From Candidatus Omnitrophota bacterium (GTDB lineage Bacteria > Omnitrophota > Gorgyraeia > Aquiviventales > JACQRC01), in contig JACQRC010000044.1 in the NCBI GenBank assembly GCA_016206665.1, positions 1 to 61,428 on the forward strand: a stretch of 61,428 nucleotides of DNA. Reading direction: 5' to 3'. The notes beneath the pieces were generated by a model. The model was given only the letters and a program-made list of their open reading frames with translations, did not search any database and was not told the DNA's origin. Of the stretch, positions 1 through 61,428 are shown in pieces (positions within the stretch are counted from its first letter, which is position 1; each line of letters starts with the position of its first letter). Both the position numbers and the translations under genes were made by a program.

Positions 1-1
1 G

Positions 2-91
2 ATGATCCATTCGACTCACTCCTCACTTCGTTCGTCGTTCGCTCAGGATCATGGTGAGCGAGGCCCCATCGGGGGCCGAGTCGAACCATGA
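2..91. repeat. Family A palindromic element (TTCGA..CTCAG / TGAGCG..GTCGAA), copy 1
   Basis: ATGA-TCCA-TTCGACT...CGCTCAG-GATCAT-GG-TGAGCG...GAGTCGAA-CC-ATGA; same layout as copies at 14590, 17785, 20098, 26433 and 34864. Left edge is at the window boundary. Confidence 0.85.
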
Positions 92-1329
92 TTCGCCGAC
101 GGTCGCTGTTTGAAGACTTTCGCCTCTCAGAACGGGAGCACAAGAACCTCGCCATCTTGGAGCTGATTCGCCGGAAAGGCCCCATCACGCGCACCGAGAT
201 CTCCCGCGGCACCGACCTCAACATCGTCACCGTCTCCAACTATGTCAACTCCTACATCCAGGCCGGCCTGGTCGCCGAGCGGGGGCTCGATGTCTCCACC
301 GGCGGCCGCAAGCCGACCCTCGTTGAGCTCAACGCCAAATCCGGATTTGCCATCGGCGTGGATGTGGGGCCGACGGATGAGCTGGCGCGGGTCGAGATGG
401 TCGGCGTGCTCGCAGACCTGGCCGGCCATGTGCATCACCAGGTCAAGAAGAGCCGCGCCCGGGAAAGCATGGAGCAGGTCCTCGCGCACATTCCCGCGCT
501 GATTCATGACGTCCTGGCCGAGGGGCACGCCGACAAGGTGGACAAAAAACTGCAGGGCATTGCGGTCGGTGTGCCGGGCATCGTTGACGAAACGGCGGGC
601 ACCGTCCGGGACATGTCACGCGGCGGCATCCGCTCCAGTTACACCGCGCTGCGCGACGAACTGGAGCAAAAATACAAGGTGCCGGTGCTCATCGGCAACG
701 ACGCGACCCTGGCGGCGCTCGGCGAACTGCGGTTGGGCCTGACCAAGGAGGTGCGTCACCTGCTCTACCTCTCCTCGGATGTCAGCTGCGGCATCATTCT
801 GAACGGCAACGTCTACTGGGGCGCGGCCGGCAGCGCGGGTGAGCTGGGCATCAACCGGCCGACCGAGGATGACGTCATCGCCTGGGAAAAGAGCGCGGCG
901 TATCTGCGGCCGACCGGCTCCGACTTGGGGATTCCGGCCCAGGTGCGCAAGTTGATCGGCGACGGCATCGACTCGAAGGTGAGCCAGCTCTCCAGGGGCA
1001 AGCTCGAATCGCTGACCTTGGAGACGGTCATTCAGGCCGCGCGCCAGGATGACCAGCTGGCGATGGAAGTCATTGAGAGCGCGGCCATCAATCTGGGGAT
1101 TCGCATCGCCTATCTCGTCAATCTCCTCAATCCCGAGGTGGTGGTCCTCGGCGGCGGCATCGAGCAGGCCGGCTCGACGCTGCTCGAGCCGGTCTTCCGG
1201 ACGGTGCGCCGCTGGGCCTTCGAAGAGGCGGCGAGCCAGGTCGACATCGTTCCGGCCCAGTTGGGCGAGGACGGGGTGGCCCTGGGCGCGGCCAGCTGGG
1301 TCGCGCGGGAAGTCTTTTTGCAGGTCTGA
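88..1329 (+). CDS. ROK family transcriptional regulator (NagC/XylR-like)
   Basis: N-terminal wHTH (ILELIRRKGPITRTEIS), STGGRKP linker, GVPGIVD, NDATLAALGE, GAAGSAGELG, NLLNPEVVVLGGG. Confidence 0.92.
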   Translation: MIRRRSLFEDFRLSEREHKNLAILELIRRKGPITRTEISRGTDLNIVTVSNYVNSYIQAGLVAERGLDVSTGGRKPTLVELNAKSGFAIGVDVGPTDELARVEMVGVLADLAGHVHHQVKKSRARESMEQVLAHIPALIHDVLAEGHADKVDKKLQGIAVGVPGIVDETAGTVRDMSRGGIRSSYTALRDELEQKYKVPVLIGNDATLAALGELRLGLTKEVRHLLYLSSDVSCGIILNGNVYWGAAGSAGELGINRPTEDDVIAWEKSAAYLRPTGSDLGIPAQVRKLIGDGIDSKVSQLSRGKLESLTLETVIQAARQDDQLAMEVIESAAINLGIRIAYLVNLLNPEVVVLGGGIEQAGSTLLEPVFRTVRRWAFEEAASQVDIVPAQLGEDGVALGAASWVAREVFLQV

Positions 1330-1330
1330 C

Positions 1331-2212
1331 ATGAACGGAACACCGGCCATCGCGGGCACAGGCATGGAGCAACGGTCAAAACTGCTGATCATCGGGCTGG
1401 GCGCGGTCGCGGCCATCGGGGTGGCCTGCAGCGTCTGGCTCTTCACGAGCGCCCAACAGGCCAGCATGAATTTTCTGCGCCTCGAACAGCAGATTCGCGA
1501 GGAGAACACGCAACTGCGCGACCGGCTGGCGGCGGTTGAGGCGGAGCGCCAAGGGCTCGAAGCCCGGCTCACCACGACCGGCGGCCGTCTCGAGGAAGTC
1601 CGCCATGAATTAGAGATGGTCAAGGGCCAATATGAGGAGCTGGACGCGGAGTATCGCTCGGTCCAGGTCGAGCGGGATCAGCTGGCCGGCCAGGTGCAGC
1701 AGATGTCGACGGAGCGGGAGCAGCTCCAGGACCAGATGGCCCGCCTGAGCGGCGAAAAGAGCGCGCTGGAGCAGACCGAAGCGGAGCTCAAGCGGACCCT
1801 GGACCGCCTCGAGCAGGAAAACCGCCGGCTCACCGAGCGCCTGGATGATTTGACCCATCGCGCCGCGGCAGGCGCCGTCATCGGGGTGATGGCCGGTGCG
1901 GTGCCGACCGCGGCGATGCAGACGATCGAACTGCCGCCCATTGTGGTGCAGCAGGGTGGCGGCCGGCCGGTCACCCCGGCGCCCGTCACGGGCAAGGTCG
2001 TGCAGGTGGACCGTGCGCATCAGTTTGCCGTCGTCAACAAGGGGCGCCGGGACGGCGTGCAACAGGGGATGACCTTTCAGGTCTCCCGCAACGGCAATCC
2101 CATCGGCAAGATGACGGCCCTGCGTGTTCGGGACAACTTCACCGCGTGCGACCTGGGCCGGTCCACCGCTGCTGCGGTCGCGGTCGGAGATCAAATCCTC
2201 GTGCTGCCTTGA
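1331..2212 (+). CDS. Membrane-anchored coiled-coil protein with C-terminal beta domain (FlgT-C-like)
   Basis: ATG 1331 directly after the ROK stop (alternative ATG 1363); hydrophobic N-terminal helix, long heptad region, C-terminal GKVVQVDRAHQFAVVNKGRRDGV; paralog at 6958. Confidence 0.75.
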   Translation: MNGTPAIAGTGMEQRSKLLIIGLGAVAAIGVACSVWLFTSAQQASMNFLRLEQQIREENTQLRDRLAAVEAERQGLEARLTTTGGRLEEVRHELEMVKGQYEELDAEYRSVQVERDQLAGQVQQMSTEREQLQDQMARLSGEKSALEQTEAELKRTLDRLEQENRRLTERLDDLTHRAAAGAVIGVMAGAVPTAAMQTIELPPIVVQQGGGRPVTPAPVTGKVVQVDRAHQFAVVNKGRRDGVQQGMTFQVSRNGNPIGKMTALRVRDNFTACDLGRSTAAAVAVGDQILVLP

Positions 2213-2237
2213 CAGGCGTCGCCGACCCGTGTATTAT
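2209..2237 (+). promoter_or_regulatory. sigma70-type promoter
   Basis: TTGACA-17 nt-TATTAT, 9 nt before ATG 2247. Confidence 0.7.
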
Positions 2238-2246
2238 CACCCCAGG

Positions 2247-2816
2247 ATGAAAGGTCCCCTCCGCGTACTGATGATGGTGGTCTGCGTGTTGGCCGCGCCG
2301 ATGGTGGTGAGGGCCGGCGAGGCCGACGGCCTCCATGAACAGCAGCCGCTCACCCGCGATCGGCGTCGCCATCTGATCCAGTCCAGCCTGCGGGAGGGCA
2401 AGGCCCAGTTCGCCAAGCGCGAGGATGACCGGGCCAGGCGGTCCTTCTCCCAGGTCCTGCAATTGGAGCCGGGCCACCGCGAAGCGCGGGCGTATCTGGA
2501 GCGGATGGCGAAGCGCTCCGCACGGGGGGGTGCTGCGCCTGCGCATGAACAGGAGACCGGCCGCCGGCCCGCCCGAGCACCGCGCAGGGCCCAACCGATG
2601 CCGCCGACCGCAGGAGCCTATGTGGGCCGGCGGTTGGCCGCGTCAGAGACGCCGCACGGCTCGCCGAACTTCGCCAGGACGGCCGCCCCCGACGCCGGCG
2701 CCTCCTCAGCGGCCGACCGCGAAGCCGCGCGTCTGCAGGCCCGCGAAGGGGCGATGGAGCGCGCCCTGCAGCGGCAGGCCCGCCGCCGGCCGTCCGACGG
2801 CCGCGCGTCACGTTAG
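2247..2816 (+). CDS. Exported protein with one TPR-like repeat and a low-complexity tail
   Basis: Signal peptide MKGPLRVLMMVVCVLAAPMVVRA; GKAQF...ARRSFSQVLQLEPGHREARAYL TPR-like pair. Confidence 0.55.
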   Translation: MKGPLRVLMMVVCVLAAPMVVRAGEADGLHEQQPLTRDRRRHLIQSSLREGKAQFAKREDDRARRSFSQVLQLEPGHREARAYLERMAKRSARGGAAPAHEQETGRRPARAPRRAQPMPPTAGAYVGRRLAASETPHGSPNFARTAAPDAGASSAADREAARLQAREGAMERALQRQARRRPSDGRASR

Positions 2817-2825
2817 ACCGCACGC

Positions 2826-3842
2826 ATGCCGCATCCGTCCAGCCACAAGCTGAACATCGCCGACGTCGCCAAGGCGGCGGGCGTTTCCACGACGACCGTT
2901 TCGCGGGTCATCAACCGCATCGGGACCGTCAAGGAGTCGAACCGCGCCCGCGTGCTCGACGCCATCCGCAAAATGAAGTACCGACCCAACCCCAGCGCCC
3001 AGCGCCTCGCCGCCGGCAAGAATAACACCATCGGCCTCGTCATTCCCCGCTTCCAGGATATGTTCCATTCGTTCTATATCACCGAGCTGATGCGCGGGGT
3101 GGGCACCGCGAGCGAGCGGCTGAAGCTCGACCTGCTCCTGCATATCACGGACGGACCCTGGACGAACATGCAGAGCGTCGAGGGGCTGCTGTTCGCCGAT
3201 CTCGACGGCAGCGAGGAGCTGGTCGACGCGGCCGTCGAACAAGGGATTCCCTGCGTCATCATGAATCATTTCCTCGAAGAGCTGCCGGTCTCCTGCGTCG
3301 CCGTTGACAACCGCAAGGCCGCGCGGGAGGTGGTGCGATACCTCGCCGAGTTAGGGCATCAGGAGATCGCCACGATCACCGGCCATCTACGGACCCATGT
3401 GGGCATCGAGCGCCTCGACGGCTACCTGGCCGCCATCAAGGAGCGCAAGCTGCCGATGAAGGAGGCTTACGTGGAGCATGGCGACTTCGGCGCTCCCTCG
3501 GCCCGGGAACCGGCCAAGCGGCTGCTCGGCCTGAAGGATCGGCCGACCGCGATCTTCGCGGCGAGCGATGCGATGGCGGTCGAGACGATCGAGGTCGCCT
3601 TCGAGCTGGGCCTGCGGGTGCCCGAGGATCTGTCGGTGGTCGGCTTTGATGACAGCCCGGTGGCCGCCTTCGGCCGGGTGCCGTTGACGACCGTGTGGCA
3701 GCCCCTGAGCGGCGTGGGCGAGCAGTCCGTCGAGATTCTGCATGATCAGATCGACGGGAAGGTGAAGTCGCCCATCAAGCGGCTGTTGCCCACCCAAATC
3801 ATCAAGCGGCAGTCCTGCCGGCAGACCTGGCTGGAACGGTAA
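2826..3842 (+). CDS. LacI family transcriptional regulator
   Basis: NIADVAKAAGVSTTTVSRVIN HTH, YRPNPSAQRL hinge, RVPEDLSVVGFDD, PLTTVWQP. Confidence 0.95.
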   Translation: MPHPSSHKLNIADVAKAAGVSTTTVSRVINRIGTVKESNRARVLDAIRKMKYRPNPSAQRLAAGKNNTIGLVIPRFQDMFHSFYITELMRGVGTASERLKLDLLLHITDGPWTNMQSVEGLLFADLDGSEELVDAAVEQGIPCVIMNHFLEELPVSCVAVDNRKAAREVVRYLAELGHQEIATITGHLRTHVGIERLDGYLAAIKERKLPMKEAYVEHGDFGAPSAREPAKRLLGLKDRPTAIFAASDAMAVETIEVAFELGLRVPEDLSVVGFDDSPVAAFGRVPLTTVWQPLSGVGEQSVEILHDQIDGKVKSPIKRLLPTQIIKRQSCRQTWLER

Positions 3843-4909
3843 TGGCAGCGCGCAGCCTGCAGGAGCCGATCCGCATCGCGATGTTAGGCTGCGGCGGTCT
3901 GGGGAAGGCGGCCGCCCAGATCATCGGCATGAAGCGCGAGTGCCGGCTCGTCGCCATCTGCGACAGCACCGGCTATGCCCTCGACCCTGACGGCCTCGAT
4001 ACCGAAACCCTCGCCGCGTTGACGACGGATATCGCCAGCGGCTATCGGAGGCCCGCTCGCCGCTCGCCGCTCGCCGCTCGCAGTGCAGCGGCGGGTGTGG
4101 CGACAGCTTCGGGGTTGGACATCGCGGCCGCGGATGATCCGTTGCAGGAGCTCCTCGAACGCGCCGAGCTCTTCGACGCGGTCTTCGTGGCGCTGCCCAA
4201 TCTGCCGAATGAATTCATCCCATCCGTGACGCAGCGGTTTCTCCGGCGCAGCACGGGGCTCGTCTATGTGGATGTGCTCAAGCGCACCGGCGCGGTGGCG
4301 CAGATGTATGCGCTGGACGACCAGGTGCAGCGCGCCCGCAGCGTCTATCTCACCGGCTGCGGGGCCACCCCCGGGCTGCTGTCCGCCGCCGCGGTCCTGG
4401 CGGCGCAGTCCTTCATCACCGTCGAATCGGTGGAGATCTGGTGGGGCGTGGGCATCGCGAACTGGGCGCAGCACAAGGCCACGATCCGCGAGGATATCGC
4501 CCACCTGCCCGGCTACACGGTCGAGCGCGCCAAGGCGATGACCGATGCCGAGGTGGACGCCTTGCTCGAGCAGACGAACGGCCGGCTGGAGCTCCACCAC
4601 ATGGAGCATGCCGACGATCTCCTGCTCGAACGCGCCGGCGTCGTGGATCGGCGCGCCCAGGTGGAGGTGGGCGGCGTCATGGACACCCGCCACGCCCGGA
4701 AACCGGTCACGACCACCATGACGCTCACCGGTATTACCTTCGAAGGTCGGCGCTCCTCCCACCGTTTTGTGCTGGGCGATGAGACCACGATGGCCGCCAA
4801 CGTGATCGGCCCGGCGCTGGGCTACCTCAAGCGCGGAGCGTGGCTTCGCGACCGCGGCGTCCACGGCGTCTTCGGCTCGACCGAAGTCCTGCCGATGGTC
4901 ATGCGCTAA
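3842..4909 (+). CDS. bioU: BioU-like dehydrogenase-fold enzyme (replaces BioA in biotin synthesis)
   Basis: GCGGLG Rossmann motif, ALPNLPN, VDVLKRT, TGCGATPGLL, ATIREDIAHLPGY, GDETTMAANV; directly upstream of bioF and bioD. Confidence 0.82.
   Translation: MAARSLQEPIRIAMLGCGGLGKAAAQIIGMKRECRLVAICDSTGYALDPDGLDTETLAALTTDIASGYRRPARRSPLAARSAAAGVATASGLDIAAADDPLQELLERAELFDAVFVALPNLPNEFIPSVTQRFLRRSTGLVYVDVLKRTGAVAQMYALDDQVQRARSVYLTGCGATPGLLSAAAVLAAQSFITVESVEIWWGVGIANWAQHKATIREDIAHLPGYTVERAKAMTDAEVDALLEQTNGRLELHHMEHADDLLLERAGVVDRRAQVEVGGVMDTRHARKPVTTTMTLTGITFEGRRSSHRFVLGDETTMAANVIGPALGYLKRGAWLRDRGVHGVFGSTEVLPMVMR
4053..4080 (+). repeat. (CCGCTCG)x4 tandem repeat inside bioU
   Basis: Four perfect 7-mers, translated as PARRSPLAAR. 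Confidence 0.9.
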
Positions 4910-4920
4910 CTGACATAGAG

Positions 4921-4986
4921 AGCAATCAGCAGCCAGCAGTCAGCAATCAGCAACAGCTGACTGCTGATAGCTGATTGCTGATTGCT
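4921..4986. repeat. Inverted array of 7-mers (AGCAATC-like), hairpin forming
   Basis: agcaatc agcagcc agcagtc agcaatc agc-aaca-gct gactgct gatagct gattgct gattgct. Confidence 0.85.
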
Positions 4987-4990
4987 TCGG

Positions 4991-6912
<1,922 letters not shown>

Positions 6913-6957
6913 CATACCTGAAAGACTTTCTATTATGCTCATCAAAAGGAGGAGCTG

Positions 6958-7773
6958 ATGGTGAGGGGTCAGCAGGGCAAGGCGTCAACGATCATCCTGT
7001 CCATCGTGACCATCGTCGGGTTGGGCGCAGCGGGCGCGGCGCTCTACGTGGAAGAGCAGGAGCGCAGCAAGCGCGTCGCCCTCGAGGAAGAGTTGACGGT
7101 CGTGACGCAGGCCAAGGATGCGGCCGAGGCCCAGGTGGATAACCTGCGCCAGGCGCGCGCCCAGGCCGAGAGCGAGTTGGCCCGCATCAAGAGCGAGACC
7201 GATCGCATCGCCCAAGAGCTCGCCCAGGCGCAGCAGGACAAAGAGGCGATTCAGCGGGAGCTGGCCCAGAAATCGGGCGAGATCGACGAGCTGAAGCAGG
7301 CGATGCAGCAGGAGCAGAGCAGCCGCTCGACGCTGGCCGAGCAGCTGGCGTCGGCCCAGCAGGATTATCAAACCACCCAGGCCGAGCTCCAGGATCTTCG
7401 GAGGAGCAAGCAGACCCTCGAGGCCAAACTGAAGGACCTGACCGGCGCTCATCCTGTGGAGCTGGAGAAGGTCGTCGTCAAGAAATCGGAGATGAACTTC
7501 GCCGGCACCCAGCCCGACACCGGGACGGCGGTGGCCGTCGGTGCGCTGGAGGGGCAGGTGCTCGTGGTCAACCGCGAATTTGACTTTATCGTGGTGAACC
7601 TCGGCAAGACGCAGGGCGTGTCGGTCGGCAAGACGATGCAGGTCGTGCGCGGCCAGGACGTGTTAGGTACGGTGCGCGTCGAGAAAGTCTATGACACCTT
7701 GTCCGCCGCGGCCATCCTGCCGGATGCCAAGAAGGATCAGATCAAGGAAGGCGACAAGGTCCGCACGTTGTAA
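6958..7773 (+). CDS. Membrane-anchored coiled-coil protein with C-terminal beta domain (paralog of 1331-2212)
   Basis: AGGAGG RBS; N-terminal TM helix, coiled coil, VELEKVVV, GQVLVVNREFDFIVVNLGKTQGV. Confidence 0.8.
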   Translation: MVRGQQGKASTIILSIVTIVGLGAAGAALYVEEQERSKRVALEEELTVVTQAKDAAEAQVDNLRQARAQAESELARIKSETDRIAQELAQAQQDKEAIQRELAQKSGEIDELKQAMQQEQSSRSTLAEQLASAQQDYQTTQAELQDLRRSKQTLEAKLKDLTGAHPVELEKVVVKKSEMNFAGTQPDTGTAVAVGALEGQVLVVNREFDFIVVNLGKTQGVSVGKTMQVVRGQDVLGTVRVEKVYDTLSAAAILPDAKKDQIKEGDKVRTL

Positions 7774-7800
7774 TCAGCCATTGGCACGTGGAGAGGTACC

Positions 7801-7836
7801 AAGCGGGGCGGAGATGATCGCCCCGCTTTGCTTTGA
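7801..7836 (+). terminator. Probable intrinsic terminator
   Basis: AAGCGGGGCG-8 nt loop-CGCCCCGCTT followed by TGCTTTG. Confidence 0.5.
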
Positions 7837-7842
7837 GGTGGG

Positions 7843-9165
7843 ATGTTGGCTGAATGGATGATTCGCCCCTCCGGGCCGCTGCGCGGGCGCCACGCCGTGC
7901 CGGGGGACAAATCGATCTCCCATCGGGTCATCATCATCGGCGCCATGGCGCGCGGCACCACGCGCGCCCGGCATCTGCTGCTGTCGGAGGATTGCCGACG
8001 CACCATCAAGGCCTTCCGGGCGCTCGGCGTTCGCGTGGCGCTCTCCGGTGACACGGTGACCATTGCAAGCCAGGGCATCGAAGCCTGGCAGGCGCCGGCC
8101 GGGCCCATCGACTGCGGCAATTCCGGGACGACGATGCGGCTGCTCTCCGGTGTATTCGCCGGATGTCCGTGGCGCGTGATGCTGACCGGGGATGCCTCCC
8201 TATCCCGTCGGCCGATGCGCCGCGTGGCCGTGCCGTTGCGGTTGATGGGCGCGCGTGTGGCCGGTCGTGTGCGGCGCGGCGAGGTCTATCCGCCGTTGCG
8301 CATCCACGGTGGCGCGATCCATCCGCTGCGCTACGCGATGCCGGTCGCGAGCGCGCAGGTCAAATCGGCCGTCCTCTTCGCGGGTGCGCAGGCCGACGGG
8401 GTCACCGCAGTCCGCGAGCCGCAGCCGACGCGCGACCATACCGAAGGGCTGTTGCGGTTCTGTGGCGCCGCGATCCGCCGCCGGGGTGCGTGGGTGCGTC
8501 TCATCGGTCCGGTGCGGGTGCGGCCGCGCCGGCTGGTGGTGCCCGGCGATCTCTCGAGCGCCGCCTTTCTCATCGTGGCCGGGCTCATCGTGCCCGGCTC
8601 CCATCTGGTCCTGCAGGATGTGGGGGTGAACCCCACGCGGACCGGGCTCCTCACGGTGTTGCGCCGTATGGGGGCGCGGCTGCGCCTCTGCGCGCGCGCG
8701 GCGCACGGCTGGGAGCCGCGCGCTGACGTCGAGGTGTCGGCCTCCGCGCTGCGCGGGGTGGCGGTGGGCGGGGCCCTCATTCCGAATCTCATCGATGAGC
8801 TGCCGATCCTCATGGTGGCTGCGTGCGCGGCCAGCGGCCGCACCGTGCTGCGCGGAGTGGGTGAGCTGCGGGTCAAGGAGACGGACCGCATCGAGTCGAT
8901 GGTGGCCGGGTTGTCTCGGATGGGCGCGGCGATTCGCGCCACACGCACGCGCGCATCGGGCGATGTGGTGACGATCGATGGGGGGGTACCCCTGCACGGG
9001 GCGATCGTGGACAGCCGTGGAGATCACCGCACGGCGATGAGCCTGGCGATCGCCGGCTTGCTCGCCCGCGGCGCCACGCGCGTCCGCGATGTGGCCTGTG
9101 TGGATACCTCCTTTCCCGGATTTGCCGCAACCCTCCGTGCCTGCGGCGCTTTGATTAAGGCTTAA
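7843..9165 (+). CDS. aroA: 3-phosphoshikimate 1-carboxyvinyltransferase
   Basis: PGDKSISHR, DCGNSGTTMR, RPMRR, SAQVKS, RDHTE, ELRVKETDRI, DHRTAM, TSFPGF. Confidence 0.97.
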   Translation: MLAEWMIRPSGPLRGRHAVPGDKSISHRVIIIGAMARGTTRARHLLLSEDCRRTIKAFRALGVRVALSGDTVTIASQGIEAWQAPAGPIDCGNSGTTMRLLSGVFAGCPWRVMLTGDASLSRRPMRRVAVPLRLMGARVAGRVRRGEVYPPLRIHGGAIHPLRYAMPVASAQVKSAVLFAGAQADGVTAVREPQPTRDHTEGLLRFCGAAIRRRGAWVRLIGPVRVRPRRLVVPGDLSSAAFLIVAGLIVPGSHLVLQDVGVNPTRTGLLTVLRRMGARLRLCARAAHGWEPRADVEVSASALRGVAVGGALIPNLIDELPILMVAACAASGRTVLRGVGELRVKETDRIESMVAGLSRMGAAIRATRTRASGDVVTIDGGVPLHGAIVDSRGDHRTAMSLAIAGLLARGATRVRDVACVDTSFPGFAATLRACGALIKA

Positions 9166-9172
9166 AAAAGAT

Positions 9173-9202
9173 TTGACACGGGCCGGCGCCTCAACGTATA
9201 AT
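9173..9202 (+). promoter_or_regulatory. sigma70-type promoter of the mre operon
   Basis: TTGACA-18 nt-TATAAT, then GAGG RBS before ATG 9229. Confidence 0.8.
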
Positions 9203-9228
9203 CACACCATCATCCAATTGAGGAATTA

Positions 9229-10308
<1,080 letters not shown>

Positions 10309-10367
10309 GCTCCTCCGGTTCGGCCCTGGCACCGGTCACGGTGCCATCGTGAGTTAAGAACCCTGCC

Positions 10368-11129
10368 GTGGCTTCCCGCCGTCTGCTCGTGCTCAGCGCG
10401 CTGATCCTGATCTTCCTCATCGGCATCGGGTCCCATCTGCCCTCCGCCGGGTGGCAGGCGGTCAGCTGGCCGGGGCGCGGGATCGCGAATCTCGCGCAGG
10501 TGCTCGGCGATGTCGGCGGGTTTCACCGGCTCCGCGCTGAGCGCGACGCGCTGCGCGCCGACGTGGCCCGGCTCTCGCAGGAGCTCACCGATGCCCGGGA
10601 GGCCACACAGGAAAACCGTCGCCTGCGCTCACTCATCGAACTCAGCTCCGCAGCCCCGTCATCGATGACGGTCGCGCGTGTGATCGGCCGCAGCCCGTGG
10701 CTCTGGTCGCAGTCGATCGTGCTCGACCAGGGACGGCGGCAGGGCATCCATCCTGATGCGCCCGTGGTCGTGCCGGACGGCCTGGTCGGCCGCGTCGCCG
10801 AGGTCGGCGAACGGACGGCCCGGGCCGTATTGCTGACCGATCCCAACTTCCGCGCCGGCGTCATCCTCGAGCGCACCCGGCAGGAGGGGTTGCTCACCGG
10901 CACCCCGGACGGGCGCTGCGAAATCACCTATCTGCCCATCGAAGCCGACATCCAACCGCACGATGTGGTGCTGACGGCAGGGATCGGGGTCATCTTTCCG
11001 AAGGGGCTGCGGGTGGGCGAGGTGACCTCGATTCGGGAGGATCCATCCCGCAGCTATCGCATCGCCGCCGTCCGTCCGTACGCCGCGCTCTCCAACCTTG
11101 AAGAAGTCGGGTGTCTCTTGGCCCAATGA
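10368..11129 (+). CDS. mreC: Rod shape-determining protein MreC
   Basis: ENRRLRSLI coiled coil, ARVIGRSP, GLVGRV, FPKGLRVG; position after mreB. Confidence 0.93.
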   Translation: MASRRLLVLSALILIFLIGIGSHLPSAGWQAVSWPGRGIANLAQVLGDVGGFHRLRAERDALRADVARLSQELTDAREATQENRRLRSLIELSSAAPSSMTVARVIGRSPWLWSQSIVLDQGRRQGIHPDAPVVVPDGLVGRVAEVGERTARAVLLTDPNFRAGVILERTRQEGLLTGTPDGRCEITYLPIEADIQPHDVVLTAGIGVIFPKGLRVGEVTSIREDPSRSYRIAAVRPYAALSNLEEVGCLLAQ

Positions 11130-11599
11130 TGCGCCTCATTCGTACGCTCCTGCTGGCGACCACCCTGCTCGTCCTCGCGGGAGCGATGCGCAGCCGGTGG
11201 ACCCTTGGCGGCCTGGGACCCGATCCGGTCTCCATCGCCGTGGTGCTCGTGGCGTTGCGCCTCGGCTTCTGGGGCGGGGCGGTGGCCGGCGGCTTCGCAG
11301 GCTGGTGGATCGGTCTCTGGACGCCGTTCGTCGTCTGGCAGCCGTATGTGGCCATGGGTCTGGGCGGGGCGGTCATCGGGGGCATGACGCGCTGGCTCTA
11401 CCGTGATGCCATCTCCACGGCGTGGGTGGCCAGCCTCGGATTGGTGGCGCTGAACGGCGCGATGGCGGCCGCGAGTTGGCCGACAGACGTGACCGTCCGG
11501 GGAACGCAGCTGTGGCTGCAGGCGATGCTGCCATCCGGTGTGGCGACCGCGGTCGTCGCCTCGCTCGGCGTGCTGTGGGCGCGGGAACCGCAACGATGA
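11126..11599 (+). CDS. mreD: MreD-like membrane protein
   Basis: Hydrophobic, PD motif after first TM, ATGA-coupled between mreC and mrdA; divergent. Confidence 0.7.
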   Translation: MMRLIRTLLLATTLLVLAGAMRSRWTLGGLGPDPVSIAVVLVALRLGFWGGAVAGGFAGWWIGLWTPFVVWQPYVAMGLGGAVIGGMTRWLYRDAISTAWVASLGLVALNGAMAAASWPTDVTVRGTQLWLQAMLPSGVATAVVASLGVLWAREPQR

Positions 11600-13380
11600 G
11601 CCCTGCGTCGTCCGCGCCTGAACGCCGGTTGGCGCACCTGCGCTGGCTCGCGGGCGCCGCGATCGTGGCGCTGGGGCTCGCCTTGTTCCGCATGCAGGTC
11701 TGGCAGGGCCGGACCTATCGTCGGCTGGCGGACGCCAACCGCATCCGGCTCATCCCCTGGGAAGCGCCGCGCGGCCGCCTGCTCGATCGTCAGGGAGCCG
11801 TCCTGGCCGCGCACCGCACGGTGTATGACGTGGCGGTGATTCCCCAGGAAGTCGACGATCTCACCGCGACGCTGCGCGCCCTTGGCCGCCTGCTCGATCG
11901 TCCCGAGAGCGCGCTGCGGCGCAGTCTGCAGGCGCGCCGCACGTACCCGTTTGTCCCGGCGGTCGTCGCCGAAGACATCGGCGTGCACCAGGCGATTCGG
12001 TTGGAGGAGCAACGGTCGCACTATCCCGGCCTCATCGTGCGGCCCCGCATGGTGCGCAGTTATCCGCACGGCGATCTCGCCGCGCACGTGTTGGGGTACA
12101 TCGGCCCCATCGACCGCGAGGAGCTATCGCGGCTGCGTCCGTATGGCTACCGATTGCGTGACTGGGTGGGCAAGATGGGGGTTGAACGGCGCTACGACGG
12201 GCGGCTCCGCGGCACGCCGGGCGGCATCATGGTGGAGGTGGATCACCAGGGCCGCCAGGTTCGGACGCTGGGCGAGCGGCCACCCCAGCCTGGGCAGGAT
12301 GTGCAGCTGACGATCGACTTGGAGTGGCAGCGGCAGGTGGAGGGCCTGCTCGGCGAGCAGAAGGGGGCCTGCGTCGTCATCGATCCCAACACCGGCGAGA
12401 TCCTGGCGATGGCCAGCCATCCGGCCTTTCTCCCGGAAGATTTTGTGACCGGCACGCCGGGTGCGCGCCAGCGGTGGCTCAAGGACACGGCGTCGGTCCT
12501 GGTGAATCGGTCGGTGAGTGCCGCCTACACGCCAGGGTCGATCTTCAAGCTGGTGACCGCCACGGCGGCGCTGGTCCGGCGCGCCGTCTCCGCCGCGGAT
12601 CAGGTGGCCTGCCCGGGTTTTGTCCGGGTGGGGTCGCAGACCTACCACTGCTGGAATCTGGATGGTCATGGTCCGGAGTCGCTGCGCGAGGCGCTGCGGG
12701 ATTCCTGCAACGTCTACTTCATTCATGCCGGCCGACAGGCGGGAGCGGAGGCGCTTGCCGACTGGGCGGGGCGGTTCGGCCTCGGGCATCCGACCGGCAT
12801 CGAACTGATGGAGGAGACCACCGGCCACGTGCCACGGCCAGGCCGGGTGACGGCGCGCCGCCGCGGCACCTGGTTTGAAGGCGAGACCGCCAACCTGGCC
12901 ATCGGGCAGGGTGCGCTCTTGATGACGCCGTTGCAGGGGGCGGTCATGGTCTCGGCCATGGCCAATGGCGGTCGCATCATCCATCCCCATGTCGTCGTCC
13001 GGGTCGGGACGGACGCGCCTCAGGCGTCGAGCTCCCGCCGCCTGTTCGTGCCGTCCCAGATATTGGCGACGGTGCAGGAGGGGATGCGCCGTGTGGTCAA
13101 TGATCCGCAGGGCACAGGATATCGCGCCCATCTGGAGGGCGTCGTCATGGCGGCCAAGACGGGCACCGCGCAGACTCAGATCGCCGGGCGGCCCCATGGC
13201 TGGTTTGTCGGGTTTCTGCCCGCCGATCATCCGCAGATCGCCTTCGCGATTCTGCTGGAGCACGGGGGCTCCGGCGGCGCGCTGCCGGCCGAGATGGCCC
13301 ATCAGTTAGCGCTGCACTGGCAAAGCCGCAGCCTCGGGGCCGCGGCGTCCACGGCGATCGCGCAAGCCACCGCGCCATGA
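11596..13380 (+). CDS. mrdA: Penicillin-binding protein 2
   Basis: APRGRLLDR, RSYPHG, PGSIFK (SxxK), SCN (SxN), KTGTAQ; start at ATG 11596 overlapping the mreD stop. Confidence 0.95.
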   Translation: MSPASSAPERRLAHLRWLAGAAIVALGLALFRMQVWQGRTYRRLADANRIRLIPWEAPRGRLLDRQGAVLAAHRTVYDVAVIPQEVDDLTATLRALGRLLDRPESALRRSLQARRTYPFVPAVVAEDIGVHQAIRLEEQRSHYPGLIVRPRMVRSYPHGDLAAHVLGYIGPIDREELSRLRPYGYRLRDWVGKMGVERRYDGRLRGTPGGIMVEVDHQGRQVRTLGERPPQPGQDVQLTIDLEWQRQVEGLLGEQKGACVVIDPNTGEILAMASHPAFLPEDFVTGTPGARQRWLKDTASVLVNRSVSAAYTPGSIFKLVTATAALVRRAVSAADQVACPGFVRVGSQTYHCWNLDGHGPESLREALRDSCNVYFIHAGRQAGAEALADWAGRFGLGHPTGIELMEETTGHVPRPGRVTARRRGTWFEGETANLAIGQGALLMTPLQGAVMVSAMANGGRIIHPHVVVRVGTDAPQASSSRRLFVPSQILATVQEGMRRVVNDPQGTGYRAHLEGVVMAAKTGTAQTQIAGRPHGWFVGFLPADHPQIAFAILLEHGGSGGALPAEMAHQLALHWQSRSLGAAASTAIAQATAP

Positions 13381-14474
13381 CCATGAAGATGCGCCGTTGG
13401 CAGCTCCGGCTGACGCCACCTCATGTGATGGCCGCCGCGGTGTTGACCGTCATGGGGATTCTCAGCATTTACAGTGCCACGCATCAGGAGGGCTGGGAAC
13501 GCACGCTCCGGCAGCTCCTCTGGGCCGGGGTGGGCGCGGCCGTCTATCTGGGGATCACGCGCCTGAGTTACCTGCAGTGGCTGGACGGCGCCTATCTAGC
13601 GTACGGGCTGACGGTGACTCTGTTAGGTGCGGTGTTGTTGATCGGCGAGGCGCGGCTGGGCGCATCGCGGTGGCTGGAGGTGGGGGGCTTTTCCTTTCAA
13701 CCCACGGAGTTGGCCAAGATCGGCACGGCGCTCGCATTGGCGCGCCATCTGGGAGAGGCGATGAGCCGCTCCGCGCACCTGCGCTGGCCGACGGTCCTCA
13801 AGGCGCTGGCCTTGTGCGGGGTGCCTGCCGGCATTGTCTTTGCGCAGCCGGATTTGGGCAGCGCCACCGTCTTCATCGTGATGGCACTGGCGGCTCTGTG
13901 GGTGGCTGGTCTCTCCCGCCGGCAGGCGCTGACCATGGCCGCCCTGGCCGGCGCAATCCTGCCGATCGGCTGGCGGCATCTTAAGGGCTACCAGCGGGAC
14001 CGCCTGCTGGTCTTCCTGAATCCGAACCTCGATCCGCTGGGCGCCGGCTACACCATCATCCAGTCCAAGATCGCGGTCGGCTCAGGATGGTGGTGGGGCC
14101 GGGGCTGGCTCGGGGGCAGCCAGAACCAGCTCAACTTTCTGCCGGAGCGCCATACCGATTTCATCTTCTCGGTCATCGGCGAGGCGTGGGGTTTTGCGGG
14201 CAGCCTCGTCGTCCTGGGGTGTCTGGCCTGGCTGTTGACGGCGGCGGTGACGATCGCCCGGGACAACCACGAACCCTCGGGGCGGATTCTGGCGGCGACG
14301 CTCTGCGCGGTACTGGGCTATCAGTCGCTGGTCAACGTGGGCATGACCATCGGTCTGCTGCCTGTCGTGGGGCTGCCGCTGCCCCTGGTCAGTTACGGCG
14401 GCTCGGCGCTGGTGATGGCTTGGGCGGCGTTGGCGCTGTTGACGAACATCAGCGTCCACGGGACGCGGTTTTGA
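13377..14474 (+). CDS. rodA: Rod shape-determining protein RodA (SEDS family)
   Basis: GASRW, FQPTELAK, QPDLG, FLPERHTDFIFS, LPLVSYGGS. Confidence 0.95.
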   Translation: MTMKMRRWQLRLTPPHVMAAAVLTVMGILSIYSATHQEGWERTLRQLLWAGVGAAVYLGITRLSYLQWLDGAYLAYGLTVTLLGAVLLIGEARLGASRWLEVGGFSFQPTELAKIGTALALARHLGEAMSRSAHLRWPTVLKALALCGVPAGIVFAQPDLGSATVFIVMALAALWVAGLSRRQALTMAALAGAILPIGWRHLKGYQRDRLLVFLNPNLDPLGAGYTIIQSKIAVGSGWWWGRGWLGGSQNQLNFLPERHTDFIFSVIGEAWGFAGSLVVLGCLAWLLTAAVTIARDNHEPSGRILAATLCAVLGYQSLVNVGMTIGLLPVVGLPLPLVSYGGSALVMAWAALALLTNISVHGTRF

Positions 14475-14551
14475 GCGCAGAGTGACCAAATCTCCTTTGT
14501 CACTTGGCACCTGTGTGAGTTTGCGTGAAGCGAATTTTTTGGGAAGTGGAT

Positions 14552-14580
14552 TTGATGTTTTCGCGATCCGGTGATATACT
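14552..14580 (+). promoter_or_regulatory. sigma70-type promoter of the pilus operon leader
   Basis: TTGATG-17 nt-TATACT with an extended -10 TG. Confidence 0.6.
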
Positions 14581-14589
14581 TAATTCGAC

Positions 14590-14670
14590 ATTGATCCTTC
14601 GACTCGTTTCACTCGCTCAGGATCAATCCTGAGCGAGTCCCGCCGGAGGCGGGATGAGTCGAAGGATTGA
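14590..14670. repeat. Family A palindromic element, copy 2
   Basis: ATTGA-TCC-TTCGACT...CGCTCAG-GATCAATCC-TGAGCG...GAGTCGAA-GG-ATTGA; flanking ATTGA direct repeat. Confidence 0.88.
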
Positions 14671-14679
14671 CAATTGAGA

Positions 14680-14831
14680 TGTTTGAAAAAGGCTAACCTC
14701 CGCCACAGTGCGTGGCGGACCTCGCCCGCCAGCGAAGCTGGCGAGGCGGGGCGCTGTAAAGCGGGGGCGCAAAGTTCCAGCTCCACATCCAGGCGTGTCT
14801 GCCTGGGCGTGGGGGGCTGAACTGCCAAACA
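14680..14831 (+). promoter_or_regulatory. Cyclic di-GMP-I (GEMM) riboswitch aptamer with a 53-nt insertion in P2
   Basis: P1 TGTTTG/CAAACA; GGCTAACC...CGCT-GTAA-AGCG-GG-GGCGCAAAG; P3 GTTCCAGCTCC...GGGGGGCTGAAC-TGCC. Confidence 0.8.
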
Positions 14832-14853
14832 CCGACGGTGATCAAACCCGTTG

Positions 14854-14888
14854 ACACGCCCCATCGCTTACGCTGATGGGGCGTTTTC
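14854..14888 (+). terminator. Terminator hairpin, likely riboswitch expression platform
   Basis: ACGCCCCATC-loop-GATGGGGCGT-TTTC between the aptamer and ATG 14908. Confidence 0.65.
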
Positions 14889-14907
14889 ATTGGCATGCAG
14901 AGCGCAC

Positions 14908-15186
14908 ATGAATAACCACGATCGCGAGAAAGACAACGCCGCGCGGCGATCCCACCGGGTCATCGCCGCGCTGAACCGCGAGCAGGTCGACTTCCTCGAC
15001 AAGTTGGGGAAGGACGCCCTCTTCTCCAGCGGCGTCAAACTCTCCCGCACCGAAATCCTGTCCGCCATGGTCGATATCCTCAGGAAACTTCGCGTGAGCG
15101 GTGAGGGCTTGGCCTCCCGCGACGGCCTGGAAGAGCGCATCTTGGCTGCCATGAAACAATCGAAGGGGGGGAAGCTTCATGAGTAA
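14908..15186 (+). CDS. Small ribbon-helix-helix-like protein
   Basis: HRVIAAL strand, REQVDFLDKLGKD helix, LSRTEILSAMVDIL helix; first gene after the riboswitch. Confidence 0.6.
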   Translation: MNNHDREKDNAARRSHRVIAALNREQVDFLDKLGKDALFSSGVKLSRTEILSAMVDILRKLRVSGEGLASRDGLEERILAAMKQSKGGKLHE

Positions 15187-16663
15187 GTGGCTGAAGAATC
15201 TCTCGCTCGGCCCGCGCGGTCTGACCTATAAGCGGGCCATCGTCTTCTGCCTGATGTCAGGCTTCCCGCTCCTGGTCATGGTCCTGCTGGCCGGGCTCTA
15301 CATCTATCCCTACACCGACTGGCTCAAGCCGATCTTTCCCATTGCCCAGGATCCGATGGCTTCGATCAAGTGGGTGACCCTGGTCATCGTCCTGACCATG
15401 GTGGTCTCCCTGGTGGGCTGGGTGGTCTTCATGGAGATCATCGCGCCCATCATCACGATTGCCCGGGAAACGGAGATCATCGCCAAGGGGCACATCGAGC
15501 GCGACGTCACGGTCAAGCGTGAGGATGAGATCGGCGATCTCTCGGCTGCCATCAACACGATGACCAGCCGGATCCGCAGCAACATGGAGGAGCTCAAGCA
15601 GTTCGGCGACCGGACCAAGGAGCTGAATCTCGACATCCACAAGAAGATCCTGGCCCTGTCCAATCTGCTCCAGGTGGGCAATCTCATCAGCCAGAAGACC
15701 CCGATGGATGAGCTCATGCCGTTCGCCGTCCAGAAGCTCTATCAGATTAACGAAGACGACATCATCGCCCTGCTGCTCATGCAGCCGGATGCCGAGCATG
15801 GTCAGCCGGAGCTGATCGTGCGGGCCACGGCCGGCTGCCCGGACCGTCAGACGTTGATTCTGCAGTCCCTGGTGACGGCGCCGCTCTTCCGGCAGGCGGT
15901 GCAGAGCCAGACGGTGCAGCTCATCGACCAGGCCCATCCGGCCGCCGAGGCGGAGAGCGCCTCGGTGCTCGAGCGGCTGGGGTGCACCAACCTGGTGTTG
16001 ATTCCCGTGACGGTCAAGGGCAAATGCTTCGGGCTGTTCGTTTGCCTGAACACGCTGGCCCAACGCGCCTTCCAGGATGATTACCTGGAGGTGGTCAAGG
16101 TCTTTGCGAAGCAGGTAGCCATTGCCTCCGAGCACGATTTCCTGGTCAAGAAGGCCGAGGCGCTGACGGTCATCGATGAGCTGACCGGCCTCTACAACCA
16201 CAAATACCTTCGCCATCAGCTCAACGAGGAGATCAAGCGGTCGATGCGCTATCAGCGGCCCTGCGCCCTCGTCATCTTTGACATCGACGAGTTTGGTACG
16301 CTTGGCAGCGCTCCGGTGAATGCCGAGGAGCGGCAGGCGGCCCTCAAAGGGCTCGGAGCCCTCCTCAGGCAGCGCCTCAGCGATATCGATCGCGCGGCTC
16401 GGTTGGACGATGACACGCTGGCCGTGATTCTGCCGGACCGCAACAAGCGGGAGGCCACGCAGGAGGCCGAGGAGCTGCGGAAGGAGATCGAGGCGTTGCC
16501 GATCAACACCGGCATCTTTCGGTCGAAGAAGCGCCTCACGGTGTCGGCGGGCGTGTCGGAGAATCCCATTGATGGGTCGACCGCGGACGCCCTCCTGGAG
16601 AAGGCGGGCGGCGCCTTGCGCACCGCGAAATCATTGGGCAAGAACCGCGTCATGGTGGCTTAA
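15179..16663 (+). CDS. Membrane HAMP-GAF-GGDEF protein with degenerate active site
   Basis: Two TM helices, REDEIGDLSAAINTM HAMP, DELTGLYN, DIDEFG, ARLDDDTL in place of GGDEF, TVSAGV, AKSLGKNRV. Confidence 0.88.
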   Translation: MSKWLKNLSLGPRGLTYKRAIVFCLMSGFPLLVMVLLAGLYIYPYTDWLKPIFPIAQDPMASIKWVTLVIVLTMVVSLVGWVVFMEIIAPIITIARETEIIAKGHIERDVTVKREDEIGDLSAAINTMTSRIRSNMEELKQFGDRTKELNLDIHKKILALSNLLQVGNLISQKTPMDELMPFAVQKLYQINEDDIIALLLMQPDAEHGQPELIVRATAGCPDRQTLILQSLVTAPLFRQAVQSQTVQLIDQAHPAAEAESASVLERLGCTNLVLIPVTVKGKCFGLFVCLNTLAQRAFQDDYLEVVKVFAKQVAIASEHDFLVKKAEALTVIDELTGLYNHKYLRHQLNEEIKRSMRYQRPCALVIFDIDEFGTLGSAPVNAEERQAALKGLGALLRQRLSDIDRAARLDDDTLAVILPDRNKREATQEAEELRKEIEALPINTGIFRSKKRLTVSAGVSENPIDGSTADALLEKAGGALRTAKSLGKNRVMVA

Positions 16664-16676
16664 GGAGGATCCGTCA

Positions 16677-17756
16677 ATGACCCAGGCTTCATTGAATCTC
16701 TCGTTGGAGTCGTTGCTGCACCTGATGATTGAAAAGGGGGCGTCGGACCTGCACAACACGGCCGGCTCGCCGCCGCACCTGCGCGTCGACAACGAACTGG
16801 TGCCGGTCGGCGATGGGGGCTTGAGCCCCGAGCAGACGCGGACTCTGACTTACCAGGCGATCAACGAGACGCAGCAGAAGCGGTTTGAGGAGGCCCTGGA
16901 GCTGGATTTCGCCTTCGGGATCGCGGGGTTGTCCCGGTTCCGCGGCAACTGCTTTGTCCAGCGGGGCGCGGTGGGCCTGGCGATCCGGGCGATTCCCTAC
17001 CAGATCCGGAACTTCGCCGAGTGCGGGTTGCCGGAGAAGGTCGTCATCGAGTTCTGCCGCAAGCCGCGGGGCCTGGTGCTGGTGACCGGCGCGACAGGCT
17101 CCGGCAAGTCGACGAGTCTCGCCTCCATGATCAACTGGATCAACCAGGAGCGGACCGCCCACATCGTGACGATCGAAGATCCGGTCGAGTACACCTTTCG
17201 CAACCAAAAGGCGCTCATCGACCAGCGCGAGGTCGGCAGCGACACGCGCTCCTTTGAGCAGGGCCTGCGCCATGTGCTCCGCCAGGACCCCAACGTCATT
17301 CTCATCGGTGAGATGCGTGACCTGGAGACCGTCGAGGCCGCCCTGAACATCGCCGAGACCGGGCACCTGGTGTTTGCGACGCTGCACACCTCGGACAGCG
17401 TCCAGACCATCAACCGGATCATCGACGTCTTTCCGAGCCACCGGCAGCCCCAGGTGCGGACCCAGCTCTCCTTCGTATTGCTGGGCGTGCTCTGCCAACA
17501 GCTGATTCCCAAGGTCAAGGGCGGCCGGGTGCTGGCCTGTGAGGTGATGGTCGCGAACCACGCGGTGCGCAGCCTGGTGCGCGAATCGAAGGCCCACCAG
17601 ATGTACTCCATCATCCAGACGGGCCAGAAGGAAGGGATGCGCACGATGAACCAGTCGCTCTACGAGCTGTACACCAAGAACACGATCAGCTTGGATGAGG
17701 CCTTGTCCCGCACCACGGAAGTGGAAGATCTGGAACGGATGATCATGCACAAGTAG
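16677..17756 (+). CDS. pilT: Type IV pilus retraction ATPase
   Basis: GASDLH, GATGSGKST, TIEDPVE, LRQDPNVILIGEMRD, AETGHLVFATLHT, AVRSLVRE (AIRNLIRE-like); AAGGAGG RBS before ATG 16677. Confidence 0.95.
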   Translation: MTQASLNLSLESLLHLMIEKGASDLHNTAGSPPHLRVDNELVPVGDGGLSPEQTRTLTYQAINETQQKRFEEALELDFAFGIAGLSRFRGNCFVQRGAVGLAIRAIPYQIRNFAECGLPEKVVIEFCRKPRGLVLVTGATGSGKSTSLASMINWINQERTAHIVTIEDPVEYTFRNQKALIDQREVGSDTRSFEQGLRHVLRQDPNVILIGEMRDLETVEAALNIAETGHLVFATLHTSDSVQTINRIIDVFPSHRQPQVRTQLSFVLLGVLCQQLIPKVKGGRVLACEVMVANHAVRSLVRESKAHQMYSIIQTGQKEGMRTMNQSLYELYTKNTISLDEALSRTTEVEDLERMIMHK

Positions 17757-17784
17757 GACCGCGAGGCTAACGATCAGGTTCAGC

Positions 17785-17860
17785 CATGATGCTTCGATTC
17801 GGCCACTGCGGTGGCCTCACTCAGCATCATGATGAGCGAGCGAAGCGAGTCGAATCATGA
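17785..17860. repeat. Family A palindromic element, copy 3
   Basis: CATGA-TGC-TTCGATT...CACTCAG-CATCATGA-TGAGCG...GAGTCGAAT-CATGA; CATGA direct repeat. Confidence 0.88.
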
Positions 17861-18303
17861 CGTTTAAACGGCAACCCATCAAACAGCTCGGCGAGCTCTT
17901 GCTCTCGATGGCGCTCATCACCCGCGAGCAGCTCGAGCAGGCGCTGGCCCTCCAAAAGACCAAGGGAGGCCTGTTGGGCCAGATCCTGGTCGACCTGGGC
18001 TACGTGACGGAGGATCAGATCGCGCAGTCCCTGACCGCCCAGTACGGCTTTCCCTACCTGCCGCTGCGCAACTATGAGGTCGACGCCGAAGTGCTGAAAC
18101 TGATTCCCGAGAACGTGGCCAAGCAGTACTGTTTGATTCCGGTGGATCTGATCGGCCAGACGATCACCATCGCGATGGCGAATCCGCTCAACACCCAGGC
18201 GATCGAGGACGTGGAGCTGATGACCAAGTGCAAGGTGCAGGCCTTTGTCAGCACGGCCTCGGATGTGAACGGGGCCATCGTGAAGTACTATAACGGAAAA
18301 TAG
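17857..18303 (+). CDS. Stand-alone MshEN / T2SSE_N domain protein (candidate c-di-GMP receptor)
   Basis: KQLGELLLSMALITREQLEQALALQ-5 aa-LLGQILVDLGYVTEDQIAQSLTAQ tandem motif, IAMANP; no ATPase domain. Confidence 0.85.
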   Translation: MTFKRQPIKQLGELLLSMALITREQLEQALALQKTKGGLLGQILVDLGYVTEDQIAQSLTAQYGFPYLPLRNYEVDAEVLKLIPENVAKQYCLIPVDLIGQTITIAMANPLNTQAIEDVELMTKCKVQAFVSTASDVNGAIVKYYNGK

Positions 18304-18305
18304 CC

Positions 18306-20102
18306 ATGGCGCAACTCCTCCTGAAAAAGCGGCTCACGGAGATCCTAATTGAGCATCAGCTGCTGACGCAGGTCCAGCTGGACGAGGCGCTCGTCCAGCA
18401 GCGCGCCAGCGGCGGCCGGCTGCGGGACATTCTGATCCAGCGCGGCTTCGTCCAGAAGGATCACCTGATGGGCATCCTCGGCCAGGCGCTGGGCATTCCG
18501 CCGATGAAACTCAGCCGCTACCAGATCGACACGGCGGTCGCCAAGCTCATCACCCGCAAGATGGCCGAGACCTACCAGATTTTGCCTGTCTCCAAGATGG
18601 GCAATACGCTGACCGTGGCGATGGCTGATCCGCTGAACGTCTTTGCGCTCGACGCGCTGCAGTCGCTCACGATGTACGATATCTCGCCCATCATCACGAC
18701 CGAAGAGGAGCTCAAGCACGCCCTCGAGCGCATCTATGGGGAGGCGCGGCGTCAGGCGATCGAGACGATCGTCGAGGACTTGACCAATCGGCCGTCCTCC
18801 GTCATGATGGCAGGCCCGGCCACCGAGGTCTCGAACGATCGCGCCGCGCTGCTGCGCTCGGCCCAAGATGCGCCCGTCGTGAAGATCACCAACCTGCTGG
18901 TCGCCGATTCGGTGACGCAGGGCGCCAGCGACGTGCTGATCGAGCCGTTCGAGAAGTCCATGCGCGTCCGGTACCGGATCGACGGCATGCTGCGCGAGAT
19001 CCAGGCGCCCCCCCTGTCCATGCATCAGGCGATCGTCACCCGCATCAAGGTCATCTCCACGCTGGACATCGCGGAGCACCGGCTGCCCCAGGATGGGCGG
19101 TTCAAACTAAACATCGGGGATCGGGTGGTCGATTTTCGCGTGTCGGTGTTGCCGTCCAGTTTTGGGGAGAAGGTCGCCCTGCGCATCCTGGACAAATCAC
19201 AAGCGACGCTCGACATCGACAAGCTGGGTTTCGAGAAGGCGACGGTGGACAAGCTCAAACAATGCGCGCTGCGGCCGCACGGCATGATTCTGATCACCGG
19301 GCCGACCGGCTCCGGCAAGACCACCACCCTCTATTCGATTCTGAAGTATGCCGATTCGCCCGACAAGAACATCGTCACCGTCGAGGATCCGGTCGAGTAC
19401 GAGCTGATGGGGATCAACCAGGTGGCGGTGCGCACGGAGATCGGCCTTACCTTCGCGTCGTCCTTGCGCTCGATTCTGCGGCAGGACCCGGATATCATCA
19501 TGGTCGGCGAGATCCGTGATTTCGAGACGGTCGACACCGCCATCAAGAGCGCGTTGACCGGACATTTGGTGCTCAGCACCCTGCACACCACCACGGCGGC
19601 CGGCTCCATCGTCCGGCTCACCAACATGGGGGTGGAGCCTTTCTTGATCACCGCCTCCATGATCGCCGTGGGGTCCCAGCGGCTGGTGCGCAAATTGTGC
19701 CTCAAGTGCCGGGAGGGGTACGAGCCATCGCGGGAACTGTTAGAGAAGGTGCATCTGCCGCAACTGCCGGCGCATACCGTCTTTTATCGTCCGAAGGGGT
19801 GCGACCACTGTTTCAAATCGGGCTACCACGGACGGGTCGGCCTGCTCGAAGTCCTCATGCTCACGCCGGGCGTTAAGGAGCTCGTGATGAAGCGCTCCCA
19901 GGAAAATGTCATCAAGCATCTGGCGCGGGAGGAGGGGATGCAGACCCTGCGGGAGGACGGCAGCCAAAAAGTGCTGCGCGGGGAGACCTCGCTCGAAGAG
20001 GTGCTCCGCGTCTCCGTCAGCGATCTGGAGACGGCCACCCCGGCCGCCGATCGTGATGGTGAGCGGAGTCCTGCCCGACGGCGGGGCGGAGTCGAACCAT
20101 GA
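18306..20102 (+). CDS. pilB: Type IV pilus extension ATPase (PilB/GspE family), paralog 1
   Basis: RLPQDGRF, GPTGSGKTT, TVEDPVEY, LRQDPDIIMVGEIRD, STLHT, CxxC..CxxC. Confidence 0.92.
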   Translation: MAQLLLKKRLTEILIEHQLLTQVQLDEALVQQRASGGRLRDILIQRGFVQKDHLMGILGQALGIPPMKLSRYQIDTAVAKLITRKMAETYQILPVSKMGNTLTVAMADPLNVFALDALQSLTMYDISPIITTEEELKHALERIYGEARRQAIETIVEDLTNRPSSVMMAGPATEVSNDRAALLRSAQDAPVVKITNLLVADSVTQGASDVLIEPFEKSMRVRYRIDGMLREIQAPPLSMHQAIVTRIKVISTLDIAEHRLPQDGRFKLNIGDRVVDFRVSVLPSSFGEKVALRILDKSQATLDIDKLGFEKATVDKLKQCALRPHGMILITGPTGSGKTTTLYSILKYADSPDKNIVTVEDPVEYELMGINQVAVRTEIGLTFASSLRSILRQDPDIIMVGEIRDFETVDTAIKSALTGHLVLSTLHTTTAAGSIVRLTNMGVEPFLITASMIAVGSQRLVRKLCLKCREGYEPSRELLEKVHLPQLPAHTVFYRPKGCDHCFKSGYHGRVGLLEVLMLTPGVKELVMKRSQENVIKHLAREEGMQTLREDGSQKVLRGETSLEEVLRVSVSDLETATPAADRDGERSPARRRGGVEP

Positions 20103-20176
20103 TGCTTCGATTCGTCCCGCCTGCGGCGGGACTCACTCAGCATCATGGTGAGCGACCGAAGGGAGTCGAACCATGA
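20054..20176. repeat. Family A half-copy inside the pilB1 3' end plus full copy 4 (20098-20176)
   Basis: ATGG-TGAGCG...GAGTCGAA-CCATGA then TGC-TTCGATT...CACTCAG-CATCATGG-TGAGCG...GAGTCGAAC-CATGA. Confidence 0.88.
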
Positions 20177-21909
20177 ATGAGTCCCTGAAGAAGCGCCTGT
20201 TGGAGCTCCTGAAGAAGCATCGGCTCGTCTCGTCCGAGGCCATGGAGCGGGCGTTGCAAATTCAGCGCGCGCAAGGTGGCAGCCTCAGCGAGATTCTCGT
20301 CAAGCAAGGCGTCGTCTCCTCCAAGGATCTGATGGGGCTGCTCAGCGCGGAGCTGAACATTCCGCCGATCAACCTGGGCAAGTGCACCCTGGACCCGGAG
20401 GTGGTGAAGCTCGTCCCCGAGCGCCTGGCGCGCCAATATCATGTCGTGCCCATCGCCAAACTGGGTCACACCCTGACCGTGGCCATGGCCGATCCCATGA
20501 ACATCTTCGCGCTCGACGACCTGAAGATGCTGACCAAGTTTGAGATCGACCCGGTCCTGGCGGCGGATGAGGACATCATGAAGACCCTCGGCGGCATCTA
20601 TGGTCAGGAACGCGAGGGGATGACCGCCCTCGTCGAAGAGCATGCCAGCGATGCCGAGGAGGATGCGGAGGGGCTGCCCGTCGCGGCGGTGTCGGAGGAC
20701 GAATCGGCGACCAATGTTGATCAGATCACCACGGAGTCGGCCCGGGCGCCCATCGTCAAGATGGTCGACCTGATGCTCGCGGAGGCGCTCAAGAAGCGGG
20801 CCTCCGACATCCATATCGAGCCCTACGAAACCCAGGTGCGCGTGCGGTACCGGGTCGACGGCAATCTCCAGGTGGCCTTCATCGTGCCCAAGAAAAACCA
20901 AAACGCCGTGCTGGCGCGCCTGAAGATCATGTCCCGGTTGGATATCACCGAAAACCGCCTGCCCCAGGACGGGCGGTTCAAGATCCATTTTGAAAACCGC
21001 GAGATCGATTTCCGGGTGTCGGCGCTGCCGGTCACGCATGGCAACAAGGTCGTCCTGCGGGCCCTCGACAAGCAAAACCTCTCGATGGGATTGGACAAGT
21101 TGGGGATGCTCCCGGAGCCGATCGCGCACTTCAAGGAGGCGGTCGCCCGGCCCTTCGGCATGATTTTAGTGACCGGTCCGACCGGCAGCGGCAAGTCCAC
21201 CACCCTCTATTCGGTTCTCAATCAGTTGAACTCCACGGAGCGCAACATCGTGACCATTGAGGATCCGGTGGAGTATCAATTGGAAGGCACCACGCAGATT
21301 CAGGTGCTGCCCGAGATCGGCCTCACCTTCGCCAACGGCCTGCGTTCCATTCTGCGCCAGACGCCGGACATCATCATGGTGGGGGAGATTCGTGACGGCG
21401 AGACCGCCGACATCGCGGTGAAGGCCTCCCTGACCGGCCAGCTCGTGTTGAGCACGCTGCACACCAATGACGCGCCCGGGGCGCTCACCCGGCTCGCGGA
21501 CATGGGGGTCGAGCCCTTTCTCATCGCCTCGAGTCTGATCATGGTGGCGGCCCAGCGCCTCACCCGGAAGATCTGCACGAACTGCCGGGAAGCCTATGAC
21601 GTGCCCAAGGACGTGTTGGAGCGCGTCGGATTCACGACGGCGATGCTCAAGCAGCCGCCCGCCTTCTTCCGCGCCAAGGGCTGCCTCAAATGCAACAAGA
21701 CCGGCTACCACGGACGCATGGGGACGCTCGAGACGCTCACCCTGGATGATAAAATTCGTGATATGCTGGTCGGAGGAGCCTCCAGCGATGAGATCAAAAC
21801 CTACGCCCGCGGCCAGGGGATGGAGACGCTGCGGGAAAATGCGCTCCGGCAGTTTGCGCTCGGGATGACGACGCTGGAGGAGGTCCTCCGCGTCACGGCG
21901 GAGGAGTGA
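20173..21909 (+). CDS. pilB: Type IV pilus extension ATPase (PilB/GspE family), paralog 2
   Basis: ASDIHIEP, RLPQDGRF, GPTGSGKST, LRQTPDIIMVGEIRD, STLHTNDA, CxxC..CxxC. Confidence 0.93.
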   Translation: MNESLKKRLLELLKKHRLVSSEAMERALQIQRAQGGSLSEILVKQGVVSSKDLMGLLSAELNIPPINLGKCTLDPEVVKLVPERLARQYHVVPIAKLGHTLTVAMADPMNIFALDDLKMLTKFEIDPVLAADEDIMKTLGGIYGQEREGMTALVEEHASDAEEDAEGLPVAAVSEDESATNVDQITTESARAPIVKMVDLMLAEALKKRASDIHIEPYETQVRVRYRVDGNLQVAFIVPKKNQNAVLARLKIMSRLDITENRLPQDGRFKIHFENREIDFRVSALPVTHGNKVVLRALDKQNLSMGLDKLGMLPEPIAHFKEAVARPFGMILVTGPTGSGKSTTLYSVLNQLNSTERNIVTIEDPVEYQLEGTTQIQVLPEIGLTFANGLRSILRQTPDIIMVGEIRDGETADIAVKASLTGQLVLSTLHTNDAPGALTRLADMGVEPFLIASSLIMVAAQRLTRKICTNCREAYDVPKDVLERVGFTTAMLKQPPAFFRAKGCLKCNKTGYHGRMGTLETLTLDDKIRDMLVGGASSDEIKTYARGQGMETLRENALRQFALGMTTLEEVLRVTAEE

Positions 21910-21913
21910 GACG

Positions 21914-23125
21914 ATGCCCACCTTCAAATATCTGGCCAAGGAACCGGACGGCAAGAGCATCACGGGACTGCTCGAATCGAAGAGCCAGGCCTCGGCCATC
22001 GAACAGCTGCGGGCCAAGCAGCTCATCATCATCTCGGTCGAGCAGGCGCGCGCCGGCGGCCTCAAGACCCGCGCCAAAGGCAAGCGGGTCAAGCTGGATG
22101 ATCTGGTCATCTTCTCGCGCCAGCTGGCGACCATGGTCGACAGCGGCATTCCGCTGGTGCAGGCCCTCGACATCCTCTACGAGCAGATGGAGAACAGGCA
22201 GTTTCGGGATGTGATTGGCAAGGCCCGGCAGGACATCGAAGCGGGCTCGAGCCTCTCCGAGGCCTTTGCCAAGCATCCGCGGATCTTCTCCGCCCTCTAT
22301 GTGAGCATGGTCAAGGCGGGCGAGACGAGCGGCCTGTTAGATGACATCCTGGATCGGCTGGCCGGCTATTTGGAGAAATCGAACGCCCTGCAGCGCAAGG
22401 TCAGATCCGCCATGGTCTACCCGGCCGTGGTCATCTCCATGGCGCTGCTGATCACCATGCTGTTAGTGCTGAAGGTCGTGCCGACCTTCAAAGGGATCTT
22501 CGACACCCTGGGCGGCCAGCTGCCGCTGCCCACACGGGTGCTCATCGGGATCAGCGATTTTCTGCGCCACTACTTCTTCATCTGGTTTGGGGGGGTGGTG
22601 TTAGGCGTGGGCGGCTTGATGCGTTTTGTGCGCACCGAACAGGGCAAGGGGCTCTACGACCGATTCATCCTCAAGGCCCCGGTCATTGGGAGCCTGGTCC
22701 AGAAGGTGTCGATCGCCAAATTCGCCCGCACGCTCGCGACCCTCGTGAAGAGCGGCGTGCCCATCATCGGCAGCTTGGACATCGTGGCCAAGACCTCCGG
22801 CAACCGGGTGGTCGAGAAGGCGCTCGTCGAGGTGCGCACCTACATCCGGGAAGGGGAGTCAATCGCGGAGCCGTTGTCCCGCTGCCCGGTTTTTCCGCCG
22901 ATGGTCGTCCGCATGATCGGCGTGGGCGAGCAGACGGGCGAGCTGGAAAAGATGCTCACCAAGATTGCCGATTTCTATGAGGAGCAGGTGGACGCGTCGG
23001 TCGCCGGATTGACCAGCATCCTGGAGCCGCTCATCATCGCCTTTTTGGGCGTGGTCATCGGCGGCATCGTCCTGGCCATGTTCATGCCCATCTTCAAGTT
23101 GACCACGATCGTCGGCGGACAGTAA
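21914..23125 (+). CDS. pilC: Type IV pilus platform protein (PilC/GspF)
   Basis: FSRQLATMVDSGIPL, AGETSG, AMVYP, LPLPT, GEQTGEL, LEPLII. Confidence 0.95.
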   Translation: MPTFKYLAKEPDGKSITGLLESKSQASAIEQLRAKQLIIISVEQARAGGLKTRAKGKRVKLDDLVIFSRQLATMVDSGIPLVQALDILYEQMENRQFRDVIGKARQDIEAGSSLSEAFAKHPRIFSALYVSMVKAGETSGLLDDILDRLAGYLEKSNALQRKVRSAMVYPAVVISMALLITMLLVLKVVPTFKGIFDTLGGQLPLPTRVLIGISDFLRHYFFIWFGGVVLGVGGLMRFVRTEQGKGLYDRFILKAPVIGSLVQKVSIAKFARTLATLVKSGVPIIGSLDIVAKTSGNRVVEKALVEVRTYIREGESIAEPLSRCPVFPPMVVRMIGVGEQTGELEKMLTKIADFYEEQVDASVAGLTSILEPLIIAFLGVVIGGIVLAMFMPIFKLTTIVGGQ

Positions 23126-23138
23126 ACCCTGATCCGCC

Positions 23139-23167
23139 TTGACGCGTGGGGTGGGGGGTGTTATACT
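23139..23167 (+). promoter_or_regulatory. sigma70-type promoter
   Basis: TTGACG-17 nt-TATACT with an extended -10 TG. Confidence 0.75.
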
Positions 23168-23185
23168 TGAAAGTGATAAGACAGT

Positions 23186-23297
23186 TGGCTCCCGTACCAA
23201 GGGCTAACCTCGAGCAATCGGGGGGCGCAAAGCCACAGACCCCACCGCTTTGCTTCGCAAAGCGAAGCAGTGGGGTGGCTGGGTTGCCGTTGAGCCA
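23186..23297 (+). promoter_or_regulatory. Cyclic di-GMP-I (GEMM) riboswitch aptamer
   Basis: P1 TGGCTC/GAGCCA; GGGCTAACC-TCGA-GCAA-TCGG-GG-GGCGCAAAGCCACAGACC...GGTGGCTGGGTTGCC matches the family consensus. Confidence 0.88.
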
Positions 23298-23307
23298 GAC
23301 GCACTCG

Positions 23308-23343
23308 ACGGCTACGGGAAACAGTCCCGTAGCCGATTTTGTT
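23308..23343 (+). terminator. Terminator hairpin, likely riboswitch expression platform
   Basis: CGGCTACGGGA-AACAG-TCCCGTAGCCG-ATTTTTGTT; competing GCCGTTGAG/CTCGACGGC helix overlaps both aptamer and terminator. Confidence 0.75.
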
Positions 23344-23355
23344 GGAGGCCGGAGC

Positions 23356-23868
23356 ATGATGCGTATGTCTCAGCGCCAGCGAAGGCGCACCCCCCATATG
23401 CTCGGCTTTTCATTGGCCGAGGTGGTGGTGACGATCGGCATCCTGGCCCTGGCGCTGAGCGGCATCATGGTGGCTTTTGTGGGGGCGGCCGCCTTGAACG
23501 AGGATTCCGAGATGTTGAGCAAGGCGCTCGATACAGGCATGGCGCAGATCGAAGCCACGCGCCTGGCCGCCATCAATAATTTCGGCGCCGTGGTGCCCGG
23601 GACGACCTTCTTTACCATCCCGGGGCCTGCCAGCGCGCCGAACGCCTATGCGGCGACGAGCCGGGGGGTGCTGACCGTGACCGCGGCTCCGGCGGGCAGC
23701 TTCTACTACGTCATCACCGCCAAGGTCTGCTGGCAGGGGCGGGCCGGTCGCAGCATGGGGGAGGACCGGAATCTCAACGGCACGCTGGATGGGGGCGAGG
23801 ATACGAACGGCGACGGCCAGCTCACTTGCCCGGTGGACCTGGTGACGACCGTGGCACGGAGAAACTGA
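23356..23868 (+). CDS. Minor pilin (PilV-like)
   Basis: GGAGG RBS; basic leader, G|FSLAEVVV prepilin motif; GEDRNLNGTLDGGEDTNGDG loop. Confidence 0.85.
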   Translation: MMRMSQRQRRRTPHMLGFSLAEVVVTIGILALALSGIMVAFVGAAALNEDSEMLSKALDTGMAQIEATRLAAINNFGAVVPGTTFFTIPGPASAPNAYAATSRGVLTVTAAPAGSFYYVITAKVCWQGRAGRSMGEDRNLNGTLDGGEDTNGDGQLTCPVDLVTTVARRN

Positions 23869-23905
23869 TAGCGCCACATCTTTTTTAAACATGTTAAGAA
23901 AGTCC

Positions 23906-23934
23906 TTGACAGGAAGAGCAATTTTCTGTAAATA
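23906..23934 (+). promoter_or_regulatory. Probable sigma70 promoter of the major pilin
   Basis: AT-rich upstream region, TTGACA-17 nt-TAAATA. Confidence 0.55.
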
Positions 23935-24162
23935 AGTAGCAGGAACGAAGAAAGTAAAGGGAAGGAGGTGGGAGCCGCACACCACACCGCCTGCGGCATC
24001 GGGTCGCAGCGCGCAGGACAACTGAAGTAGAAACCTTGAGCTGGAAGGCGGGAGCAGGCAGTCTGAAGCGTCATCCTCGTGCGTCTTATCCTTCAGAGGC
24101 ACCTGCTCCTGACACCGTAACATCCTTCAGCTCAACAGAATTAACCTAAGGAGGACTCATCC

Positions 24163-24678
24163 ATGTTGCGACGTAACCGCAAGGGCTTCACGCTGGTGGA
24201 GCTCATGATTGTGGTCGCGATCATTGCCTTGTTAGTCGCGATTGCCATTCCCAACCTGCTCCGCGCGCGTCTGAACGCCAACAGCTCGGCCGCCATCGGG
24301 ATGCTGCGCACTCTGCAGACCGCGATGGAGAGCTTCCGCGCAGCGCAGAATGCGCCGACCTACCCTGTGTTGGCTGCTGGAGCCATCGGGGCGGTCGGTA
24401 CCGCGCTCACGCTGCAGGGGGAACTACCGCCGTACGTGTCCGGATTTACCGTGGCGACCGCTGCGGCCGCTCCGTACGAGTGGGACCGTTCAGGGTATAC
24501 GTTTGGGTGTGCTGGCGCGTTGAACACCTACCAGTGCCGGGCGACGCCAACTGTGCAGGGCACGACCGGAGTTGACGCATACTGTGTTGATGAACAGGGC
24601 GTGATTATGGTCACCGTCAACGCGGCTCTCGGCGCTCCCGTCACGCCTGGAGCCTGCCCGGGTGTGCCGAAGCAATAA
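24163..24678 (+). CDS. pilA: Probable major type IV pilin
   Basis: TAAGGAGG RBS; RKG|FTLVELMIVVAIIALLVAIAIPN; four C-terminal Cys; own promoter. Confidence 0.8.
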   Translation: MLRRNRKGFTLVELMIVVAIIALLVAIAIPNLLRARLNANSSAAIGMLRTLQTAMESFRAAQNAPTYPVLAAGAIGAVGTALTLQGELPPYVSGFTVATAAAAPYEWDRSGYTFGCAGALNTYQCRATPTVQGTTGVDAYCVDEQGVIMVTVNAALGAPVTPGACPGVPKQ

Positions 24679-24782
24679 GCGGCGACCGAGCATCGCTTAG
24701 GTTAGGATGAACAGTCAGAGGGGGAGGAAGACTCGTGGACGCTGTCCTCGAGGATTCCTCCCCCTGTCGTTTTGAGGAGGCG

Positions 24783-25271
24783 ATGAGCGGCACAGGGCCC
24801 AGGCGTAGGGGTGGGTTTACGCTGGTGGAGATGATGGTGGTGGTGGCGGTCATCGCGACGATCATCGCCATCGCCATTCCGTCGTTTCTCACCTCGCGCA
24901 TGCAGGCCAATGAGTCCACCGCCGTCGCCAACGTGACCACCATGCGCAACGCGTGTCAGACCTATTATTCGCAGAAGAGCCCGCATGCGTACCCCGGCGA
25001 TCTGACGGAGTTAGCCCTGCCGAAGATCAGCCCGCCCTATCTGGACCAGGGCTTGGCAGGCGTCGGCAGCACGAATCCCGGCGGGGCGAGTGAGCGGGAG
25101 GGATATCTGTTTACCTATGCCAAGCAAACCGATGATGCGTTTGAGTTGGAAGCGAGGCCCAAGGCCTACGGCCTGACCGGGCGCAAGAGTTTTTATTCGA
25201 ATCAGACGAGCATCATCACCGCCACCACGGACGATCGTTCGGCGACGGCCAATGACCCTCAGATCCAATGA
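24783..25271 (+). CDS. Type IV pilin-like protein
   Basis: GAGGAGG RBS; RRRGG|FTLVEMMVVVAVIATIIAIAIP; GYLFTY, TGRKSFY. Confidence 0.88.
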   Translation: MSGTGPRRRGGFTLVEMMVVVAVIATIIAIAIPSFLTSRMQANESTAVANVTTMRNACQTYYSQKSPHAYPGDLTELALPKISPPYLDQGLAGVGSTNPGGASEREGYLFTYAKQTDDAFELEARPKAYGLTGRKSFYSNQTSIITATTDDRSATANDPQIQ

Positions 25272-25725
25272 GGCATCAGGATCGGGCAGCAACACCGGGC
25301 TGACGCTCTTTGAACTGATCATCGCGCTGGCGATCTTTGTGGTATCGATCGGCAGCCTCGTGGTGGCGCAGGACGGCTGCCTGGCCCTGGCGGAAGGGGC
25401 GCGGAACACGACCATCGGCCTCAACCTGGCGCGGGAGAAAGCCGAGGAGATTCGCGCGGTGGCGTTCGGCAACGTGCCGGCCTATGACGGGCAGACCTTT
25501 ACCCTGGCGGCATGGGGCGCGCCGCATCGAGGCGTGGTGCGCGTCGTCACGACCGACCCCGCGCTGTTGGAGATTTACATCAGCGTCTCCTGGCGGCAGC
25601 GCGGCAATCGGGTGGTGGGCGAAGACACGAATTTGAACGGGGTACCCGATGCCGGCGAGGACGCCAATGGCAACGGCCGGCTCGATTCACCCGCCAGCCT
25701 GGTGACGCTGCGGTCGGACCTGTAG
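25252..25725 (+). CDS. Minor pilin (PilV-like, paralog of 23356-23868)
   Basis: G|LTLFELIIALAI; VSWRQRG..GEDTNLNGVPDAGEDANGNGRLDSP; start uncertain. Confidence 0.82.
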   Translation: MTLRSNEASGSGSNTGLTLFELIIALAIFVVSIGSLVVAQDGCLALAEGARNTTIGLNLAREKAEEIRAVAFGNVPAYDGQTFTLAAWGAPHRGVVRVVTTDPALLEIYISVSWRQRGNRVVGEDTNLNGVPDAGEDANGNGRLDSPASLVTLRSDL

Positions 25726-25753
25726 ACGCCAAGACGCCAAGACGTGAGGGCAG

Positions 25754-26308
25754 ATGCAGTGTCGTGGAGCGCAGAGAACCTGGCGCGCGGGGTTTTCGCT
25801 GACCGAGGTGATGGTCGGCATGGGCGTGTTGATCCTGCTGCTCGGGGGCATCTATATCGTGGTGCTCGCGGGGCAGCGTTCCTATGATGTGGGGGACACG
25901 CGGATCCGGGTCAATCAGGAGGCGCGGCGCGCGCTCGATGCGATGGCCAAGGAGCTGCGCACCGCGGGGCGGGCTTCGATCCTCTTCACCGATGGCGACG
26001 CCGACGCCTTGCTGGATCCCGGCGACAGCTTGGCCTTCAGCGTCGTGACTGGGATGGTGGGCGGCGTCCAACAGCTCTCTACGCTCATCGTGTACAGCCT
26101 GGGCGGCGTGAACAACCTGCAGTTGCTGCGCACGCAGGACGGGGTGAGCCGGGTGCTGGCCAACGACGTGCAACAGGTGAGCTATCAGCCCACGCCCGCG
26201 GTGGGGTTGCCCACCACGGCGACGCTGGTGATCCTCACGCGGCGGTCGTCGCTCGCCGGGCAGAGCCTGAGCGAACAGCTGCAGTCGCAGGTCTTCTTTC
26301 GCAATTAA
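25754..26308 (+). CDS. Minor pilin (PilW-like)
   Basis: AG|FSLTEVMVGMGV; QEARRALDAMAKELR; RVLANDV. Confidence 0.82.
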   Translation: MQCRGAQRTWRAGFSLTEVMVGMGVLILLLGGIYIVVLAGQRSYDVGDTRIRVNQEARRALDAMAKELRTAGRASILFTDGDADALLDPGDSLAFSVVTGMVGGVQQLSTLIVYSLGGVNNLQLLRTQDGVSRVLANDVQQVSYQPTPAVGLPTTATLVILTRRSSLAGQSLSEQLQSQVFFRN

Positions 26309-26402
26309 GGACGTGTGTGGCGGGAGTACCTCGTGGCTCCAGCCGGGATGTCGCGCGGTGAGGCGCTTAGAGTGCACCGGGCGGCAGAAAGGGGTGGAGC
26401 AA

Positions 26403-27581
26403 ATGGACGGAAAAGAGTTGGGCGCCAAGCACTCAGTGCATTCGACTTCGCTCAGCACTGACCCTGAGCGAGCGAAGCGAGTCGAAGGGTCAGCACTAAG
26501 CACTAAGAAGGCTGCGGAGCGCGGTATTGCGCTGGTGAGCGCCTATCTCGGGGCGATGATCCTGCTCGCGTCGGGCGCCGTCTTCATCACGCGCAGTGTC
26601 ACCGAGAGCCGGGCCGCCCTGCGCGCCCGCGATAGCGAGCAGGCCCTGCACTTGGCCGATGCGGCCGTGGCACGGACCGGCAAGGAGCTGGCCGCCAACT
26701 TCAATTGGAACAACGGCGGGGTGCCGCTCGTGGCGACGCTGGGGCCTGGGCAGTACGAGGTGCAATCAGTCGTGAACGGGCCGGGCGCCGATGAGCGCAC
26801 CGCCACCGTCGTGGGCTACATCCCCAACCGCGCGGCCCCCGAGCTGCAGCGCAAGGTGGAGGCGGTGGTGCGACAGCGCATCCCGCCGAACTTCTATGAC
26901 TACGCGCTCTACTCGGCTGGGGAGATCGACTTAAACGGCAACGCCTATGACGTGAACGGCGACATCATCGCCGGCGATCAGGACCCCATCACCAACACCG
27001 ACAACGTGTCGGGCACGATCACCACCGACCCGACCATCAGCCCGCTCGCCAAGCTGAGCTTCTCGCAGCTGTACGACTGGGCGGCGGCGCAGGGCCATGT
27101 CTACGACGCGGCCCGGCTGGCCAACGTCAAGACGACCGATCCGTTTCCGAGCTCCTTCTGGTGCGGCGGCGCGCAGGTGATTATTCCGCCGGCGCCTCCA
27201 GGATGCGAGGATCCGAGCAATCCGGGCGTTGCGATGCCGAATGTCGTGTATGTCACGACAGATCTGGCGCTCAACGGGAACATCGGGACGATCGGCGGGT
27301 TTTACGTGGTGGTCGGGGACGTCCTCTCGAATCCCAACGGCGACCCCAACGACACCACGATCAACGGCAACGGCCAGATTGACGGCGTCATCTACACGAC
27401 CGGGGAGTTCCGGGTCAACGGTGGCGCCGGCGGGCTGAATGTGGAGGGCGGCGTGTGGGCCGGCACACAAGCGCGCTTGAATGGCAATGCCACGGTGACG
27501 TATAATAGCACCTACATGGACGCCATCCAGGCCATGAACATCAACGCGTCCGTGCAACTGGTGCTGTGGCGCGAATTATAG
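26403..27581 (+). CDS. PilX-like tip pilin with Gly/Asn-rich C-terminal domain
   Basis: GGAG RBS before ATG 26403; ERG|IALV without Glu5, QALHLADAAV; repeated xNGN segments. Confidence 0.75.
   Translation: MDGKELGAKHSVHSTSLSTDPERAKRVEGSALSTKKAAERGIALVSAYLGAMILLASGAVFITRSVTESRAALRARDSEQALHLADAAVARTGKELAANFNWNNGGVPLVATLGPGQYEVQSVVNGPGADERTATVVGYIPNRAAPELQRKVEAVVRQRIPPNFYDYALYSAGEIDLNGNAYDVNGDIIAGDQDPITNTDNVSGTITTDPTISPLAKLSFSQLYDWAAAQGHVYDAARLANVKTTDPFPSSFWCGGAQVIIPPAPPGCEDPSNPGVAMPNVVYVTTDLALNGNIGTIGGFYVVVGDVLSNPNGDPNDTTINGNGQIDGVIYTTGEFRVNGGAGGLNVEGGVWAGTQARLNGNATVTYNSTYMDAIQAMNINASVQLVLWREL
26433..26493. repeat. Family A palindromic element, copy 5, in frame inside the PilX-like leader
   Basis: TCAG-TGCA-TTCGACTTCGCTCAG-CACTGACCC-TGAGCG...GAGTCGAA-GGG-TCAG; 57 nt between TCAG direct repeats. 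Confidence 0.88.
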
Positions 27582-27583
27582 AC

Positions 27584-27681
27584 CACGAAAACACGAAAGC
27601 CCACGGAAACACGAAAATTACGATCGTTCGTTTCGTGTTTTCGTGAGGGCGGTACATAGGCAGCAGCTTCGTGTTTTCGTG
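27584..27681. repeat. Inverted array of CACGAAAA-type short repeats
   Basis: CACGAAAACACGAAA twice forward (one variant) and TTCGTGTTTTCGTG twice reverse. Confidence 0.82.
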
Positions 27682-27698
27682 CGCATAAGGAGGCGAGC

Positions 27699-28145
27699 TT
27701 GAGCGAGGCACCCGAACGCGGCCGGTTCCGGCGCAGGCATTATCTGGTCAACAAAGAGTTTCAGATCCGGTTCACCCGCAACATCATCTCCTACATGATG
27801 TTAGTGGTGTTAGTGGCCTCCGGCGTCGTCTACTTCGCCTTCTGGTATACCATCAACAAGTTAGGCATTGTTCTCGACGAGCTGATCGTCGCCATCTTCG
27901 TCTCGGTCGGCGTGGCGCTCATGGCCGAGGCGATCTTTGTGCTGCCGCTCGTTGTGGTGGCCTCCATCTTTCTCACGCACACGGTGGCCGGGCCGTTAGT
28001 GCGCATCAAGCGGGTGCTCTCCCAGATGGGGCAGGGCAACTTCTCCCAGCGCATTTCGCTGCGCAAGGGCGATGAGTTAGGCGACCTGGCCGAGACGGTC
28101 AACCAGCTGGCGCAGGATTTAGAGCGCCGGCAGGGTCACCCATAG
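27699..28145 (+). CDS. Small two-TM HAMP-only protein
   Basis: TAAGGAGG RBS, TTG start; RRHYLVNKEFQ, two TM helices, THTVAGPL..LRKGDELGDLAETVN. Confidence 0.8.
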   Translation: MSEAPERGRFRRRHYLVNKEFQIRFTRNIISYMMLVVLVASGVVYFAFWYTINKLGIVLDELIVAIFVSVGVALMAEAIFVLPLVVVASIFLTHTVAGPLVRIKRVLSQMGQGNFSQRISLRKGDELGDLAETVNQLAQDLERRQGHP

Positions 28146-29222
28146 ATGGCGGCTCAGGCGAAGGTCTCGGCGGCGCGGCTGCGGCCGCAGGCGGCGCCCT
28201 GGGCGCGGTTTCTGCCCAAGGCCTCCGGCGGGGCCGTCGGGCTCGATGTGGGCACCACCAGCTTCAAGATCGTCGAGCTCACCAAACAGGGCGCCCAACA
28301 GACGCTGGAGCGGGCGGTCGTGCAGGATGTGCCCTCCACCGACCGGAAGGCCGCGGCCGCCGCCATCAAACGCGCCTTTGAGCAGCACGCCATCGGTTCC
28401 CGCCGCGTCAATATCGCGGTCAGCGGGCCGGCCGTCATCGTGCGGTACATCGAAATGCCGGCCATGACCGACCAAGAACTCGTCAGCGCCATCCAGTTTG
28501 AGGCGGAGAAGTACATTCCCTTCAACCCGGCCGAGGTGGTCATGGATTCCTGCGTCATCGAGAAGTTCGACGGCGATAAGCGGATGAGGGTGCTCTTGGT
28601 GGCGGCCAAGAAAGAGCTGATTGATGAGCGGGTCGCGCTGTTGCAGGAAGCGGGCCTGACGCCCCGGATCATCGATGTGGACGCCTTTGCGCTGGCGAAC
28701 GCCTTTCTCCGGGTCCAGATCCCGGCCAAAGCGGACGAGATTCGCGCCGTGCTGGATATCGGCGCGGAGGTCACCACGGCGACCGTGCTCCGTGGCACAC
28801 GCCCGGCCTTCACGCGCGACATCATGGCCGGCGGCAATGCCTTCACGCGGGCCATGATGGAGAAGCTCGGCGTAGCCGCCGCGGCGGCCGAGGCCTTGAA
28901 GCGCCAGCCGGGGGGGCGGGGGGCTGAGATCTTTGAGGCGGTCAAACCGGTGATCGACAACTTGGTGAGTGAGATTCGGCTCTCCTTTAATTACTATGAA
29001 AGCCAGGCCGACCACGGCATCGAGGCGCTGTACCTCAGCGGCGGGGTGACCGGCCTGGAGGGTGTGAGCCGGTACATTCAAGAGAATGTTGAGGTCGAGG
29101 TCCGCGCCTGGGATCCCCTGCAGGGGCTCCAACTCGGAGCCTCCGTCGACCGGGCCGGCCTCACCCGGACGGCGCCACGGTTGGCGGTGGCCATGGGGTT
29201 GGCTCTGAGGTCGCTCTCATGA
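28146..29222 (+). CDS. pilM: Type IV pilus assembly protein PilM
   Basis: VGLDVGTTSFKIV, EAEKYIPF, VLLVAAKK, IDVDAFAL, LDIGA, LSGG, AVAMGLALR. Confidence 0.93.
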   Translation: MAAQAKVSAARLRPQAAPWARFLPKASGGAVGLDVGTTSFKIVELTKQGAQQTLERAVVQDVPSTDRKAAAAAIKRAFEQHAIGSRRVNIAVSGPAVIVRYIEMPAMTDQELVSAIQFEAEKYIPFNPAEVVMDSCVIEKFDGDKRMRVLLVAAKKELIDERVALLQEAGLTPRIIDVDAFALANAFLRVQIPAKADEIRAVLDIGAEVTTATVLRGTRPAFTRDIMAGGNAFTRAMMEKLGVAAAAAEALKRQPGGRGAEIFEAVKPVIDNLVSEIRLSFNYYESQADHGIEALYLSGGVTGLEGVSRYIQENVEVEVRAWDPLQGLQLGASVDRAGLTRTAPRLAVAMGLALRSLS

Positions 29223-29332
29223 CCCCACCACCTCCAGCCGCCCATCGCGCGTGTGTCGTCCGCCCTCCGGCGATGGGCGGACGACGGGTCGTCGCAGGGC
29301 CCGTACGGGCCCTGCTGGAGGTGGTGGGGTGA
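29220..29332. mobile_element. Family B MITE-like element, copy 1
   Basis: TGA-CCCCACCACCTCCAGC...GCTGGAGGTGGTGGGG-TGA terminal inverted repeats with a TGA direct repeat; internal hairpins. Confidence 0.75.
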
Positions 29333-29970
29333 TCGCGATCAATCTGCTGTCCAAAGAATTGCAGCGCAAGGCGATGAGCCCCAGCCCGATCGCCCTCGGT
29401 AAGCTGCCCAAGCAGATCGCCGTGGCCGTGGGCGCGGTCCTGGCGGCCGTGCATCTGCTGCTGCTCATCATGCTGCTGTGGTCGCAGGCCGATGCCGCGA
29501 GGTTGGGCGCGCGGTGGAAGAAGCTCTCCGGGCCCAAGCAGCAGGTCGATGCGGTGAAGGCCGAGGTGGCCAAGCTGCAGGAGCGGGTGGTGGCGTTCGA
29601 TACCATCACGAAGGAACGGTTCCTCTGGTCGCACAAATTGCGTCAGTTGGGCGATGCCGTCATCGATGGCGTCTGGCTCTCGGAGCTCTACCTCGAGCGA
29701 CAGCTCACGCCGGCGGCCACGGCCGCCAAGGGCCGCGCGGCCGTGGCCGGTTCGGAGCAGCTGCAATTGGTCTTGAAGGGCAGCGCGGCGATGCCGGATG
29801 CCGAGGGCGCGGTCATCGTGGGCCGGTTCATGGAGAATCTCAAGGCCCACGCGCCCTTCTTCCAGGATTTTAGGGAAATCGTCTCCGGCGGCCTGCAGTC
29901 GCGCAAGATTCGTGAGGTGGAGATCATGGACTTCACCGTCTCGGCGCCCTTGCGGCGGCAGACCTTCTGA
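29329..29970 (+). CDS. pilN: PilN-like protein
   Basis: GTG start giving (M)IAINLL, TM helix, coiled coil, GVWLSEL. Confidence 0.82.
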   Translation: MIAINLLSKELQRKAMSPSPIALGKLPKQIAVAVGAVLAAVHLLLLIMLLWSQADAARLGARWKKLSGPKQQVDAVKAEVAKLQERVVAFDTITKERFLWSHKLRQLGDAVIDGVWLSELYLERQLTPAATAAKGRAAVAGSEQLQLVLKGSAAMPDAEGAVIVGRFMENLKAHAPFFQDFREIVSGGLQSRKIREVEIMDFTVSAPLRRQTF

Positions 29971-30572
29971 TGGCCGCGAAATTCGACCTCCACGCGTTGA
30001 AAGCGAAGCAGCCGCTCATTCTCGGCGCCGTGATCGGCCTGTTGCTGCTCTTCGTCGATATGCAGTGGGTGTTGGCGAAGTGGGTGCAGATGCTGCGCGC
30101 CAGCCAGCCCAAGGTTACCAAACTGCGGCAGGAGATCAAGCAGGCCGCGTTCGATGCGCAGCAGCATCCGGCCATGGAACAGCGGTTGACGGAGTTGCGG
30201 GCCCAGTACAGCCGGCACAGTCAGCAGCTGCTCTCCGAGGCAGAGATGCCGCAACTCTACAAACAACTCGGCGAACTGGCGAAGCAGAGCAATGTGAAGA
30301 TCGTGTCCATCAGCCGCAAGGACGACACGGGCAAGCGGCAGGCCAAGCCTGCCGGTCGGGGCGAGAGCGGATTTCTGACCGTGATTCCCATTGCCATTCA
30401 GGCGCGCGCCGGCTACTATGCCCTCGTGCAGTTTCTGGAACAGTTGGAGCGTTCGGGCTTGCTGATCAATGTCTCGGATGTTTCCATCAAGGCCGATAGT
30501 CAGAGCGCCACCCAGCAGGCGGTTCAGTTGACGCTCTCGATGTATGCCCTGCGGGAAGGGGTGGCCAAGTGA
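29970..30572 (+). CDS. pilO: PilO-like protein
   Basis: TM helix, coiled coil, EMPQLYKQLGELAKQSNVKIVSI, GYYALVQFLEQLE. Confidence 0.82.
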   Translation: MAAKFDLHALKAKQPLILGAVIGLLLLFVDMQWVLAKWVQMLRASQPKVTKLRQEIKQAAFDAQQHPAMEQRLTELRAQYSRHSQQLLSEAEMPQLYKQLGELAKQSNVKIVSISRKDDTGKRQAKPAGRGESGFLTVIPIAIQARAGYYALVQFLEQLERSGLLINVSDVSIKADSQSATQQAVQLTLSMYALREGVAK

Positions 30573-30961
30573 CGGGCTCATTTCGCGCCCTGCGGTGGGC
30601 CGTGGCGGGCGCTGCGGCGCTCATGATGCCGGCGGCGCTGGGCCTGGCGGATGAGGGCCGGCGGGATCCATTCATCGCGCTCGTCAACCGCGACGGCCGG
30701 TACATCGCGAGCGTCAAAGGCCCCGCCACGCTTGGCACCGGCATTGAGGGTGTGGTGTTAGAAGGGGTGTTGCAGGATCCTGCCGGAGCGATGGCCATCA
30801 TCAACGGCGAGGTGGTGCGGGCAGGCGATATGGTGGATGGATTCTTCGTCAAAACGATTGAGCCGGATCGCGTCATACTCAAAGTGGGGGAGAAGGAACA
30901 TACTATCTTGTTGATACGGGAGGAGGACCTCCAGGGAGGCACGCGCCATGATTCTCAGTAA
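30569..30961 (+). CDS. PilP/GspB-like protein
   Basis: RRDPF motif, LEGVL, MAIINGEVVRAGDMV; lies between pilO and the secretin. Confidence 0.72.
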   Translation: MTGSFRALRWAVAGAAALMMPAALGLADEGRRDPFIALVNRDGRYIASVKGPATLGTGIEGVVLEGVLQDPAGAMAIINGEVVRAGDMVDGFFVKTIEPDRVILKVGEKEHTILLIREEDLQGGTRHDSQ

Positions 30962-32510
30962 TCGTCGAGCGGATGCTTGGACCGTCTGGCTGTTGGTGGT
31001 GCTGGCGGTGATCGGGGGTCGCTGGGCATGGGCTGAAGACCCCACGGACGGCGGGGAGTCTGCGCCGAGCGCCGCCGAATCCTCGAGCAGTCCGCCGGAC
31101 GGCCAGGAGCAGCCGATGGCGAGCTCTCCTGCGCCGAGCGAATCGCCGGCCGTTGAGGCGACGGAGGCGCCGGCGGCCACGGCGGCAGCGCCCAGCGCGG
31201 TGCAGGAGGAGCGCTCAGGCAACATCACCGTCGACTTCAAGGATGCGGATATCCAGAATGTCCTGCGCATCCTCTCCTACAAGAGCGGCATGAACATCAT
31301 CGCCGGCCCGGATGTGCAGGGGCTGGTGACGATCCGGCTCTCCGATGTGCCCTGGGAGCAGGCCCTGGACATGATTCTGAAGACCTACGGCCTGGCCTAC
31401 TCCCGGGAAGCCAATGTCATCCGTGTCACCACGCTGGAAAACCTCGAACAGGAGCAGCTGGCGACCGAGGTCTTTCCGCTCAACTACGCCAAGGCGAAGG
31501 ATGTGCCGGACACGATCAAGGAAATGCTCACCGACCGCGGCAAGGTCAAGTACGACGAGCGGGCGAACCTCCTGGTCGTCACCGACATTCCCACCAATCT
31601 CTTCAAGATCAAGCAGGTGGTCGAGCGGCTGGACCAGCGCACGCCCCAGGTGCGGATCGAGGCGAAGATCATCGAGACCAAGCTGACCAATGACGAAAAT
31701 CTCGGGATCAAGTGGGGCAGCGCCTCCGCCAACCACGTCAGCGTGACCGGGCCGATCGTTGATACCACCTTCCCGCTCGGGACGACGGCCACGCTGGGCG
31801 GGCTGGGCAAGGCCTTCATCCCGACCTTCAAGTCGATCGTGCAATCCAGCGCCACGGCCGGCGCCACCACCACCCTCTCCGGCGGCGAGTGGAACGCGAT
31901 CCCGGGCGGCGCAGGCGGGTTCAAGTTTGGCACGCTGAGCCTGTTCCAGACGGCGATCGTGCTCGATGCCATCGCCGTGCGCGCCGACACGCATGTGGTG
32001 TCGAATCCCACCGTCGTGACGTTGAACAACCAGGAAGCGAAGGTGCACGTGGGAGAGACCTTCAACATCCCGATCTACGAGCGCAACGCCTCGACCGGGT
32101 CGATCGAGGTCACCGGTTACAAGGAGCGGCCGATCGGCACCACGATTGCGGTGACCCCCCATGTCAATCCGCAGGGGGACATCATCGTGGATCTGCACCC
32201 GCAGATCGCCTCGGCGGCCAGCTCCTTTGACGATTTTGGCAACATCAAGGTGCCGCGGTTTGACGAGCAGGACGTCAAGACCCAGGTGATGATTCGCAGC
32301 GGGGAGACCGTGGCCATCGGCGGATTGGTCAAGCGCAACACCACCAAGACCAGGACCAAGGTTCCGTTTCTGGGGGATCTGCCCCTGATCGGCTTGGCCT
32401 TTTCGCATACCGCGGACAGCCTGAAGGAACAGCGCGATATTTTGATCTTCATGACCGTCACCCTGATCGACCCCGAAGGGCAGACCGTCGCCGTCGCCGC
32501 GTACCCGTAG
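30948..32510 (+). CDS. pilQ: Secretin (PilQ/GspD family)
   Basis: ITVDFKDADIQNVL, VPWEQALD, PQVRIEAKI, SNPTVVTLNNQEA, KVPFLGDLPLIG. Confidence 0.9.
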   Translation: MILSNRRADAWTVWLLVVLAVIGGRWAWAEDPTDGGESAPSAAESSSSPPDGQEQPMASSPAPSESPAVEATEAPAATAAAPSAVQEERSGNITVDFKDADIQNVLRILSYKSGMNIIAGPDVQGLVTIRLSDVPWEQALDMILKTYGLAYSREANVIRVTTLENLEQEQLATEVFPLNYAKAKDVPDTIKEMLTDRGKVKYDERANLLVVTDIPTNLFKIKQVVERLDQRTPQVRIEAKIIETKLTNDENLGIKWGSASANHVSVTGPIVDTTFPLGTTATLGGLGKAFIPTFKSIVQSSATAGATTTLSGGEWNAIPGGAGGFKFGTLSLFQTAIVLDAIAVRADTHVVSNPTVVTLNNQEAKVHVGETFNIPIYERNASTGSIEVTGYKERPIGTTIAVTPHVNPQGDIIVDLHPQIASAASSFDDFGNIKVPRFDEQDVKTQVMIRSGETVAIGGLVKRNTTKTRTKVPFLGDLPLIGLAFSHTADSLKEQRDILIFMTVTLIDPEGQTVAVAAYP

Positions 32511-32581
32511 TCCTGCCGGTTATCCCCGCAACACCTTCCACCGGGCCCCGCCAACGGTTGGGCCAGAAAAGGATTGTCTTC

Positions 32582-34109
32582 GATGGATAAAGCGATTCTG
32601 ATCAGCGTTGAATCTCAGGAGCGCCGCGTGGCGGTCGTCGAGAACAAGGTGCTTGAGGAGTTTTACGTTGAGCGCACTGGCTCCGAGCAGCTGGTGGGCA
32701 GCATCTTCAAGGGCAAGGTCAGCTCCGTCATCCCCGGGATCGGGGCGGCCTTCGTGGATATCGGGTTGCCCAAGAATGGTTTTCTCTACGTCTCGGATAT
32801 CGTCAAGCATCTGGAGGGTGACGAGGCCGAGTTGGACGAGGAGGCGGATGAGCCGAACCACCGCAAAGGCGCTGAGGAGCGGCACCGCCGGTCCCGGCGC
32901 GACTCCCACCGCATTGAGCAGCTGCTCAAGGTCGGCGACGACGTCCTGGTCCAGGTCGTCAAGGAGCCGCTGAGCACGAAGGGCGCCCGGCTGACCAGCC
33001 ACGTCTCGCTGCCGGGCCGGTACCTGGTCTTCATGCCGACCGACCACCGCGTGGGCGTCTCCAAGCGCATCGCCGACCCGACGGAGCGCTCGCGCCTGCG
33101 CGCCATCCTCAAGGAGCTGCAGGGCGGCAAGGATTTCGGGCTCATTGTCCGCACCGTCGGCTCCGGCACCGACAAAAAGGAGTTTGCCAGAGATGTGCGC
33201 TACCTCACCCATCTCTGGCAGAAGATTCACCGCAAGGCGAAGAGCGTCAAGGCGCCGAACGGGGTCTATCACGAATATGACCTGGTTCTGCGGATGATCC
33301 GGGACAGTCTCACGGACGATGTGACGCGGATGGTGGTCGACTCGCCGGAGGAGTTTCGCCGGATCTCCCATTTCATCAGCATGATCGTGCCGCAGCTGCG
33401 CTCCAAGCTGACGCTCTATCGCGGCGAGGTACCCCTCTTTGAGAAGGAAGGCATTGAGGAGGAGATCGCCAGGCTCTATGACCGCAAGGTGACGTTGAAA
33501 TCCGGAGGCTATCTCATCATCGAGCCCACCGAGGGGCTCGTGGTCATCGACGTGAACACCGGACGGTTCACCGGCCGTCGCAATCTCGAGGATACCGCCT
33601 TCCAGACCAATGTCGAATCGGCCCAGGAGATTGGCCGGCAGCTGCGGCTGCGCGACCTGGGCGGCATCATCACGATCGACTTCATCGACATGGAGTCGCA
33701 TGCCCACCGTCGCGAGGTCTTCGCGACCCTGGAGCGGGCCCTCAAGCGCGACCGGGCCAAGACGAACATCGTCTCCTTTTCGGAGCTGTGCCTGGTGGAG
33801 ATGACCCGGCAGCGGATGCGCCGCTCGATGGAGAGCGTGTCCTACCAGCCGTGTCCCTACTGCGAAGGGCGGGGGTTGGTCAAATCGGCCGTGACGGTCG
33901 CCATCGGGGCGCTGCGACAGGTGAAGCGGTATTTTCAGGAGAACCGGCAGCGCGAGATCGAGCTCTTCGTCCACCCCCAGGTGGCCGGTCAGCTCCTGAA
34001 GGAAAACCGCGCCTCGCTGGCGTCCCTGGAGCACAAGTTCAGAGCCCGCATTCTCGTCATGTCGGACCAAAGCATGCACATGGAAGGCGTCCGCATTCAG
34101 GGCGCGTGA
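32582..34109 (+). CDS. rng: Ribonuclease E/G family protein (RNase G size)
   Basis: AAFVDIG, VQVVKEP..KGARLT, IDVNTG, QLRLRDLGGIITIDFIDM, EMTRQR, CPYCEG. Confidence 0.92.
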
Positions 34110-34136
34110 AGCGCCAGCTGGTTCCGCAAACAAGTG

Positions 34137-34165
34137 TTGACGCCCCGGCCATTTTGCGGTAGAGT
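34137..34165 (+). promoter_or_regulatory. Probable sigma70 promoter of rplU-rpmA
   Basis: TTGACG-17 nt-TAGAGT, 8 nt before ATG 34174. Confidence 0.55.
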
Positions 34166-34173
34166 ACGTCGCC

Positions 34174-34506
34174 ATGACGAAGGAGGCTGACGCAACCTAT
34201 GCGGTCATCCAGGCGGGCGGGCTGCAGTATCGGGTCCGCCCTGGGGACCAGTTTGAGGTCAACCGCGTGGACGCGGCCGCAGGGGCCCCGGTCGTCTTCG
34301 ACCAGGTTTTGCTGGCGCGTCCCAGCGGGCAGATCCGGATCGGCCAGCCGGTGGTGCCTGGGGCCAAGGTCGTCTGCGAAGTCGTCTCGCATGGGCGCGG
34401 CCCGAAGACGATCGCCTTCAAGTACCACCGGCGCGAGCACTACAAGCGCAAGGTCGGTCACCGGCAGGATCTGACCAGGCTGCTGGTCAAAGACATTCAA
34501 CTGTAA
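34174..34506 (+). CDS. rplU: 50S ribosomal protein L21
   Basis: YAVIQAGGLQYRV, IGQPVVPGA, GHRQDLT. Confidence 0.95.
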   Translation: MTKEADATYAVIQAGGLQYRVRPGDQFEVNRVDAAAGAPVVFDQVLLARPSGQIRIGQPVVPGAKVVCEVVSHGRGPKTIAFKYHRREHYKRKVGHRQDLTRLLVKDIQL

Positions 34507-34521
34507 CGCAGGGAGCATTCC

Positions 34522-34785
34522 ATGGCGCATAAGAAGGGGATGGGGTCAACCCGGAACGGCCGGGACAGCAAATCCAAGCGGCTCGGCGTTAAGCGGTACG
34601 CCGGCGAATGGGTGACGGCCGGCTCCATCCTGATCCGCCAACGGGGGACGCGCATCTTCCCCGGCTGGAATGTCGGCCGCGGCGACGATGACACGCTGTT
34701 TGCCAAGATCGACGGGGTCGTCGCCTTTCCCAAGTCCCGCCTCATCACGGTTCTGCCCAAGCCTTCCCCCGCCCCCACTCGATAA
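34522..34785 (+). CDS. rpmA: 50S ribosomal protein L27
   Basis: [30 protein letters not shown]. Confidence 0.97.
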
Positions 34786-34863
34786 TCGCCTCCGTGAGCC
34801 AGGACGGTTCGGTGTTCATCTGTATTGACACCGAACAATGAACGATGAAGAATGAACAGTACA

Positions 34864-34938
34864 CCATGCATTCGACTCGGCCTTCGGCCTCGCTCAGCAT
34901 GGCGGTGAGCGAAGCCGCAGCGAGTCGAATCCGCCATG
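34864..34938. repeat. Family A palindromic element, copy 6
   Basis: CCATG-CA-TTCGACT...CGCTCAG-CATGGCGG-TGAGCG...GAGTCGAAT-CCG-CCATG; CCATG direct repeat. Confidence 0.86.
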
Positions 34939-35906
34939 TTCATTGACGAAGCGGTTATTGAAGTCAAGGCAGGCCGTGGCGGCAACGGTTGCGCCAGCTT
35001 TTACCGTGACCGCTGGATGCGCCACCCGGTCCCCGATGGGGGCAATGGCGGCGATGGCGGCTCGGTCCTCATCCAGGCCGACGTCAATGCGCACACCCTG
35101 CTCGACTTTCAGTACCGCCAACATTTCACCGCCGGCGACGGCCGGCACGGCAGCAGCAAGCAGCAAACCGGCCGGCGCGGCGAGGATCGTCTCATTCTCG
35201 TGCCGCCCGGCACGCTCATCTATGACGCGGACAGCGGCGCGTTGATCCAGGATGTGACGACGGTGGCACCACCGGTGACCGTGGCCGCCGGCGGGCGGGG
35301 CGGCGTCGGCAACGACACCCTCAAGCATCGCGACACGACACCGGGCGAGCCGGGCGCGCTCCGGCGGCTGCGGCTCGAGCTGAAACTGATCGCCGACGTG
35401 GGCGTCATCGGCATGCCGAATGCGGGCAAGTCCTCGCTGGTGGCCGCCATCTCCTCGGCGCGCCCGAAGATTGCGAGTTACCCGTTCACGACGATTGCGC
35501 CGGTGTTAGGCGTGGTCCGGGTGGGTGAGACGGAGCAGCGCTTTGTCGTCTGTGACATCCCCGGGCTCATCGAAGGCGCCTACCACGGCCGGGGGTTGGG
35601 CCATCAGTTCCTGCGCCACATCGAGCGGACACGCCTCCTGGTGCAGGTGGTCGATGTCTCGGGCCAGGAGGGGCGCGATCCGCTGCAGGATGTCGAGACG
35701 GTCGTCAACGAGCTCCAGCGGCACGACCCTGCGCTGCTCACGCGGCCGCGGCTGCTGTTAGGCAACAAGATGGATGTGCCGGGCGCCGTGGATCACCTGA
35801 GCCGGTTGCGGGAGGCGCGCTCCGAGCCGGTCTACGCGGTCTCCTGCACCGAACGGACCGGGCTGGAGGCGGTCGTCGACGCCATCGGGAAGATGCTGAA
35901 GACGTC

Positions 35907-35910
<4 letters not shown>
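34936..35910 (+). CDS. obgE: GTPase Obg
   Basis: MFIDEA, PDGGNGGDGG, GMPNAGKSS, YPFTT, DIPGLIEGA, NKMD. Confidence 0.96.
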
Positions 35911-37000
<1,090 letters not shown>

Positions 37001-37004
<4 letters not shown>

Positions 37005-38260
37005 TGAGTCTGCGCCGCCAACTGGAGCGGCTATCAGGCGAAGCGAAGGCGGCGGCGCGCATCCTCGCCGTCGTGCCGACGGCACAGAAGAACCGCTGCC
37101 TGCGGGCGATGGCGGCCGCCTTGCGCCGCGCCGTGCCGGCGATCCTCGCCGCCAACCGCCAGGATGTGGCTGCGGCCACACGCGCCGGCTTGTCGCCGGC
37201 GCTCATAGACCGGCTCACCCTCACCAGGCTGCGGGTCGCAGAGATGCGCCGGTCGCTCGCAGCGGTGGCGGCGTTGCCGGACCCTGTCGGGCGGGTGCTC
37301 AGGGCCTGGCGGCGTCGCGACGGATTGCTCATCAAGAAAGTGCGCGTGCCACTGGGCGTCATCGGCATCATCTATGAGTCGCGCCCGAATGTGACCTCGG
37401 ATTGCGTGGGCCTGTGCTTAAAAAGCGGCAACGCGGTCCTGTTGCGCGGCGGCAGCGAGGCGCTGCGCAGCAATGTGGCCATCGCCCGGACGCTGCGCCG
37501 CGCCGCGCGGCGCGCCGGTCTTCCTGCGGGCGTGTTGGCCGTCGTGCCCTCGACCGACCGGAGGGCGATCGACATCATGACGACCCTCTCCGGCCACTTG
37601 GATCTCATCATTCCCCGCGGGGGAGAGGCGCTGATCCGGCGCGTCGCGGCCCACGCGACGGTACCCGTCATCAAGCATTACAAGGGCGTCTGCCACGTGT
37701 ACGTCGATGATCGGGCCAACCTGGCCATGGCGGAGGCGGTCGCCTTCAACGCCAAGGTGCAGCGGCCGGCCACCTGCAATGCGATGGAAACCTTGCTTGT
37801 CCATCGCGCGGCCGCCGCCCGATTTCTGCCTTCGATGATTCGCCGCCTCAAGGCCGCCCGCGTGGAAGTGCGCGGGTGTCCGCAGACGCGGCGGATCGTG
37901 CCGGGTCTGGCCGCGGCGACGGAACGGGATTGGTCGATGGAATATCTCGATTTGATCCTGTCCGTCAAGGTGGTGCCCTCGTTGCAGGCGGCCATCGACC
38001 ACATCAACCGGTACGGGACGTCCCACTCGGACACCATCGTGACCGACGACCGGCGGCATGCGGAGCAGTTTCTGCAGGCCGTGGACTCGGCCGCCGTCTA
38101 CGTGAATGCCTCCACCAGGCTCACCGACGGGTTTCAGTTTGGCCTGGGCGCGGAGATGGGCATCAGCACCGACAAACTGCACGCCCGCGGTCCGATGGGC
38201 CTGGAAGAGCTGACGACCTATAAGTATCAAGTGTACGGCAGGGGGCACCTCCGCACCTAG
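37001..38260 (+). CDS. proA: Gamma-glutamyl phosphate reductase
   Basis: RVPLGVIGIIYESRPNVT, IPRGG, CNAMETLL, EMGISTDKLHARGPMGL. Confidence 0.96.
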
Positions 38261-38288
38261 CACGAAGGTTGGAGACCATCACAGGTAC

Positions 38289-38885
38289 ATGCGCCTTGGA
38301 ATCCTCGGCGGGACGTTCAATCCCATTCACACCGGCCATCTGATTCTGGCCGAGGAGGCGCGCGCCGCCTTCGCCCTCGACCGCTGCCTCTTCATCCCCA
38401 ATGCGCTCCCCCCGCACAAGGAGGAGCCCAGCCTGGCGAGCGCCGAGCACCGATTGGCCATGGTCCGTCTGGCGATCGACGGCCATCCTGTCTTCGAAGC
38501 CTCAGAGCTCGAAATTGCCCGCGGAGGCCGGTCCTACACCGTGGACACCCTCGAGGCCCTGCGCCACCGGTACGGGCCGACGGTGGAGCTCTTTTTTCTC
38601 GTCGGCTCCGATGCCTGCGGCGGCTTGGCCCACTGGAAGTCCATGGACCGGGTGATGCAGCTGTGCCACGTGGTCGTGGCCCACCGCCCCGGCTACCGGG
38701 TCAACGTCTCGCTCGCCGGAGTGCGGCTGCTGGAAATTCCCGCCTTGGACGTCTCCTCCACGGCGATCCGTCAACGACTCCAGGCCGGCCGGAGCATTCG
38801 GTACCTGGTGCCGGAGGCGGTGTACCACTACCTCCTGACGCGCCAGCTCTACGCGGCGCCAAACGCCAGGGCCGCCAACCCATGA
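38289..38885 (+). CDS. nadD: Nicotinate-nucleotide adenylyltransferase
   Basis: GGTFNPIHTGH, PPHK, SYTVDTL, VSSTAIR. Confidence 0.96.
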   Translation: MRLGILGGTFNPIHTGHLILAEEARAAFALDRCLFIPNALPPHKEEPSLASAEHRLAMVRLAIDGHPVFEASELEIARGGRSYTVDTLEALRHRYGPTVELFFLVGSDACGGLAHWKSMDRVMQLCHVVVAHRPGYRVNVSLAGVRLLEIPALDVSSTAIRQRLQAGRSIRYLVPEAVYHYLLTRQLYAAPNARAANP

Positions 38886-38992
38886 CCCCACCACCTCCTG
38901 CCGCCCACCGCTCACCTGGTCGTCCCGCTGTGGCGGTGGGCGGGCTGTACGCAGCCGGGACCGTACGGGTCCCACAGGAGGTGGTGGGGTGA
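38883..38992. mobile_element. Family B MITE-like element, copy 2
   Basis: TGA-CCCCACCACCTCCTG...CAGGAGGTGGTGGGG-TGA. Confidence 0.75.
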
Positions 38993-39948
38993 TGCTGCTC
39001 GCCATCCTGGCGGCGCTCGCCGTCTCCGCCGCGGTGTCCGCCTCGGAGACGGCCCTCTTGGCCGTCAACCGGATTCATCTGCGCCACTTGGCCGATTCGA
39101 ACAACCGGCGCGCCCAACTCGCCTACCAGTTGGTGACTCATCCCGACCGGTTCATCACGGTCCTGCGCATTGCCGACAACTTCCTCGACGTCGCGACCTC
39201 GGTCCTCTGGACGATGGCGTGCGTCGCGTGGTTCGGTCTGTACGGGCCGCTGGTCTCGCTCGTGACGGCGACGCTCACCCTCCTGATACTCGGCGATATC
39301 ATCCCGAAATTGCTGGCCGTGCACCACAGCTTGGCCATCGCCCTCTGGGCGGCGCCGCCCGTCACGGTGCTGGCCGCCGTCATCCAGCCGGGCGTCCGCA
39401 TCGTGGCCGCAGTGGGCCGCTGGGTCGGCATCTCAGCGCCTCGGCACTCGCCCCTGGTGACCGAGGAAGAGATCCGCCTCATGATTGAGTTGGGACGGGA
39501 AGAGGGCTTTTTGAGCGACAAGGAGCGCAAGATGCTCCATCGCGTCTTCGAGTTTGGGGACACGCTGGTCAAGGATGTGATGGTGCCGCGCGAGCAGATG
39601 GTGAGCCTGCCGATCACGGCCACCACCGAGGAGCTCCTCGATCTGTTGGTGGAGGAGGGTCATTCGCGCGTGCCGGTCTATGAGGGCGACCTGGATCACA
39701 TCCGAGGGATCCTCTACGCCCAGGATCTGCTCCATCTCTGGCGGCATCAAGAGTTAGTCCTGCTGGCCGACCTGCTGCACGCCGCCTTCACGGTGCCGGA
39801 CACGAAGCGGGTCACCGAGCTGCTGCAGGAGTTTCAGCGCCTGCATGTGCAGATCGCCATCGTCGTCGATGCCCAGGCCCGCACGGTGGGGCTGGTGACG
39901 CTGGAGGATTTACTGGAGGAGATTGTGGGTGAGATCGGCGGGGTCTAG
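38989..39948 (+). CDS. CNNM (DUF21)-CBS domain protein (TlyC/CorB-like) lacking the C-terminal CorC domain
   Basis: SASETAL, GDIIPK, VKDVMVPR, HSRVPVY, GLVTLEDLLEEIVGEI then stop. Confidence 0.88.
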   Translation: MMLLAILAALAVSAAVSASETALLAVNRIHLRHLADSNNRRAQLAYQLVTHPDRFITVLRIADNFLDVATSVLWTMACVAWFGLYGPLVSLVTATLTLLILGDIIPKLLAVHHSLAIALWAAPPVTVLAAVIQPGVRIVAAVGRWVGISAPRHSPLVTEEEIRLMIELGREEGFLSDKERKMLHRVFEFGDTLVKDVMVPREQMVSLPITATTEELLDLLVEEGHSRVPVYEGDLDHIRGILYAQDLLHLWRHQELVLLADLLHAAFTVPDTKRVTELLQEFQRLHVQIAIVVDAQARTVGLVTLEDLLEEIVGEIGGV

Positions 39949-40033
39949 CGCCACCGCCAAGAGTCTTGACAGGGTAGGGGGCTTGTGTTATTTCTGGTAC
40001 ACATTGTCACCACAACCGAGGGAGGATGCCAGG

Positions 40034-40174
40034 ATGGATGGATACTGCGTGAAATGCAAAGGCAAGAAAGAGATCAAGGATTCGAAGGAAGTCAAGATGA
40101 AGAACGGCCGCTCCGCCCTCAAGGGTAAGTGCCCCTCCTGCGGAACGGGGATGTACCGCATTCTCTCGAAATAA
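40034..40174 (+). CDS. Small basic zinc-ribbon protein (DUF5679-like), 46 aa
   Basis: YCVKC...MKNGR...GKCPSCGT.MYRI; GGAGG upstream; possible promoter TTGACA at 39966. Confidence 0.8.
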   Translation: MDGYCVKCKGKKEIKDSKEVKMKNGRSALKGKCPSCGTGMYRILSK

Positions 40175-40257
40175 TCATCTCCCAAGTTCATGCCCGGTTG
40201 TTCATCCTCCCGCCGGACCCCTCCGGGCGCCTGGCGCCGTCTGGGGCGCCAGGGGGC

Positions 40258-40623
40258 CTGACCATCGATTCTGCCGCCACCGCCAAGCTGATCGCCCGGC
40301 TCGCCAGCGACCGCAAAGCCGAAGCGATCGTCATCCTGGACATGCGCCGAGCGCTGGGCGTGGCCGACTACTTCGTGATTGCCAGTGGACAGTCCACGCG
40401 CCAGGTGCAGGCGATCGCCGAGCACGTCTGGGAATCTCTGGAGGAGCGGGGCGGGCGCGTCTGGCATGTGGAGGGCCTGCGGGAAGGCCAATGGGTCCTG
40501 CTCGATTGCGGTGACATCATCGTGCACGTCTTCCATCCCCAGCCGCGGCGGTTCTACGGGCTGGAGCGTCTGTGGGGCGACATGCCCCGGGTCGCGCTGC
40601 CTGCTTCGGTGACATCGGCCTAA
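40258..40623 (+). CDS. rsfS: Ribosome silencing factor
   Basis: DRKAEAI, ADYFVIASG, WVLLDCGDIIVHVF, FYGLERLWGD; start codon uncertain. Confidence 0.9.
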   Translation: MTIDSAATAKLIARLASDRKAEAIVILDMRRALGVADYFVIASGQSTRQVQAIAEHVWESLEERGGRVWHVEGLREGQWVLLDCGDIIVHVFHPQPRRFYGLERLWGDMPRVALPASVTSA

Positions 40624-40647
40624 TCCTCGGTTCCCATTCCGTATTCG

Positions 40648-40656
40648 TGATATAAT
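40648..40656 (+). promoter_or_regulatory. Extended -10 promoter, probably leaderless argS mRNA
   Basis: TGATATAAT 7 nt before ATG 40664; no SD. Confidence 0.65.
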
Positions 40657-40663
40657 TCACCCC

Positions 40664-42343
40664 ATGACCTCGACCCTTGAACAGGACCTGACCCATCTCC
40701 TGCAGGAGGCGGTGGCCCGCACCCGCCTGGTGCCGGAAGGCGAGCTGCCGGAGATCTACCTCGAGCTGCCCAAGGAGCGCGCCCATGGCGACATGGCCGC
40801 GACGACCGCGCTCAAGTTGGCGCGTCAGGCCAAGCGCGCGCCGGCTGAAGTGGCCCGCCTGATCACCCAGGAGTTCGAAACGCTCCTGCCGCGCACCGCG
40901 CTGGCCGGCAGTCTGGAACGGGTCGAGATCAAGGGGCCCGGCTTCATCAACTTCTTTTTGTCACGCGCGTCACTCTATGACGTGCTGGCGCGCATCCGCG
41001 AGGAGGGGCCGCGGTACGGCTCCGCTCAGGTAGGCGCCGGGTCGAGCGTCTCGGTCGAATTTGTGAGCGCCAATCCCACAGGGCCGCTCTCTATCGCCCA
41101 CGGCCGGCAGGCCGCGGTCGGCGACGCGCTGGCCCGTCTCTTCGCGTTTCAGGGCTACACCGTCTGCCGCGAGTACTATCTCAATGACGCGGGCCGGCAG
41201 ATCAATCTCCTCGGCCAGTCCATTCTGGCGCGCTACCGCGAGCGGCTGGGCCAGCCCACCCCGATTCCCGACGAGGGGTATCGCGGGGCCTACATCGCCG
41301 AGATCGCCCAGGCCCTCGTCGACCGGGATGGCCGGAAGTGGCTCACCGATGACGGCGCGGCCGCCGCCTGCTCGCGCTATGGCGTGGAAACGATCCTGGC
41401 GACGATCCGCAAGGATCTGCAGGATTTTGGCGTGTCCTTTGAGCGTTGGGTGAGCGAGGCCTCGCTGCACCAACTGGGCCTGGTCGAGCAGGTGCTGAAG
41501 GTCCTGCGGGAGCGGCAGTGCCTCTATGAGCAGGAGGGGGCATGGTGGCTCGCCTCAACGAAATTTGGCGATGATAAGGATCGCGTCGTGCGCAAATCGA
41601 CCGGCGAGCTGACCTACCTGGCCCCGGACATCGCCTACCACCAGGACAAATTCAACCGCGGCCACCGGCGGGTCATCAATCTGTGGGGGCCGGACCATCA
41701 CGGCTACATCGCCCGCCTGAAGGCGGCCATGACCGCGCTGGGCTACGACGCCAACGACCTTGCGATCATCATCGTCCAGCTTGTGACGCTGTACCGGGAC
41801 GGGACGCCGGTCCAGATGTCGACGCGGGCCGGGGAGTTCGTGACCCTGCGCGAGTTGATCGATGAGGTGGGCTGCGATGCCGCGCGCTTCTTCTTGCTCA
41901 TGCGCAAGACGGACAGCCATCTGGATTTTGACCTGGTCCTGGCGAAGCGACAGTCTCCGGACAACCCCGTCTATTACGTGCAGTATGCGCACGCGCGCAT
42001 CTGGAGCATCGTCGGCTACCAGCAGAGCCAGTCGGGTGGCGGCCGGGCGGGCGCCGAGGTCAACTACGCCCTGCTGACTGCGACGGAGGAGCTGGAGCTG
42101 TTGCGAGTGCTCCGGTTGTTTCCGCTGGTCGTGAGCGCGTGCGTCCGGCAGATTGAGCCGTACGGCCTGACGGCCTATCTGCGCGAGCTGGCCGCCGCCT
42201 TTCATTTCTTCTACACCAAACATCGGGTCGTGACCGAGGAGGCCGAGCTCTCCTCGGCCCGGCTCGCGCTGATCGACGGCGTCCGCCAAGTGCTGGCCAA
42301 CGGATTGCAGCTGTTAGGTGTCTCCGCACCGCAGAAGATGTAG
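40664..42343 (+). CDS. argS: Arginine--tRNA ligase
   Basis: GPGFINF, EFVSANPTGPLSIAHGR, GDDKDRV, MSTRAG, NPVYYVQYAHAR. Confidence 0.97.
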   Translation: MTSTLEQDLTHLLQEAVARTRLVPEGELPEIYLELPKERAHGDMAATTALKLARQAKRAPAEVARLITQEFETLLPRTALAGSLERVEIKGPGFINFFLSRASLYDVLARIREEGPRYGSAQVGAGSSVSVEFVSANPTGPLSIAHGRQAAVGDALARLFAFQGYTVCREYYLNDAGRQINLLGQSILARYRERLGQPTPIPDEGYRGAYIAEIAQALVDRDGRKWLTDDGAAAACSRYGVETILATIRKDLQDFGVSFERWVSEASLHQLGLVEQVLKVLRERQCLYEQEGAWWLASTKFGDDKDRVVRKSTGELTYLAPDIAYHQDKFNRGHRRVINLWGPDHHGYIARLKAAMTALGYDANDLAIIIVQLVTLYRDGTPVQMSTRAGEFVTLRELIDEVGCDAARFFLLMRKTDSHLDFDLVLAKRQSPDNPVYYVQYAHARIWSIVGYQQSQSGGGRAGAEVNYALLTATEELELLRVLRLFPLVVSACVRQIEPYGLTAYLRELAAAFHFFYTKHRVVTEEAELSSARLALIDGVRQVLANGLQLLGVSAPQKM

Positions 42344-44242
42344 ATGTTCGAGTCGATTCGCTTATACCGGGGCGGGCGGGTGCAGCTCGAGCCGTTGGCC
42401 GCACAGCTGGTGCGGTATGGCTATCGGCGGCAAACCCAGGTGGCCGACCCGGGCGATTTTGCAATCCGGGGCGGGGTCGTGGACATCTACCCGGTCACCT
42501 ATGAATGTCCGCTGCGCCTCGAGTTGCGCGGCGCCACGATCGAGGGCCTCTGGGGCCTGAACCCGCAGACCGGCGAGCTGCTCGAGTCGCACGCGATGGC
42601 GATCATCCTGCCGCAGGGCGTGCGGATGCGCTTCACGGCCGAGTCACCGCTCGAGCATTTCGTCGATATCGAAGCGGGCGACTACGTGGTCCATGTCCAC
42701 CACGGCATCGGACGCTATCGCGGTCTGGAACGCCTCAAGCAGCGCACCGGGGAGCAGGATGTCCTCGTCATCGAGTATGCCGAGGGCGACAGACTCTATG
42801 TGCCGGTCGAGCAGATGCACCTGGTCCAGAAATATCTCGGCTTTGAGGGGCGGGCGCCGCGGCTGTACAAGTTAGGGAGCCAGGCGTGGGAGCGGACCAA
42901 GGCGCGCGCGCAGGCCGCCGCCTGGTCGTATGCGCGCGAGCTGCTCGAACTGCAGGCCAAGCGGTTCGCCCTGACCGGGTACGCCTTTGCGGCGGACACC
43001 GCGTGGCAGCGTTCGTTCGAGCAGGCCTTTCCGTACCGGGAAACGCAGGACCAGACGACGGCGACCGCGGAGGTGAAGCGCGACATGGAAGCTCCGCGCC
43101 CGATGGACCGGCTGCTCATCGGGGATGTGGGCTACGGCAAGACGGAGATCGCCCTGCGCGCCGCCTTCAAGGCGGTCATGGACAACAAGCAGGTCTGTGT
43201 GCTGGTGCCGACGACGATTCTGGCCGAGCAGCATGCCGCGACCCTGCGCAGCCGCGTGGCGGCGTATCCCATCACCGTCGAGCTGCTCTCGCGCTTTCGC
43301 AGCGCGGCGCAGACGCGTGAGGTGCTGGAGCGGCTGAAGGCCGGCCGCTGCGACATCGTCGTCGGCACGCACCGGCTGCTCTCGGACGATGTGCAGTTCA
43401 AGGAGTTGGGCCTGGTCATCATCGATGAGGAGCAGCGCTTCGGGGTCAAGGCGAAGGAGCGGCTCAAGCAGCTGCGCCTGCTCGTGGACGTGCTCGTGCT
43501 GACCGCCACGCCGATTCCCCGGACCCTCTATCTGTCGATGGTCGGGGTCAAGGACGTCTCCTCGATCGCCACGCCGCCGGAAAACCGCCATCCGGTCGAG
43601 ACCCTGGTCATCGAGTGGGATGAGGAGGTGATTCGGCAGCTCCTGCGGCAGGAGCTGCGGCGGCAGGGGCAGGTCTATGTCGTCCACAACCGGATTTACG
43701 ATCTGGAGCCGATGGTCCGCCGCATCGCCCGGCTCGTGCCTGAGGCGCGCATCGGAATGGCGCACGGCCGGCTGCCGGACGAGGAGCTCGCCGCCATCAT
43801 GCGCGCCTTCATCGCAGGGCGGCTGGACGTCCTGGTGACGACGACCATCATCGCCTCCGGCATCGACATTCCCAACGTGAATACGATCCTCATCGACCGC
43901 GCGGACACCTACGGGCTGGCCGAGCTCTATCAGTTGCGCGGACGGGTGGGCCGGTTTGACCGGCGCGCCTACGCCTGTCTCGTGCTGCCTCGCGGCCTCA
44001 TGCTGTCCAAGGAGGCCCGGGAGCGGTTGCAGGCCATCACCAAACACGCGGAACTGGGCGCCGGGTTCAAGATTGCGATGGAGGATCTGAAGATCCGCGG
44101 AGCGGGCAACATTCTTGGCGTCGAACAGCACGGCCACGTGACGGCGGTGGGGTTTGACCTGTACTGTCGATTGTTGCGCGAGGCCGTGACCCGTCTCAAA
44201 TCGACGAACGCCGGCTCAGCGCTGGCCGGCCTGAGGAACTGA
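42344..44242 (+). CDS. mfd: Transcription-repair coupling factor, compact 632-aa form
   Basis: [26 protein letters not shown] (RID), [46 protein letters not shown]. Confidence 0.92.
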
Positions 44243-44244
44243 CG

Positions 44245-45180
44245 ATGCGGCGTGTGATGGCAGGATGGATGCTGATGGCGGCGTGCCTGCCCGCGGTGAC
44301 GGCTCTCGCCGAGGTGATGGATCGCGTCCTGGCTGTCGTCAACGATGACGTGATCACGCAGCGCGATCTGGAGCGGGTCCTCGTGGCGGCGCTGCCGTCC
44401 GGGGAGTTGGAGCAGCTGCATCCAGGCGACGCGGCCTGGCGCGAGGCGTTGCAACAACTGGTCGAAGAGCGGCTCATCGTGCAGGCGGCCAAGCGCGCCG
44501 GCCTGGCGCCGAATCAGGAGGAGATCGCACGGCGGTTCGATGAGATGAAGCAGCGGTTCGGGTCTGAGCAGGCCTATCGGGCTGCGCTGGCTGAGGAGGG
44601 ATTGACCGAGACGGAGCTGCAGGCGCGGTACGCGGACCAATGGCTGATGCAGCGCGTCGTGGAGCAGGAGGTCCGCGCCAAGCTGCGCGTGACCCCGACC
44701 GAGATTGCGCAGGAGTATGCCCAGCACCGCGACGCCTATCAGAGCCAGCCTGCCGCGCTGGTGCGCATGATCCTCATCAAGCCGAAGGAGGGCGAGACCT
44801 CCGACGCGGCCAAGCGACGGGCCGAGCAGATCGGCCGTCAGGCGCAGGCCGGTGTAGACTTCAGCGATCTCGCGAAACGGTATTCCCAGGGACCCAATGC
44901 CGATGAGGGGGGCAGTCTCGGCTACCTGGAGGCAGGCGAGCTGCTGCCGGCACTCGATGCCGCCGTGCAGCAGTTGAAGCCAGGGCAGATTTCGAATGTT
45001 ATCGAAGCCAATGGCGGTTGGCATATGCTGAAGGTCGAGGAGCGGCGCGCCGGCACGACAGCAGACGAAGCCGCCGTCCAGGCGAAGATCGAGCAGCGGC
45101 TGCTGAAGCAAAAGTTTGAGCGGGCCTTCGGCGACTGGGTGGCGAAGCTCAAGGCAGCAGCCTACATCGTCATGAAGTAA
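44245..45180 (+). CDS. SurA-like parvulin peptidyl-prolyl isomerase
   Basis: Signal peptide, DRVLAVVNDDVIT, FSDLAKRYS, GGSLGY; upstream of pdxA-rsmA. Confidence 0.87.
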   Translation: MRRVMAGWMLMAACLPAVTALAEVMDRVLAVVNDDVITQRDLERVLVAALPSGELEQLHPGDAAWREALQQLVEERLIVQAAKRAGLAPNQEEIARRFDEMKQRFGSEQAYRAALAEEGLTETELQARYADQWLMQRVVEQEVRAKLRVTPTEIAQEYAQHRDAYQSQPAALVRMILIKPKEGETSDAAKRRAEQIGRQAQAGVDFSDLAKRYSQGPNADEGGSLGYLEAGELLPALDAAVQQLKPGQISNVIEANGGWHMLKVEERRAGTTADEAAVQAKIEQRLLKQKFERAFGDWVAKLKAAAYIVMK

Positions 45181-45181
45181 G

Positions 45182-46159
45182 ATGCCGACTCTGGCCGTCA
45201 CGATGGGCGATCCTGGCGGGATTGGCCCGGAGATCATCCTCAAGGCGCTGGCCCACGCCGGCCTGCGCCGTCAGGCGCGGTGGCTGCTCGTCGGGGATCA
45301 GGCCTGGTTTGAGCGCACGCGCCAACGGCTGCGGTTGCCGCGCGCCGTCCTGCACGCCGCAGGGATCACGCTGGTCGATTGCCCGGGCCAGGCTGCGCGC
45401 TGGGCCGGTCGGCATCATCCCTGCGCGGCCTCCGGCCGCGCCGCCTACACCTACCTGGTGCGGGCGGTCCGTCTCATTCAACAGGGAGGGGCGGACGGCC
45501 TGGTGACCGCGCCGGTCGCCAAGGCAGCGCTCGCCGAGGCTCGGTTGCCTGTGTCAGGCCACACCGAATTGCTGGCGCGTCTGACTCGGACACGCCATGT
45601 CGCGATGCTGCTCTCCGGCCGCCGGTTGCGCGTGCTGCTCGCCACGCGCCATCTGCCGCTCCGGCGTGTCCCGGCCGCCCTGCGCTCGCGCGATCTGCTC
45701 GAGGATATCCGGTTGCTGCATGCGGTCCTGCGCGCAGGGTTCGGTTGCCGGCATCCGCGCATCGCTGTGGCCGGTGTGAATCCGCATGCCGGTGAGGGGG
45801 GCGCGCTGGGCCACGAGGAGCAGCGCATCATCACCCCGGCCATCCGCCGCGCGCAGCGTCTGTTAGGGCCGCGGATCACAGGTCCCTGGGCGGCCGATGC
45901 CGTCTTTTATGATGCCTATCGCGGCCGGCACGATGCCGTGGTCTGCATGTATCACGACCAGGGCGCAGTACCGCTCAAGATGATCGACCGGGATGCCGGC
46001 ATCAACGTCACCCTGGGCCTGCCATTCGTGCGTACCTCACCGGACCACGGCACGGCCTTCGACATCGCGGGGACCGGCCGCGCGCATCCCGGCTCGATGA
46101 TCGCCGCGATGCGATTTGCCGTGCGTTGGGCCGGCTCCGCGCGTGCACACCCTCGCTGA
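45182..46159 (+). CDS. pdxA: 4-hydroxythreonine-4-phosphate dehydrogenase
   Basis: TMGDPGGIGPEI, GHTE, NPHAGE, MYHDQG, RTSPDHGTAFDIAG. Confidence 0.95.
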   Translation: MPTLAVTMGDPGGIGPEIILKALAHAGLRRQARWLLVGDQAWFERTRQRLRLPRAVLHAAGITLVDCPGQAARWAGRHHPCAASGRAAYTYLVRAVRLIQQGGADGLVTAPVAKAALAEARLPVSGHTELLARLTRTRHVAMLLSGRRLRVLLATRHLPLRRVPAALRSRDLLEDIRLLHAVLRAGFGCRHPRIAVAGVNPHAGEGGALGHEEQRIITPAIRRAQRLLGPRITGPWAADAVFYDAYRGRHDAVVCMYHDQGAVPLKMIDRDAGINVTLGLPFVRTSPDHGTAFDIAGTGRAHPGSMIAAMRFAVRWAGSARAHPR

Positions 46160-46976
46160 ACTCCGCGCCCTCCTGCAGCAGTACCGTCTGACGCCGCGCC
46201 AGCAGCTGGGGCAGCACTTCCTCATCGATCCTGCGACGGTCACACGGCTGGTGGATCACATGGGACTCTCGCCCCAGGATACCGTCGTGGAAGTCGGCCC
46301 GGGTTTTGGAGCACTGACGCTGGAGCTCTCCCAGCGCGCAGGCCGCGTCACGGCCGTGGAGTATGACCGGGTCCTGGCGCACGCGCTGAAGGAGCGGCTC
46401 GGCAGCGCGACCAACGTGGAGGTGCTGCACGCCGACATCCTGGAGTCTCCGCTGCCGCCGCGCAGCCGGGTCATCGGCGCCATTCCCTACAGCATCACCT
46501 CGCCGCTGTTGGAGCATCTCATGCGGCACAAGCGCGACGTCATCGATGCGTGGCTCATCATGCAGCGCGAGGTGGCGCAGCGGCTGGTCGCCCGCCCAGG
46601 CTCTCCGGAGTACAGCCGCCTCTCCTGTTTCGCCGCGTTCCACTTTCTGGTGACGCTGGGACCGCGCGTGGCGCGCCAGGCCTTCCACCCGCAGCCTGGA
46701 GTCGACTCCCTCCTCGTGCACCTGGTGACCCGCGCTGCGCCGCCCGTGACGGTGGCGGATGAAGCGCGCTTCTTTGCCGTGATCAAGGCCGCCTTCGCGC
46801 ACCGGCGCAAGACCCTGCTGAACAATGTGCTGCCGCTGGCCGGCGGCAACGCGCTGCGGATGGTGTTCGAGGCGCACCTGCGCAGCGGCGGCATCGACCC
46901 ACGACGGCGTGGGGAGACGTTGTCGCTCGAGGAGTTCGCGCAGGTGGCCTCACTGGTGGCGTCGTTTCGCCATTGA
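46143..46976 (+). CDS. rsmA: 16S rRNA dimethyladenosine transferase
   Basis: LGQHFL, EVGPGFG, IPYSITSP, QREVAQR, FAHRRKTL. Confidence 0.94.
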   Translation: MHTLAELRALLQQYRLTPRQQLGQHFLIDPATVTRLVDHMGLSPQDTVVEVGPGFGALTLELSQRAGRVTAVEYDRVLAHALKERLGSATNVEVLHADILESPLPPRSRVIGAIPYSITSPLLEHLMRHKRDVIDAWLIMQREVAQRLVARPGSPEYSRLSCFAAFHFLVTLGPRVARQAFHPQPGVDSLLVHLVTRAAPPVTVADEARFFAVIKAAFAHRRKTLLNNVLPLAGGNALRMVFEAHLRSGGIDPRRRGETLSLEEFAQVASLVASFRH

Positions 46977-47001
46977 CGATTGCCCTAACACCACCTACAA
47001 T
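46973..47001 (+). promoter_or_regulatory. sigma70-type promoter of gatCAB
   Basis: TTGACG-17 nt-TACAAT. Confidence 0.72.
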
Positions 47002-47035
47002 GAGAGGTTAAGATACATGACACGAGTGCGGTTCG

Positions 47036-47338
47036 ATGCCACGCATCACGGCTGAGGAGGTCAGGGTCGTCGCCCATCTGGCGCGGCTGTCATTGACCGA
47101 TGAGGAAGTCCGGCTCTTCACCCAGCAGCTCGATACGATCCTCGATTACGTGCAGCAGCTGCAACGGCTCAAGACGGAGAGCGTGAGTCCCACGACGCAC
47201 GTCCTGCCCCTCGCGAATGTGCTGCGGCCCGACCAGATCACCCCTTCGCTCGACCCCGAGACCGTCGCCGCCTTGGCTCCGCAGCGCAAGGGGCGGTTCA
47301 TCCAGGTGCCCAAGATCATCGAGACGGAGCCGGGTTGA
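47036..47338 (+). CDS. gatC: Asp/Glu-tRNA amidotransferase subunit C
   Basis: [22 protein letters not shown]. Confidence 0.94.
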
Positions 47339-48813
47339 GCAGGCCGCTGTGGGCCTTGACGGCGCATGAACTGGCCGACGCACTGCGGCAGGGCCAGGTG
47401 CGGCCGCGCGAGGCGGTCGAGGCGGTCCTCGAGCGCTGGCAGAGCACCAACACCCTGTTGCACGCCTACCTGGGCGTGAATGCCGAGGCGGTGCGCGCGC
47501 GCGCGGAGCGGCTCGCATCGCAGGCGCCGCAGGGCAAACTCTTCGGGGTGCCGGTCGCCATCAAGGACAATATCTGCGTGCGCGCCGAGGAGACGACCTG
47601 CGCCTCCAGGATACTGCGCGGGTTTCGTCCGCCCTATCATGCCACCGTCGTGGAGCGGCTCGAGGCCGAAGGGGCCATCATCCTCGGCCGGCTCAACATG
47701 GATGAGTTCGCCTTCGGCTCTTCCACCGAGTCCTCCGCGCATGGCGTGACGAGGAACCCCTGGGATGCGACGCGCATCCCCGGAGGCTCGAGCGGCGGCT
47801 CGGCCGCGGCGGTCGCCGCGGACAGCGCGTTCGCGGCGCTGGGCTCAGACACCGGCGGCTCGATCCGCCAGCCGGCCGCGATGTGCGGGGTGGTGGGGCT
47901 CAAGCCCACGTACGGCCGCGTCTCCCGGTACGGCCTGATCGCCTTCGCCTCCTCGCTGGATCAGATCGGTCCGCTGGCCAAGGATGTGACGGATGCGGCG
48001 CTGCTGTTAGAGGTGATCGCGGGATATGATCCGCGCGATTCCACGTCGGCCGAGGTGCCGGTGCCGCCGTATCGCGAGCGGTTGACGCAGGGGCTGCAGG
48101 GGCTGCGGATCGGCATTCCGCGGGAATGTTTTGTGGACGGGCTGGATCCGGAAGTGCGCCGCGCCGTTGAGGAGGCCATTAAGGTGCTGCGCCAATTAGG
48201 GGCCGCCTGCGAGCCGACCAGCCTGCCGCACGCCGAGTATGCGGTGGCGACCTATTACATTCTGGCGACGGCCGAGGCCAGCTCCAACCTGGCGCGCTTC
48301 GACGGCGTGCAGTACGGCTGGCGCAACGCGGCACCGCGTGGCAGCCTGTTAGAGATGTACCAGCGAACGCGGGCGGAGGGCTTCGGCGCCGAGGCCAAGC
48401 GGCGCATTATGCTTGGCACCTATGTCCTGAGCCACGGCTATTACGACGCCTACTACGCGCGGGCGCTCAAGGTGCGCACGCTCATCAAGCAGGATTTTGA
48501 CCGGGCCTTTGAGCGGTTCGACTGTCTGGTGACCCCGACGGCGCCCACCCCGGCCTTTCGGTTCGGGGAGAAGCTGGAGGATCCGCTCAGCATGTATCTG
48601 TCGGACATCTACACGATCTCCGTCAATCTGGCCGGCATCCCCGGCATCTCGGTGCCGTGCGGATTTTCCAAGACGGGCCTGCCCATCGGGCTCCAAGTGC
48701 TGGCCGCGCCGTTTCAGGAAGAGAGGCTCCTGCGCGCTGCCTATGCGTATGAGCAGGCCACCGCGTGGCACACGCGGCAGCCCGAGGTGGCGGAAACCAC
48801 CCCGAGCCGGTGA
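47335..48813 (+). CDS. gatA: Asp/Glu-tRNA amidotransferase subunit A
   Basis: [43 protein letters not shown]. Confidence 0.96.
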
Positions 48814-48823
48814 TGGGACCGCG

Positions 48824-50269
48824 ATGAACTACGAGACGACGATCGGTTTGGAGGTGCACGTGCAGCTGGCCACGCGGTCGAAGGCGTTTTGCGGCTGCGC
48901 GAACAACTTTGGCGCGGCCCCCAATGCCCAGACCTGCCCGGTCTGTCTGGGCTTGCCCGGCAGTCTGCCGGTGCTCAACCAGGCGGCCTTTGAGCTGGCG
49001 GTGCGCACCGCGCTGGCGCTCAATTGTCAGATCACCGATCGGATCCAGTTTGACCGCAAACACTACTTCTATCCGGATTTGCCCAAGGCTTTCCAGATCT
49101 CGCAATATGATCAGCCCCTCTCGCACGACGGCCATCTGGATATTCCGGTGCAGGAGCAGACCAAACGCGTGCGGATCCACCGGGCCCACCTCGAGGAGGA
49201 TGCCGGCAAGCTGCTGCACGAAGCCGGCGACGGGGCCAGCCTCGTCGACTTCAATCGGGCCGGGGTGCCCCTGCTTGAGATCGTGAGCGAGCCGGACCTC
49301 GCGTCACCCGATGAAGCCTTCACCTACCTGACCCGGCTCAAACTGATCCTGCAATATCTCGAGGTCTCGAGCTGCGACATGGAGAAGGGCACGCTCCGCT
49401 GCGACGCCAATCTGTCGGTCCGGCGGCAGGGGGAGGCAGCGCTGGGCTCAAAGGTCGAGATCAAGAATCTCAACTCCTTCCGCCATGTCCGCGCCGCGCT
49501 GCGCTATGAGCAGGAGCGGCAGGTCGCAGCCCTGCAGAGCGGCCAGCGTATCGCGCAAGAGACCCGGCTGTGGGACGCAGCGCTGGAGCGAACACGGCCG
49601 ATGCGGAGCAAGGAGGAGGCCTCCGATTACCGCTACTTCCGGGAACCGGATCTCGTGCCCTTCTCGGTGAGCCCGGAGACGATCGGCCGGGTGCGCGAGG
49701 GATTGCCGGAGCTGCCGGAGAGCCGCAAGGCGCGGCTCATGCGCGACGATCGGCTCTCATCTTACGATGCGGATCTGGTCACCTCCTCGCGACGGCTGGC
49801 CGACCTGTATGAGGCGACCGTGGCCCTGCACCGCCAGCCGAAGGCGGTGGCGAATTATCTCATTTCGGAATTGCTGGCCTATGCGCATGTGCGCAGCCTG
49901 GAGATCGAGGCGGTGGCGGTGGAGCCGGCGCATCTGGCCCAGCTCCTGCAGCTGATTGAGGCCGGCGCCATCAGCCGGCCGGTGGCCAAGAACGTTTTTG
50001 TGGAGATGATCGAGAGCCGGGTGCCGCCCGGGGAGATCGTGACGCGCAAGGGTCTGGGCCAAATCTCCGACGGCGCGGCGCTGGAGGGGATCATCGCGCA
50101 GGTCATCGCGGCGAACGCCCAGACCGTCGCCGACGTTCGGGCGGGCAAGGCCAGCGCCTTTCAGTTTCTCATCGGGCAATGCATGAAGGCGACGCAGGGC
50201 AAGGCCAACCCCCAGCGCGTCGCCGAGCAGTTGCGGCAATCTTTGTCACAACAGACCGGAGGTTCCTAG
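48824..50269 (+). CDS. gatB: Asp/Glu-tRNA amidotransferase subunit B
   Basis: IGLEVHVQL, YFYPDLPK, HLEEDAGK, RCDANLS, DYRYF. Confidence 0.96.
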   Translation: MNYETTIGLEVHVQLATRSKAFCGCANNFGAAPNAQTCPVCLGLPGSLPVLNQAAFELAVRTALALNCQITDRIQFDRKHYFYPDLPKAFQISQYDQPLSHDGHLDIPVQEQTKRVRIHRAHLEEDAGKLLHEAGDGASLVDFNRAGVPLLEIVSEPDLASPDEAFTYLTRLKLILQYLEVSSCDMEKGTLRCDANLSVRRQGEAALGSKVEIKNLNSFRHVRAALRYEQERQVAALQSGQRIAQETRLWDAALERTRPMRSKEEASDYRYFREPDLVPFSVSPETIGRVREGLPELPESRKARLMRDDRLSSYDADLVTSSRRLADLYEATVALHRQPKAVANYLISELLAYAHVRSLEIEAVAVEPAHLAQLLQLIEAGAISRPVAKNVFVEMIESRVPPGEIVTRKGLGQISDGAALEGIIAQVIAANAQTVADVRAGKASAFQFLIGQCMKATQGKANPQRVAEQLRQSLSQQTGGS

Positions 50270-50270
50270 G

Positions 50271-51590
50271 ATGAACAGTTCCGTGGCGCGACGCATCTGG
50301 ATCGGCCTGCTGGTGGTCATGGTGGGCCTGCTCGCCTGCAACGTCAGCCCCACCCAGAGCGCCCCCAAGAAGGAGCGGTCGGATTCAATCTATGAGGACC
50401 TGGAACTGCTGACGGATGCCATCTCCATCGTCCAGGCCGAGTACGTCGATGAAACCAAGTCGAAGGATCTCATCTACGGCGCCCTGGAGGGGATGCTGGA
50501 CCACCTGGATCCCAACAGCTCCTTTTTGAATCCCGACGCCTACAAGGAGATGCGGCTGGAGACGGAAGGCGAGTTTGGCGGGCTGGGCATCGAGATCGCG
50601 GTGCGGGATGAGCTGCTGACCATCATCTCGCCCATCGATGACACGCCGGCCGCCAAAGCGGGGCTGAAGGCAGGGGACCGGATCGTCAAAATCAACAACG
50701 AGCTGACTCGCGGACTGACGCTCCAGAACGCGGTCAAGAAACTGCGGGGCAAGCCGGGCAGCCAGGTGGCGCTGACCGTGTTGCGCGAGGGGGAGAAGAA
50801 GCTGCTCGATTACAACCTGACGCGGGACGTCATCAAGATTCAGAGCGTCAAGGACACCAAGATCATCGAGGATCACATCGGCTACGTTCGGATCGCCTCC
50901 TTTCAGGAGCATACGCCGGATGATCTGGAGCAGGCCCTCCAGCGGCTGACGCAGGAGCAGATGCAGGGCTTGATTCTCGACCTGCGGAACAATCCCGGCG
51001 GGCTGCTCGATGTCGCCGTGGCGGTGTCCGAAAAATTTCTGGCGCCCAAAACGCTCGTCGTCTCAACGCGCGGCCGCCGGGGCAACCAGAACATGGAATT
51101 CCGCGCGCGGGGCAGCCGGCACTATCTGAACGTCCCGCTCGTCGTGATGCTCAATGAGGGTAGTGCTTCCGCCTCCGAAATTGTGGCCGGAGCGGTGCAG
51201 GACCACCACCGCGGTGTGTTAGTCGGCACCAAGTCCTTTGGCAAGGGCTCCGTGCAGACCGTCATTCCCATGAAGGACGGCAGCGCGCTGCGCCTGACCA
51301 CGAGCAAGTACTACACGCCGAGCGGCCGCTCGATTCACGGGCTCGGGATCGTTCCCGACGTCGTCGTGGAGGAGATGCCGGCGTTGGTCCAGATGGCGAA
51401 CGTCCCCAACGCCACAGAACTGTTCGAGAAGATTGAGAAGAACACGCTGGAGCCGGACAAGCTGCCATCGCCGGACAAGGACAAGGCGGCCGCGCCCAAG
51501 CCCTACGACATGCAGTTGGCGCGGGCGATTGACTTGATCAAGGGGATCCGGGTGTACCAGAAAGCGCCGGCGGCGACGAGCACGGAGTGA
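50271..51590 (+). CDS. S41 family carboxyl-terminal processing protease
   Basis: GGLGIEI PDZ, DLRNNPGGLL, SASASEIVAG, SFGKGSVQ. Confidence 0.93.
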   Translation: MNSSVARRIWIGLLVVMVGLLACNVSPTQSAPKKERSDSIYEDLELLTDAISIVQAEYVDETKSKDLIYGALEGMLDHLDPNSSFLNPDAYKEMRLETEGEFGGLGIEIAVRDELLTIISPIDDTPAAKAGLKAGDRIVKINNELTRGLTLQNAVKKLRGKPGSQVALTVLREGEKKLLDYNLTRDVIKIQSVKDTKIIEDHIGYVRIASFQEHTPDDLEQALQRLTQEQMQGLILDLRNNPGGLLDVAVAVSEKFLAPKTLVVSTRGRRGNQNMEFRARGSRHYLNVPLVVMLNEGSASASEIVAGAVQDHHRGVLVGTKSFGKGSVQTVIPMKDGSALRLTTSKYYTPSGRSIHGLGIVPDVVVEEMPALVQMANVPNATELFEKIEKNTLEPDKLPSPDKDKAAAPKPYDMQLARAIDLIKGIRVYQKAPAATSTE

Positions 51591-51637
51591 CTAGTGACTA
51601 GTGACTAGTGACTAGTGACTGGTGTCGAGTGACGAGT
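51586..51637 (+). repeat. (AGTGACT)x5 plus two degenerate units
   Basis: Five perfect 7-mers 51586-51620 starting at the protease stop codon, then GGTGTCG and AGTGACG. Confidence 0.92.
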
Positions 51638-51641
51638 ACGC

Positions 51642-52415
51642 ATGAGAATGTCGTATCGACGGTTCATCGCGGTCCTGGTCGTGCTGGCGGTCGCCGGCGG
51701 GTGGGGCGTCCACCAGGCGCTCGAATCCCGCAAGCCGCGGGTGGCGATCGTCATTGATGACGTGGGGTATACGGATCGCTCGGTGGCGGCGGTGCGCCAT
51801 CTGCCGCGGCCCGTGACCTTCTCGATCCTGCCGAACCTGCCACACTCGACCGCGATGGCCCAGGCGGCCCAACAGCGTGGGCATGAGGTGATCATCCACC
51901 TGCCGATGGAGCCGCACGAGCCGGTCTCAAAGGAGGCCGCGCTCCACCTGGAGCAGTACACCGTGCTCGCCGCGATGCACGCAACCGAGGTCGAGGAGAT
52001 CCTCGCGCGCGCCACCGCCTCGGTGCCCTACGCGAAGGGGCTGTCGAATCACATGGGCTCGAAGGCCACCGAGAACCGGCGGGTGATGCGGGAGCTGCTG
52101 CGCGCCCTGAAGGCCCGGCGCATGTTTTTTCTGGATAGCGTTGTGACCACGCGCTCGATGGGTGAGCGGGTGGCCAAGGAGGTGGGCCTGCCCTTTGCGA
52201 GGCGCAGCGTCTTTCTCGACAACGAGGAGCGGCCCGACTACATTGCGCACCAGCTGCGGCTCGTGGCCGCCGAGGCCAGGGTGCGCGGCTCAGCCATCGG
52301 TATCGGCCATGACCGCACGCTCACCTATCAGACGCTGCAGCAGGTGATGCCGGAGTTGCGGAAGGAAGGCATTCGATTTGTCCGCGTGTCGCAGTTGACG
52401 AAGCAGGTGCCATAG
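51642..52415 (+). CDS. Divergent polysaccharide deacetylase family protein
   Basis: AIVIDDVG, IHLPMEP, NHMGS, FLDS, VFLDN, IGIGH. Confidence 0.92.
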   Translation: MRMSYRRFIAVLVVLAVAGGWGVHQALESRKPRVAIVIDDVGYTDRSVAAVRHLPRPVTFSILPNLPHSTAMAQAAQQRGHEVIIHLPMEPHEPVSKEAALHLEQYTVLAAMHATEVEEILARATASVPYAKGLSNHMGSKATENRRVMRELLRALKARRMFFLDSVVTTRSMGERVAKEVGLPFARRSVFLDNEERPDYIAHQLRLVAAEARVRGSAIGIGHDRTLTYQTLQQVMPELRKEGIRFVRVSQLTKQVP

Positions 52416-52417
52416 GC

Positions 52418-53458
52418 ATGTCCCTCGTGTTGGGCATCGAGTCCTCGTGTGACGAGACCTCGGCGGCCGTGGTGCGCGGGGAGCGGCGGGTCCTGTCGAA
52501 CATCGTGGCTTCCAGTCTGGCCTTTCACCGCCGGTATGGCGGCGTCGTCCCCGAGGCGGCCTGCCGGGCGCATGTGGAGGTGATCTGGCCGGTGGTGGAG
52601 CAAGCCCTCGCGGAAGCGAAGGTGCGGTTGCCCGAGCTCGACGCGATTGCCGTCACCTGCGGTCCGGGCCTGGTCGGCGCGCTGCTCGTCGGGGTGGCCT
52701 TTGCGAAGGGCTTGGCCTGCGCCCTCGACAAGCCGCTCATCGGCGTCAGCCATTTGGCCGCGCATTTGTACGCGGGCGTGATGGCCCAGCGCGGGCCGGT
52801 CTTTCCGTGCGTGGGCCTCATCGTCTCAGGCGGTCATACCCTGTTAGTCGAGGCGCGTGACATTGACGACTTTGTCCGCTTGGGGGAGACCCGGGATGAT
52901 GCGGCCGGCGAGGCCTTTGACAAGGTGGCGAAGTTGTTAGGGCTGGGGTATCCAGGCGGGCCGCTCATCGAGCGCCGCGCCCTCGACGGCGAGGCCTCCC
53001 GCGTCCGTCTGCCCAGCCCGGGCCTGGATGATGAGACGCTCGATTTCAGTTTCAGCGGACTGAAGACTGCGGTTCTCTATCACGTGCGCGGCCAACCCAT
53101 GCACAACGGCGCCTCCGTGCGCACGGTCAACGATGTAGCCGCCAGTTTTCAGCGCGTGACGGTGGAGGCGCTGGTGCGCAAGGCCATCGCCGCGAGCCTG
53201 CGCGTCAAGGCGCGGCGGCTGATCGTTGGCGGCGGGGTGGCGGCGAATCAGGCGCTGCGCCAGGCGCTGACGCGCGCCGGGCGCGCGGCCGGGGTGCGCG
53301 TCTGGTTTCCCCCGATGGCTCTGTGCATCGATAATGCGGCCATGATCGCCGGCCTGGGCGCGGCGCTCTTCCGGCGTGGCGTGCGGTCACCCTTGTCGTT
53401 GTCCGTGGATCCCGGCCTGGGCTTGGCGGTGCAGAGTGGAGGTGGCCATCGTGGATGA
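52418..53458 (+). CDS. tsaD: tRNA N6-threonylcarbamoyltransferase
   Basis: LGIESSCDET, GGVVPE, HLAAH, VSGGHT, DDAAGEAFDK, FSFSGLKT, DNAAMI. Confidence 0.97.
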   Translation: MSLVLGIESSCDETSAAVVRGERRVLSNIVASSLAFHRRYGGVVPEAACRAHVEVIWPVVEQALAEAKVRLPELDAIAVTCGPGLVGALLVGVAFAKGLACALDKPLIGVSHLAAHLYAGVMAQRGPVFPCVGLIVSGGHTLLVEARDIDDFVRLGETRDDAAGEAFDKVAKLLGLGYPGGPLIERRALDGEASRVRLPSPGLDDETLDFSFSGLKTAVLYHVRGQPMHNGASVRTVNDVAASFQRVTVEALVRKAIAASLRVKARRLIVGGGVAANQALRQALTRAGRAAGVRVWFPPMALCIDNAAMIAGLGAALFRRGVRSPLSLSVDPGLGLAVQSGGGHRG

Positions 53459-53912
53459 CCGTGACATCATCATACGCCTGCTGCTGGCGACGGTGCTCAG
53501 CGGGCTCATCGGCTTCGAGCGGGAGCGGCACGGCCGGGCGGCCGGGTTGCGCACGCACATGCTCGTCTGCGTGGGCGCTGCGCTCGTCATGCTCACCGCC
53601 ATGCATCTCATGACATTTTCCGAGGCGGATCCGGGCCGCTTCGCCGCGCAGGTCGTGAGCGGCATCGGGTTTCTGGGGGCGGGCACGATCATCCGGTCCC
53701 GGGCCTCGGTGCGCGGGCTGACCACCGCGGCCAGCCTGTGGGCCGTGGCCGGGGTGGGGCTCGCCGTCGGCAGCGGCTTTTTCGTCGGGGCGATCGCCGC
53801 CACCATCATCATGCTGGTCGTGCTACTGGCCTTGCCGATCGTTGAGTACCGGTACATCGGCAAAGGTGCTCATGTGGAACCGGATGAGGAAGACGCGGGC
53901 GAGTCGTCGTAA
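53451..53912 (+). CDS. MgtC/SapB family membrane protein
   Basis: IGFERE, AGLRTH, AQVVSGIGFLGAG, GLTTAA; GGAGG RBS. Confidence 0.92.
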   Translation: MDDRDIIIRLLLATVLSGLIGFERERHGRAAGLRTHMLVCVGAALVMLTAMHLMTFSEADPGRFAAQVVSGIGFLGAGTIIRSRASVRGLTTAASLWAVAGVGLAVGSGFFVGAIAATIIMLVVLLALPIVEYRYIGKGAHVEPDEEDAGESS

Positions 53913-53933
53913 GCACACGCAGGGAGGTGCCCA

Positions 53934-54467
53934 ATGCCGCTACGCAGAGCTCGGCCGGAAGAGGCAGCGCAGGATCGGGTGCTCGACGTCGATGCCGGAA
54001 TGCAGGGCAGCCTGTCGTTTAGGGACCCGGTGAATCTGCGCATCAACGGGCGATTCGAGGGGCGGCTGACCACGCGGGGCCAGCTGACCATCGGGGAGAA
54101 GGCTGAGGTGCGGGCCACGATCGAGGGGGAGTCGGTGGTGATCGCCGGGCGGCTGGAGGGGGATATCACCGTCACCCAGCGGCTGGAGATCGCCTCGACG
54201 GGCAGGGTCTCAGGCAACATCCGCACGCCGGTGCTCGTCGTGCAGGAGGGCGCCATCCTGCAGGGGCAGTGCGTGATGGGGCAGGCGTCGGGCAGCGAGT
54301 CGGAATTTTTGACCATCGAAGAGATGGCCCGATACCTGGAAGTCGAGCCGGCGGCGATTCATGAGTGGGCGACCAGCGGCCGCATGCCGGCGGTGAAAGA
54401 CGGCGCCGGCTGGCGGTTCGACCGGACGAAGATCGATGAGTGGATCGCGCAGGAGAAGATCAAATAG
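53934..54467 (+). CDS. Bactofilin fused to an excisionase-like HTH
   Basis: GSLSF..NLRINGRFEG..LTIGEKAEV..IAGRLEGDI..GAILQGQC, then FLTIEEMARYLEV..MPAVK..WRF. Confidence 0.87.
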   Translation: MPLRRARPEEAAQDRVLDVDAGMQGSLSFRDPVNLRINGRFEGRLTTRGQLTIGEKAEVRATIEGESVVIAGRLEGDITVTQRLEIASTGRVSGNIRTPVLVVQEGAILQGQCVMGQASGSESEFLTIEEMARYLEVEPAAIHEWATSGRMPAVKDGAGWRFDRTKIDEWIAQEKIK

Positions 54468-54790
54468 AACCCAAACTGCTGACGAAGGCTGAGGCGGCCG
54501 CCTATCTGGGCGTGGCCGAGCGCGATCTCGAACGCCTCGTGGCGCTCGGGCAGGTGCCGGCCTACCGCGTCGGCGGGCAGTTTCTGCGCTTCCGTCCCGA
54601 GCAGCTCGATGGACTGAAGGGGGTCCGGTTGGCCGAGAAGCTGGCCCGCCTCAACGCGTTGGCTCCCCGGATGACCCTGTGGGCGCGGGCGAGGGATGGG
54701 GCACTCGACTTTCTCTACTTCAACGACTTTTACCTGGTCTCGGCCGTGCTGGCCGTCGTCTTGCTCGTCATCTTTGCGCGCCAGCAGTAA
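54440..54790 (+). CDS. Excisionase-like HTH protein with C-terminal TM helix
   Basis: LLTKAEAAAYLGV..VPAYRVGGQFLRF; DFLYFNDFY then hydrophobic helix; start uncertain. Confidence 0.8.
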   Translation: MDRAGEDQIEPKLLTKAEAAAYLGVAERDLERLVALGQVPAYRVGGQFLRFRPEQLDGLKGVRLAEKLARLNALAPRMTLWARARDGALDFLYFNDFYLVSAVLAVVLLVIFARQQ

Positions 54791-54814
54791 GGCGCAGCGC
54801 CACGCTCCCACGGC

Positions 54815-55567
54815 ATGATCTATACGGTGCCACGAGTACAGCGGATGTTGCAGGACCTGCGTCAACGGCGGCGCAGCGTCGCCCAGGTGATGCAGGAGCT
54901 GCGGCAGCTGCCGGTGGATGATGTCGGCTTCGCCAAGCTGGACACTCATCGCGGGCTGCGGCGCGGCCTGCCCGAGGCGATCTACTGCAACGGTAAAACG
55001 CTCGAGCAGCTGTCCATCCTCATCGACCGGCTGGGGCGCGTCGCCGATCCCGTGCTGCTGACGCGACTGACGGCCGCGCGGTACGCCCAACTGGGCAGGC
55101 GCCACCCGCGTCTCCGGTACGCCGCCGAGGCGCGGTTGGGCTATCTGACGCTGCGGCGCCGGCGGCCGTTGCGGCGGGGGAGGGTCGTCGTCGTGACCGG
55201 CGGCACGGCGGATGGGCCGGTCGCCGAGGAGGCGGCCGCCACCCTCGAGATTCTGGGCCATCGCGTCACACGGCTGCTCGACGTGGGCGTGGCGGGCGTG
55301 CATCGGGTGCTGGCGCATCAGCGCGCGCTGCAAGGGGCGCGGGTCGTCATCGTCGTGGCCGGGATGGAAGGGGCGTTGGCGAGCGTGGTGGCCGGGTTGA
55401 CGGCCGCGCCGATCGTCGCGGTGCCGACGAGCGTGGGGTACGGCGCCAGCTTCCGCGGCATCGCTCCCTTGCTGACCATGCTGAACAGCTGCGCGCCGGG
55501 CGTGGGGGTCGTCAACATCGACAACGGATTTGGCGCCGCCTACCTTGCGCATCTCATCCGTCGGTGA
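54815..55567 (+). CDS. larB: Nickel-pincer cofactor biosynthesis protein (AIR carboxylase-like)
   Basis: FAKLDTHR..GLPEAIY..GK, GTAD.PVAEEA, DVGVAGVHR, AGMEGAL, PTSVGYG, VNIDNGFGA. Confidence 0.93.
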   Translation: MIYTVPRVQRMLQDLRQRRRSVAQVMQELRQLPVDDVGFAKLDTHRGLRRGLPEAIYCNGKTLEQLSILIDRLGRVADPVLLTRLTAARYAQLGRRHPRLRYAAEARLGYLTLRRRRPLRRGRVVVVTGGTADGPVAEEAAATLEILGHRVTRLLDVGVAGVHRVLAHQRALQGARVVIVVAGMEGALASVVAGLTAAPIVAVPTSVGYGASFRGIAPLLTMLNSCAPGVGVVNIDNGFGAAYLAHLIRR

Positions 55568-55675
55568 CCCCACCACCTGCTGCCAGGCCCGCAGGGCCGG
55601 TCGGCCGTAGGGCCGACGCCCCGCCGTGGCGCAAATCGTCACGGGACTGGCGGGGCGCAGCAGGTGGTGGGGTGA
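55565..55675. mobile_element. Family B MITE-like element, copy 3
   Basis: TGA-CCCCACCACCTGCTGC...GCAGCAGGTGGTGGGG-TGA. Confidence 0.75.
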
Positions 55676-56007
55676 GCCCCTCTCGTCGGCCCCTCGTCGG
55701 CTCCAGCCTCGGACGCGCCCGGCGCAGCCATCGGGTCATACCGGCCTGGGCGGCACGGCTCCGGAGCCGAGAGATCCTCCTGAGCTCGGGGGGCGCGATG
55801 GCTTGGCACTCCACGCGGGAACGCGAAGAGCTGCTGGTCTGTCTGGCGGGATGCGCCGTGCTGGAATGGCGTCGAGGACCAGGCGCCGCGACACCGGTCC
55901 GCGTCCGCCTCAGGGCCGGGCAGACCGCCTTTGTGGGCGCAGGCATCCGGCACCGGGTCGTGAATGCCGGCGCCGGGCCGCTGCGGTATTTGTATGTGAC
56001 CGGATAG
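55672..56007 (+). CDS. Cupin domain protein
   Basis: WHST..REELLVCLAG, GQTAFV..IRHRVVN; may start at GTG 55564 through the element. Confidence 0.78.
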   Translation: MSPSRRPLVGSSLGRARRSHRVIPAWAARLRSREILLSSGGAMAWHSTREREELLVCLAGCAVLEWRRGPGAATPVRVRLRAGQTAFVGAGIRHRVVNAGAGPLRYLYVTG

Positions 56008-56031
56008 CGTGGTATCCTCGATAGGAAGCGC

Positions 56032-56060
56032 TTGACACTGATGACCATGGATGATAGACT
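56032..56060 (+). promoter_or_regulatory. sigma70-type promoter
   Basis: TTGACA-17 nt-TAGACT with an extended -10 TG. Confidence 0.72.
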
Positions 56061-56094
56061 ACCCGTTGCACGCCAGGTGAGGAACCTATCCACT

Positions 56095-56994
56095 ATGCCC
56101 CTTACGGGCCATCCGTGGCGGCGTCTGGGTGTGAGCATGGCAGTGGTCATCGCCATCGGGGCACCGGCGCTGTCGTCAGCACAATCTCTTGCCAATGAAG
56201 CCGTGGAGTATCGGGTCAAGGGCTACGAATTACAGCGGCAGGGAGAGGCGTCCGCCGCCATGGCCAACTATCAAAAGGCCGTGGCCATCGATCCCACCTA
56301 CGCGGCTCCGCACAACGACCTGGGTGTCCTGTTCGAAGTCCAGGGAGAGATGAACCGGGCCGAGGCCGAGTACCAGGCGGCGATCAAGGCCGATCCGAAC
56401 TATCTCGAAGCCTACACCAACCTCGCGTTGCTGTACGAAAAGCTGGGGCAGAAGGAGCGGGCGATCTATTACTGGCTGAAGCGCGCCTCGATGGGCCATC
56501 CCCTCGATGCGTGGACGATTCGGGCCAAGGAGCGGCTCGTGGCCGTCGGCGTCTTTGAAAAGAAGGAAGACATTGAGTGGTCGGTGCAGGAGGCGCAGCA
56601 GGATGCCATCTTGCTGATCGCCCAGGAGTACGCCAGGGCCAAGGAGCTCTTTGCCAACGCCTCCTACTTTGAAGCCATCCTGGTCTTCCAAAAGGTGGTC
56701 CGCCTGGAGCAGGAGTACCGGCCCATCTACACGCCCTATGCGCTCGAGTACATCCGGCGCTCGCAAGTGGCCATTGCCGAGCTCGAACGCCAGGGGCTGA
56801 ATCCATCGCTGGAGTTGCCTGCGATGGGCCGGACAGCAACGCCAGGGGCTTCGGTGAGCGCCACGCCGGAGGCGCCGCTTTCGATGCGGGACCGGGTCCT
56901 GCGCCGCCAGTTGGACGAGATGGAGCACGCTCTCAGTCGTTACGAGCGCACCACCGATAAACAAGGAGACTGGAACAAGCGGCCGTTTCCGTAA
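56095..56994 (+). CDS. Exported TPR protein
   Basis: YQKAVAIDPTYAAPHNDLGV, YQAAIKADPNYLEAYTNLA; start placed downstream of the promoter after GAGG. Confidence 0.85.
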   Translation: MPLTGHPWRRLGVSMAVVIAIGAPALSSAQSLANEAVEYRVKGYELQRQGEASAAMANYQKAVAIDPTYAAPHNDLGVLFEVQGEMNRAEAEYQAAIKADPNYLEAYTNLALLYEKLGQKERAIYYWLKRASMGHPLDAWTIRAKERLVAVGVFEKKEDIEWSVQEAQQDAILLIAQEYARAKELFANASYFEAILVFQKVVRLEQEYRPIYTPYALEYIRRSQVAIAELERQGLNPSLELPAMGRTATPGASVSATPEAPLSMRDRVLRRQLDEMEHALSRYERTTDKQGDWNKRPFP

Positions 56995-57135
56995 TCGACT
57001 TTCCGCATAGCCCTCTCGATTCTCGCCGGTTCCCCAGCACCATGACACTCCCACGGCCACAACGACGCAGGATTCGACGCGACCCATAACGCACCCCATC
57101 TCTGCATCACGAACGGGCACTCCGAAGCGCCTGCC

Positions 57136-57196
57136 CCGCCAGACGTCAACGGGTGGGCGGGGCCTGAGCCGCCAGATGTCAACGGGTGGGCGGGGC
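57136..57196 (+). repeat. 28-nt direct repeat x2 (period 33) at the polA start
   Basis: CCGCCAGA(C/T)GTCAACGGGTGGGCGGGGC at 57136 and 57169. Confidence 0.88.
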
Positions 57197-59845
57197 GTGC
57201 CTGCGCCTCCGGCCGGGCCCCGGGTTGAGCGCGCGGTCCTCATCGATGGCCACTCGATGTGTTACCGCGCGTTCTACGCGATCCGCAGCCTGGCGACCTC
57301 GACAGGGAAGCCGACCAACGCCGTCTACGGCATGCTGGTCATGGTGCGGCGGTTGCAGGAGGAGTTGCAGCCGGATTACCTGGCCGTGGCCTTTGATGTG
57401 GCCGCGCCCACCTTTCGGCATGAGCGGTTCGAGGCCTACAAGCGCCACCGCAAGCCGATGCCGGAGGCGTTGATTGAACAATGGCCCACGATCAAAGAGT
57501 TGCTGGCCGCCTATCGCATTCCGGTGTTTGAGCAGGCCGGCTTCGAGGCCGACGATGTGCTGGCGACGATGGCCAAGCAGTTATCCGGCGGCAGCCGCGA
57601 GGTCTGGATTGTCACGGCCGATAAGGACATCCTGCAGATGGTCGGTCCCAGCGTGAAGGTGTACAACCCGCAGCTGAAGGGCGCCGAGGTGATGGATGCC
57701 AAAGCGGTGGAGACCAAATTCGGCGTGGAACCGCGGCGCGTGGCGGAGCTGCTCGCCTTGACCGGCGATGTCTCGGACGGCATTCCCCCTGTGCCCGGCA
57801 TCGGGCCCAAGACGGCGGTGGAATTGCTGCAGCAATTCACCTCGCTGGAGCAGCTGGTAGCGCATCCCGAACGGATTGGCTCTGAGAGCGTGCGGGAGGC
57901 GGTGCGCCGGCACGCGCAGGTCATCCTGGATAATTTTGCTTTGACGCACCTGCGCATCGATGTGCCGGTGGTGGCCGAGGCGGAGCGGCTGCGCGTGCAG
58001 CAGCCGGATGCACGCCGGCTCTGGAGGCTGTGCCGTGATTTGGAGTTCAAATCCTTGCTCAAAACGATGACGGTGCCCCAGGAGGGGGCTGCCGTGCCGG
58101 TCATCCTCGTCGAGGAGGACCAGGCGTGGCAGGCCTGCCTGGACCGTCTGCGCCGGGCGCAGGCCGTCGCCCTGACGCCGGACGTCATCGTTGGCGACCG
58201 CACCCTGGTGTGGCGCGGCTGCGGCCTCTCCTGTGATGGAGGCCAGGCCTGGTACATCGCGGCGTCGGAGGAGCCTGCATCGTGGCTGGCTGCCGTGCTC
58301 GCCGAGGCCTCCATCGGGAAGATCCTCTATGACGCCAAGGCGCTCTGGCATCTGGCGGCACAGCAGGGATGGACGCTGGCCGGTCTGCAATGCGACCTGC
58401 GCCTCGCAGCCTATGTGCTGAACCCGGCGCAGGGCACCGCGACGCTGAACGAATTGACGATGACGCACCTGGATGCGCCCGCGCCCGCCGCCGTGACGGA
58501 GTTGGAAACGCCGGCGGCGAGGCGACAGGCCTGCGGCCGGGCCGCGGCGCTGAGTTGGCGGCTGGGGCGCACCCTGCAGGAGCAGCTGCGCGAGAAACAG
58601 CTCGACCGCCTGTACCGTGAGGTGGAGCTGCCGCTCATTGAGGTCCTGGCGCAGATGGAGCGCAGGGGGATCGCCCTGGATCCCGCGGCCCTCTCCACGC
58701 TCGCCGCCTCCATGCGCAGCCGGTTGACGGCGCTCACCCGGCAGATTTACGAGGCGGCCGGCGGCACCTTCAATATCAACTCGCCGAAACAGCTCGCTGG
58801 CGTGCTCTTTGACCAGCTCAAGCTGCCGGTCACGAAGCGCACGAAGACCGGCCCCTCGACCGATATGGACGTGCTGCAGAAACTCTCCGACCAACACCCC
58901 CTGCCCAGACTGTTGCTGGAATATCGCGAACTCTCGAAGCTCTCCTCCACCTACGTGGAGGTCCTGCCGGGCCTGCTCGACCCGATGACGCACCGCCTGC
59001 ACACCACCTTTCATCAGAGCGTCACCGCCACCGGGCGGCTCTCATCGAGCGATCCCAATGTGCAAAACATCCCCATCAAGACCGACTTGGGCCGGCAGAT
59101 CCGCCAGGCCTTCGTGGCCGGCGAACCGGGCTGGGCGCTGCTCTCGGCCGACTATTCCCAGATCGAGCTGCGAGTGCTGGCCCACCTCTCCGGCGATGAG
59201 CGGCTGTGCCGCGCCTTTGGGCAGGGGCGTGACATCCACACCTTCACCGCGTCGCTGATCTACGGGGTCGAGGAGCCCCAGGTGCAGCCGGAGATGCGCA
59301 ACGCCGCCAAGACCGTCAACTTCGGCATCGTCTATGGCATCAGCGCCTACGGCCTGGCCCAGCAGTTGGCGATCCCCCAGGAGGCGGCGCAGGCCTTCAT
59401 CGACGCCTACTTTGAGCGGTATCCCGGCGTGCGCGCCTACAGGGATCGGCAGATCGCGTTGGCCCGGCGGGAAGGCTACGTCACGACGCTGTTAGGACGG
59501 CGCCGGTACATTCCCGAGCTGCAGAGCGCGGACGGCACGTTGCGCCAGTTCGGGGAGCGCACCGCGGTCAATACGCCGGTCCAGGGCACGGCCGCCGATC
59601 TCATCAAACTGGCGATGATCCGCGTGCACCGCGCCCTGCCCGAGGCCGGGCTGGCCGCGCGTTTGCTGCTGCAGGTCCATGATGAGCTGCTCTTTGAGCT
59701 CCCCGACAGCGAGCTACTCCGCGCCGTGCCTGTGGTGCGCGAGGCGATGGAGCGGGCCCTGCGCCTCGAGGTGCCGGTCGTCGTGACGATGAAAGCCGGC
59801 CAGAACTGGCTGGAAATGCGCGGCCTCGGCCAGGCGCAGCCTTAA
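57176..59845 (+). CDS. polA: DNA polymerase I
   Basis: LIDGHS, FEADDV, GIGPKTA, TGRLSS, ADYSQIELR, AKTVNFG, LQVHDEL; start uncertain. Confidence 0.97.
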   Translation: MSTGGRGVPAPPAGPRVERAVLIDGHSMCYRAFYAIRSLATSTGKPTNAVYGMLVMVRRLQEELQPDYLAVAFDVAAPTFRHERFEAYKRHRKPMPEALIEQWPTIKELLAAYRIPVFEQAGFEADDVLATMAKQLSGGSREVWIVTADKDILQMVGPSVKVYNPQLKGAEVMDAKAVETKFGVEPRRVAELLALTGDVSDGIPPVPGIGPKTAVELLQQFTSLEQLVAHPERIGSESVREAVRRHAQVILDNFALTHLRIDVPVVAEAERLRVQQPDARRLWRLCRDLEFKSLLKTMTVPQEGAAVPVILVEEDQAWQACLDRLRRAQAVALTPDVIVGDRTLVWRGCGLSCDGGQAWYIAASEEPASWLAAVLAEASIGKILYDAKALWHLAAQQGWTLAGLQCDLRLAAYVLNPAQGTATLNELTMTHLDAPAPAAVTELETPAARRQACGRAAALSWRLGRTLQEQLREKQLDRLYREVELPLIEVLAQMERRGIALDPAALSTLAASMRSRLTALTRQIYEAAGGTFNINSPKQLAGVLFDQLKLPVTKRTKTGPSTDMDVLQKLSDQHPLPRLLLEYRELSKLSSTYVEVLPGLLDPMTHRLHTTFHQSVTATGRLSSSDPNVQNIPIKTDLGRQIRQAFVAGEPGWALLSADYSQIELRVLAHLSGDERLCRAFGQGRDIHTFTASLIYGVEEPQVQPEMRNAAKTVNFGIVYGISAYGLAQQLAIPQEAAQAFIDAYFERYPGVRAYRDRQIALARREGYVTTLLGRRRYIPELQSADGTLRQFGERTAVNTPVQGTAADLIKLAMIRVHRALPEAGLAARLLLQVHDELLFELPDSELLRAVPVVREAMERALRLEVPVVVTMKAGQNWLEMRGLGQAQP

Positions 59846-59848
59846 TCG

Positions 59849-60463
59849 GTGGTCGTCCTCGGCATCACCGGCGGGCTCTCGACCGGCAAATCCACCGTCG
59901 CCCACCTGTTCGAGCGGTTGGGGGCCGCGCGCCTTGATGCGGATGCGATGGCGCACCACGCGATGCGGCCGGGGACGGCCGTGTGGCGGCGGATCGCGCG
60001 CCGCTTCGGGCGGGAGGTCGTGCGCCGCGACCGCTCGATCAATCGCCACGCGCTGGCGGCGTTGGTCTTTCAGGATCGCGCGGCGCTGGTGGCGCTGTGC
60101 CGGATCGTGCATCCGCCGGTGATCGCGGAGATACGGCGGCGGCTGCGTCGGCTGCGGCGGACGCATCCGCAGCAACTGGTGGTCGTGGAAGCGCCCCTGC
60201 TCTTTGAGACGGGGTTGGCCTCATCCATGGATCATGTGGTGGTGGTCACGGCACCGGTCGCGGTCGCGTTCCGGCGGGCGCGCGGGCGTTCGGGGTTCAC
60301 GCGCTCGGAGTTCGCACGGCGGTGGCGCGCGCAGATGCCACTGCGCCGGAAAGCGGCCCAGGCCGATTTTGTCATCAGGAACAGCAGCACGTTAGCAGCA
60401 GCGAGGAGGCAAGTCAGCGTCCTATGGCGGAAACTGAGAGCAAGGAACAGCGGCTCGATTTAG
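59849..60463 (+). CDS. coaE: Dephospho-CoA kinase
   Basis: [29 protein letters not shown]. Confidence 0.94.
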
Positions 60464-61428
60464 CGGATCTGAAGGACCGGAAGATCTCGGAGCTGACCAA
60501 GATGGCCCGGGATCTGAACGTCAACGGCATCTCGGGCCTCAAGAAGCAGGACTTGATCTTCAAGATCCTGCAGGCGCAGACCGAAAAGGAGGGCCTCATT
60601 TTCGGGGAGGGGGTGCTCGAAATCCTCACCGATGGCTTCGGCTTCCTCCGGTCGCCGACCTACAACTATCTGCCCGGCCCGGACGACATCTATGTGTCGC
60701 CGTCGCAGATTCGGAAGTTTGACCTGCGCACCGGGGATATCGTGAGCGGCCAGATCCGGCCGCCCAAGGAGGGCGAGCGGTACTTTGCGCTGCTCAAGGT
60801 CGAGGCGGTCAACTTTGAGAACCCGGAGGAGACGAAGGATCAGGCCTTCTTCGACAATCTCACTCCGCTCTATCCCCAGGAGCGGTTTCGGCTCGAGACG
60901 GCTCCGAATGAGATCTCGATGCGGATCATGGATCTCTTGACACCGCTGGGGAAGGGCCAGCGCGGCCTCATCGTCGCCCCGCCGTACAGCGGCAAGACGA
61001 TCCTGCTGCAGAAGATGGCCAACAGCATCACCACCAATTTTCCCGAGGTGGTGCTGATCGTGCTGCTGATCGATGAGCGGCCGGAAGAGGTGACGGACAT
61101 GCAGCGCATCGTGAAGGGCGAGGTCATCAGCTCGACCTTCGACGAGCCGGCCGAGCGGCACGTGCAGGTGGCCGACATCGTGCTGGAAAAGGCGAAGCGC
61201 CTCGTCGAGCACAAGAAGGTTGTGGTGATCCTGCTCGACTCGGTCACCAGGCTGGCGCGCGCCCTCAACACCGGCATCCCGCACAGCGGCAAGATCCTCT
61301 CGGGCGGCGTGGATTCGAACGCGCTGCACAAGCCCAAGCGCTTCTTCGGGGCGGCGCGCAACATCGAAGAAGGAGGGTCGTTGACCATCATCGGCACCTG
61401 CCTGATTGACACCGGCTCCCGGATGGAC
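60424..61428 (+). CDS. rho: Transcription termination factor Rho (3' partial)
   Basis: Own translation from ATG 60424: [51 protein letters not shown]; runs off the window end. Confidence 0.96.

Follow-up and report, generated by a model that had tools for sequence, protein, structure and literature searches.

Background

Riboswitch aptamers are usually regarded as tightly constrained, and long insertions in them are penalised by covariance models. How are we to understand an aptamer in which one of the stems is split by 53 nucleotides that form two hairpins of their own? The question is raised by a leader in a stretch of 61,428 nucleotides from Candidatus Omnitrophota, the whole of which is called the window in this text. 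A sequence-only reading had placed a c-di-GMP-I aptamer at 14680..14831, with an insert at 14699-14751 in its P2 stem, and had left the choice between a functional variant that model searches would miss and an aptamer disabled by a repeat.

Labels beginning with G stand for genomes (G000 is the genome under study), those beginning with C for its contigs (C20 is the locus discussed here), and those beginning with L for leaders or loci. The genomes are MAGs, and they are related to each other.

Anatomy of a split aptamer

The sequence and the coordinates of the proposed aptamer check out, and the alignment produced by cmscan is full-length: on the plus strand, the GEMM-I (c-di-GMP-I) aptamer runs from P1 to P1 at 14680..14831, over model positions 1-80. 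The alignment covers every paired region, so that the arrangement in three helices P1, P2 and P3 is complete. P1 pairs 14680-14685 with 14826-14831, both in the cmscan alignment and in the consensus fold. The flank GGCUAACC, whose last base is 14698, leads to the 5' strand of the P2 base, two C at 14697..14698 that pair with G14765 and G14764, and the insert begins directly 3' of them. Its first half, hairpin A (14699..14719), has an 8-bp stem UCCGCCAC/GUGGCGGA and a loop AGUGC; its second half, hairpin B (14720..14751), reads CCUCGCCCGCCAGC-GAA-GCUGGCGAGGCGGGG, with 13 pairs, one bulged A and a GAA loop, both hairpins being taken from folds. The distal part of P2 (14752..14763, sequence and folds) has four base pairs, CGCU/AGCG, capped by a GUAA tetraloop of the GNRA type. 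The alignment then gives the 3' strand of the P2 base (GG) and J2/3 (GGC-GC-AAA) at 14764..14773, which form the conserved GGGRCGCAAAG core, and P3 at 14774..14822, which contains a bulged C and is prolonged distally by a long, stable extension (-27.0 kcal/mol when the piece is folded with RNAfold). The order along the plus strand is thus AAAAAGGCUAACC, hairpin A, hairpin B, CGCU-GUAA-AGCG, GG-GGCGCAAAG, the long P3 and CUGCCAAACA.

The positions that contact the ligand are standard. The equivalents of G20, A47 and C92 of Vc2 are G14691, A14771 and C14825, according to the cmscan alignment and a mapping to Vc2 that was read from the consensus, and the consensus fold pairs G14692 and C14693 with C14770 and G14769. 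The roles of these three residues, and of the C in the conserved interhelical C-G pair between P2 and P3, are described in PMC4744006; as C36 does before A39 in Vc1 (PMC4744006), the C of GGC (C14768, the equivalent of C44) stands three nucleotides before the equivalent of A47.

P2 has six base pairs in total, two below the junction and four distal, which is also its length in orthologs that carry no insert, for example CCACUC-GUAA-GGGUGG. Those orthologs bear out the proposal that cutting out 14699-14751 leaves a canonical P2, since they show exactly this 6-bp stem with a GNRA cap. As read from the sequence, the loop that would meet the tetraloop receptor is a GUAA on a P2 of normal length.

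Folding separates the insert from its host. Alone, the 53 nucleotides form exactly two hairpins, at -42.2 kcal/mol (z = -6.55, none of 200 shuffles as stable), and in the fold of the whole aptamer, with a minimum free energy (MFE) of about -87 (-86.5) kcal/mol and z = -4.75, both insert hairpins and the GNRA hairpin are retained: the description of the insert as two self-contained hairpins is confirmed both ways. Since hairpins A and B are self-contained and the P2 pairs on either side of them are intact, the predicted result is a four-way junction with no unpaired bases. One observation counts against a working switch: the MFE structure prefers small local helices, and lacks the two base pairs at the foot of P2 as well as the GC/GC pairs. 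The explicit GEMM-I fold with its four-way junction comes at -81.2 to -82.9 kcal/mol, and that it lies only about 4-5 kcal/mol above the MFE counts for the identity of the aptamer.

The same contiguous sequence, insert included, is present in contigs of three groundwater metagenome runs, none of which has a joint that skips the insert. These runs may be the source of the assembly of the genome bin, and the contigs are consequently not counted as independent support. RNA sequencing runs that contain the locus were looked for, and none was listed.

Covariance-model scores and class assignment

When the window is scanned with cmscan at the gathering threshold, only a second aptamer is reported, at 23192-23291 (53.7 bits), and 14680-14831 is not. 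In E-value mode, the c-di-GMP-I-GGC model (RF03167) aligns 14682-14830 over its positions 1-80 with 29.2 bits and E = 5.6e-05, for a gathering score of 59; in this alignment, a single insertion of 63 nucleotides replaces the 10-nucleotide P2 tip of the model. The GEMM-I model RF01051 gives 23.6 bits at 14735-14829, under its gathering score of 35. The prediction that model searches would miss this aptamer thus holds for the Rfam scans, in which its best score is 29.2 bits, and the shortfall is due to the cost of the 63-nucleotide insertion.

Natural orthologs with and without inserts show how scores behave in this group, 20 of the 30 order-level ortholog loci having been scored with cmscan. 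The eight loci with no insert reach 53-67 bits. Those with an insert in P2 only reach 42.9, 37.5 and 24.2 bits, the first of which exceeds the threshold of RF01051. Among those with an insert in J2/3 only, two reach 31.0 and 22.6 bits and five have no match at E <= 1; the same absence of a match at E <= 1 holds for L095, which carries both inserts. The leader L085, whose P2 and J2/3 are canonical and whose 5' side is altered, scores 36.7 bits. The genome under study has about 20 GEMM-I aptamers, four of which fall below threshold. Judged by its sequence, 14680-14831 is a GEMM-I aptamer in every testable feature except its formal score.

Two neighbouring specificities were considered. The G of GCGAAG, which from the name of the c-di-GMP-I-GGC variant we take to be its defining change, stands in the consensus of RF03167, the best-scoring model here, yet the RNA has GCAAAG at 14769-14774. 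The specificity of the GGC variant was rejected on this point, and the core is counted as the standard c-di-GMP type; RF03167 probably scores best because that model includes P1. The other specificity is that of the cGAMP-sensing GEMM riboswitches (GEMM-Ib), which are marked by A20: it was set aside, the equivalents of G20 and A47 being standard.

A dispersed double-hairpin repeat

Where does the insert come from? A BLAST search with 14690-14765 finds matches on three other contigs of the genome, and a pattern scan finds five loci, on contigs C20, C81, C78, C93 and C48, where a second hairpin comes after hairpin A. In the first three, this module lies in a GEMM-I aptamer: GC(A/U/C)A(A/C)CC stands immediately 5' of it, and a GNRA hairpin and GGGNCGCAAAG are on its 3' side. 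On C48, it lies at the end of the contig. A hairpin of type CCCGCCA occurs at two further loci, C46 and C60, the latter with two tandem copies directly 5' of an aptamer. This makes about seven module loci in the genome, four of which touch GEMM-I aptamers.

The copy on C93 is of another kind. It is 42 nucleotides long and lies in-frame in a SufD-like open reading frame, where it is read as the 14 residues PPPQGAADPPRNMAG. These residues are absent from all 13 of the orthologs compared, which have just PF(A/E)P at that place.

The repeat is low-copy in the genome under study, where the pattern count at two mismatches is at the level of the reversed control (3+4 vs 2+4). It stands well above the control in some relatives: 21+18 matches vs 0+0 in G001, 40+40 vs 2+2 in G026, and 12+12 vs 1+1 in G016. 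With up to two mismatches, 36 of 41 genomes have at least one match, some of these genomes being not above their control. In the 20 loci of G001 that were read, the hairpin almost always stands in tandem with a second hairpin. The contexts in G001 are intergenic composites, the V1 helix of 16S, the inside of a P2 stem (L065), positions directly 5' of GGCAAAC in three aptamers, and positions beside partial 5' copies of tRNAs, the tRNAs called by ARAGORN being the intact ones only. The length of the module ranges from 42 to 53 nucleotides. By these sequence comparisons, the insert belongs to a family of double-hairpin repeats that are dispersed in Candidatus Omnitrophota; the suspicion that it was a repeat is borne out by copies in a gene, in intergenic composites and at tRNA-adjacent sites, above control in some relatives.

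A separate observation concerns two other contigs of the same genome bin, C79 and C95. They share a GEMM-I leader that is 100% identical over about 110 nucleotides on each side of a 103-nucleotide two-hairpin block, which C79 has between GGGGUC and GCAAAG and C95 lacks. The block belongs to a different hairpin family and occupies a different site, J2/3 rather than P2. On the upstream side of the promoter, the sequences of C79 and C95 are different. Whether they represent paralogous loci or variants between strains, the identity of the flanks points to a very recent gain or loss.

Recurrence and lability of the inserts

The gene that follows the leader in the window encodes a protein of 92 amino acids, and 110 leaders of this gene, 102 of them unique, were assigned to classes by reading. 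All but four of the unique leaders have a GEMM-I aptamer (98/102), the four being too short or without aptamer. The canonical span of 18 nucleotides from GGCAAAC to GCAAAG, with no insert, is found in 71 of the 98 aptamers. In 10 (L081, L083, L090, L095, L099, L130, L135, L139, L177 and L178), the 5' strand of P2 bears two hairpins, and in 19 there are two hairpins between GGGNC and GCAAAG, that is in J2/3; two of the 98 carry both inserts together. Presence of the insert changes between close relatives: G017 has it in P2, and its congener G004 reads GGGCAAACC|CGCCGCAAGGCG, with nothing between. The same-genus pairs G026/G034 and G016/G036 are discordant as well.

Beyond this set of orthologs, 401 genomes of the phylum were scanned with a pattern that joins the J1/2 core to hairpin A, and is therefore biased towards J1/2-like words. 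It gives 31 matches in 24 of the 401 genomes, and one in the reversed control. On reading, 14 of these matches are aptamers with the insert in P2, one is an aptamer that ends at a contig edge, three are modules 5' of an aptamer, seven lie next to partial copies of tRNAs or close to a tRNA gene, and six have other contexts.

Together with L031, L065 and the ortholog set, this amounts to at least 22 distinct GEMM-I aptamers with the P2-insert architecture across the phylum, three of them in this genome, and in the copies read the insert always comes after base pair 2 of P2. This goes beyond the sequence-only reading in two respects: the insert is found in more than this one leader, and the sequence of hairpin A is conserved across the phylum.

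Conservation in the copies that carry the insert

A covariation parse, in which a GNRA hairpin and a following purine were required, retained 16 aptamers; since the genomes are related, its counts are indicative. It missed C81, L099, L135 and L217 and mis-parsed L139, and these five were read by eye: all have a GNRA hairpin. In the 16 parsed aptamers, which have a GNRA loop and a purine by construction and come from related genomes, the second pair of P2, which brackets the insert, is C:G in eight, U:A in five and U:G in three, with no mismatch. The distal P2 pairs show four to five base combinations at each of their four positions, mostly Watson-Crick. The tetraloops are GCAA in seven of the parsed copies, GAAA in five and GUAA in four.

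The GNRA loop and the GGGNC..GCAAAG core are retained in all the copies read, and for most of the insert-bearing aptamers whose downstream sequence was read, a terminator-like hairpin and a run of T come next. A retained core, a retained GNRA loop, covariation in P2 and terminators are not what is expected of a decaying aptamer.

The leader, its terminator and its operon

On the plus strand, a consensus scan predicts a promoter of the sigma-70 type at 14552..14580, with a -35 box TTGATG, a spacer of 17 nucleotides and an extended -10 box TG-n-TATACT (one site, against a mean of 0.2 in shuffled sequence). It matches the motif CTTGATG-N17-TGGTATAGTT that precedes the orthologous leaders. This promoter is separated from the aptamer by a composite palindromic repeat called family A (14585..14675, plus strand), which is thus part of the transcribed leader. 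The sequence-only reading had pointed to this element, and its repetitive nature is confirmed: blastn-short finds about 18 partial copies of it across the genome. The depth of metagenome contigs is about 1800 over 14585-14640, vs about 12 in the flanks, and contigs break there.

Downstream of the aptamer, a terminator scan predicts an intrinsic terminator at 14856..14889 on the plus strand, with an 11-bp stem that extends to 14884 and a T-rich tail. Its 5' arm CGCCCC (14858-14863) pairs alternatively with GGGGCG (14763-14768) in folds of transcripts that end at 14866 and 14872. This candidate antiterminator has six base pairs and, judged by eye and by folds of truncated transcripts, is not clearly conserved in orthologs, which makes the choice between an OFF and an ON switch uncertain: we put the OFF direction at about even odds.

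The genes are all on the plus strand and were annotated by Pfam scan. The first one (14908..15186) encodes the 92-amino-acid protein, which matches no Pfam family; it is followed by a HAMP-GAF-GGDEF diguanylate cyclase (15179-16663), a PilT/T2SSE-like ATPase (16569-17756), a protein with an MshEN domain (17857-18303), and an MshEN+T2SSE ATPase (18306-20102). Upstream of the leader are the genes for PBP2 and RodA. Among 37 genomes of the order, 31 have the 92-amino-acid gene in a single copy, and the layout of rodA, promoter, leader and gene is common to the ortholog leaders. The content of the operon, a diguanylate cyclase and ATPases of the type IV pilus or MshE type, fits control by c-di-GMP.

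A probably tolerated insertion, and the alternatives

From these comparisons of sequences, we consider it probable that the c-di-GMP riboswitch at this locus has kept its function, probably that of an OFF switch, and tolerates an insertion derived from a repeat. Both halves of the earlier choice thus survive in part: the working variant missed by models is favoured, and the aptamer has indeed been hit by a repeat; that the repeat disabled it is what the recurrence in at least 22 aptamers, their intact cores and their covarying P2 stems speak against.

The mechanism we propose can be described in a few steps, in which ligand binding, coaxial stacking and the direction of the switch are what we infer. 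P2 would have taken up a 53-nucleotide copy of the dispersed double-hairpin element. The two base pairs of its base would then stack coaxially on the four of its GNRA tip, mimicking an uninterrupted P2 of six pairs, while hairpins A and B would form a second stack between them, directed away from the aptamer. Since the length of P2 is kept at six base pairs, the GUAA loop would remain able to reach its docking site on P3, and the insertion would leave the ligand pocket, at the junction of P1, P2 and P3, untouched; with geometry and pocket preserved, the insert would be a tolerated passenger. When c-di-GMP is bound, the aptamer would hold GGGGCG (14763-68) and the terminator at 14856-14889 would form. 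When no ligand is bound, GGGGCG would pair with the 5' arm of the terminator, and transcription would continue. Pairwise stacking in four-way junctions would explain why the units found at both hot spots, P2 and J2/3, consist of two hairpins, although two hairpins may equally be the unit of the element itself.

The passenger role could be questioned on the evidence of hairpin A, whose stem is nearly invariant across the 16 parsed aptamers, in many families, low-GC genomes included. Its few changes are not compensatory, and the conservation looks sequence-specific; in hairpin B, on the contrary, the length varies and the closing pairs are compensatory: CC..GG, CG..CG, UC..GA and UA..UA. In L177 and L178, which come from related low-GC genomes, the 73 nucleotides from GGCAAAC through the module to GCAAAG are identical (73/73), whereas P3 has a 20-nucleotide indel and the flanks are identical at 209/232 and 220/240 positions, or about 91%; this identity also counts for a riboswitch that has kept its function. 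Hairpin A could have a function of its own: the double hairpin would have been co-opted as a working part of the switch, either as a binding site for a protein or an RNA that provides a second input, or as a clamp or a brake on folding by which the sensitivity to the ligand is tuned, and selection would keep its position in P2. The constancy of this position after base pair 2, and the share of module loci of this genome that touch GEMM-I aptamers, four of about seven, agree with such a role. However, copies of the module also lie within a gene for a protein, in composites between genes and beside tRNA fragments; congeners differ in having it, and no insert is present in 71 of the 98 orthologous aptamers. 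A mobile element that has been copied recently is sequence-invariant too, and hairpin A has no known candidate binding partner. We regard co-option as rather unlikely.

It is quite unlikely, in our estimate, that the insertion has disabled the aptamer, in which case the leader would terminate or read through regardless of c-di-GMP and the riboswitch would be decaying. The scores under the Rfam thresholds could be read in that sense, as could the absence of the junction pairs from the MFE structure and the presence of a second repeat, family A, in the same leader; moreover, two hairpins as stable as these (-42.2 kcal/mol) form before P2 closes and could trap misfolds. Against this, nothing is lost from the core positions, from P1 and P3 or from the GNRA hairpin, and promoter and terminator are intact as well; at least 22 distinct aptamers of the phylum have this architecture, with a split P2 that shows covariation, and one ortholog that bears the insert scores 42.9 bits, above the RF01051 threshold.

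Finally, the branched P2 might be an old sub-domain inherited by a subclass of GEMM-I, spread by duplication of riboswitches and cleanly lost in many lineages, with the copies found elsewhere being secondary: hairpin A and a CGCGCCA-type hairpin B are common, at the same site, to the distant G020, G301, G139, G269 and G386, and the leaders of C20 and C81 are paralogous beyond the module, but this is very improbable given the discordance within genera (G017/G004, G026/G034, G016/G036), the module found as a unit in unrelated contexts, including the in-frame insert absent from 13/13 orthologs of its gene, and a different double-hairpin element that is present in C79 and absent in C95 between flanks that are 100% identical.

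Relation to known systems

Compared with the GEMM-I family RF01051, exemplified by Vc2 and Vc1 of Vibrio cholerae, the aptamer of the window has the same P1, P2 and P3, the GGC(A/U)AAC and GGGNCGCAAAG cores, the equivalents of G20, A47 and C92, and a GNRA-capped P2; it likewise has an intrinsic terminator on its 3' side and, downstream, genes for c-di-GMP signalling and pili. It differs in that its P2 is split after base pair 2 by a four-way junction, and in that its scores are under the gathering thresholds. It is a new structural variant of a known riboswitch class. In the papers covered by a literature search, which lie largely outside the subscription journals, no description was found of GEMM-I RNAs bearing inserts of this kind or of repeats within riboswitch aptamers.

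As for the repeat, the closest comparison by form is with REP and BIME sequences, which are short GC-rich palindromic hairpins in many dispersed and often clustered copies, with a conserved stem and a variable loop, and which are extragenic. The hairpins of the Omnitrophota family are likewise short, GC-rich and palindromic, in many dispersed copies that are often clustered, and have a conserved stem and a variable loop, but they occur outside extragenic DNA as well, and the unit is made of two tandem hairpins. Mobilisation by a RAYT-like transposase, a type of enzyme whose gene is flanked by REP copies, was considered and rejected: genes with the Y1 transposase domain PF01797 number one in G000, three in G001, two in G026, two in G016 and none in G003, and the module hairpins are absent within 1.5 kb of all six Y1 loci read.

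Two other groups of elements offer partial parallels. Rickettsia palindromic elements, of 100-150 bp, are described in PMC1779305 as interspersed between genes and also within protein-coding sequence, where in-frame inserts occur. The insert in the SufD-like gene matches the behaviour reported there, although the module is shorter, at 42-53 nucleotides, and the lineage is unrelated. The double-hairpin elements of fungal mitochondria, as described in PMC2800124, stay in transcripts and are absent from structurally important parts; the hosts reported there for the mitochondrial hairpin elements of fungi and sponges are rRNA genes, in their variable parts, and intergenic regions (PMC2800124). As with the module, hairpin repeats have here invaded genomes and come to lie at sites of structural RNA genes where length is variable. 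They differ in being organellar and in that the hosts reported include no riboswitch aptamer; a relation by sequence is not implied.

Significance

It is tempting to extend these observations to the families as a whole, though we give the extension somewhat less than an even chance. The double-hairpin families of Omnitrophota would be mobile DNA compatible with RNA structure, which settles preferentially in helices and junctions of structured RNAs: P2, J2/3 and the 5' edge of GEMM-I aptamers, the D-loop of tRNAs and variable helices of rRNA. Each insertion would convert a helix into a stackable four-way junction and leave the host RNA working, GEMM-I RNAs branched at P2 or J2/3 would be widespread functional subclasses missed by covariance models, and hairpin A may be a recognition site for a mobilising or RNA-binding factor.

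The P2-insert solution recurs across the phylum, and J2/3 is a second hot spot in the same group of orthologs. The aptamers with a split P2 also offer a direct test of the importance of P2 geometry for tetraloop docking. If these RNAs bind their ligand, riboswitch counts in Omnitrophota are underestimates, as the four aptamers below threshold among the roughly 20 GEMM-I of this genome suggest, and nature has mapped the sites at which GEMM-I permits insertions, which would be useful for the design of biosensors. On the same condition, selfish hairpin DNA may quite generally inhabit functional RNAs by way of perfect four-way junctions.

Riboswitch density and hairpin inserts in the genome

The density of GEMM-I aptamers in the genome bin of the window is very high: the 1.5-Mb bin, which is 76% complete, holds 16 above threshold and 4 credible ones below it. 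At least 5 of these roughly 20 aptamers carry inserts of the hairpin family, and the site of insertion varies. It is P2 in the main aptamer (14680-14831, plus strand, contig C20) and in those on contigs C81 and C78, the 5' edge on C60, and J2/3 on C79.

The aptamer on C79 can be compared with a close counterpart on another contig of the same bin. The two GEMM-I leaders, C79:1-330 and C95:1000-1250, both on the minus strand and each one of the loci L026 and L016, are 100% identical over about 110 nt on either side of a 103-nt two-hairpin block: this block lies in J2/3, between GGGGUC and GCAAAG, in C79, and there is none in C95. The sequences upstream of the promoter are not the same, which suggests that the leaders are either paralogous loci or strain variants. 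The C95 aptamer (1065-1166, minus strand) has a peculiarity of its own: its 3' half is present twice (CAGGAUCGCCAGGCUGCCGAA ... CAGGAUCGCCGGGUUACCAAA), so that two alternative P3/P1 closures may be possible.

Inserts in the orthologous leaders

Two hairpins within J2/3 are also found in 19 of the 98 orthologous aptamers, those in leaders of the 92-aa gene (L084, L091, L094, L102, L104-L106, L110, L132, L137, L143, L157, L160, L162, L184, L188 and L196, and also L095 and L135). For most of the aptamers with J2/3 inserts, an Rfam search returns no match at E <= 1. The UCCGC..GGCGGA hairpins that make up the P2 insert are also the building blocks of the J2/3 insert in L188 and L132. In each of L084, L091 and L196, a UUC/UUC-like 3x3 internal loop interrupts the first hairpin and a GAA/GAA loop the second; the two loops are complementary to each other and could either contact one another or give rise to an alternative fold.

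The module outside riboswitches

The two-hairpin module also occurs within a protein-coding gene. At C93:3406-3447 of the same bin (minus strand, locus L003/L227), it forms a 42-nt in-frame insert (PPPQGAADPPRNMAG) close to the C-terminus of a SufD-like ORF, and this insert is absent from all 13 orthologs compared. In the relative G001, the V1 helix of a 16S rRNA gene (L079, C26:21240-21760) is a hairpin of the module's sequence family (UCCGCCAUAGCAAUGUGGCGGA).

At three loci of G001 (L070, L075, L077) and at L211, L213, L214, L219, L220 and L222 in other Omnitrophota, the intact tRNA is closely preceded by a partial 5' copy of a tRNA gene. The module breaks these copies at the D-loop position, except in L075, where the break falls in the anticodon loop; in L077, the tRNA 5' end and the module together make up a 90-nt tandem repeat. 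At the three loci tested, ARAGORN calls the intact tRNAs only.

Other repeats in the aptamer leaders

Family A, located after the promoter and before the main aptamer, is a nested palindrome (14585-14675) in which an outer stem encloses two inner hairpins, of which one reads CCCGCC-GGA-GGCGGG. Metagenome contig depth is about 1800 across it, and contigs end within it. One low-depth contig of the metagenome run X2 has 38 different letters in place of 14582-14680, and probably comes from a relative that lacks the element.

A promoter-like TATACT and a terminator of its own accompany the second GEMM-I aptamer of the window (23192-23291, 53.7 bits). Downstream, in the region 23310-23460, an ORF begins at 23357; its N-terminus (GFSLAEVVVTIGILA) resembles that of a prepilin. 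In this aptamer the P3 tip consists of a GCUUUGCUUCGC/GCGAAGC palindrome, which recurs as P3 tips on both C78 and C44; another repeat thus seems to colonise P3 tips.

The 92-aa protein

The gene behind the main aptamer (14908-15186) encodes a 92-aa protein for which Pfam has no family. Of the 37 genomes of the order, 31 have it in a single copy, and across Omnitrophota a GEMM-I aptamer precedes it in 98 of 102 unique leaders. This small protein is a candidate participant in c-di-GMP signalling.

Follow-up and report, generated by a model that had tools for sequence, protein, structure and literature searches.

The region at positions 14552–23868 of the window, by which we mean the whole stretch of DNA analysed (61,428 nucleotides), is a type IVa pilus locus that contains two c-di-GMP riboswitches and a candidate for a free c-di-GMP sensor. 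It comes from an uncultured groundwater Candidatus Omnitrophota bacterium, whose genome measures 1.5 Mb and is 76% complete. All of the elements listed in an initial annotation of this DNA were found within 14552–23868 on the + strand, the strand of every feature described below. We consider it probable that the locus bears two switches that c-di-GMP turns OFF, together with a detached MshEN sensor. The parts are of known kinds, and their wiring is common to the whole bacterial order. We found no published account of this combination of pil genes, riboswitches, and MshEN in the literature searched, which bears out the initial remark that no characterised system is known to have this arrangement.

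The locus appears to consist of two units, each with a promoter, then a class I c-di-GMP riboswitch, then a self-contained intrinsic terminator. The first unit would control a tightly packed operon encoding a 92-aa protein, a HAMP-GAF protein whose GGDEF domain is dead, PilT, a free MshEN protein, PilB1, PilB2, and PilC. The second would control a pilin-like gene and then, probably by read-through, the pilin cluster. PilT is a retraction ATPase of its family (16674–17756; TIGR01420, 467 bits, cut-off 319), and profile matches identified both the platform protein PilC (21914–23125) and a major-type pilin (24163–24678), with more pilins behind it as far as 26308. The type IVa machine is completed by pilM, pilN/O-like genes, and the pilQ secretin (28146–32510). 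A synteny survey, proposed as a check in the initial annotation, was run on the loci of 33 relatives. The order-wide layout was PBP2–RodA–switch 1–90-aa protein–(degenerate GGDEF)–PilT–free MshEN–PilB1–PilB2–PilC–switch 2–pilin. Gene order is thus conserved, and the loss of order that had been named as evidence against the initial reading did not materialise. Switch 1 precedes the 92-aa gene at 25 of the 33 loci (20 at E <= 0.001), and switch 2 follows pilC at 16 of the 33 (11 at E <= 0.001). Judging by its genes, the cell has a c-di-GMP signal: the genome encodes four intact GGEEF cyclases with RxxD, four HD_5 proteins, and nine PilZ proteins. About 20 c-di-GMP riboswitches occur in its 1.5 Mb.

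Upstream of the motor operon, riboswitch 1 (14675–14835) is a c-di-GMP-I aptamer whose enlarged P2 carries a 63-nt, three-hairpin insert. It lies behind a sigma-70-like, TG-extended promoter (TTGATG-17-TATACT, 14552–14580; a consensus match only, at 9 of 12 positions) and is followed by an intrinsic terminator (14856–14892, hairpin 14856–14884) with an 11-bp stem, then TTTCATT, and a dG of -20.8. Riboswitch 2 (23186–23297, including the P1 strands TGGCTC and GAGCCA) scored 53.7 bits against RF01051 (cut-off 35), with an E of 1e-7 across the whole window. Its promoter is likewise sigma-70-like (TTGACG-17-TATACT, 23139–23167; 10 of 12 positions), and its terminator (23309–23343, hairpin 23309–23335) has an 11-bp stem, then ATTTTGTT, and a dG of -20.7. 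The second promoter-riboswitch-terminator unit of the initial annotation is borne out at 23139–23335, with an aptamer that passes Rfam. A scan of 14300–24300 returned 5 promoter-like sites, where shuffles gave 2.0 ± 1.4, and 12 terminator-like sites, where shuffles gave 5.9 ± 2.6; the best two terminators were those behind the riboswitches. We also built a lineage model, R1, on a seed of 14 aptamers from the genome that included riboswitch 2 but not riboswitch 1. At E <= 1, R1 matched the whole 61-kb window only at riboswitch 1 (38.3 bits, E 4.4e-9 over 720 kb) and at riboswitch 2 (63.9 bits, but as part of the seed).

The identity of these RNAs is supported by covariation. In an alignment of 33 pil-locus aptamers, fitted to the model and drawn from 26 sources (the loci of 25 relatives plus the window), 96% of cells pair and both sides vary in 17 of 20 pairs; none of 500 shuffles was as good, and slid controls were 26–47% paired. 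The bases that contact the ligand, in what we take to be the numbering of the Vc2 literature, are G20 (33/33), A47 (32/33), and C92 (31/33). With positions kept in relatives and strong covariation, the placement of c-di-GMP-I riboswitches before the motor operon and before a pilin gene is supported.

The gene directly behind riboswitch 2 (23356–23868) encodes an orphan pilin-like protein with a G|FSLAE motif, two Cys, and an Asp/Gly-rich loop. It had been called a minor pilin. Pilin-like it is, by a motif read by eye and an N_methyl score of 13.1 bits that lies below the cut-off of 21.2, while the minor-pilin label is unconfirmed for this orphan. Only one relative was detected at E <= 0.001 among 368 candidates, and in the relatives the first, major-type pilin gene stands behind switch 2; the proposed control of tip-pilin supply is not supported.

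Both pil riboswitches, for which the initial annotation gave no direction of control, are predicted to be OFF switches, through which c-di-GMP would lower transcription of the pilus genes. The sequencing runs listed for this organism include no RNA sets. With c-di-GMP bound, the aptamer would keep its own strands, the terminator would fold, and transcription would halt; without it, an aptamer strand would pair with one terminator arm and transcription would continue. We predict this polarity, from geometry and a ligand-free energy model, because the terminators are separate from the aptamers and do not overlap them. Terminators of switch 1 start 3–21 nt past the aptamer at 16 of 21 loci (15 by script, 1 by eye), and those of switch 2 start 6–19 nt past it at all 11 loci. 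At the other five switch-1 loci, the 3' edge of the aptamer abuts the start codon of the 92-aa gene. Pairing of the aptamer 5' strand with the 5' half of the terminator was equalled by at most 7 of 300 shuffles in 6 of 16 switch-1 loci, and by 9 of 300 for riboswitch 2 of the window (TCCCGTA/TACGGGA). For the aptamer 3' strand and the terminator 3' half of switch-2 orthologs, at most 5 of 300 shuffles were equally good in 7 of 10.

Alternatively, both riboswitches could be ON switches, with c-di-GMP inducing the pilus genes as class II Cdi-2-4 does for pilA1 of Clostridioides difficile. RNA and protein would then work in one direction, given an MshEN sensor that c-di-GMP activates. In V. cholerae, M. 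xanthus, and other bacteria, c-di-GMP is described as promoting pilus assembly via MshE and PilB (excerpt of PMC11656802), and it also does so through the pilA1 riboswitch (excerpt of PMC6366702); moreover, riboswitch 1 of the window has no clear anti-terminator, which would allow a three-state platform. However, ON-type geometry, in which the terminator 5' arm is the aptamer 3' strand, is seen at five other riboswitches of the same genome, and the pil switches differ from these in having terminators clear of their aptamers. The above-chance complementarity in many orthologs and the start codon at the aptamer edge in five also argue against induction, which we regard as unlikely.

Besides its predicted action on transcription, c-di-GMP may reach the motor itself. 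The stand-alone MshEN (GSPII) protein (148 aa, 17857–18303; PF05157, 72 bits) is a candidate c-di-GMP receptor, encoded ahead of the two extension ATPases PilB1 (18306–20102) and PilB2 (20173–21909), whose MshEN motifs lack both key glycines. Gly3 of both motifs is present in the free protein in 34 of 34 genomes and in PilB1 in 0 of 34; neither motif glycine is found in 28 of 32 PilB2 orthologs. In V. cholerae MshE, substitution of G11 or G40 abolishes binding (excerpt of PMC5013675). PilB1 and PilB2 are without both glycines on which c-di-GMP binding by MshE depends, but they still reach the NF053729 cut-off of 38 (44.0 and 38.1 bits, respectively), so we infer their loss of binding from two residues. 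We propose that the free MshEN protein would be a detached c-di-GMP sensor subunit of a two-ATPase extension motor. At the sequence level, this stand-alone protein of the initial annotation retains the residues that binding requires.

The free MshEN protein could instead serve the PilB1/PilB2 motor in structure or assembly, as a subunit blind to c-di-GMP, which would then act on the locus through RNA only. In the window, 18 of 22 key positions match, with Gln at position 1 of motif I and Ala at position 10, the equivalent of Gly18; the similar-looking GSPII-A of T. thermophilus PilF does not bind, and Leu or Lys at motif position 1 is compatible with nanomolar binding (both from an excerpt of PMC11731258). 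Against such a role, none of the 34 genomes has lost either essential glycine or either terminal glutamine, the protein scores 66.3 bits against the NF053729 cut-off of 38, and most orthologs have a near-perfect motif (16–20 of 22 positions). We regard a subunit that does not sense as unlikely. Contact between sensor and motor was addressed by complex prediction, as the initial annotation had suggested, for the free MshEN protein with PilB1. The ipSAE was 0.50, against 0.00 for the best control, which argues weakly for a contact. Of 157 solved complexes, 116 passed the mark, as did 2 of 215 mismatches; those passing at an ipSAE of 0.60 or under were only 18 of the 157 and both mismatches. At least 85% of contacts agreed between runs, and the partner pLDDT was at least 81.

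Riboswitch 1 of the window is the weakest member of its set. It falls under the cut-offs of both Rfam models, c-di-GMP-I-GGC (29.2 bits, cut-off 59) and RF01051 (23.6 bits, cut-off 35), because its P2 stem carries the 63-nt insert; three switch-1 orthologs (G005:C27, G031:C6, and G021:C49) pass Rfam's own cut-off. None of its four strand-to-terminator pairings was better than shuffles (143 to 280 of 300 equally good), and with the terminator blocked the best alternative fold gains only about 2.6 kcal/mol. A palindromic repeat element (14591–14670), which folds at -55.8 kcal/mol and recurs as about 13 partial copies across the genome, two of them at 20105–20140 and 26448–26488 of the window, has landed in the leader between promoter and aptamer. 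These features would suit a decaying relic in which the P2 insert disables sensing and the hairpin is a constitutive attenuator, so that switch 2 and the proteins alone respond. We find this distinctly unlikely. G20, A47, C92, P1, and P3 are all intact, and the insert is not random: its three-hairpin form (a CCGCCAC-N5-GTGGCGG start and a GNRA hairpin end) turned up 15 times, spread over 11 of 41 genomes, and not once in the reversed control. The matches printed mostly have the H-b hairpin and a CGCAAAG or CGGAAAG core, and both copies in this genome sit in aptamers.

Two further proteins are encoded at the start of the operon. The first gene after riboswitch 1 (14908–15186) specifies the 92-aa protein, conserved in 26 of 33 relatives with 48–60% identity over 24 aligned orthologs. 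It had been labelled RHH-like, but family and fold searches gave no match, and the label is unconfirmed. The second (15179–16663) is the membrane HAMP-GAF protein with a degenerate GGDEF domain, which is present as described; a c-di-GMP input through it is unsupported. The domain has DDDTL for GGDEF and SDID for RxxD, and to judge by these residues the protein would be neither a cyclase nor a c-di-GMP receptor, and a role in signal input or as a scaffold is more likely. That the domain acts on the motor as a c-di-GMP receptor, in the manner of PelD or FimX, is very improbable. Degenerate GGDEF domains are able to bind c-di-GMP through the I-site (excerpt of PMC12448109), and the gene lies within the operon and also in distant Omnitrophota loci, but the GG(D/E)EF and DxFK motifs are gone, the I-site lacks its Arg (reading S/T-x-x-D in the window and, among the matches listed, in 16 orthologs of at least 380 aa), and only 10 of 33 order/class loci have the gene.

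We compared the locus with known systems. The Cd1 c-di-GMP-I riboswitch of the C. difficile flgB operon likewise places a class I aptamer before an intrinsic terminator, and c-di-GMP causes termination upstream of the motility operon (excerpt of PMC6366702). Cd1 is a single switch for flagella, whereas the Omnitrophota locus has two switches, of predicted polarity, around a type IVa pilus motor operon and pilins. Cdi-2-4, before pilA1, likewise precedes a type IV pilin gene, and its read-through reaches pilB genes (excerpts of PMC6366702 and PMC11656802). It differs in being a class II RNA and an ON switch, opposite to the polarity predicted here (excerpt of PMC6366702), in a monoderm host, and the C. 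difficile pil system has neither a motor-gene switch nor a detached MshEN.

Among the proteins, V. cholerae MshE (PDB 5HTL) has two 24-residue motifs with a 5-residue spacer, as does the free MshEN protein, of which residues 9–116 align to 5htl_A (E 7.5e-16). In MshE, however, MshEN is fused to the ATPase, while in Omnitrophota it is a separate 148-aa protein beside ATPases with motif-poor copies. The best solved match was T. thermophilus PilF (PDB 6F8L, 8PDK; E 3.9e-48), which has three GSPII domains. Each motor contains several of these, and c-di-GMP is bound by only some; at motif position 1, its GSPII-B has Lys and Leu, comparable to Gln or Arg and Leu in the Omnitrophota protein (excerpt of PMC11731258). 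PilF carries all of its GSPII domains in one chain with one ATPase, in contrast to three genes and two paralogous ATPases here. Resemblance to solved PilF/PilB structures may help the PilB1-MshEN prediction score. In Xanthomonas citri FimX-PilZ-PilB, a c-di-GMP receptor also acts in trans on the extension ATPase (excerpt of PMC8389850), but the receptor families are EAL and PilZ and riboswitches do not take part. The OFF polarity predicted in Omnitrophota is contrary to the usual positive role of c-di-GMP in MshE-type pili.

The assembly that contains the window is 1.50 Mb long, falls into 105 contigs (the window is contig C20) and is 75.8% complete. The nearest named relatives of the window are all Candidatus Omnitrophota MAGs, and the DNA sequencing runs that contain its sequence are groundwater metagenomes; no RNA run appeared among the runs listed. 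By gene content, the region is a complete type IVa pilus locus, with PilT, PilB, PilC, pilins, PilM and a PilQ secretin all present in one place. PilT matched TIGR01420 at 467 bits (cut-off 319), PilM matched TIGR01175 at 235 bits (cut-off 133) and PilC/GspF scored 425 bits (cut-off 424). The two PilB proteins, PilB1 (642 bits) and PilB2 (649 bits), lay narrowly below their equivalog cut-off of 675.65, as did PilQ at 282.6 bits (284.35). According to these profile matches, PilT, PilB1, PilB2 and PilC are ordinary members of their families. Each element that the initial annotation had listed for a c-di-GMP control module on this locus was found in the window on the + strand.

The locus is preceded on the + strand by PBP2 (11422-13380) and RodA (13377-14474). 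RNA 1 (14675-14835) follows, ahead of a 92-residue protein gene and the motor operon encoding PilT, a free MshEN protein, PilB1, PilB2 and PilC. RNA 2 (23186-23297) lies after pilC and ahead of a pilin-like ORF (23356-23868). Further along the same strand are a pilin cluster (24163-26308) and then pilM, pilN/O-like genes and the pilQ secretin gene (28146-32510). Each RNA has its own promoter-like site, at 14552-14580 for RNA 1 and 23139-23167 for RNA 2. Between the first promoter and RNA 1 we also observed a palindromic repeat of ~90 nt (14591-14670; -55.8 kcal/mol), with partial copies in the pilB1-pilB2 spacer (20105-20140), at 26448-26488 and on 10 other contigs.

RNA 2 has the features of an ordinary c-di-GMP-I aptamer, scoring 53.7 bits against RF01051 (gathering score 35) over 23192-23291, or 23186-23297 when P1 is included. 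RNA 1 scored below the Rfam thresholds, reaching 23.6 of the 35 bits needed for RF01051 and 29.2 of the 59 needed for the GGC variant, because, in the alignment, 63 nt occupy the place of the P2 tetraloop hairpin. We therefore relied on R1, a covariance model seeded with 14 other aptamers of the same genome, including RNA 2 and excluding RNA 1. Searched against the window and 42 loci (720 kb), R1 found RNA 1 at 14675-14835 with 38.3 bits (E 4.4e-9), and within the window it matched nothing besides RNA 1 and RNA 2. Across 33 pil-locus aptamers, both window RNAs included, 96% of the cells in P1, P2 and P3 were paired and 17 of the 20 pairs showed two-sided changes, with none of 500 shuffles reaching the observed values, in an alignment that was fitted to the model and is thus biased in favour of pairing. 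Slid-register controls gave 26-47% paired. The bases that we take to be the ligand contacts, in the numbering of the Vc2 structures, were almost invariant (G20 in 33/33, A47 in 32/33 and C92 in 31/33 aptamers), and RNA 1 and RNA 2 each carry all three. A G instead of an A at position 20 points to c-di-GMP rather than cGAMP; with G in all 33 aptamers, cGAMP specificity was rejected. The G21-C46 pair was flipped to C-G in 10 of the 33, and among those listed, all were switch-2 orthologs. Both window RNAs are thus predicted c-di-GMP-I riboswitches, supported by covariation in P1-P3, and are referred to below as switch 1 and switch 2.

In its predicted fold, the P2 insert of RNA 1 consists of three hairpins, with a GUAA loop on the third; RNA 2 has a GCAA loop, and 27 of the 33 pil-locus aptamers have a plain 4-nt P2 loop. 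The enlarged design consists of a CCGCCAC-N5-GTGGCGG hairpin, a second hairpin and a GNRA hairpin, at 14700-14774 in the window. The same pattern matched 15 times in 11 of the 41 genomes (13 of these matches in 10 relatives) and its reversed control matched 0 times. The enlarged P2 is best described as a recurrent form of the aptamer and not as damage. The genome of the window has two copies of the CCGCCAC-N5-GTGGCGG hairpin, the second at C78:907-970. Both lie within aptamers, and on this ground a mobile-element origin of the insert was rejected. In practice, Rfam's standard thresholds miss some of these riboswitches, the enlarged-P2 copy in the window among them.

Is this arrangement conserved? 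Of 40 relatives that share the order or class of the window, 33 have an ortholog of the free MshEN protein, at 48-63% identity and with an open frame of ~150-190 aa. The 33 loci were retrieved, and their genes were mapped by tblastn and their RNAs by R1. The survey bore out the proposed synteny. The common order is PBP2, RodA, switch 1, the 92-aa gene, in some loci a HAMP-GAF-GGDEF gene, then PilT, MshEN, PilB1, PilB2, PilC, switch 2 and a pilin. Switch 1 precedes the 92-aa gene in 25 of the 33 loci (20 at E <= 0.001, and three over Rfam's own cut-off). In four others the upstream DNA is cut off by the contig end, three belong to other families of the class and have neither the 92-aa gene nor the switch-1 RNA, and one (L042) has the 92-aa gene without an RNA match. 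Switch 2 follows pilC in 16 of the 33 (11 at E <= 0.001), and several further loci stop before that point. The 92-aa gene itself is present in 26 loci and the GGDEF gene in 10. Eight more distant Omnitrophota loci retain the protein genes, with no riboswitch and no 92-aa gene found, and an Rfam gathering scan of the pil loci of 10 distant Omnitrophota returned no riboswitch. The two-switch layout is a trait of the window's order; in this sample it does not extend to the phylum. Among the window and the 33 related loci, most of those with upstream DNA have the cell-wall elongation genes PBP2 and RodA immediately 5' of the pilus operon. Two of the distant loci, L001 and L059, have a second free MshEN gene (43% identity; 19186-19641 in L001) immediately 5' of pilC, as well as two extra GGDEF genes after pilB2.

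We then considered the direction of control. The top two terminator-like hairpins in the region are those 3' of RNA 1 and RNA 2. Of the 21 switch-1 loci examined, 16 have a terminator 3-21 nt past the aptamer (15 found by script and one, L049, by eye; five loci with weak or mis-set matches were left out), and all 11 switch-2 loci have one 6-19 nt past it. In the other five switch-1 loci no terminator was found; there the 92-aa gene has its start codon right at the 3' edge of the aptamer, as is typical of translational OFF switches. Within the same genome, the 3' strand of the aptamer itself forms the 5' arm of the terminator at five riboswitches, four of them distinct (C81:29902, C95:1065, which equals C79:44, C51:2710 and C60:34704), and 12 riboswitches, including both window RNAs, have separate terminators. 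The overlapping geometry is that expected of ON switches, in which c-di-GMP raises read-through, and the separate one is that expected of OFF switches, in which it lowers read-through.

We compared aptamer strands with terminator halves for complementarity, using 300 shuffles for each. The 5' strand of the aptamer was complementary to the 5' half of the terminator in 6 of 16 switch-1 loci (at most 7 of 300 shuffles as good), and this pairing varies on both sides between loci, GUGAAAAGG/CCUUUUCAC in one case and GUGAACAGGGC/GCCCGUUCAC in another. The corresponding pairing in switch 2 of the window joins TCCCGTA with TACGGGA (9 of 300 shuffles as good). In 7 of 10 switch-2 orthologs, the 3' strand of the aptamer was complementary to the 3' half of the terminator (at most 5 of 300 shuffles). 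In all of these pairings, a strand needed by the ligand-bound aptamer can otherwise disable the terminator, which predicts termination with c-di-GMP bound. For switch 1 of the window, none of the four strand-terminator pairings was better than shuffles, so its polarity rests on the geometry and on the orthologs. Taken together, these patterns lead us to predict that the switches are probably of the OFF type.

The gene after switch 2 in the window (23356-23868) is a pilin-like orphan. In 8 of the 11 related loci with enough sequence (L048, L053, L055, L060, L061, L065, L067 and L072), a GGAGGTG box comes after switch 2 and precedes the first pilin gene. The box in the window (23964-23970) lies 3' of the orphan and ~200 nt 5' of a major-type pilin gene. 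Because the box is found past the orphan, the arrangement suggests that this gene was inserted between switch 2 and its former target. The leader of the major-type pilin gene (23869-24162) had no Rfam match at E <= 1 and no R1 match, and it folded no better than shuffles (z -0.77). Two cysteines of the orphan protein flank a stretch rich in Asp, Gly and Asn, DRNLNGTLDGGEDTNGDGQ, which by eye resembles a calcium-binding loop.

The free MshEN protein (148 aa, 17857-18303) aligns over its full length to the N-terminal domains of PilF and PilB and to V. cholerae MshEN. We scored it against the two 24-residue motifs (R/K/L)LGxx(LVI)(LVI)xxG(LVI)(LVI)xxxxLxxxLxxQ with a 5-residue spacer, as given in the available text of two reports (PMC5013675, PMC11731258). 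The window protein matches 18 of 22 key positions and has the 5-residue spacer, both Gly3 and both Gln24; its motif I departs from the pattern at position 1 (Q) and position 10 (A), sites occupied in most orthologs by Arg and Gly. All 34 genomes retain both Gly3 and both Gln24 in this protein, with 16-20 of 22 key positions. The ATPases themselves have lost the glycines: PilB1 retains Gly3 in neither motif in all 34 genomes, and PilB2 retains none in 28 of 32. In the accessible part of the MshE study, G11/G40 substitutions abolish c-di-GMP binding by MshE, and XpsE loses binding with such glycine changes (PMC5013675). NCBI's curated model NF053729 (53 residues, cut-off 38) gave 66.3 bits for the free protein; against a loss of binding by the ATPases, it still gave 44.0 bits for PilB1 and 38.1 for PilB2. 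The free protein thus carries the motif of the MshEN/GSPII receptor domain and is a candidate c-di-GMP receptor. Among proteins of this length, over 4000 clusters had a match to it at E <= 1e-10; the named ones are "hypothetical protein" of Omnitrophota, and a few JGI entries read "type IV pilus assembly protein PilB".

The initial annotation had proposed complex prediction for this protein and its possible partners in the motor, and for the pair with PilB1 the outcome lends weak support to an interaction. The predicted complex reached an ipSAE of 0.50, against 0.00 for the best of three controls; 116 of 157 solved complexes and 2 of 215 mismatches reached the same mark, and of those reaching it at 0.60 or below there were only 18 of the 157 solved complexes plus both mismatches. 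Contact agreement between runs was at least 85% and the pLDDT of the partner at least 81. Likeness to solved PilF and PilB structures may contribute to the score.

Some of the assignments made in the initial annotation fared less well. It had counted the degenerate GGDEF domain among the parts of the c-di-GMP control module. The active-site motif reads DDDTL in the window and AGNEI, GGNEI, SGNEI and the like in orthologs, and the domain is predicted to be dead as a cyclase. We found no basis for a role as c-di-GMP receptor, since the RxxD site, five residues before the motif, is missing both in the window (SDID) and in the 16 orthologs listed of at least 380 aa (T/S-x-x-D). The 92-aa protein, whose gene accompanies switch 1 more faithfully than any other, had been called RHH-like. 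It had no Pfam, NCBIfam or PDB profile match, and Foldseek against pdb gave no match at E <= 0.001, returning generic helical matches only, as did VIA wide (best Z 5.2); hits in the ESM Atlas were confined to Omnitrophota hypothetical proteins. The AF2 monomer model is all-helical (pLDDT 71.7), and together these results did not confirm the RHH assignment.

Omnitrophota are abundant, uncultured and very small, and their presumed way of life is attachment to other cells or predation on them. Pili are the likeliest of their structures to serve as contact organs, and the locus gives a concrete, testable view of how such organs are controlled. The wiring is a real, conserved and undescribed combination of known parts. 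It would couple c-di-GMP to type IV pili in two new ways, through predicted riboswitch control of the motor genes themselves and through a candidate sensor domain moved from the ATPase to a separate subunit. Among known systems, as described in the available text of PMC6366702, the C. difficile class II riboswitch Cdi-2-4 precedes a pilin gene and is ON, and the class I riboswitch Cd1 precedes a motility operon and is OFF. MshEN domains appear fused to pilus ATPases in the available portions of three reports (PMC5013675, PMC11731258, PMC11656802). The accessible part of a 2024 review of PilB cofactors mentions neither a free MshEN subunit nor a riboswitch before motor genes, and searches of the literature on Omnitrophota with riboswitches, c-di-GMP or type IV pili returned no account of this wiring. 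According to the available text of one preprint (10.1101/2023.11.21.568195), PilZ genes, and also GGDEF domains, occur close to giant genes in Omnitrophota. The two RNA switches and the 148-aa protein could each be produced in vitro for c-di-GMP tests.

The riboswitches are not confined to the pilus locus. RF01051 matches the 1.5-Mb genome 21 times at E <= 1, with 16 of the matches over the cut-off, and all 41 genomes (this one and 40 relatives from the order or class) have at least one, with 462 matches at E <= 0.001 (1-27 each) and a very high density, ~7 per Mb as summed from rounded genome sizes. The c-di-GMP proteins of the genome comprise four intact GGEEF cyclases, four HD_5 and nine PilZ proteins; EAL had no match in it. 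The genes after the other riboswitches encode pilins, a subtilase, a metalloprotease, a transglutaminase-like protease, an RHS protein, a 7TM-PAS sensor and large unclassified proteins. Those at five loci, L026 (7TM-PAS-MASE1 sensor), L029 (RHS/YD protein), L032 (transglutaminase-like protease), L035 (metalloprotease) and L037 (subtilase), together look like a surface or attack regulon.

A joint reading of all these observations is one that we consider rather doubtful as a whole. It holds that this order of ultra-small Omnitrophota would run its surface and attack apparatus through unusually dense c-di-GMP-I riboswitches, part of which form a structural subclass with a three-hairpin P2 that Rfam thresholds miss. 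The switches would be OFF on the type IVa pilus motor and pilins, and ON on pilin-like genes of the class-III-signal type and on some giant proteins. In the same reading, c-di-GMP would activate the detached MshEN on a two-ATPase motor while shutting off motor synthesis; since one messenger would do both, the circuit would be incoherent and would give a pulse of pilus activity. If true, the OFF and ON switches would let a single messenger swap one pilus system for another.

The neighbours of two further switches of the genome were noted. The one at C51:2710 is followed by five small proteins with G/xxxxEY-like N-termini; their identity as Flp pilins was rejected, as only one of the four ORFs scanned passed Class_IIIsignal (24.5 against 23.7 bits) and none passed Flp_Fap. 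On contig C81 (17837-22031), a riboswitch (33.6 bits) precedes a pilin-like gene and, beyond it, two cyclase genes whose domains (19858-20340 and 21549-22031) have GGEEF and RxxD intact, an arrangement that might feed back on the synthesis of c-di-GMP.

Follow-up and report, generated by a model that had tools for sequence, protein, structure and literature searches.

Three gene junctions within the window (the whole 61,428-nucleotide stretch of Candidatus Omnitrophota DNA that was analysed) carry a short repeated sequence placed on the start codon of the downstream gene, which raises the question of what this sequence is and how the gene behind it can still be translated. An earlier note had described it as a non-autonomous, MITE-like element that rebuilds translational coupling at stop-start overlaps. 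The anatomy, target duplication, copy number and distribution of the element, where it lies with respect to ORFs and domains, the statistics of its frame and its stops, and the compensatory changes in its hairpins were computed directly.

Three related elements in the window

The presence of three MITE-like elements of approximately 105 nt is confirmed. Each begins with CCCCACCACCT, finishes with AGGTGGTGGGG and has TGA on either side (all features given here are on the + strand); this end pattern, found three times in the window as had been described, occurred in none of 100 dinucleotide-preserving shuffles. Removal of the element with one TGA restores, as read from the sequence, the overlap of the neighbouring genes at all three junctions, i.e. 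...CTCTCATGATCGCGATC (MIAINLL) for copy 1, ...AACCCATGATGCTGCTC (MMLL) for copy 2 and ...CGTCGGTGAGCCCCTCT (MSPS) for copy 3.

Copy 1 (29223-29329; 107 nt, length mod 3 = 2) has a 17-bp terminal inverted repeat pairing and internal hairpins. Its left TGA (29220-29222) is the stop codon of pilM (28146-29222; Pfam PilM_2, E 1.4e-63) and, together with A29219, forms the old ATG start of pilN, which now opens a mini-ORF of 37 codons (29219-29332; MTPPPPAAH...LLEVVG*). The right TGA (29330-29332) terminates this mini-ORF and overlaps the new, element-derived GTG (29329-29331) of a pilN-like gene (29329-29970; V/M-IAINLL). A GGAGG Shine-Dalgarno (SD) motif (29317-29321) is located in the right inverted repeat 7 nt 5' of the new GTG, where the predicted RNA fold sequesters it within the closing stem. 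The pilN-like ORF gave no Pfam match at E ≤ 0.001 and was identified as PilN because it adjoins pilM and matches relatives starting with M-[IL]-x-[IV]-N-L-L; five of the six gene names proposed earlier are borne out by Pfam, while this one is assigned by position and relatives.

The arrangement recurs in copy 2 (38886-38989; 104 nt, mod 3 = 2; TGA at 38883-38885 and 38990-38992). A nadD-like cytidylyltransferase gene (38289-38885; Pfam CTP_transf_like) finishes on the left TGA, and a mini-ORF of 36 codons (38882-38992; MTPPPPAAHRSP...PQEVVG*) ends with its stop overlapping the new GTG (38989-38991), which is preceded by GGAGG (38977-38981). From this GTG runs a CNNM/CBS transporter gene (38989-39948; Pfam CNNM and CBS), and since position 2 of the CNNM profile falls at residue 5, the protein starting at 38989 is of full length. 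Both mini-ORFs were found as described in the earlier note, each with its TGA overlapping a new GTG behind GGAGG.

Copy 3 (55568-55672; 105 nt, mod 3 = 0; TGA at 55565-55567 and 55673-55675) has CTG-type ends and follows a larB-like gene (54815-55567; Pfam AIRC) that finishes on the left TGA. As had been claimed, the frame opened by the old GTG start here continues across the element (VTPPPAA...GGGV) and on into the cupin gene, forming an ORF of 147 aa (55564-56007; Pfam Cupin_2); the new GTG at 55672 is an alternative start for this gene.

Dispersal, target duplication and mobility

The genome from which the window derives (1,497,521 bases in 105 contigs, 75.8% complete) contains 14 copies at unrelated genes, each with perfect ends of 10 nt, and no degenerate copies above chance level were detected in it. 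At least 146 distinct copies were collected from all DNA examined. The pattern occurs in 18 of 41 related genomes, against none for a reversed-pattern control, 17 of 40 relatives carry 1-18 copies each, and a scan of species genomes returned more than 116 stretches, most of which, among the matches listed, belong to MAGs labelled Omnitrophota, 'Planctomycetia' or Elusimicrobia. The hosts of the element are groundwater Omnitrophota and Elusimicrobia.

Element length ranges from 33 to 160 nt, and the only ORFs inside are read-through frames of 15-51 codons. The perfect terminal inverted repeat has a median length of 15-16 nt (range 11-17 nt, 77 copies), the consensus ends being CCCCACCACCT(C/G).../...(G/C)AGGTGGTGGGG, and the internal hairpins differ between copies. 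Conservation of the ends outside this genome is partly a matter of ascertainment, because perfect 11-nt ends were required to find those copies. Identical 3-bp flanks border 103 of the 146 copies (TGA 75, TGG 11, TAA 8, others 9), the recorded duplications being TGA, TGG, TAA, ACA, AAG and CGA. The 3-bp flanks of the remaining 43 copies are unequal (four have TTGA on both sides, and others are one base off), and a few of these, in unrelated phyla, resemble chance matches.

Near-identical elements reside at different genes (e.g. copy C18 and window copy 1, or L020, L066 and L068), and tandem copies with a common flank are present at three loci (L055, L073, L119). At the pilM-pilN junction, where the earlier note had called for a search for empty sites, the element is absent from 26 of 26 relatives, in which pilN starts at the homologous codon. 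Small size without room for a transposase, inverted repeats, a duplication that is constant in length but not in sequence, and dispersed related copies are the features of a MITE. They support the non-autonomous, MITE-like nature proposed in the earlier note and show that the target duplication is real.

A transposase gene bounded by the same ends had also been suggested as a target of search, and none was found in this genome or in loci L001-L170 with element ends 300-4000 nt apart. There were no matches to PF01609, PF13359 or PF13586 in this genome, G034 or G042-G045; PF01609 matches were obtained in three relatives (G002, G006, G031), and these matches lack the element ends. The search for an autonomous partner, negative by end pairs and by Pfam, covered these three families in MAGs that are incomplete and from which insertion sequences are often missing because they do not assemble.

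Insertion within start codons

The element almost always follows directly on the initial base of a start codon (A/G|TGA or A/G|TGG), so that the new GTG consists of its final G and the duplicated TG. TGA is preceded by A in 51 of the 75 TGA copies, by G in 17, by C in 4 and by T in 3. An ORF of at least 100 codons begins at the right-end GTG in 60 of these copies, compared with 5052 of 20000 (25%) random [AGT]TGA sites (p = 6e-23 with copies treated as independent; p-values overstate the evidence, since copies and genomes share kinship). With gene positions derived from ORFs and Pfam rather than from gene calls, the first Pfam domain begins at most 25 residues from the expected N-terminus in 39 of the 54 right-end-GTG ORFs outside this genome, the others being internal (7) or ambiguous (8). 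The 11 copies with a TGG duplication follow the same rule (ATG|G, GTG|G), and the eight TAA copies lie mostly behind stop codons. The genes affected are unrelated housekeeping genes, among them those for trigger factor, SmpB, RuvC, ribosomal proteins and MurG, and have no theme in common.

An upstream ORF of at least 80 codons finishes on the left TGA in only 40 of the 75 TGA copies. The element is therefore tied to start codons and not specifically to stop-start overlaps: of the restriction to coupled junctions proposed earlier, the position on the start codon stands, whereas the overlap applies to about half of the copies, ten copies lie inside genes and eight are of the TAA type.

In these ten, a Pfam domain is interrupted or a known domain architecture is split (IF-2, MutS, POR, a Mur ligase, TilS, a MiaB-like enzyme, DnaE, a DEAD helicase, TsaD and NuoF). 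All ten have a length of mod 3 = 0 and lie in the PPP/GGG frame, and they are predicted to be read together with the host protein, in the manner of Rickettsia palindromic elements (RPEs).

Reading frame and predicted RNA structure

Length mod 3 among the 75 TGA copies is 2 in 46, 0 in 26 and 1 in 3; counted over the 38 distinct lengths the ratio for mod 2:0:1 is 19:16:3 (p = 2.5e-4). TAA copies, which serve as an internal control, reveal no frame constraint (mod 0:1:2 = 4:3:1). Copies of the mod-2 class contain a stop-free mini-ORF (MTPPP...EVVG) whose TGA overlaps the new GTG behind GAGG or GGAGG, and those of the mod-0 class are read in frame (TPPP...GGGV) through the element. No stop interrupts the captured frame in 72 of 86 copies, whereas each of the other five frames is open in 34-48 of 86; among copies with an interior GC content below 55% the corresponding figures are 37 of 42 and 11-22 of 42. 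Flipping the element reduces the number of mod-2 copies with an open mini-ORF from 43 of 46 to 16 of 46 (p = 3e-9). The two classes also differ at base -12 from the right end: mod-2 copies mostly carry G there (78% of 45), which gives GAGGTGGTGGGG, and mod-0 copies carry C (94% of 32). Random placement or length, frequent stops and lack of an empty junction, which the earlier note had named as contrary to its reading, did not occur.

The frame constraint on start-codon copies is not absolute. Three of the 46 mod-2 copies (L027, L087, L053) have an internal stop yet good genes downstream, and the mod-1 copies L076 and L113 precede genes with intact N-terminal domains; as these five break the frame rule, initiation at the SD and GTG of the element may suffice.

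Predicted RNA folds of the elements have energies of -89 to -93 kcal/mol (z-scores -5.4 to -7.6), and among five copies of this genome 11 of 38 predicted pairs keep pairing with both sides altered. The elements gave no match in Rfam. The old start codon lies 1 nt from a very stable predicted stem, which could hinder initiation there.

How the copies arise and persist

We regard it as likely that this is a start-codon MITE whose ends keep the interrupted gene translatable, and that the surviving copies fall into three classes. From sequence features we infer how it would transpose and how the displaced gene would be translated. The element would be moved in trans by a putative DDE-type transposase making a 3-bp staggered cut, with a preference for (A/G)|TGA or (A/G)|TGG. 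The left copy of the duplication retains the old start codon, plus the upstream TGA stop where genes overlapped, and the old start then reads N-TG ACC CCA CCA CCT (M-T-P-P-P); the final G of the element with the duplicated TG places a new GTG before the displaced gene body.

In the first class (mod 2, TGA; window copies 1 and 2) the mini-ORF (...EVVG-TGA) ends in a GTGA overlap of -4, with GAGG or GGAGG 7 nt upstream; a ribosome on the mini-ORF would melt the 16-17 bp stem hiding the SD motif and GTG, and then reinitiate. A ribosome halting at the TGA of the upstream gene could likewise open the stem and reinitiate. Judged from its anatomy, the element probably rebuilds translational coupling. 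In the second class (mod 0; window copy 3) the in-frame T/A-PPP...GGG-V would extend the N-terminus or, in copies inside genes, add a loop. The third comprises TAA and other duplications behind stop codons, where the frame is unconstrained. Intergenic copies are rare.

It is possible, though less likely, that the element inserts at any RTGR site and its translational features merely render start-codon copies survivable. These would persist because exact excision alone removes such a copy, while intergenic ones would soon be lost, either by harmless deletion in small streamlined genomes or through harm from an untranslated long hairpin. The small genome sizes (0.7-2.6 Mb, with about 87% of this genome under long ORFs) and the lack of degenerate copies in this genome agree with such a process, as does a ROK kinase start where two MAGs carry, at the same site, elements of 80 nt whose interiors have diverged and whose flanks are approximately 63% identical, which fits old, retained insertions. 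However, survival of this kind would by itself explain neither the open mini-ORF, so often lost on flipping, nor GAGG in the mod-2 as against CAGG in the mod-0 class. This reading overlaps largely with that of a start-codon MITE and differs only in the cause of intergenic rarity.

Active targeting, in which the transposase or a host factor recognises start sites themselves beyond a 4-nt word, and occupancy reflects insertion preference rather than survival, seems unlikely. In its favour, 10 of 11 TGA copies in this genome are at ORF starts: the genome contains 22,862 [AG]TGA sites, 3,149 of them outside long ORFs, and start sites followed by A number at most about 550 (an estimate, not a count), giving p = 5e-8 if all harmless sites are equal. 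Moreover, tandem copies reuse GTGA or GTGG at the end of the resident element, and inside genes seven of ten insertions are at ATG or GTG despite the commoner CTG, which points to a genuine sequence preference for a purine at -1. Against this, the logo of the 75 TGA sites is informative at -1 only, with a weak purine excess at -16 to -9; we know of no mechanism by which a DDE transposase could read a start codon; TAA, ACA, AAG and CGA duplications at non-start sites indicate that insertion elsewhere occurs; and the frame, stop and flip statistics require selection after insertion in any case.

That positive selection retains start-codon copies because they serve as a strong, portable ribosome-binding site or a switch (e.g. 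a temperature-opened stem or an EF-P-dependent Pro-Pro-Pro stall) is improbable. Many right ends do read AAGGAGGTG or AAAGAGGTG with 7-nt spacing, which we take to be close to the full SD consensus, and an SD-like 4-mer is infrequent upstream of the old starts (22 of 86 copies, 13% at random sites). All 14 copies of this genome combine perfect ends with differing interiors, and compensatory change preserves the hairpins. Yet the interiors are not conserved, recent transposition predicts perfect ends equally well, and the diversity of the host genes suggests no common regulatory theme.

An immobile origin, as an old RNA motif between cistrons or a recombination site of the attC or REP type evolving in place, is barely credible: conserved ends, variable hairpin interiors and an element length varying from 33 to 160 nt may recall integron attC sites and REP/BIME, but the variable direct 3-bp flanks already contradict this reading, as do near-identical copies at unrelated genes, the empty junction in 26 relatives, ten different interrupted genes, and the lack of an Rfam match or of cassette arrays.

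Comparison with known elements

REP/BIME/REPIN elements lack target duplication and are mobilised by a RAYT (Y1) transposase; membership in this group was rejected, as the present element is clearly bordered by a 3-bp duplication whose sequence varies. IS5-family (IS1031 group) and PIF/Harbinger-Tourist elements make a 3-bp T-N-A duplication. The duplication here is likewise 3 bp long, and TGA/TCA and TAA/TTA make up 83 of 103 matched flanks. However, the other 20 depart from T-N-A (including TGG in 11, ACA, AAG and CGA), and no DDE_Tnp_1, DDE_Tnp_1_2 or DDE_Tnp_4 domain was found in this genome or in the copy-rich genomes searched, nor adjoining the element ends.

Correia/NEMIS, ERIC, BOX and RUP are small, hairpin-forming, multi-copy MITEs, co-transcribed with their neighbours and affecting mRNA, which duplicate TA or other sites and reside in untranslated intergenic regions. 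The present element resembles them in size, hairpins, copy number, inverted repeats and target duplication, but lies mostly on start codons. The roles of co-transcribed MITEs on mRNA are listed in a 2024 review (PMC10969869), in the available part of which the terms 'start codon', 'stop codon' and 'ribosome binding' are absent.

The element described here has perfect inverted repeats of 15-16 nt, a 3-bp duplication and an SD motif within the inverted repeat; its final base supplies the new start codon, and an in-frame class exists. Mycobacterial MIRUs, in contrast, are repeats of about 46-100 bp in direct and often tandem arrangement; they lack terminal inverted repeats and a defined target duplication and are not known outside mycobacteria. 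We therefore do not file the element as a MIRU: by this description it is set apart by its inverted repeats and mostly single copies. The likeness is in the overlaps, which extend to an upstream stop in 40 of the 75 TGA copies. According to the available text of PMC12548453 (citing Supply et al. 1997), MIRUs contain a small ORF that overlaps the stop and start codons of its neighbouring genes at either end with a spacing of -4, and the TGA of the mod-2 mini-ORF overlapping the start (GTGA) follows the same logic.

RPEs, as described in the accessible portion of PMC10969869, are palindromic mobile repeats of about 150 bp that encode a conserved peptide and are often in frame in protein genes, being translated with the product. 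By that description, with which alone the comparison was made, the ten in-frame copies inside protein genes are RPE-like, whereas the present element conserves its ends alone (TPPP / GGGV), lies mostly on start codons, has a class with its own stop, and inhabits a different host phylum. MIRUs and RPEs are its closest analogues.

Element copies in the window

The window contains three copies of the element, 107 nt (29223-29329), 104 nt (38886-38989) and 105 nt (55568-55672) long, with TGA on either side of every copy; all begin with CCCCACCACCT and end with AGGTGGTGGGG. The element pattern matches the window three times, as against none in 100 of 100 dinucleotide-preserving shuffles, and the three inverted-repeat elements with TGA flanks described in the earlier note were thus confirmed. 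Its proposal that deletion of the element plus one TGA restores a clean overlap held at all three junctions: in silico removal brings back ATGA or GTGA, reading MIAINLL, MMLL and MSPS. The sequence also bears out the mini-ORFs of 37 codons (copy 1) and 36 codons (copy 2), as well as the reading of copy 3 in frame into the cupin gene (ORF 55564-56007). Five of the six names given to the neighbouring genes are supported by Pfam, namely PilM, nadD-like cytidylyltransferase, CNNM/CBS transporter (profile match from residue 5 on), AIRC (larB-like) and cupin, while the sixth, the pilN-like ORF, has no Pfam match and owes its name to similarity with homologues adjoining pilM in relatives.

The empty junctions expected in related genomes were found at pilM-pilN, which is element-free in 26 of the 26 relatives examined; pilN of these relatives begins M-[IL]-x-[IV]-N-L-L, at the codon predicted from the reconstructed empty site. 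Contigs assembled from groundwater DNA (four runs of a single study) span both elements and show 0 differences. None of the contig joints in these runs skips exactly an element, which does not imply that such molecules are absent, since contigs drop rare variants. No RNA run is listed as containing the window, which is evidence neither for nor against expression.

Another MAG carries a distinct 119-nt variant of the element (L104:5976-6094) where a pilN-like gene (VIRINLLPP...) starts, i.e. at the same kind of site as copy 1, with an unrelated interior and a left TGA that does not end a pilM-like ORF. On the forward strand, positions 23192-23291 hold an aptamer of the c-di-GMP-I riboswitch (Rfam RF01051; gathering score 35, observed 53.7 bits), about 3 kb upstream of a long ORF ending at 27581 and still further upstream of the pilM operon. 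Within positions 33393-33753 the contig word depth reached 673 in groundwater run X1 vs. about 10-50 elsewhere, which suggests a segment that is conserved or common to many other organisms.

Mobility and target duplication

The genome of the window (G000) and loci L001-L134 of other genomes provided 146 distinct copies, of which 103 have identical 3-bp flanks: TGA (75), TGG (11), TAA (8), and CGA, ACA, AAG, TCG, CTA and CGC (together 9). Among the 43 copies with unequal flanks, four have TTGA on both sides (L127, L015, L064 and L101), others are one base off and a few look like chance matches. The TTGA flanks may represent either a 4-bp duplication or a T-extended end; either would restore a whole TTG start codon. 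Near-identical elements occur at unrelated genes, and in tandem and nested copies (L055, L073, L119) the second copy uses the terminal GTGA or GTGG of the first. Judged by its sequence, the element is a transposon with a 3-bp target duplication.

Two pairs of loci share an insertion site. In two MAGs labelled 'Planctomycetia' (L077 and L090) the start of a ROK-family kinase gene holds an 80-nt element whose ends are alike and whose interior has strongly diverged, the flanks being ~63% identical. Either an old insertion has been retained here, or one site has been used repeatedly. In two genera (L010 in genome G030 and L016 in genome G006), in-frame elements of 66 and 81 nt share one AAG site, located close to the 3' end of an ORF (...EGSTTIIG...).

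No autonomous partner, sought as end pairs (up to 1 mismatch) 300-4000 nt apart with element flanks, was found in G000 and loci L001-L170. PF01609 genes on short contigs of three related genomes (G002, G006, G031) were rejected as the parent, these contigs having no element ends; one of them contains only a GAGGGTGGTGGGGTGA-like word. In the transposase profile searches PF13359 and PF13586 gave no match, nor did PF01609 in five copy-rich genomes.

Copies in genome G000

The G000 assembly (1.50 Mb, 105 contigs, of which the window is C20, 64.6% GC, 75.8% complete) contains 14 copies, 13 of them 81-110 nt long and the last a mini copy of 33 nt. After orientation by flank, 11 have TGA on both sides and three have TGG; the base preceding TGA is A in seven cases, G in three and C in one. 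An upstream ORF of 173-485 codons terminates on the left TGA in 9 of the 11 TGA copies, and an ORF of 103-399 codons starts from the right-end G+TG in 10 of them. Lengths leave a remainder of 2 on division by three (107, 107, 104, 110 and 107 nt) or none (105, 90, 87, 81, 33, 87, 87, 81 and 90 nt), and never a remainder of 1. Decayed copies are absent, for end pairs with up to two mismatches each occur only at chance level (34 pairs with 2+2 mismatches vs. 27 in the reversed genome).

Two 87-nt copies, C51:23017-23103 and C90:58128-58214, are mutual reverse complements relative to their host genes and are identical over the first 80 nt listed, except for a 3-nt hairpin loop that is inverted (GAT vs. 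ATC) on an identical stem; the difference looks like a hairpin-loop inversion. Lone right-end-like words (GGAGGTGGTGGGGTGA and GGTGGTGGGGTGATG), lacking a left end, lie at gene junctions at C82:42982 and C64:31707, one of them preceding an ORF that begins MNRAVFLDRDGVIN and by eye resembles a GmhB-type phosphatase. They are either half-elements or native junctions resembling the element end.

Distribution in other genomes

The element pattern occurs in 18 of 41 related genomes, G000 included, with none for the reversed-pattern control: in 17 of the 36 other genomes of the same order and in none of four genomes from other families of the class. The end word followed by TGA was found in 19 of 37 genomes of the order. 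Element ends are unchanged in genomes with AT-rich element interiors. A scan of one genome per species yielded at least 116 stretches with the pattern and, among the matches listed, most are in MAGs labelled Candidatus Omnitrophota/Omnitrophica, 'uncultured Planctomycetia' or Elusimicrobia. One 'Planctomycetales'-labelled MAG is G006, of the same order as G000, and at least some 'Planctomycetia' labels denote the same lineage as the window's Omnitrophota.

Matching flanks of the TGA type are absent from the single matches in Rhodospirillales, Thioclava, Acidithiobacillus, Thermoleophilia, a 'delta proteobacterium' MAG (L035) and a Bacilli MAG, which were taken to be chance or unrelated sequence. 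The copy in a Deltaproteobacteria-labelled MAG (L084), with TGA flanks and a mini-ORF before recO, was kept in the copy counts.

Insertion at start codons

Among the 75 TGA sites, the sole informative flank position is -1 (A 51, G 17, C 4, T 3), with no target motif past RTGA. An ORF of at least 100 codons runs from the right-end GTG in 60 of the 75 copies vs. 5052 of 20000 random [AGT]TGA sites, a comparison that, like the frame and flip statistics presented below, treats as independent copies that are not. In 39 of 54 downstream ORFs outside G000 the first Pfam domain begins within 25 residues of the expected N-terminus, e.g. Trigger_N 1-1, RecO_N 1-1, CDP-OH_P_transf 1-1, DHDPS 2-1, ROK 6-2 (twice), RuvC 8-1, SmpB 12-3 and ribosomal proteins L5, L10, L19 and L22; of the remainder, 7 are gene-internal and 8 ambiguous.

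The earlier note had tied the element to coupled junctions, which was right in kind but too narrow. Since an upstream ORF of at least 80 codons terminates on the left TGA in only 40 of the 75 copies, about half of the sites are stop-start overlaps; the other half or so are ordinary starts with A as the first base of the second codon. TGG copies reside on ATG|G, GTG|G or TTG|G.

G000 contains 22,862 [AG]TGA sites, 3,149 of them in DNA outside ORFs of at least 90 codons. Taking start codons followed by A to number at most about 550 (an estimate, not a count), the location of 10 of the 11 G000 copies at starts has p = 5e-8 if all harmless sites are equal. The scarcity of intergenic copies may reflect insertion directed to starts, rapid loss of untranslated copies, or positive selection of copies at start codons. 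Gene-internal insertions, 7 of 10 of which are on ATG or GTG in preference to CTG, hint at a genuine target preference for R at -1.

Reading frame and Shine-Dalgarno motif

The expectation that lengths would be non-random modulo three was confirmed: the remainder is 2 in 46 TGA copies, 0 in 26 and 1 in three, and TGA and TGG copies together have 38 distinct lengths, which divide 19, 16 and 3 in the same order (binomial p = 2.5e-4). The eight TAA copies serve as an internal control: remainders 0, 1 and 2 occur in the ratio 4:3:1, five copies coincide with the stop codon that ends an upstream ORF, and a long ORF follows one of the eight.

The frame of the old start is free of stops, as had been claimed for the captured frame, in 72 of 86 TGA/TGG copies vs. 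34-48 of 86 in the other five frames, and in 37 of 42 copies with interior GC below 55% vs. 11-22 of 42. In the class with remainder 2 (mod-2), which carries its own mini-ORF, this ORF is open in 43 of 46 copies in their actual orientation but would be so in only 16 of 46 if they were flipped, despite the symmetrical ends (p = 3e-9); flipping has no effect (28 vs. 27 of 34) on the class with remainder 0 (mod-0), which is read in frame. The mod-2 class carries GAGGTGGTGGGG, with G at -12 in 78% of 45 copies and often AAGGAGG or AAAGAGG, and the mod-0 class CAGGTGGTGGGG, with C at -12 in 94% of 32 copies. This association of the Shine-Dalgarno (SD) motif with class may reflect descent rather than independent selection, the classes being lineages.

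Five copies break the rule, three through internal stops (L027, L053, L087) and two through a length remainder of 1 (L076, L113). N-terminal domains are intact in the ORFs downstream of four of them (L027, L087, L076 and L113; the scan excluded L053). A long ORF follows each of the five, so initiation directly from the SD-GTG that the element itself carries must sometimes be sufficient.

Gene-internal copies

Seven of the 54 downstream ORFs start mid-domain or mid-architecture. Read-through of the element restores a whole Mur ligase (L006), TilS (L011), DEAD helicase (L092), TsaD (L120), NuoF (L126) and a MiaB-like enzyme (L037), the last with the element between its UPF0004 and radical-SAM domains; DnaE (L088) is truncated where its contig stops. 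Three more insertions, in MutS domain I (L128), pyruvate:ferredoxin oxidoreductase (L001) and IF-2 on G000 contig C37, came from an all-frame screen. All 10 gene-internal insertions have lengths divisible by three and are read as x-PPP...GGG-x, although 7 of the 10 come from a screen to which no other frame was visible. Outside that frame there are four long ORFs that read through an element (L029, L070, L103, L110), and these gave no domain evidence for an element inside a domain. The need for a length divisible by three argues that gene-internal copies are translated rather than removed from the RNA.

RNA structure

The three window copies are predicted to fold at -88.7 to -93.4 kcal/mol (z-scores -5.4 to -7.6), and none of the shuffled sequences folds as well. 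In the predicted structure the inverted repeats form a closing stem of 16-17 bp around two or three hairpins, with both the SD motif and the new GTG inside this stem. When the five mod-2 copies from G000 are compared, both sides have changed in 11 of the 38 predicted pairs and the pairing is kept. Rfam, at gathering thresholds, has no match on the elements.

Proposed mechanism

From this observed anatomy we infer the following course of events. A DDE-type enzyme would cut R|TGR with a 3-bp stagger. With G as the last base of the element, a TGN duplication of any kind recreates GTG before the displaced gene, and the left copy of the duplication would preserve the old start, plus the upstream stop where genes overlapped. 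In the mod-2 class, ribosomes that initiated at the old start, or came in from the upstream gene, would translate the mini-ORF and melt the stem; having terminated on the UGA of GUGA, they would reinitiate with the aid of the SD motif 7 nt upstream. In the mod-0 class they would simply read straight through. Copies breaking these rules would mostly be lost.

It is conceivable, if rather improbable, that the inverted repeat has two jobs and that the element is a portable, tunable translational coupler, whose start-codon copies are positively selected and not merely tolerated. The 5' arm would then encode Thr-Pro-Pro-Pro from any captured start codon, and this EF-P-dependent polyproline run would slow a ribosome, which would occupy the arm, keep the 16-bp stem open and expose the SD motif and GUG of the 3' arm; the PPP...GGG ends of mod-0 copies would be built-in flexible linkers for loop insertion into proteins. 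If true, a mobile module would set the output of dozens of housekeeping genes in two candidate phyla.

Significance and comparison with known elements

In article texts outside subscription journals we found no description of this element. It is a natural example, and a clean one, of how the host translation machinery has shaped a transposon: one 16-nt inverted repeat provides a readable N-terminus, a Shine-Dalgarno motif and a start codon, as well as a stop codon together with the target duplication, and length modulo three simply sets which of three outcomes (coupled mini-ORF, N-terminal extension or in-frame loop) results. In the annotation of both phyla, gene callers will set wrong starts for housekeeping genes, dozens of them per genome, or will report odd insertions of 25-40 residues in conserved proteins. 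The elements also constitute a natural set of constructs for distinguishing termination-reinitiation from structure unmasking in translational coupling.

In-frame fusions of the Rickettsia palindromic element (RPE) are described in a 2024 review of prokaryotic MITEs (PMC10969869), in whose searched passages none of the terms 'start codon', 'stop codon' and 'ribosome binding' occurs. The strategy of the mycobacterial interspersed repetitive unit (MIRU; Supply et al. 1997, as presented in the review PMC12548453) is to insert on a start codon and stay coupled. The element of Omnitrophota and Elusimicrobia shows that a start-codon strategy of this type has arisen in an inverted-repeat, target-duplicating transposon of these uncultured bacteria. 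The element unites the behaviours of MIRU and RPE in a true inverted-repeat/target-duplication element of other phyla.
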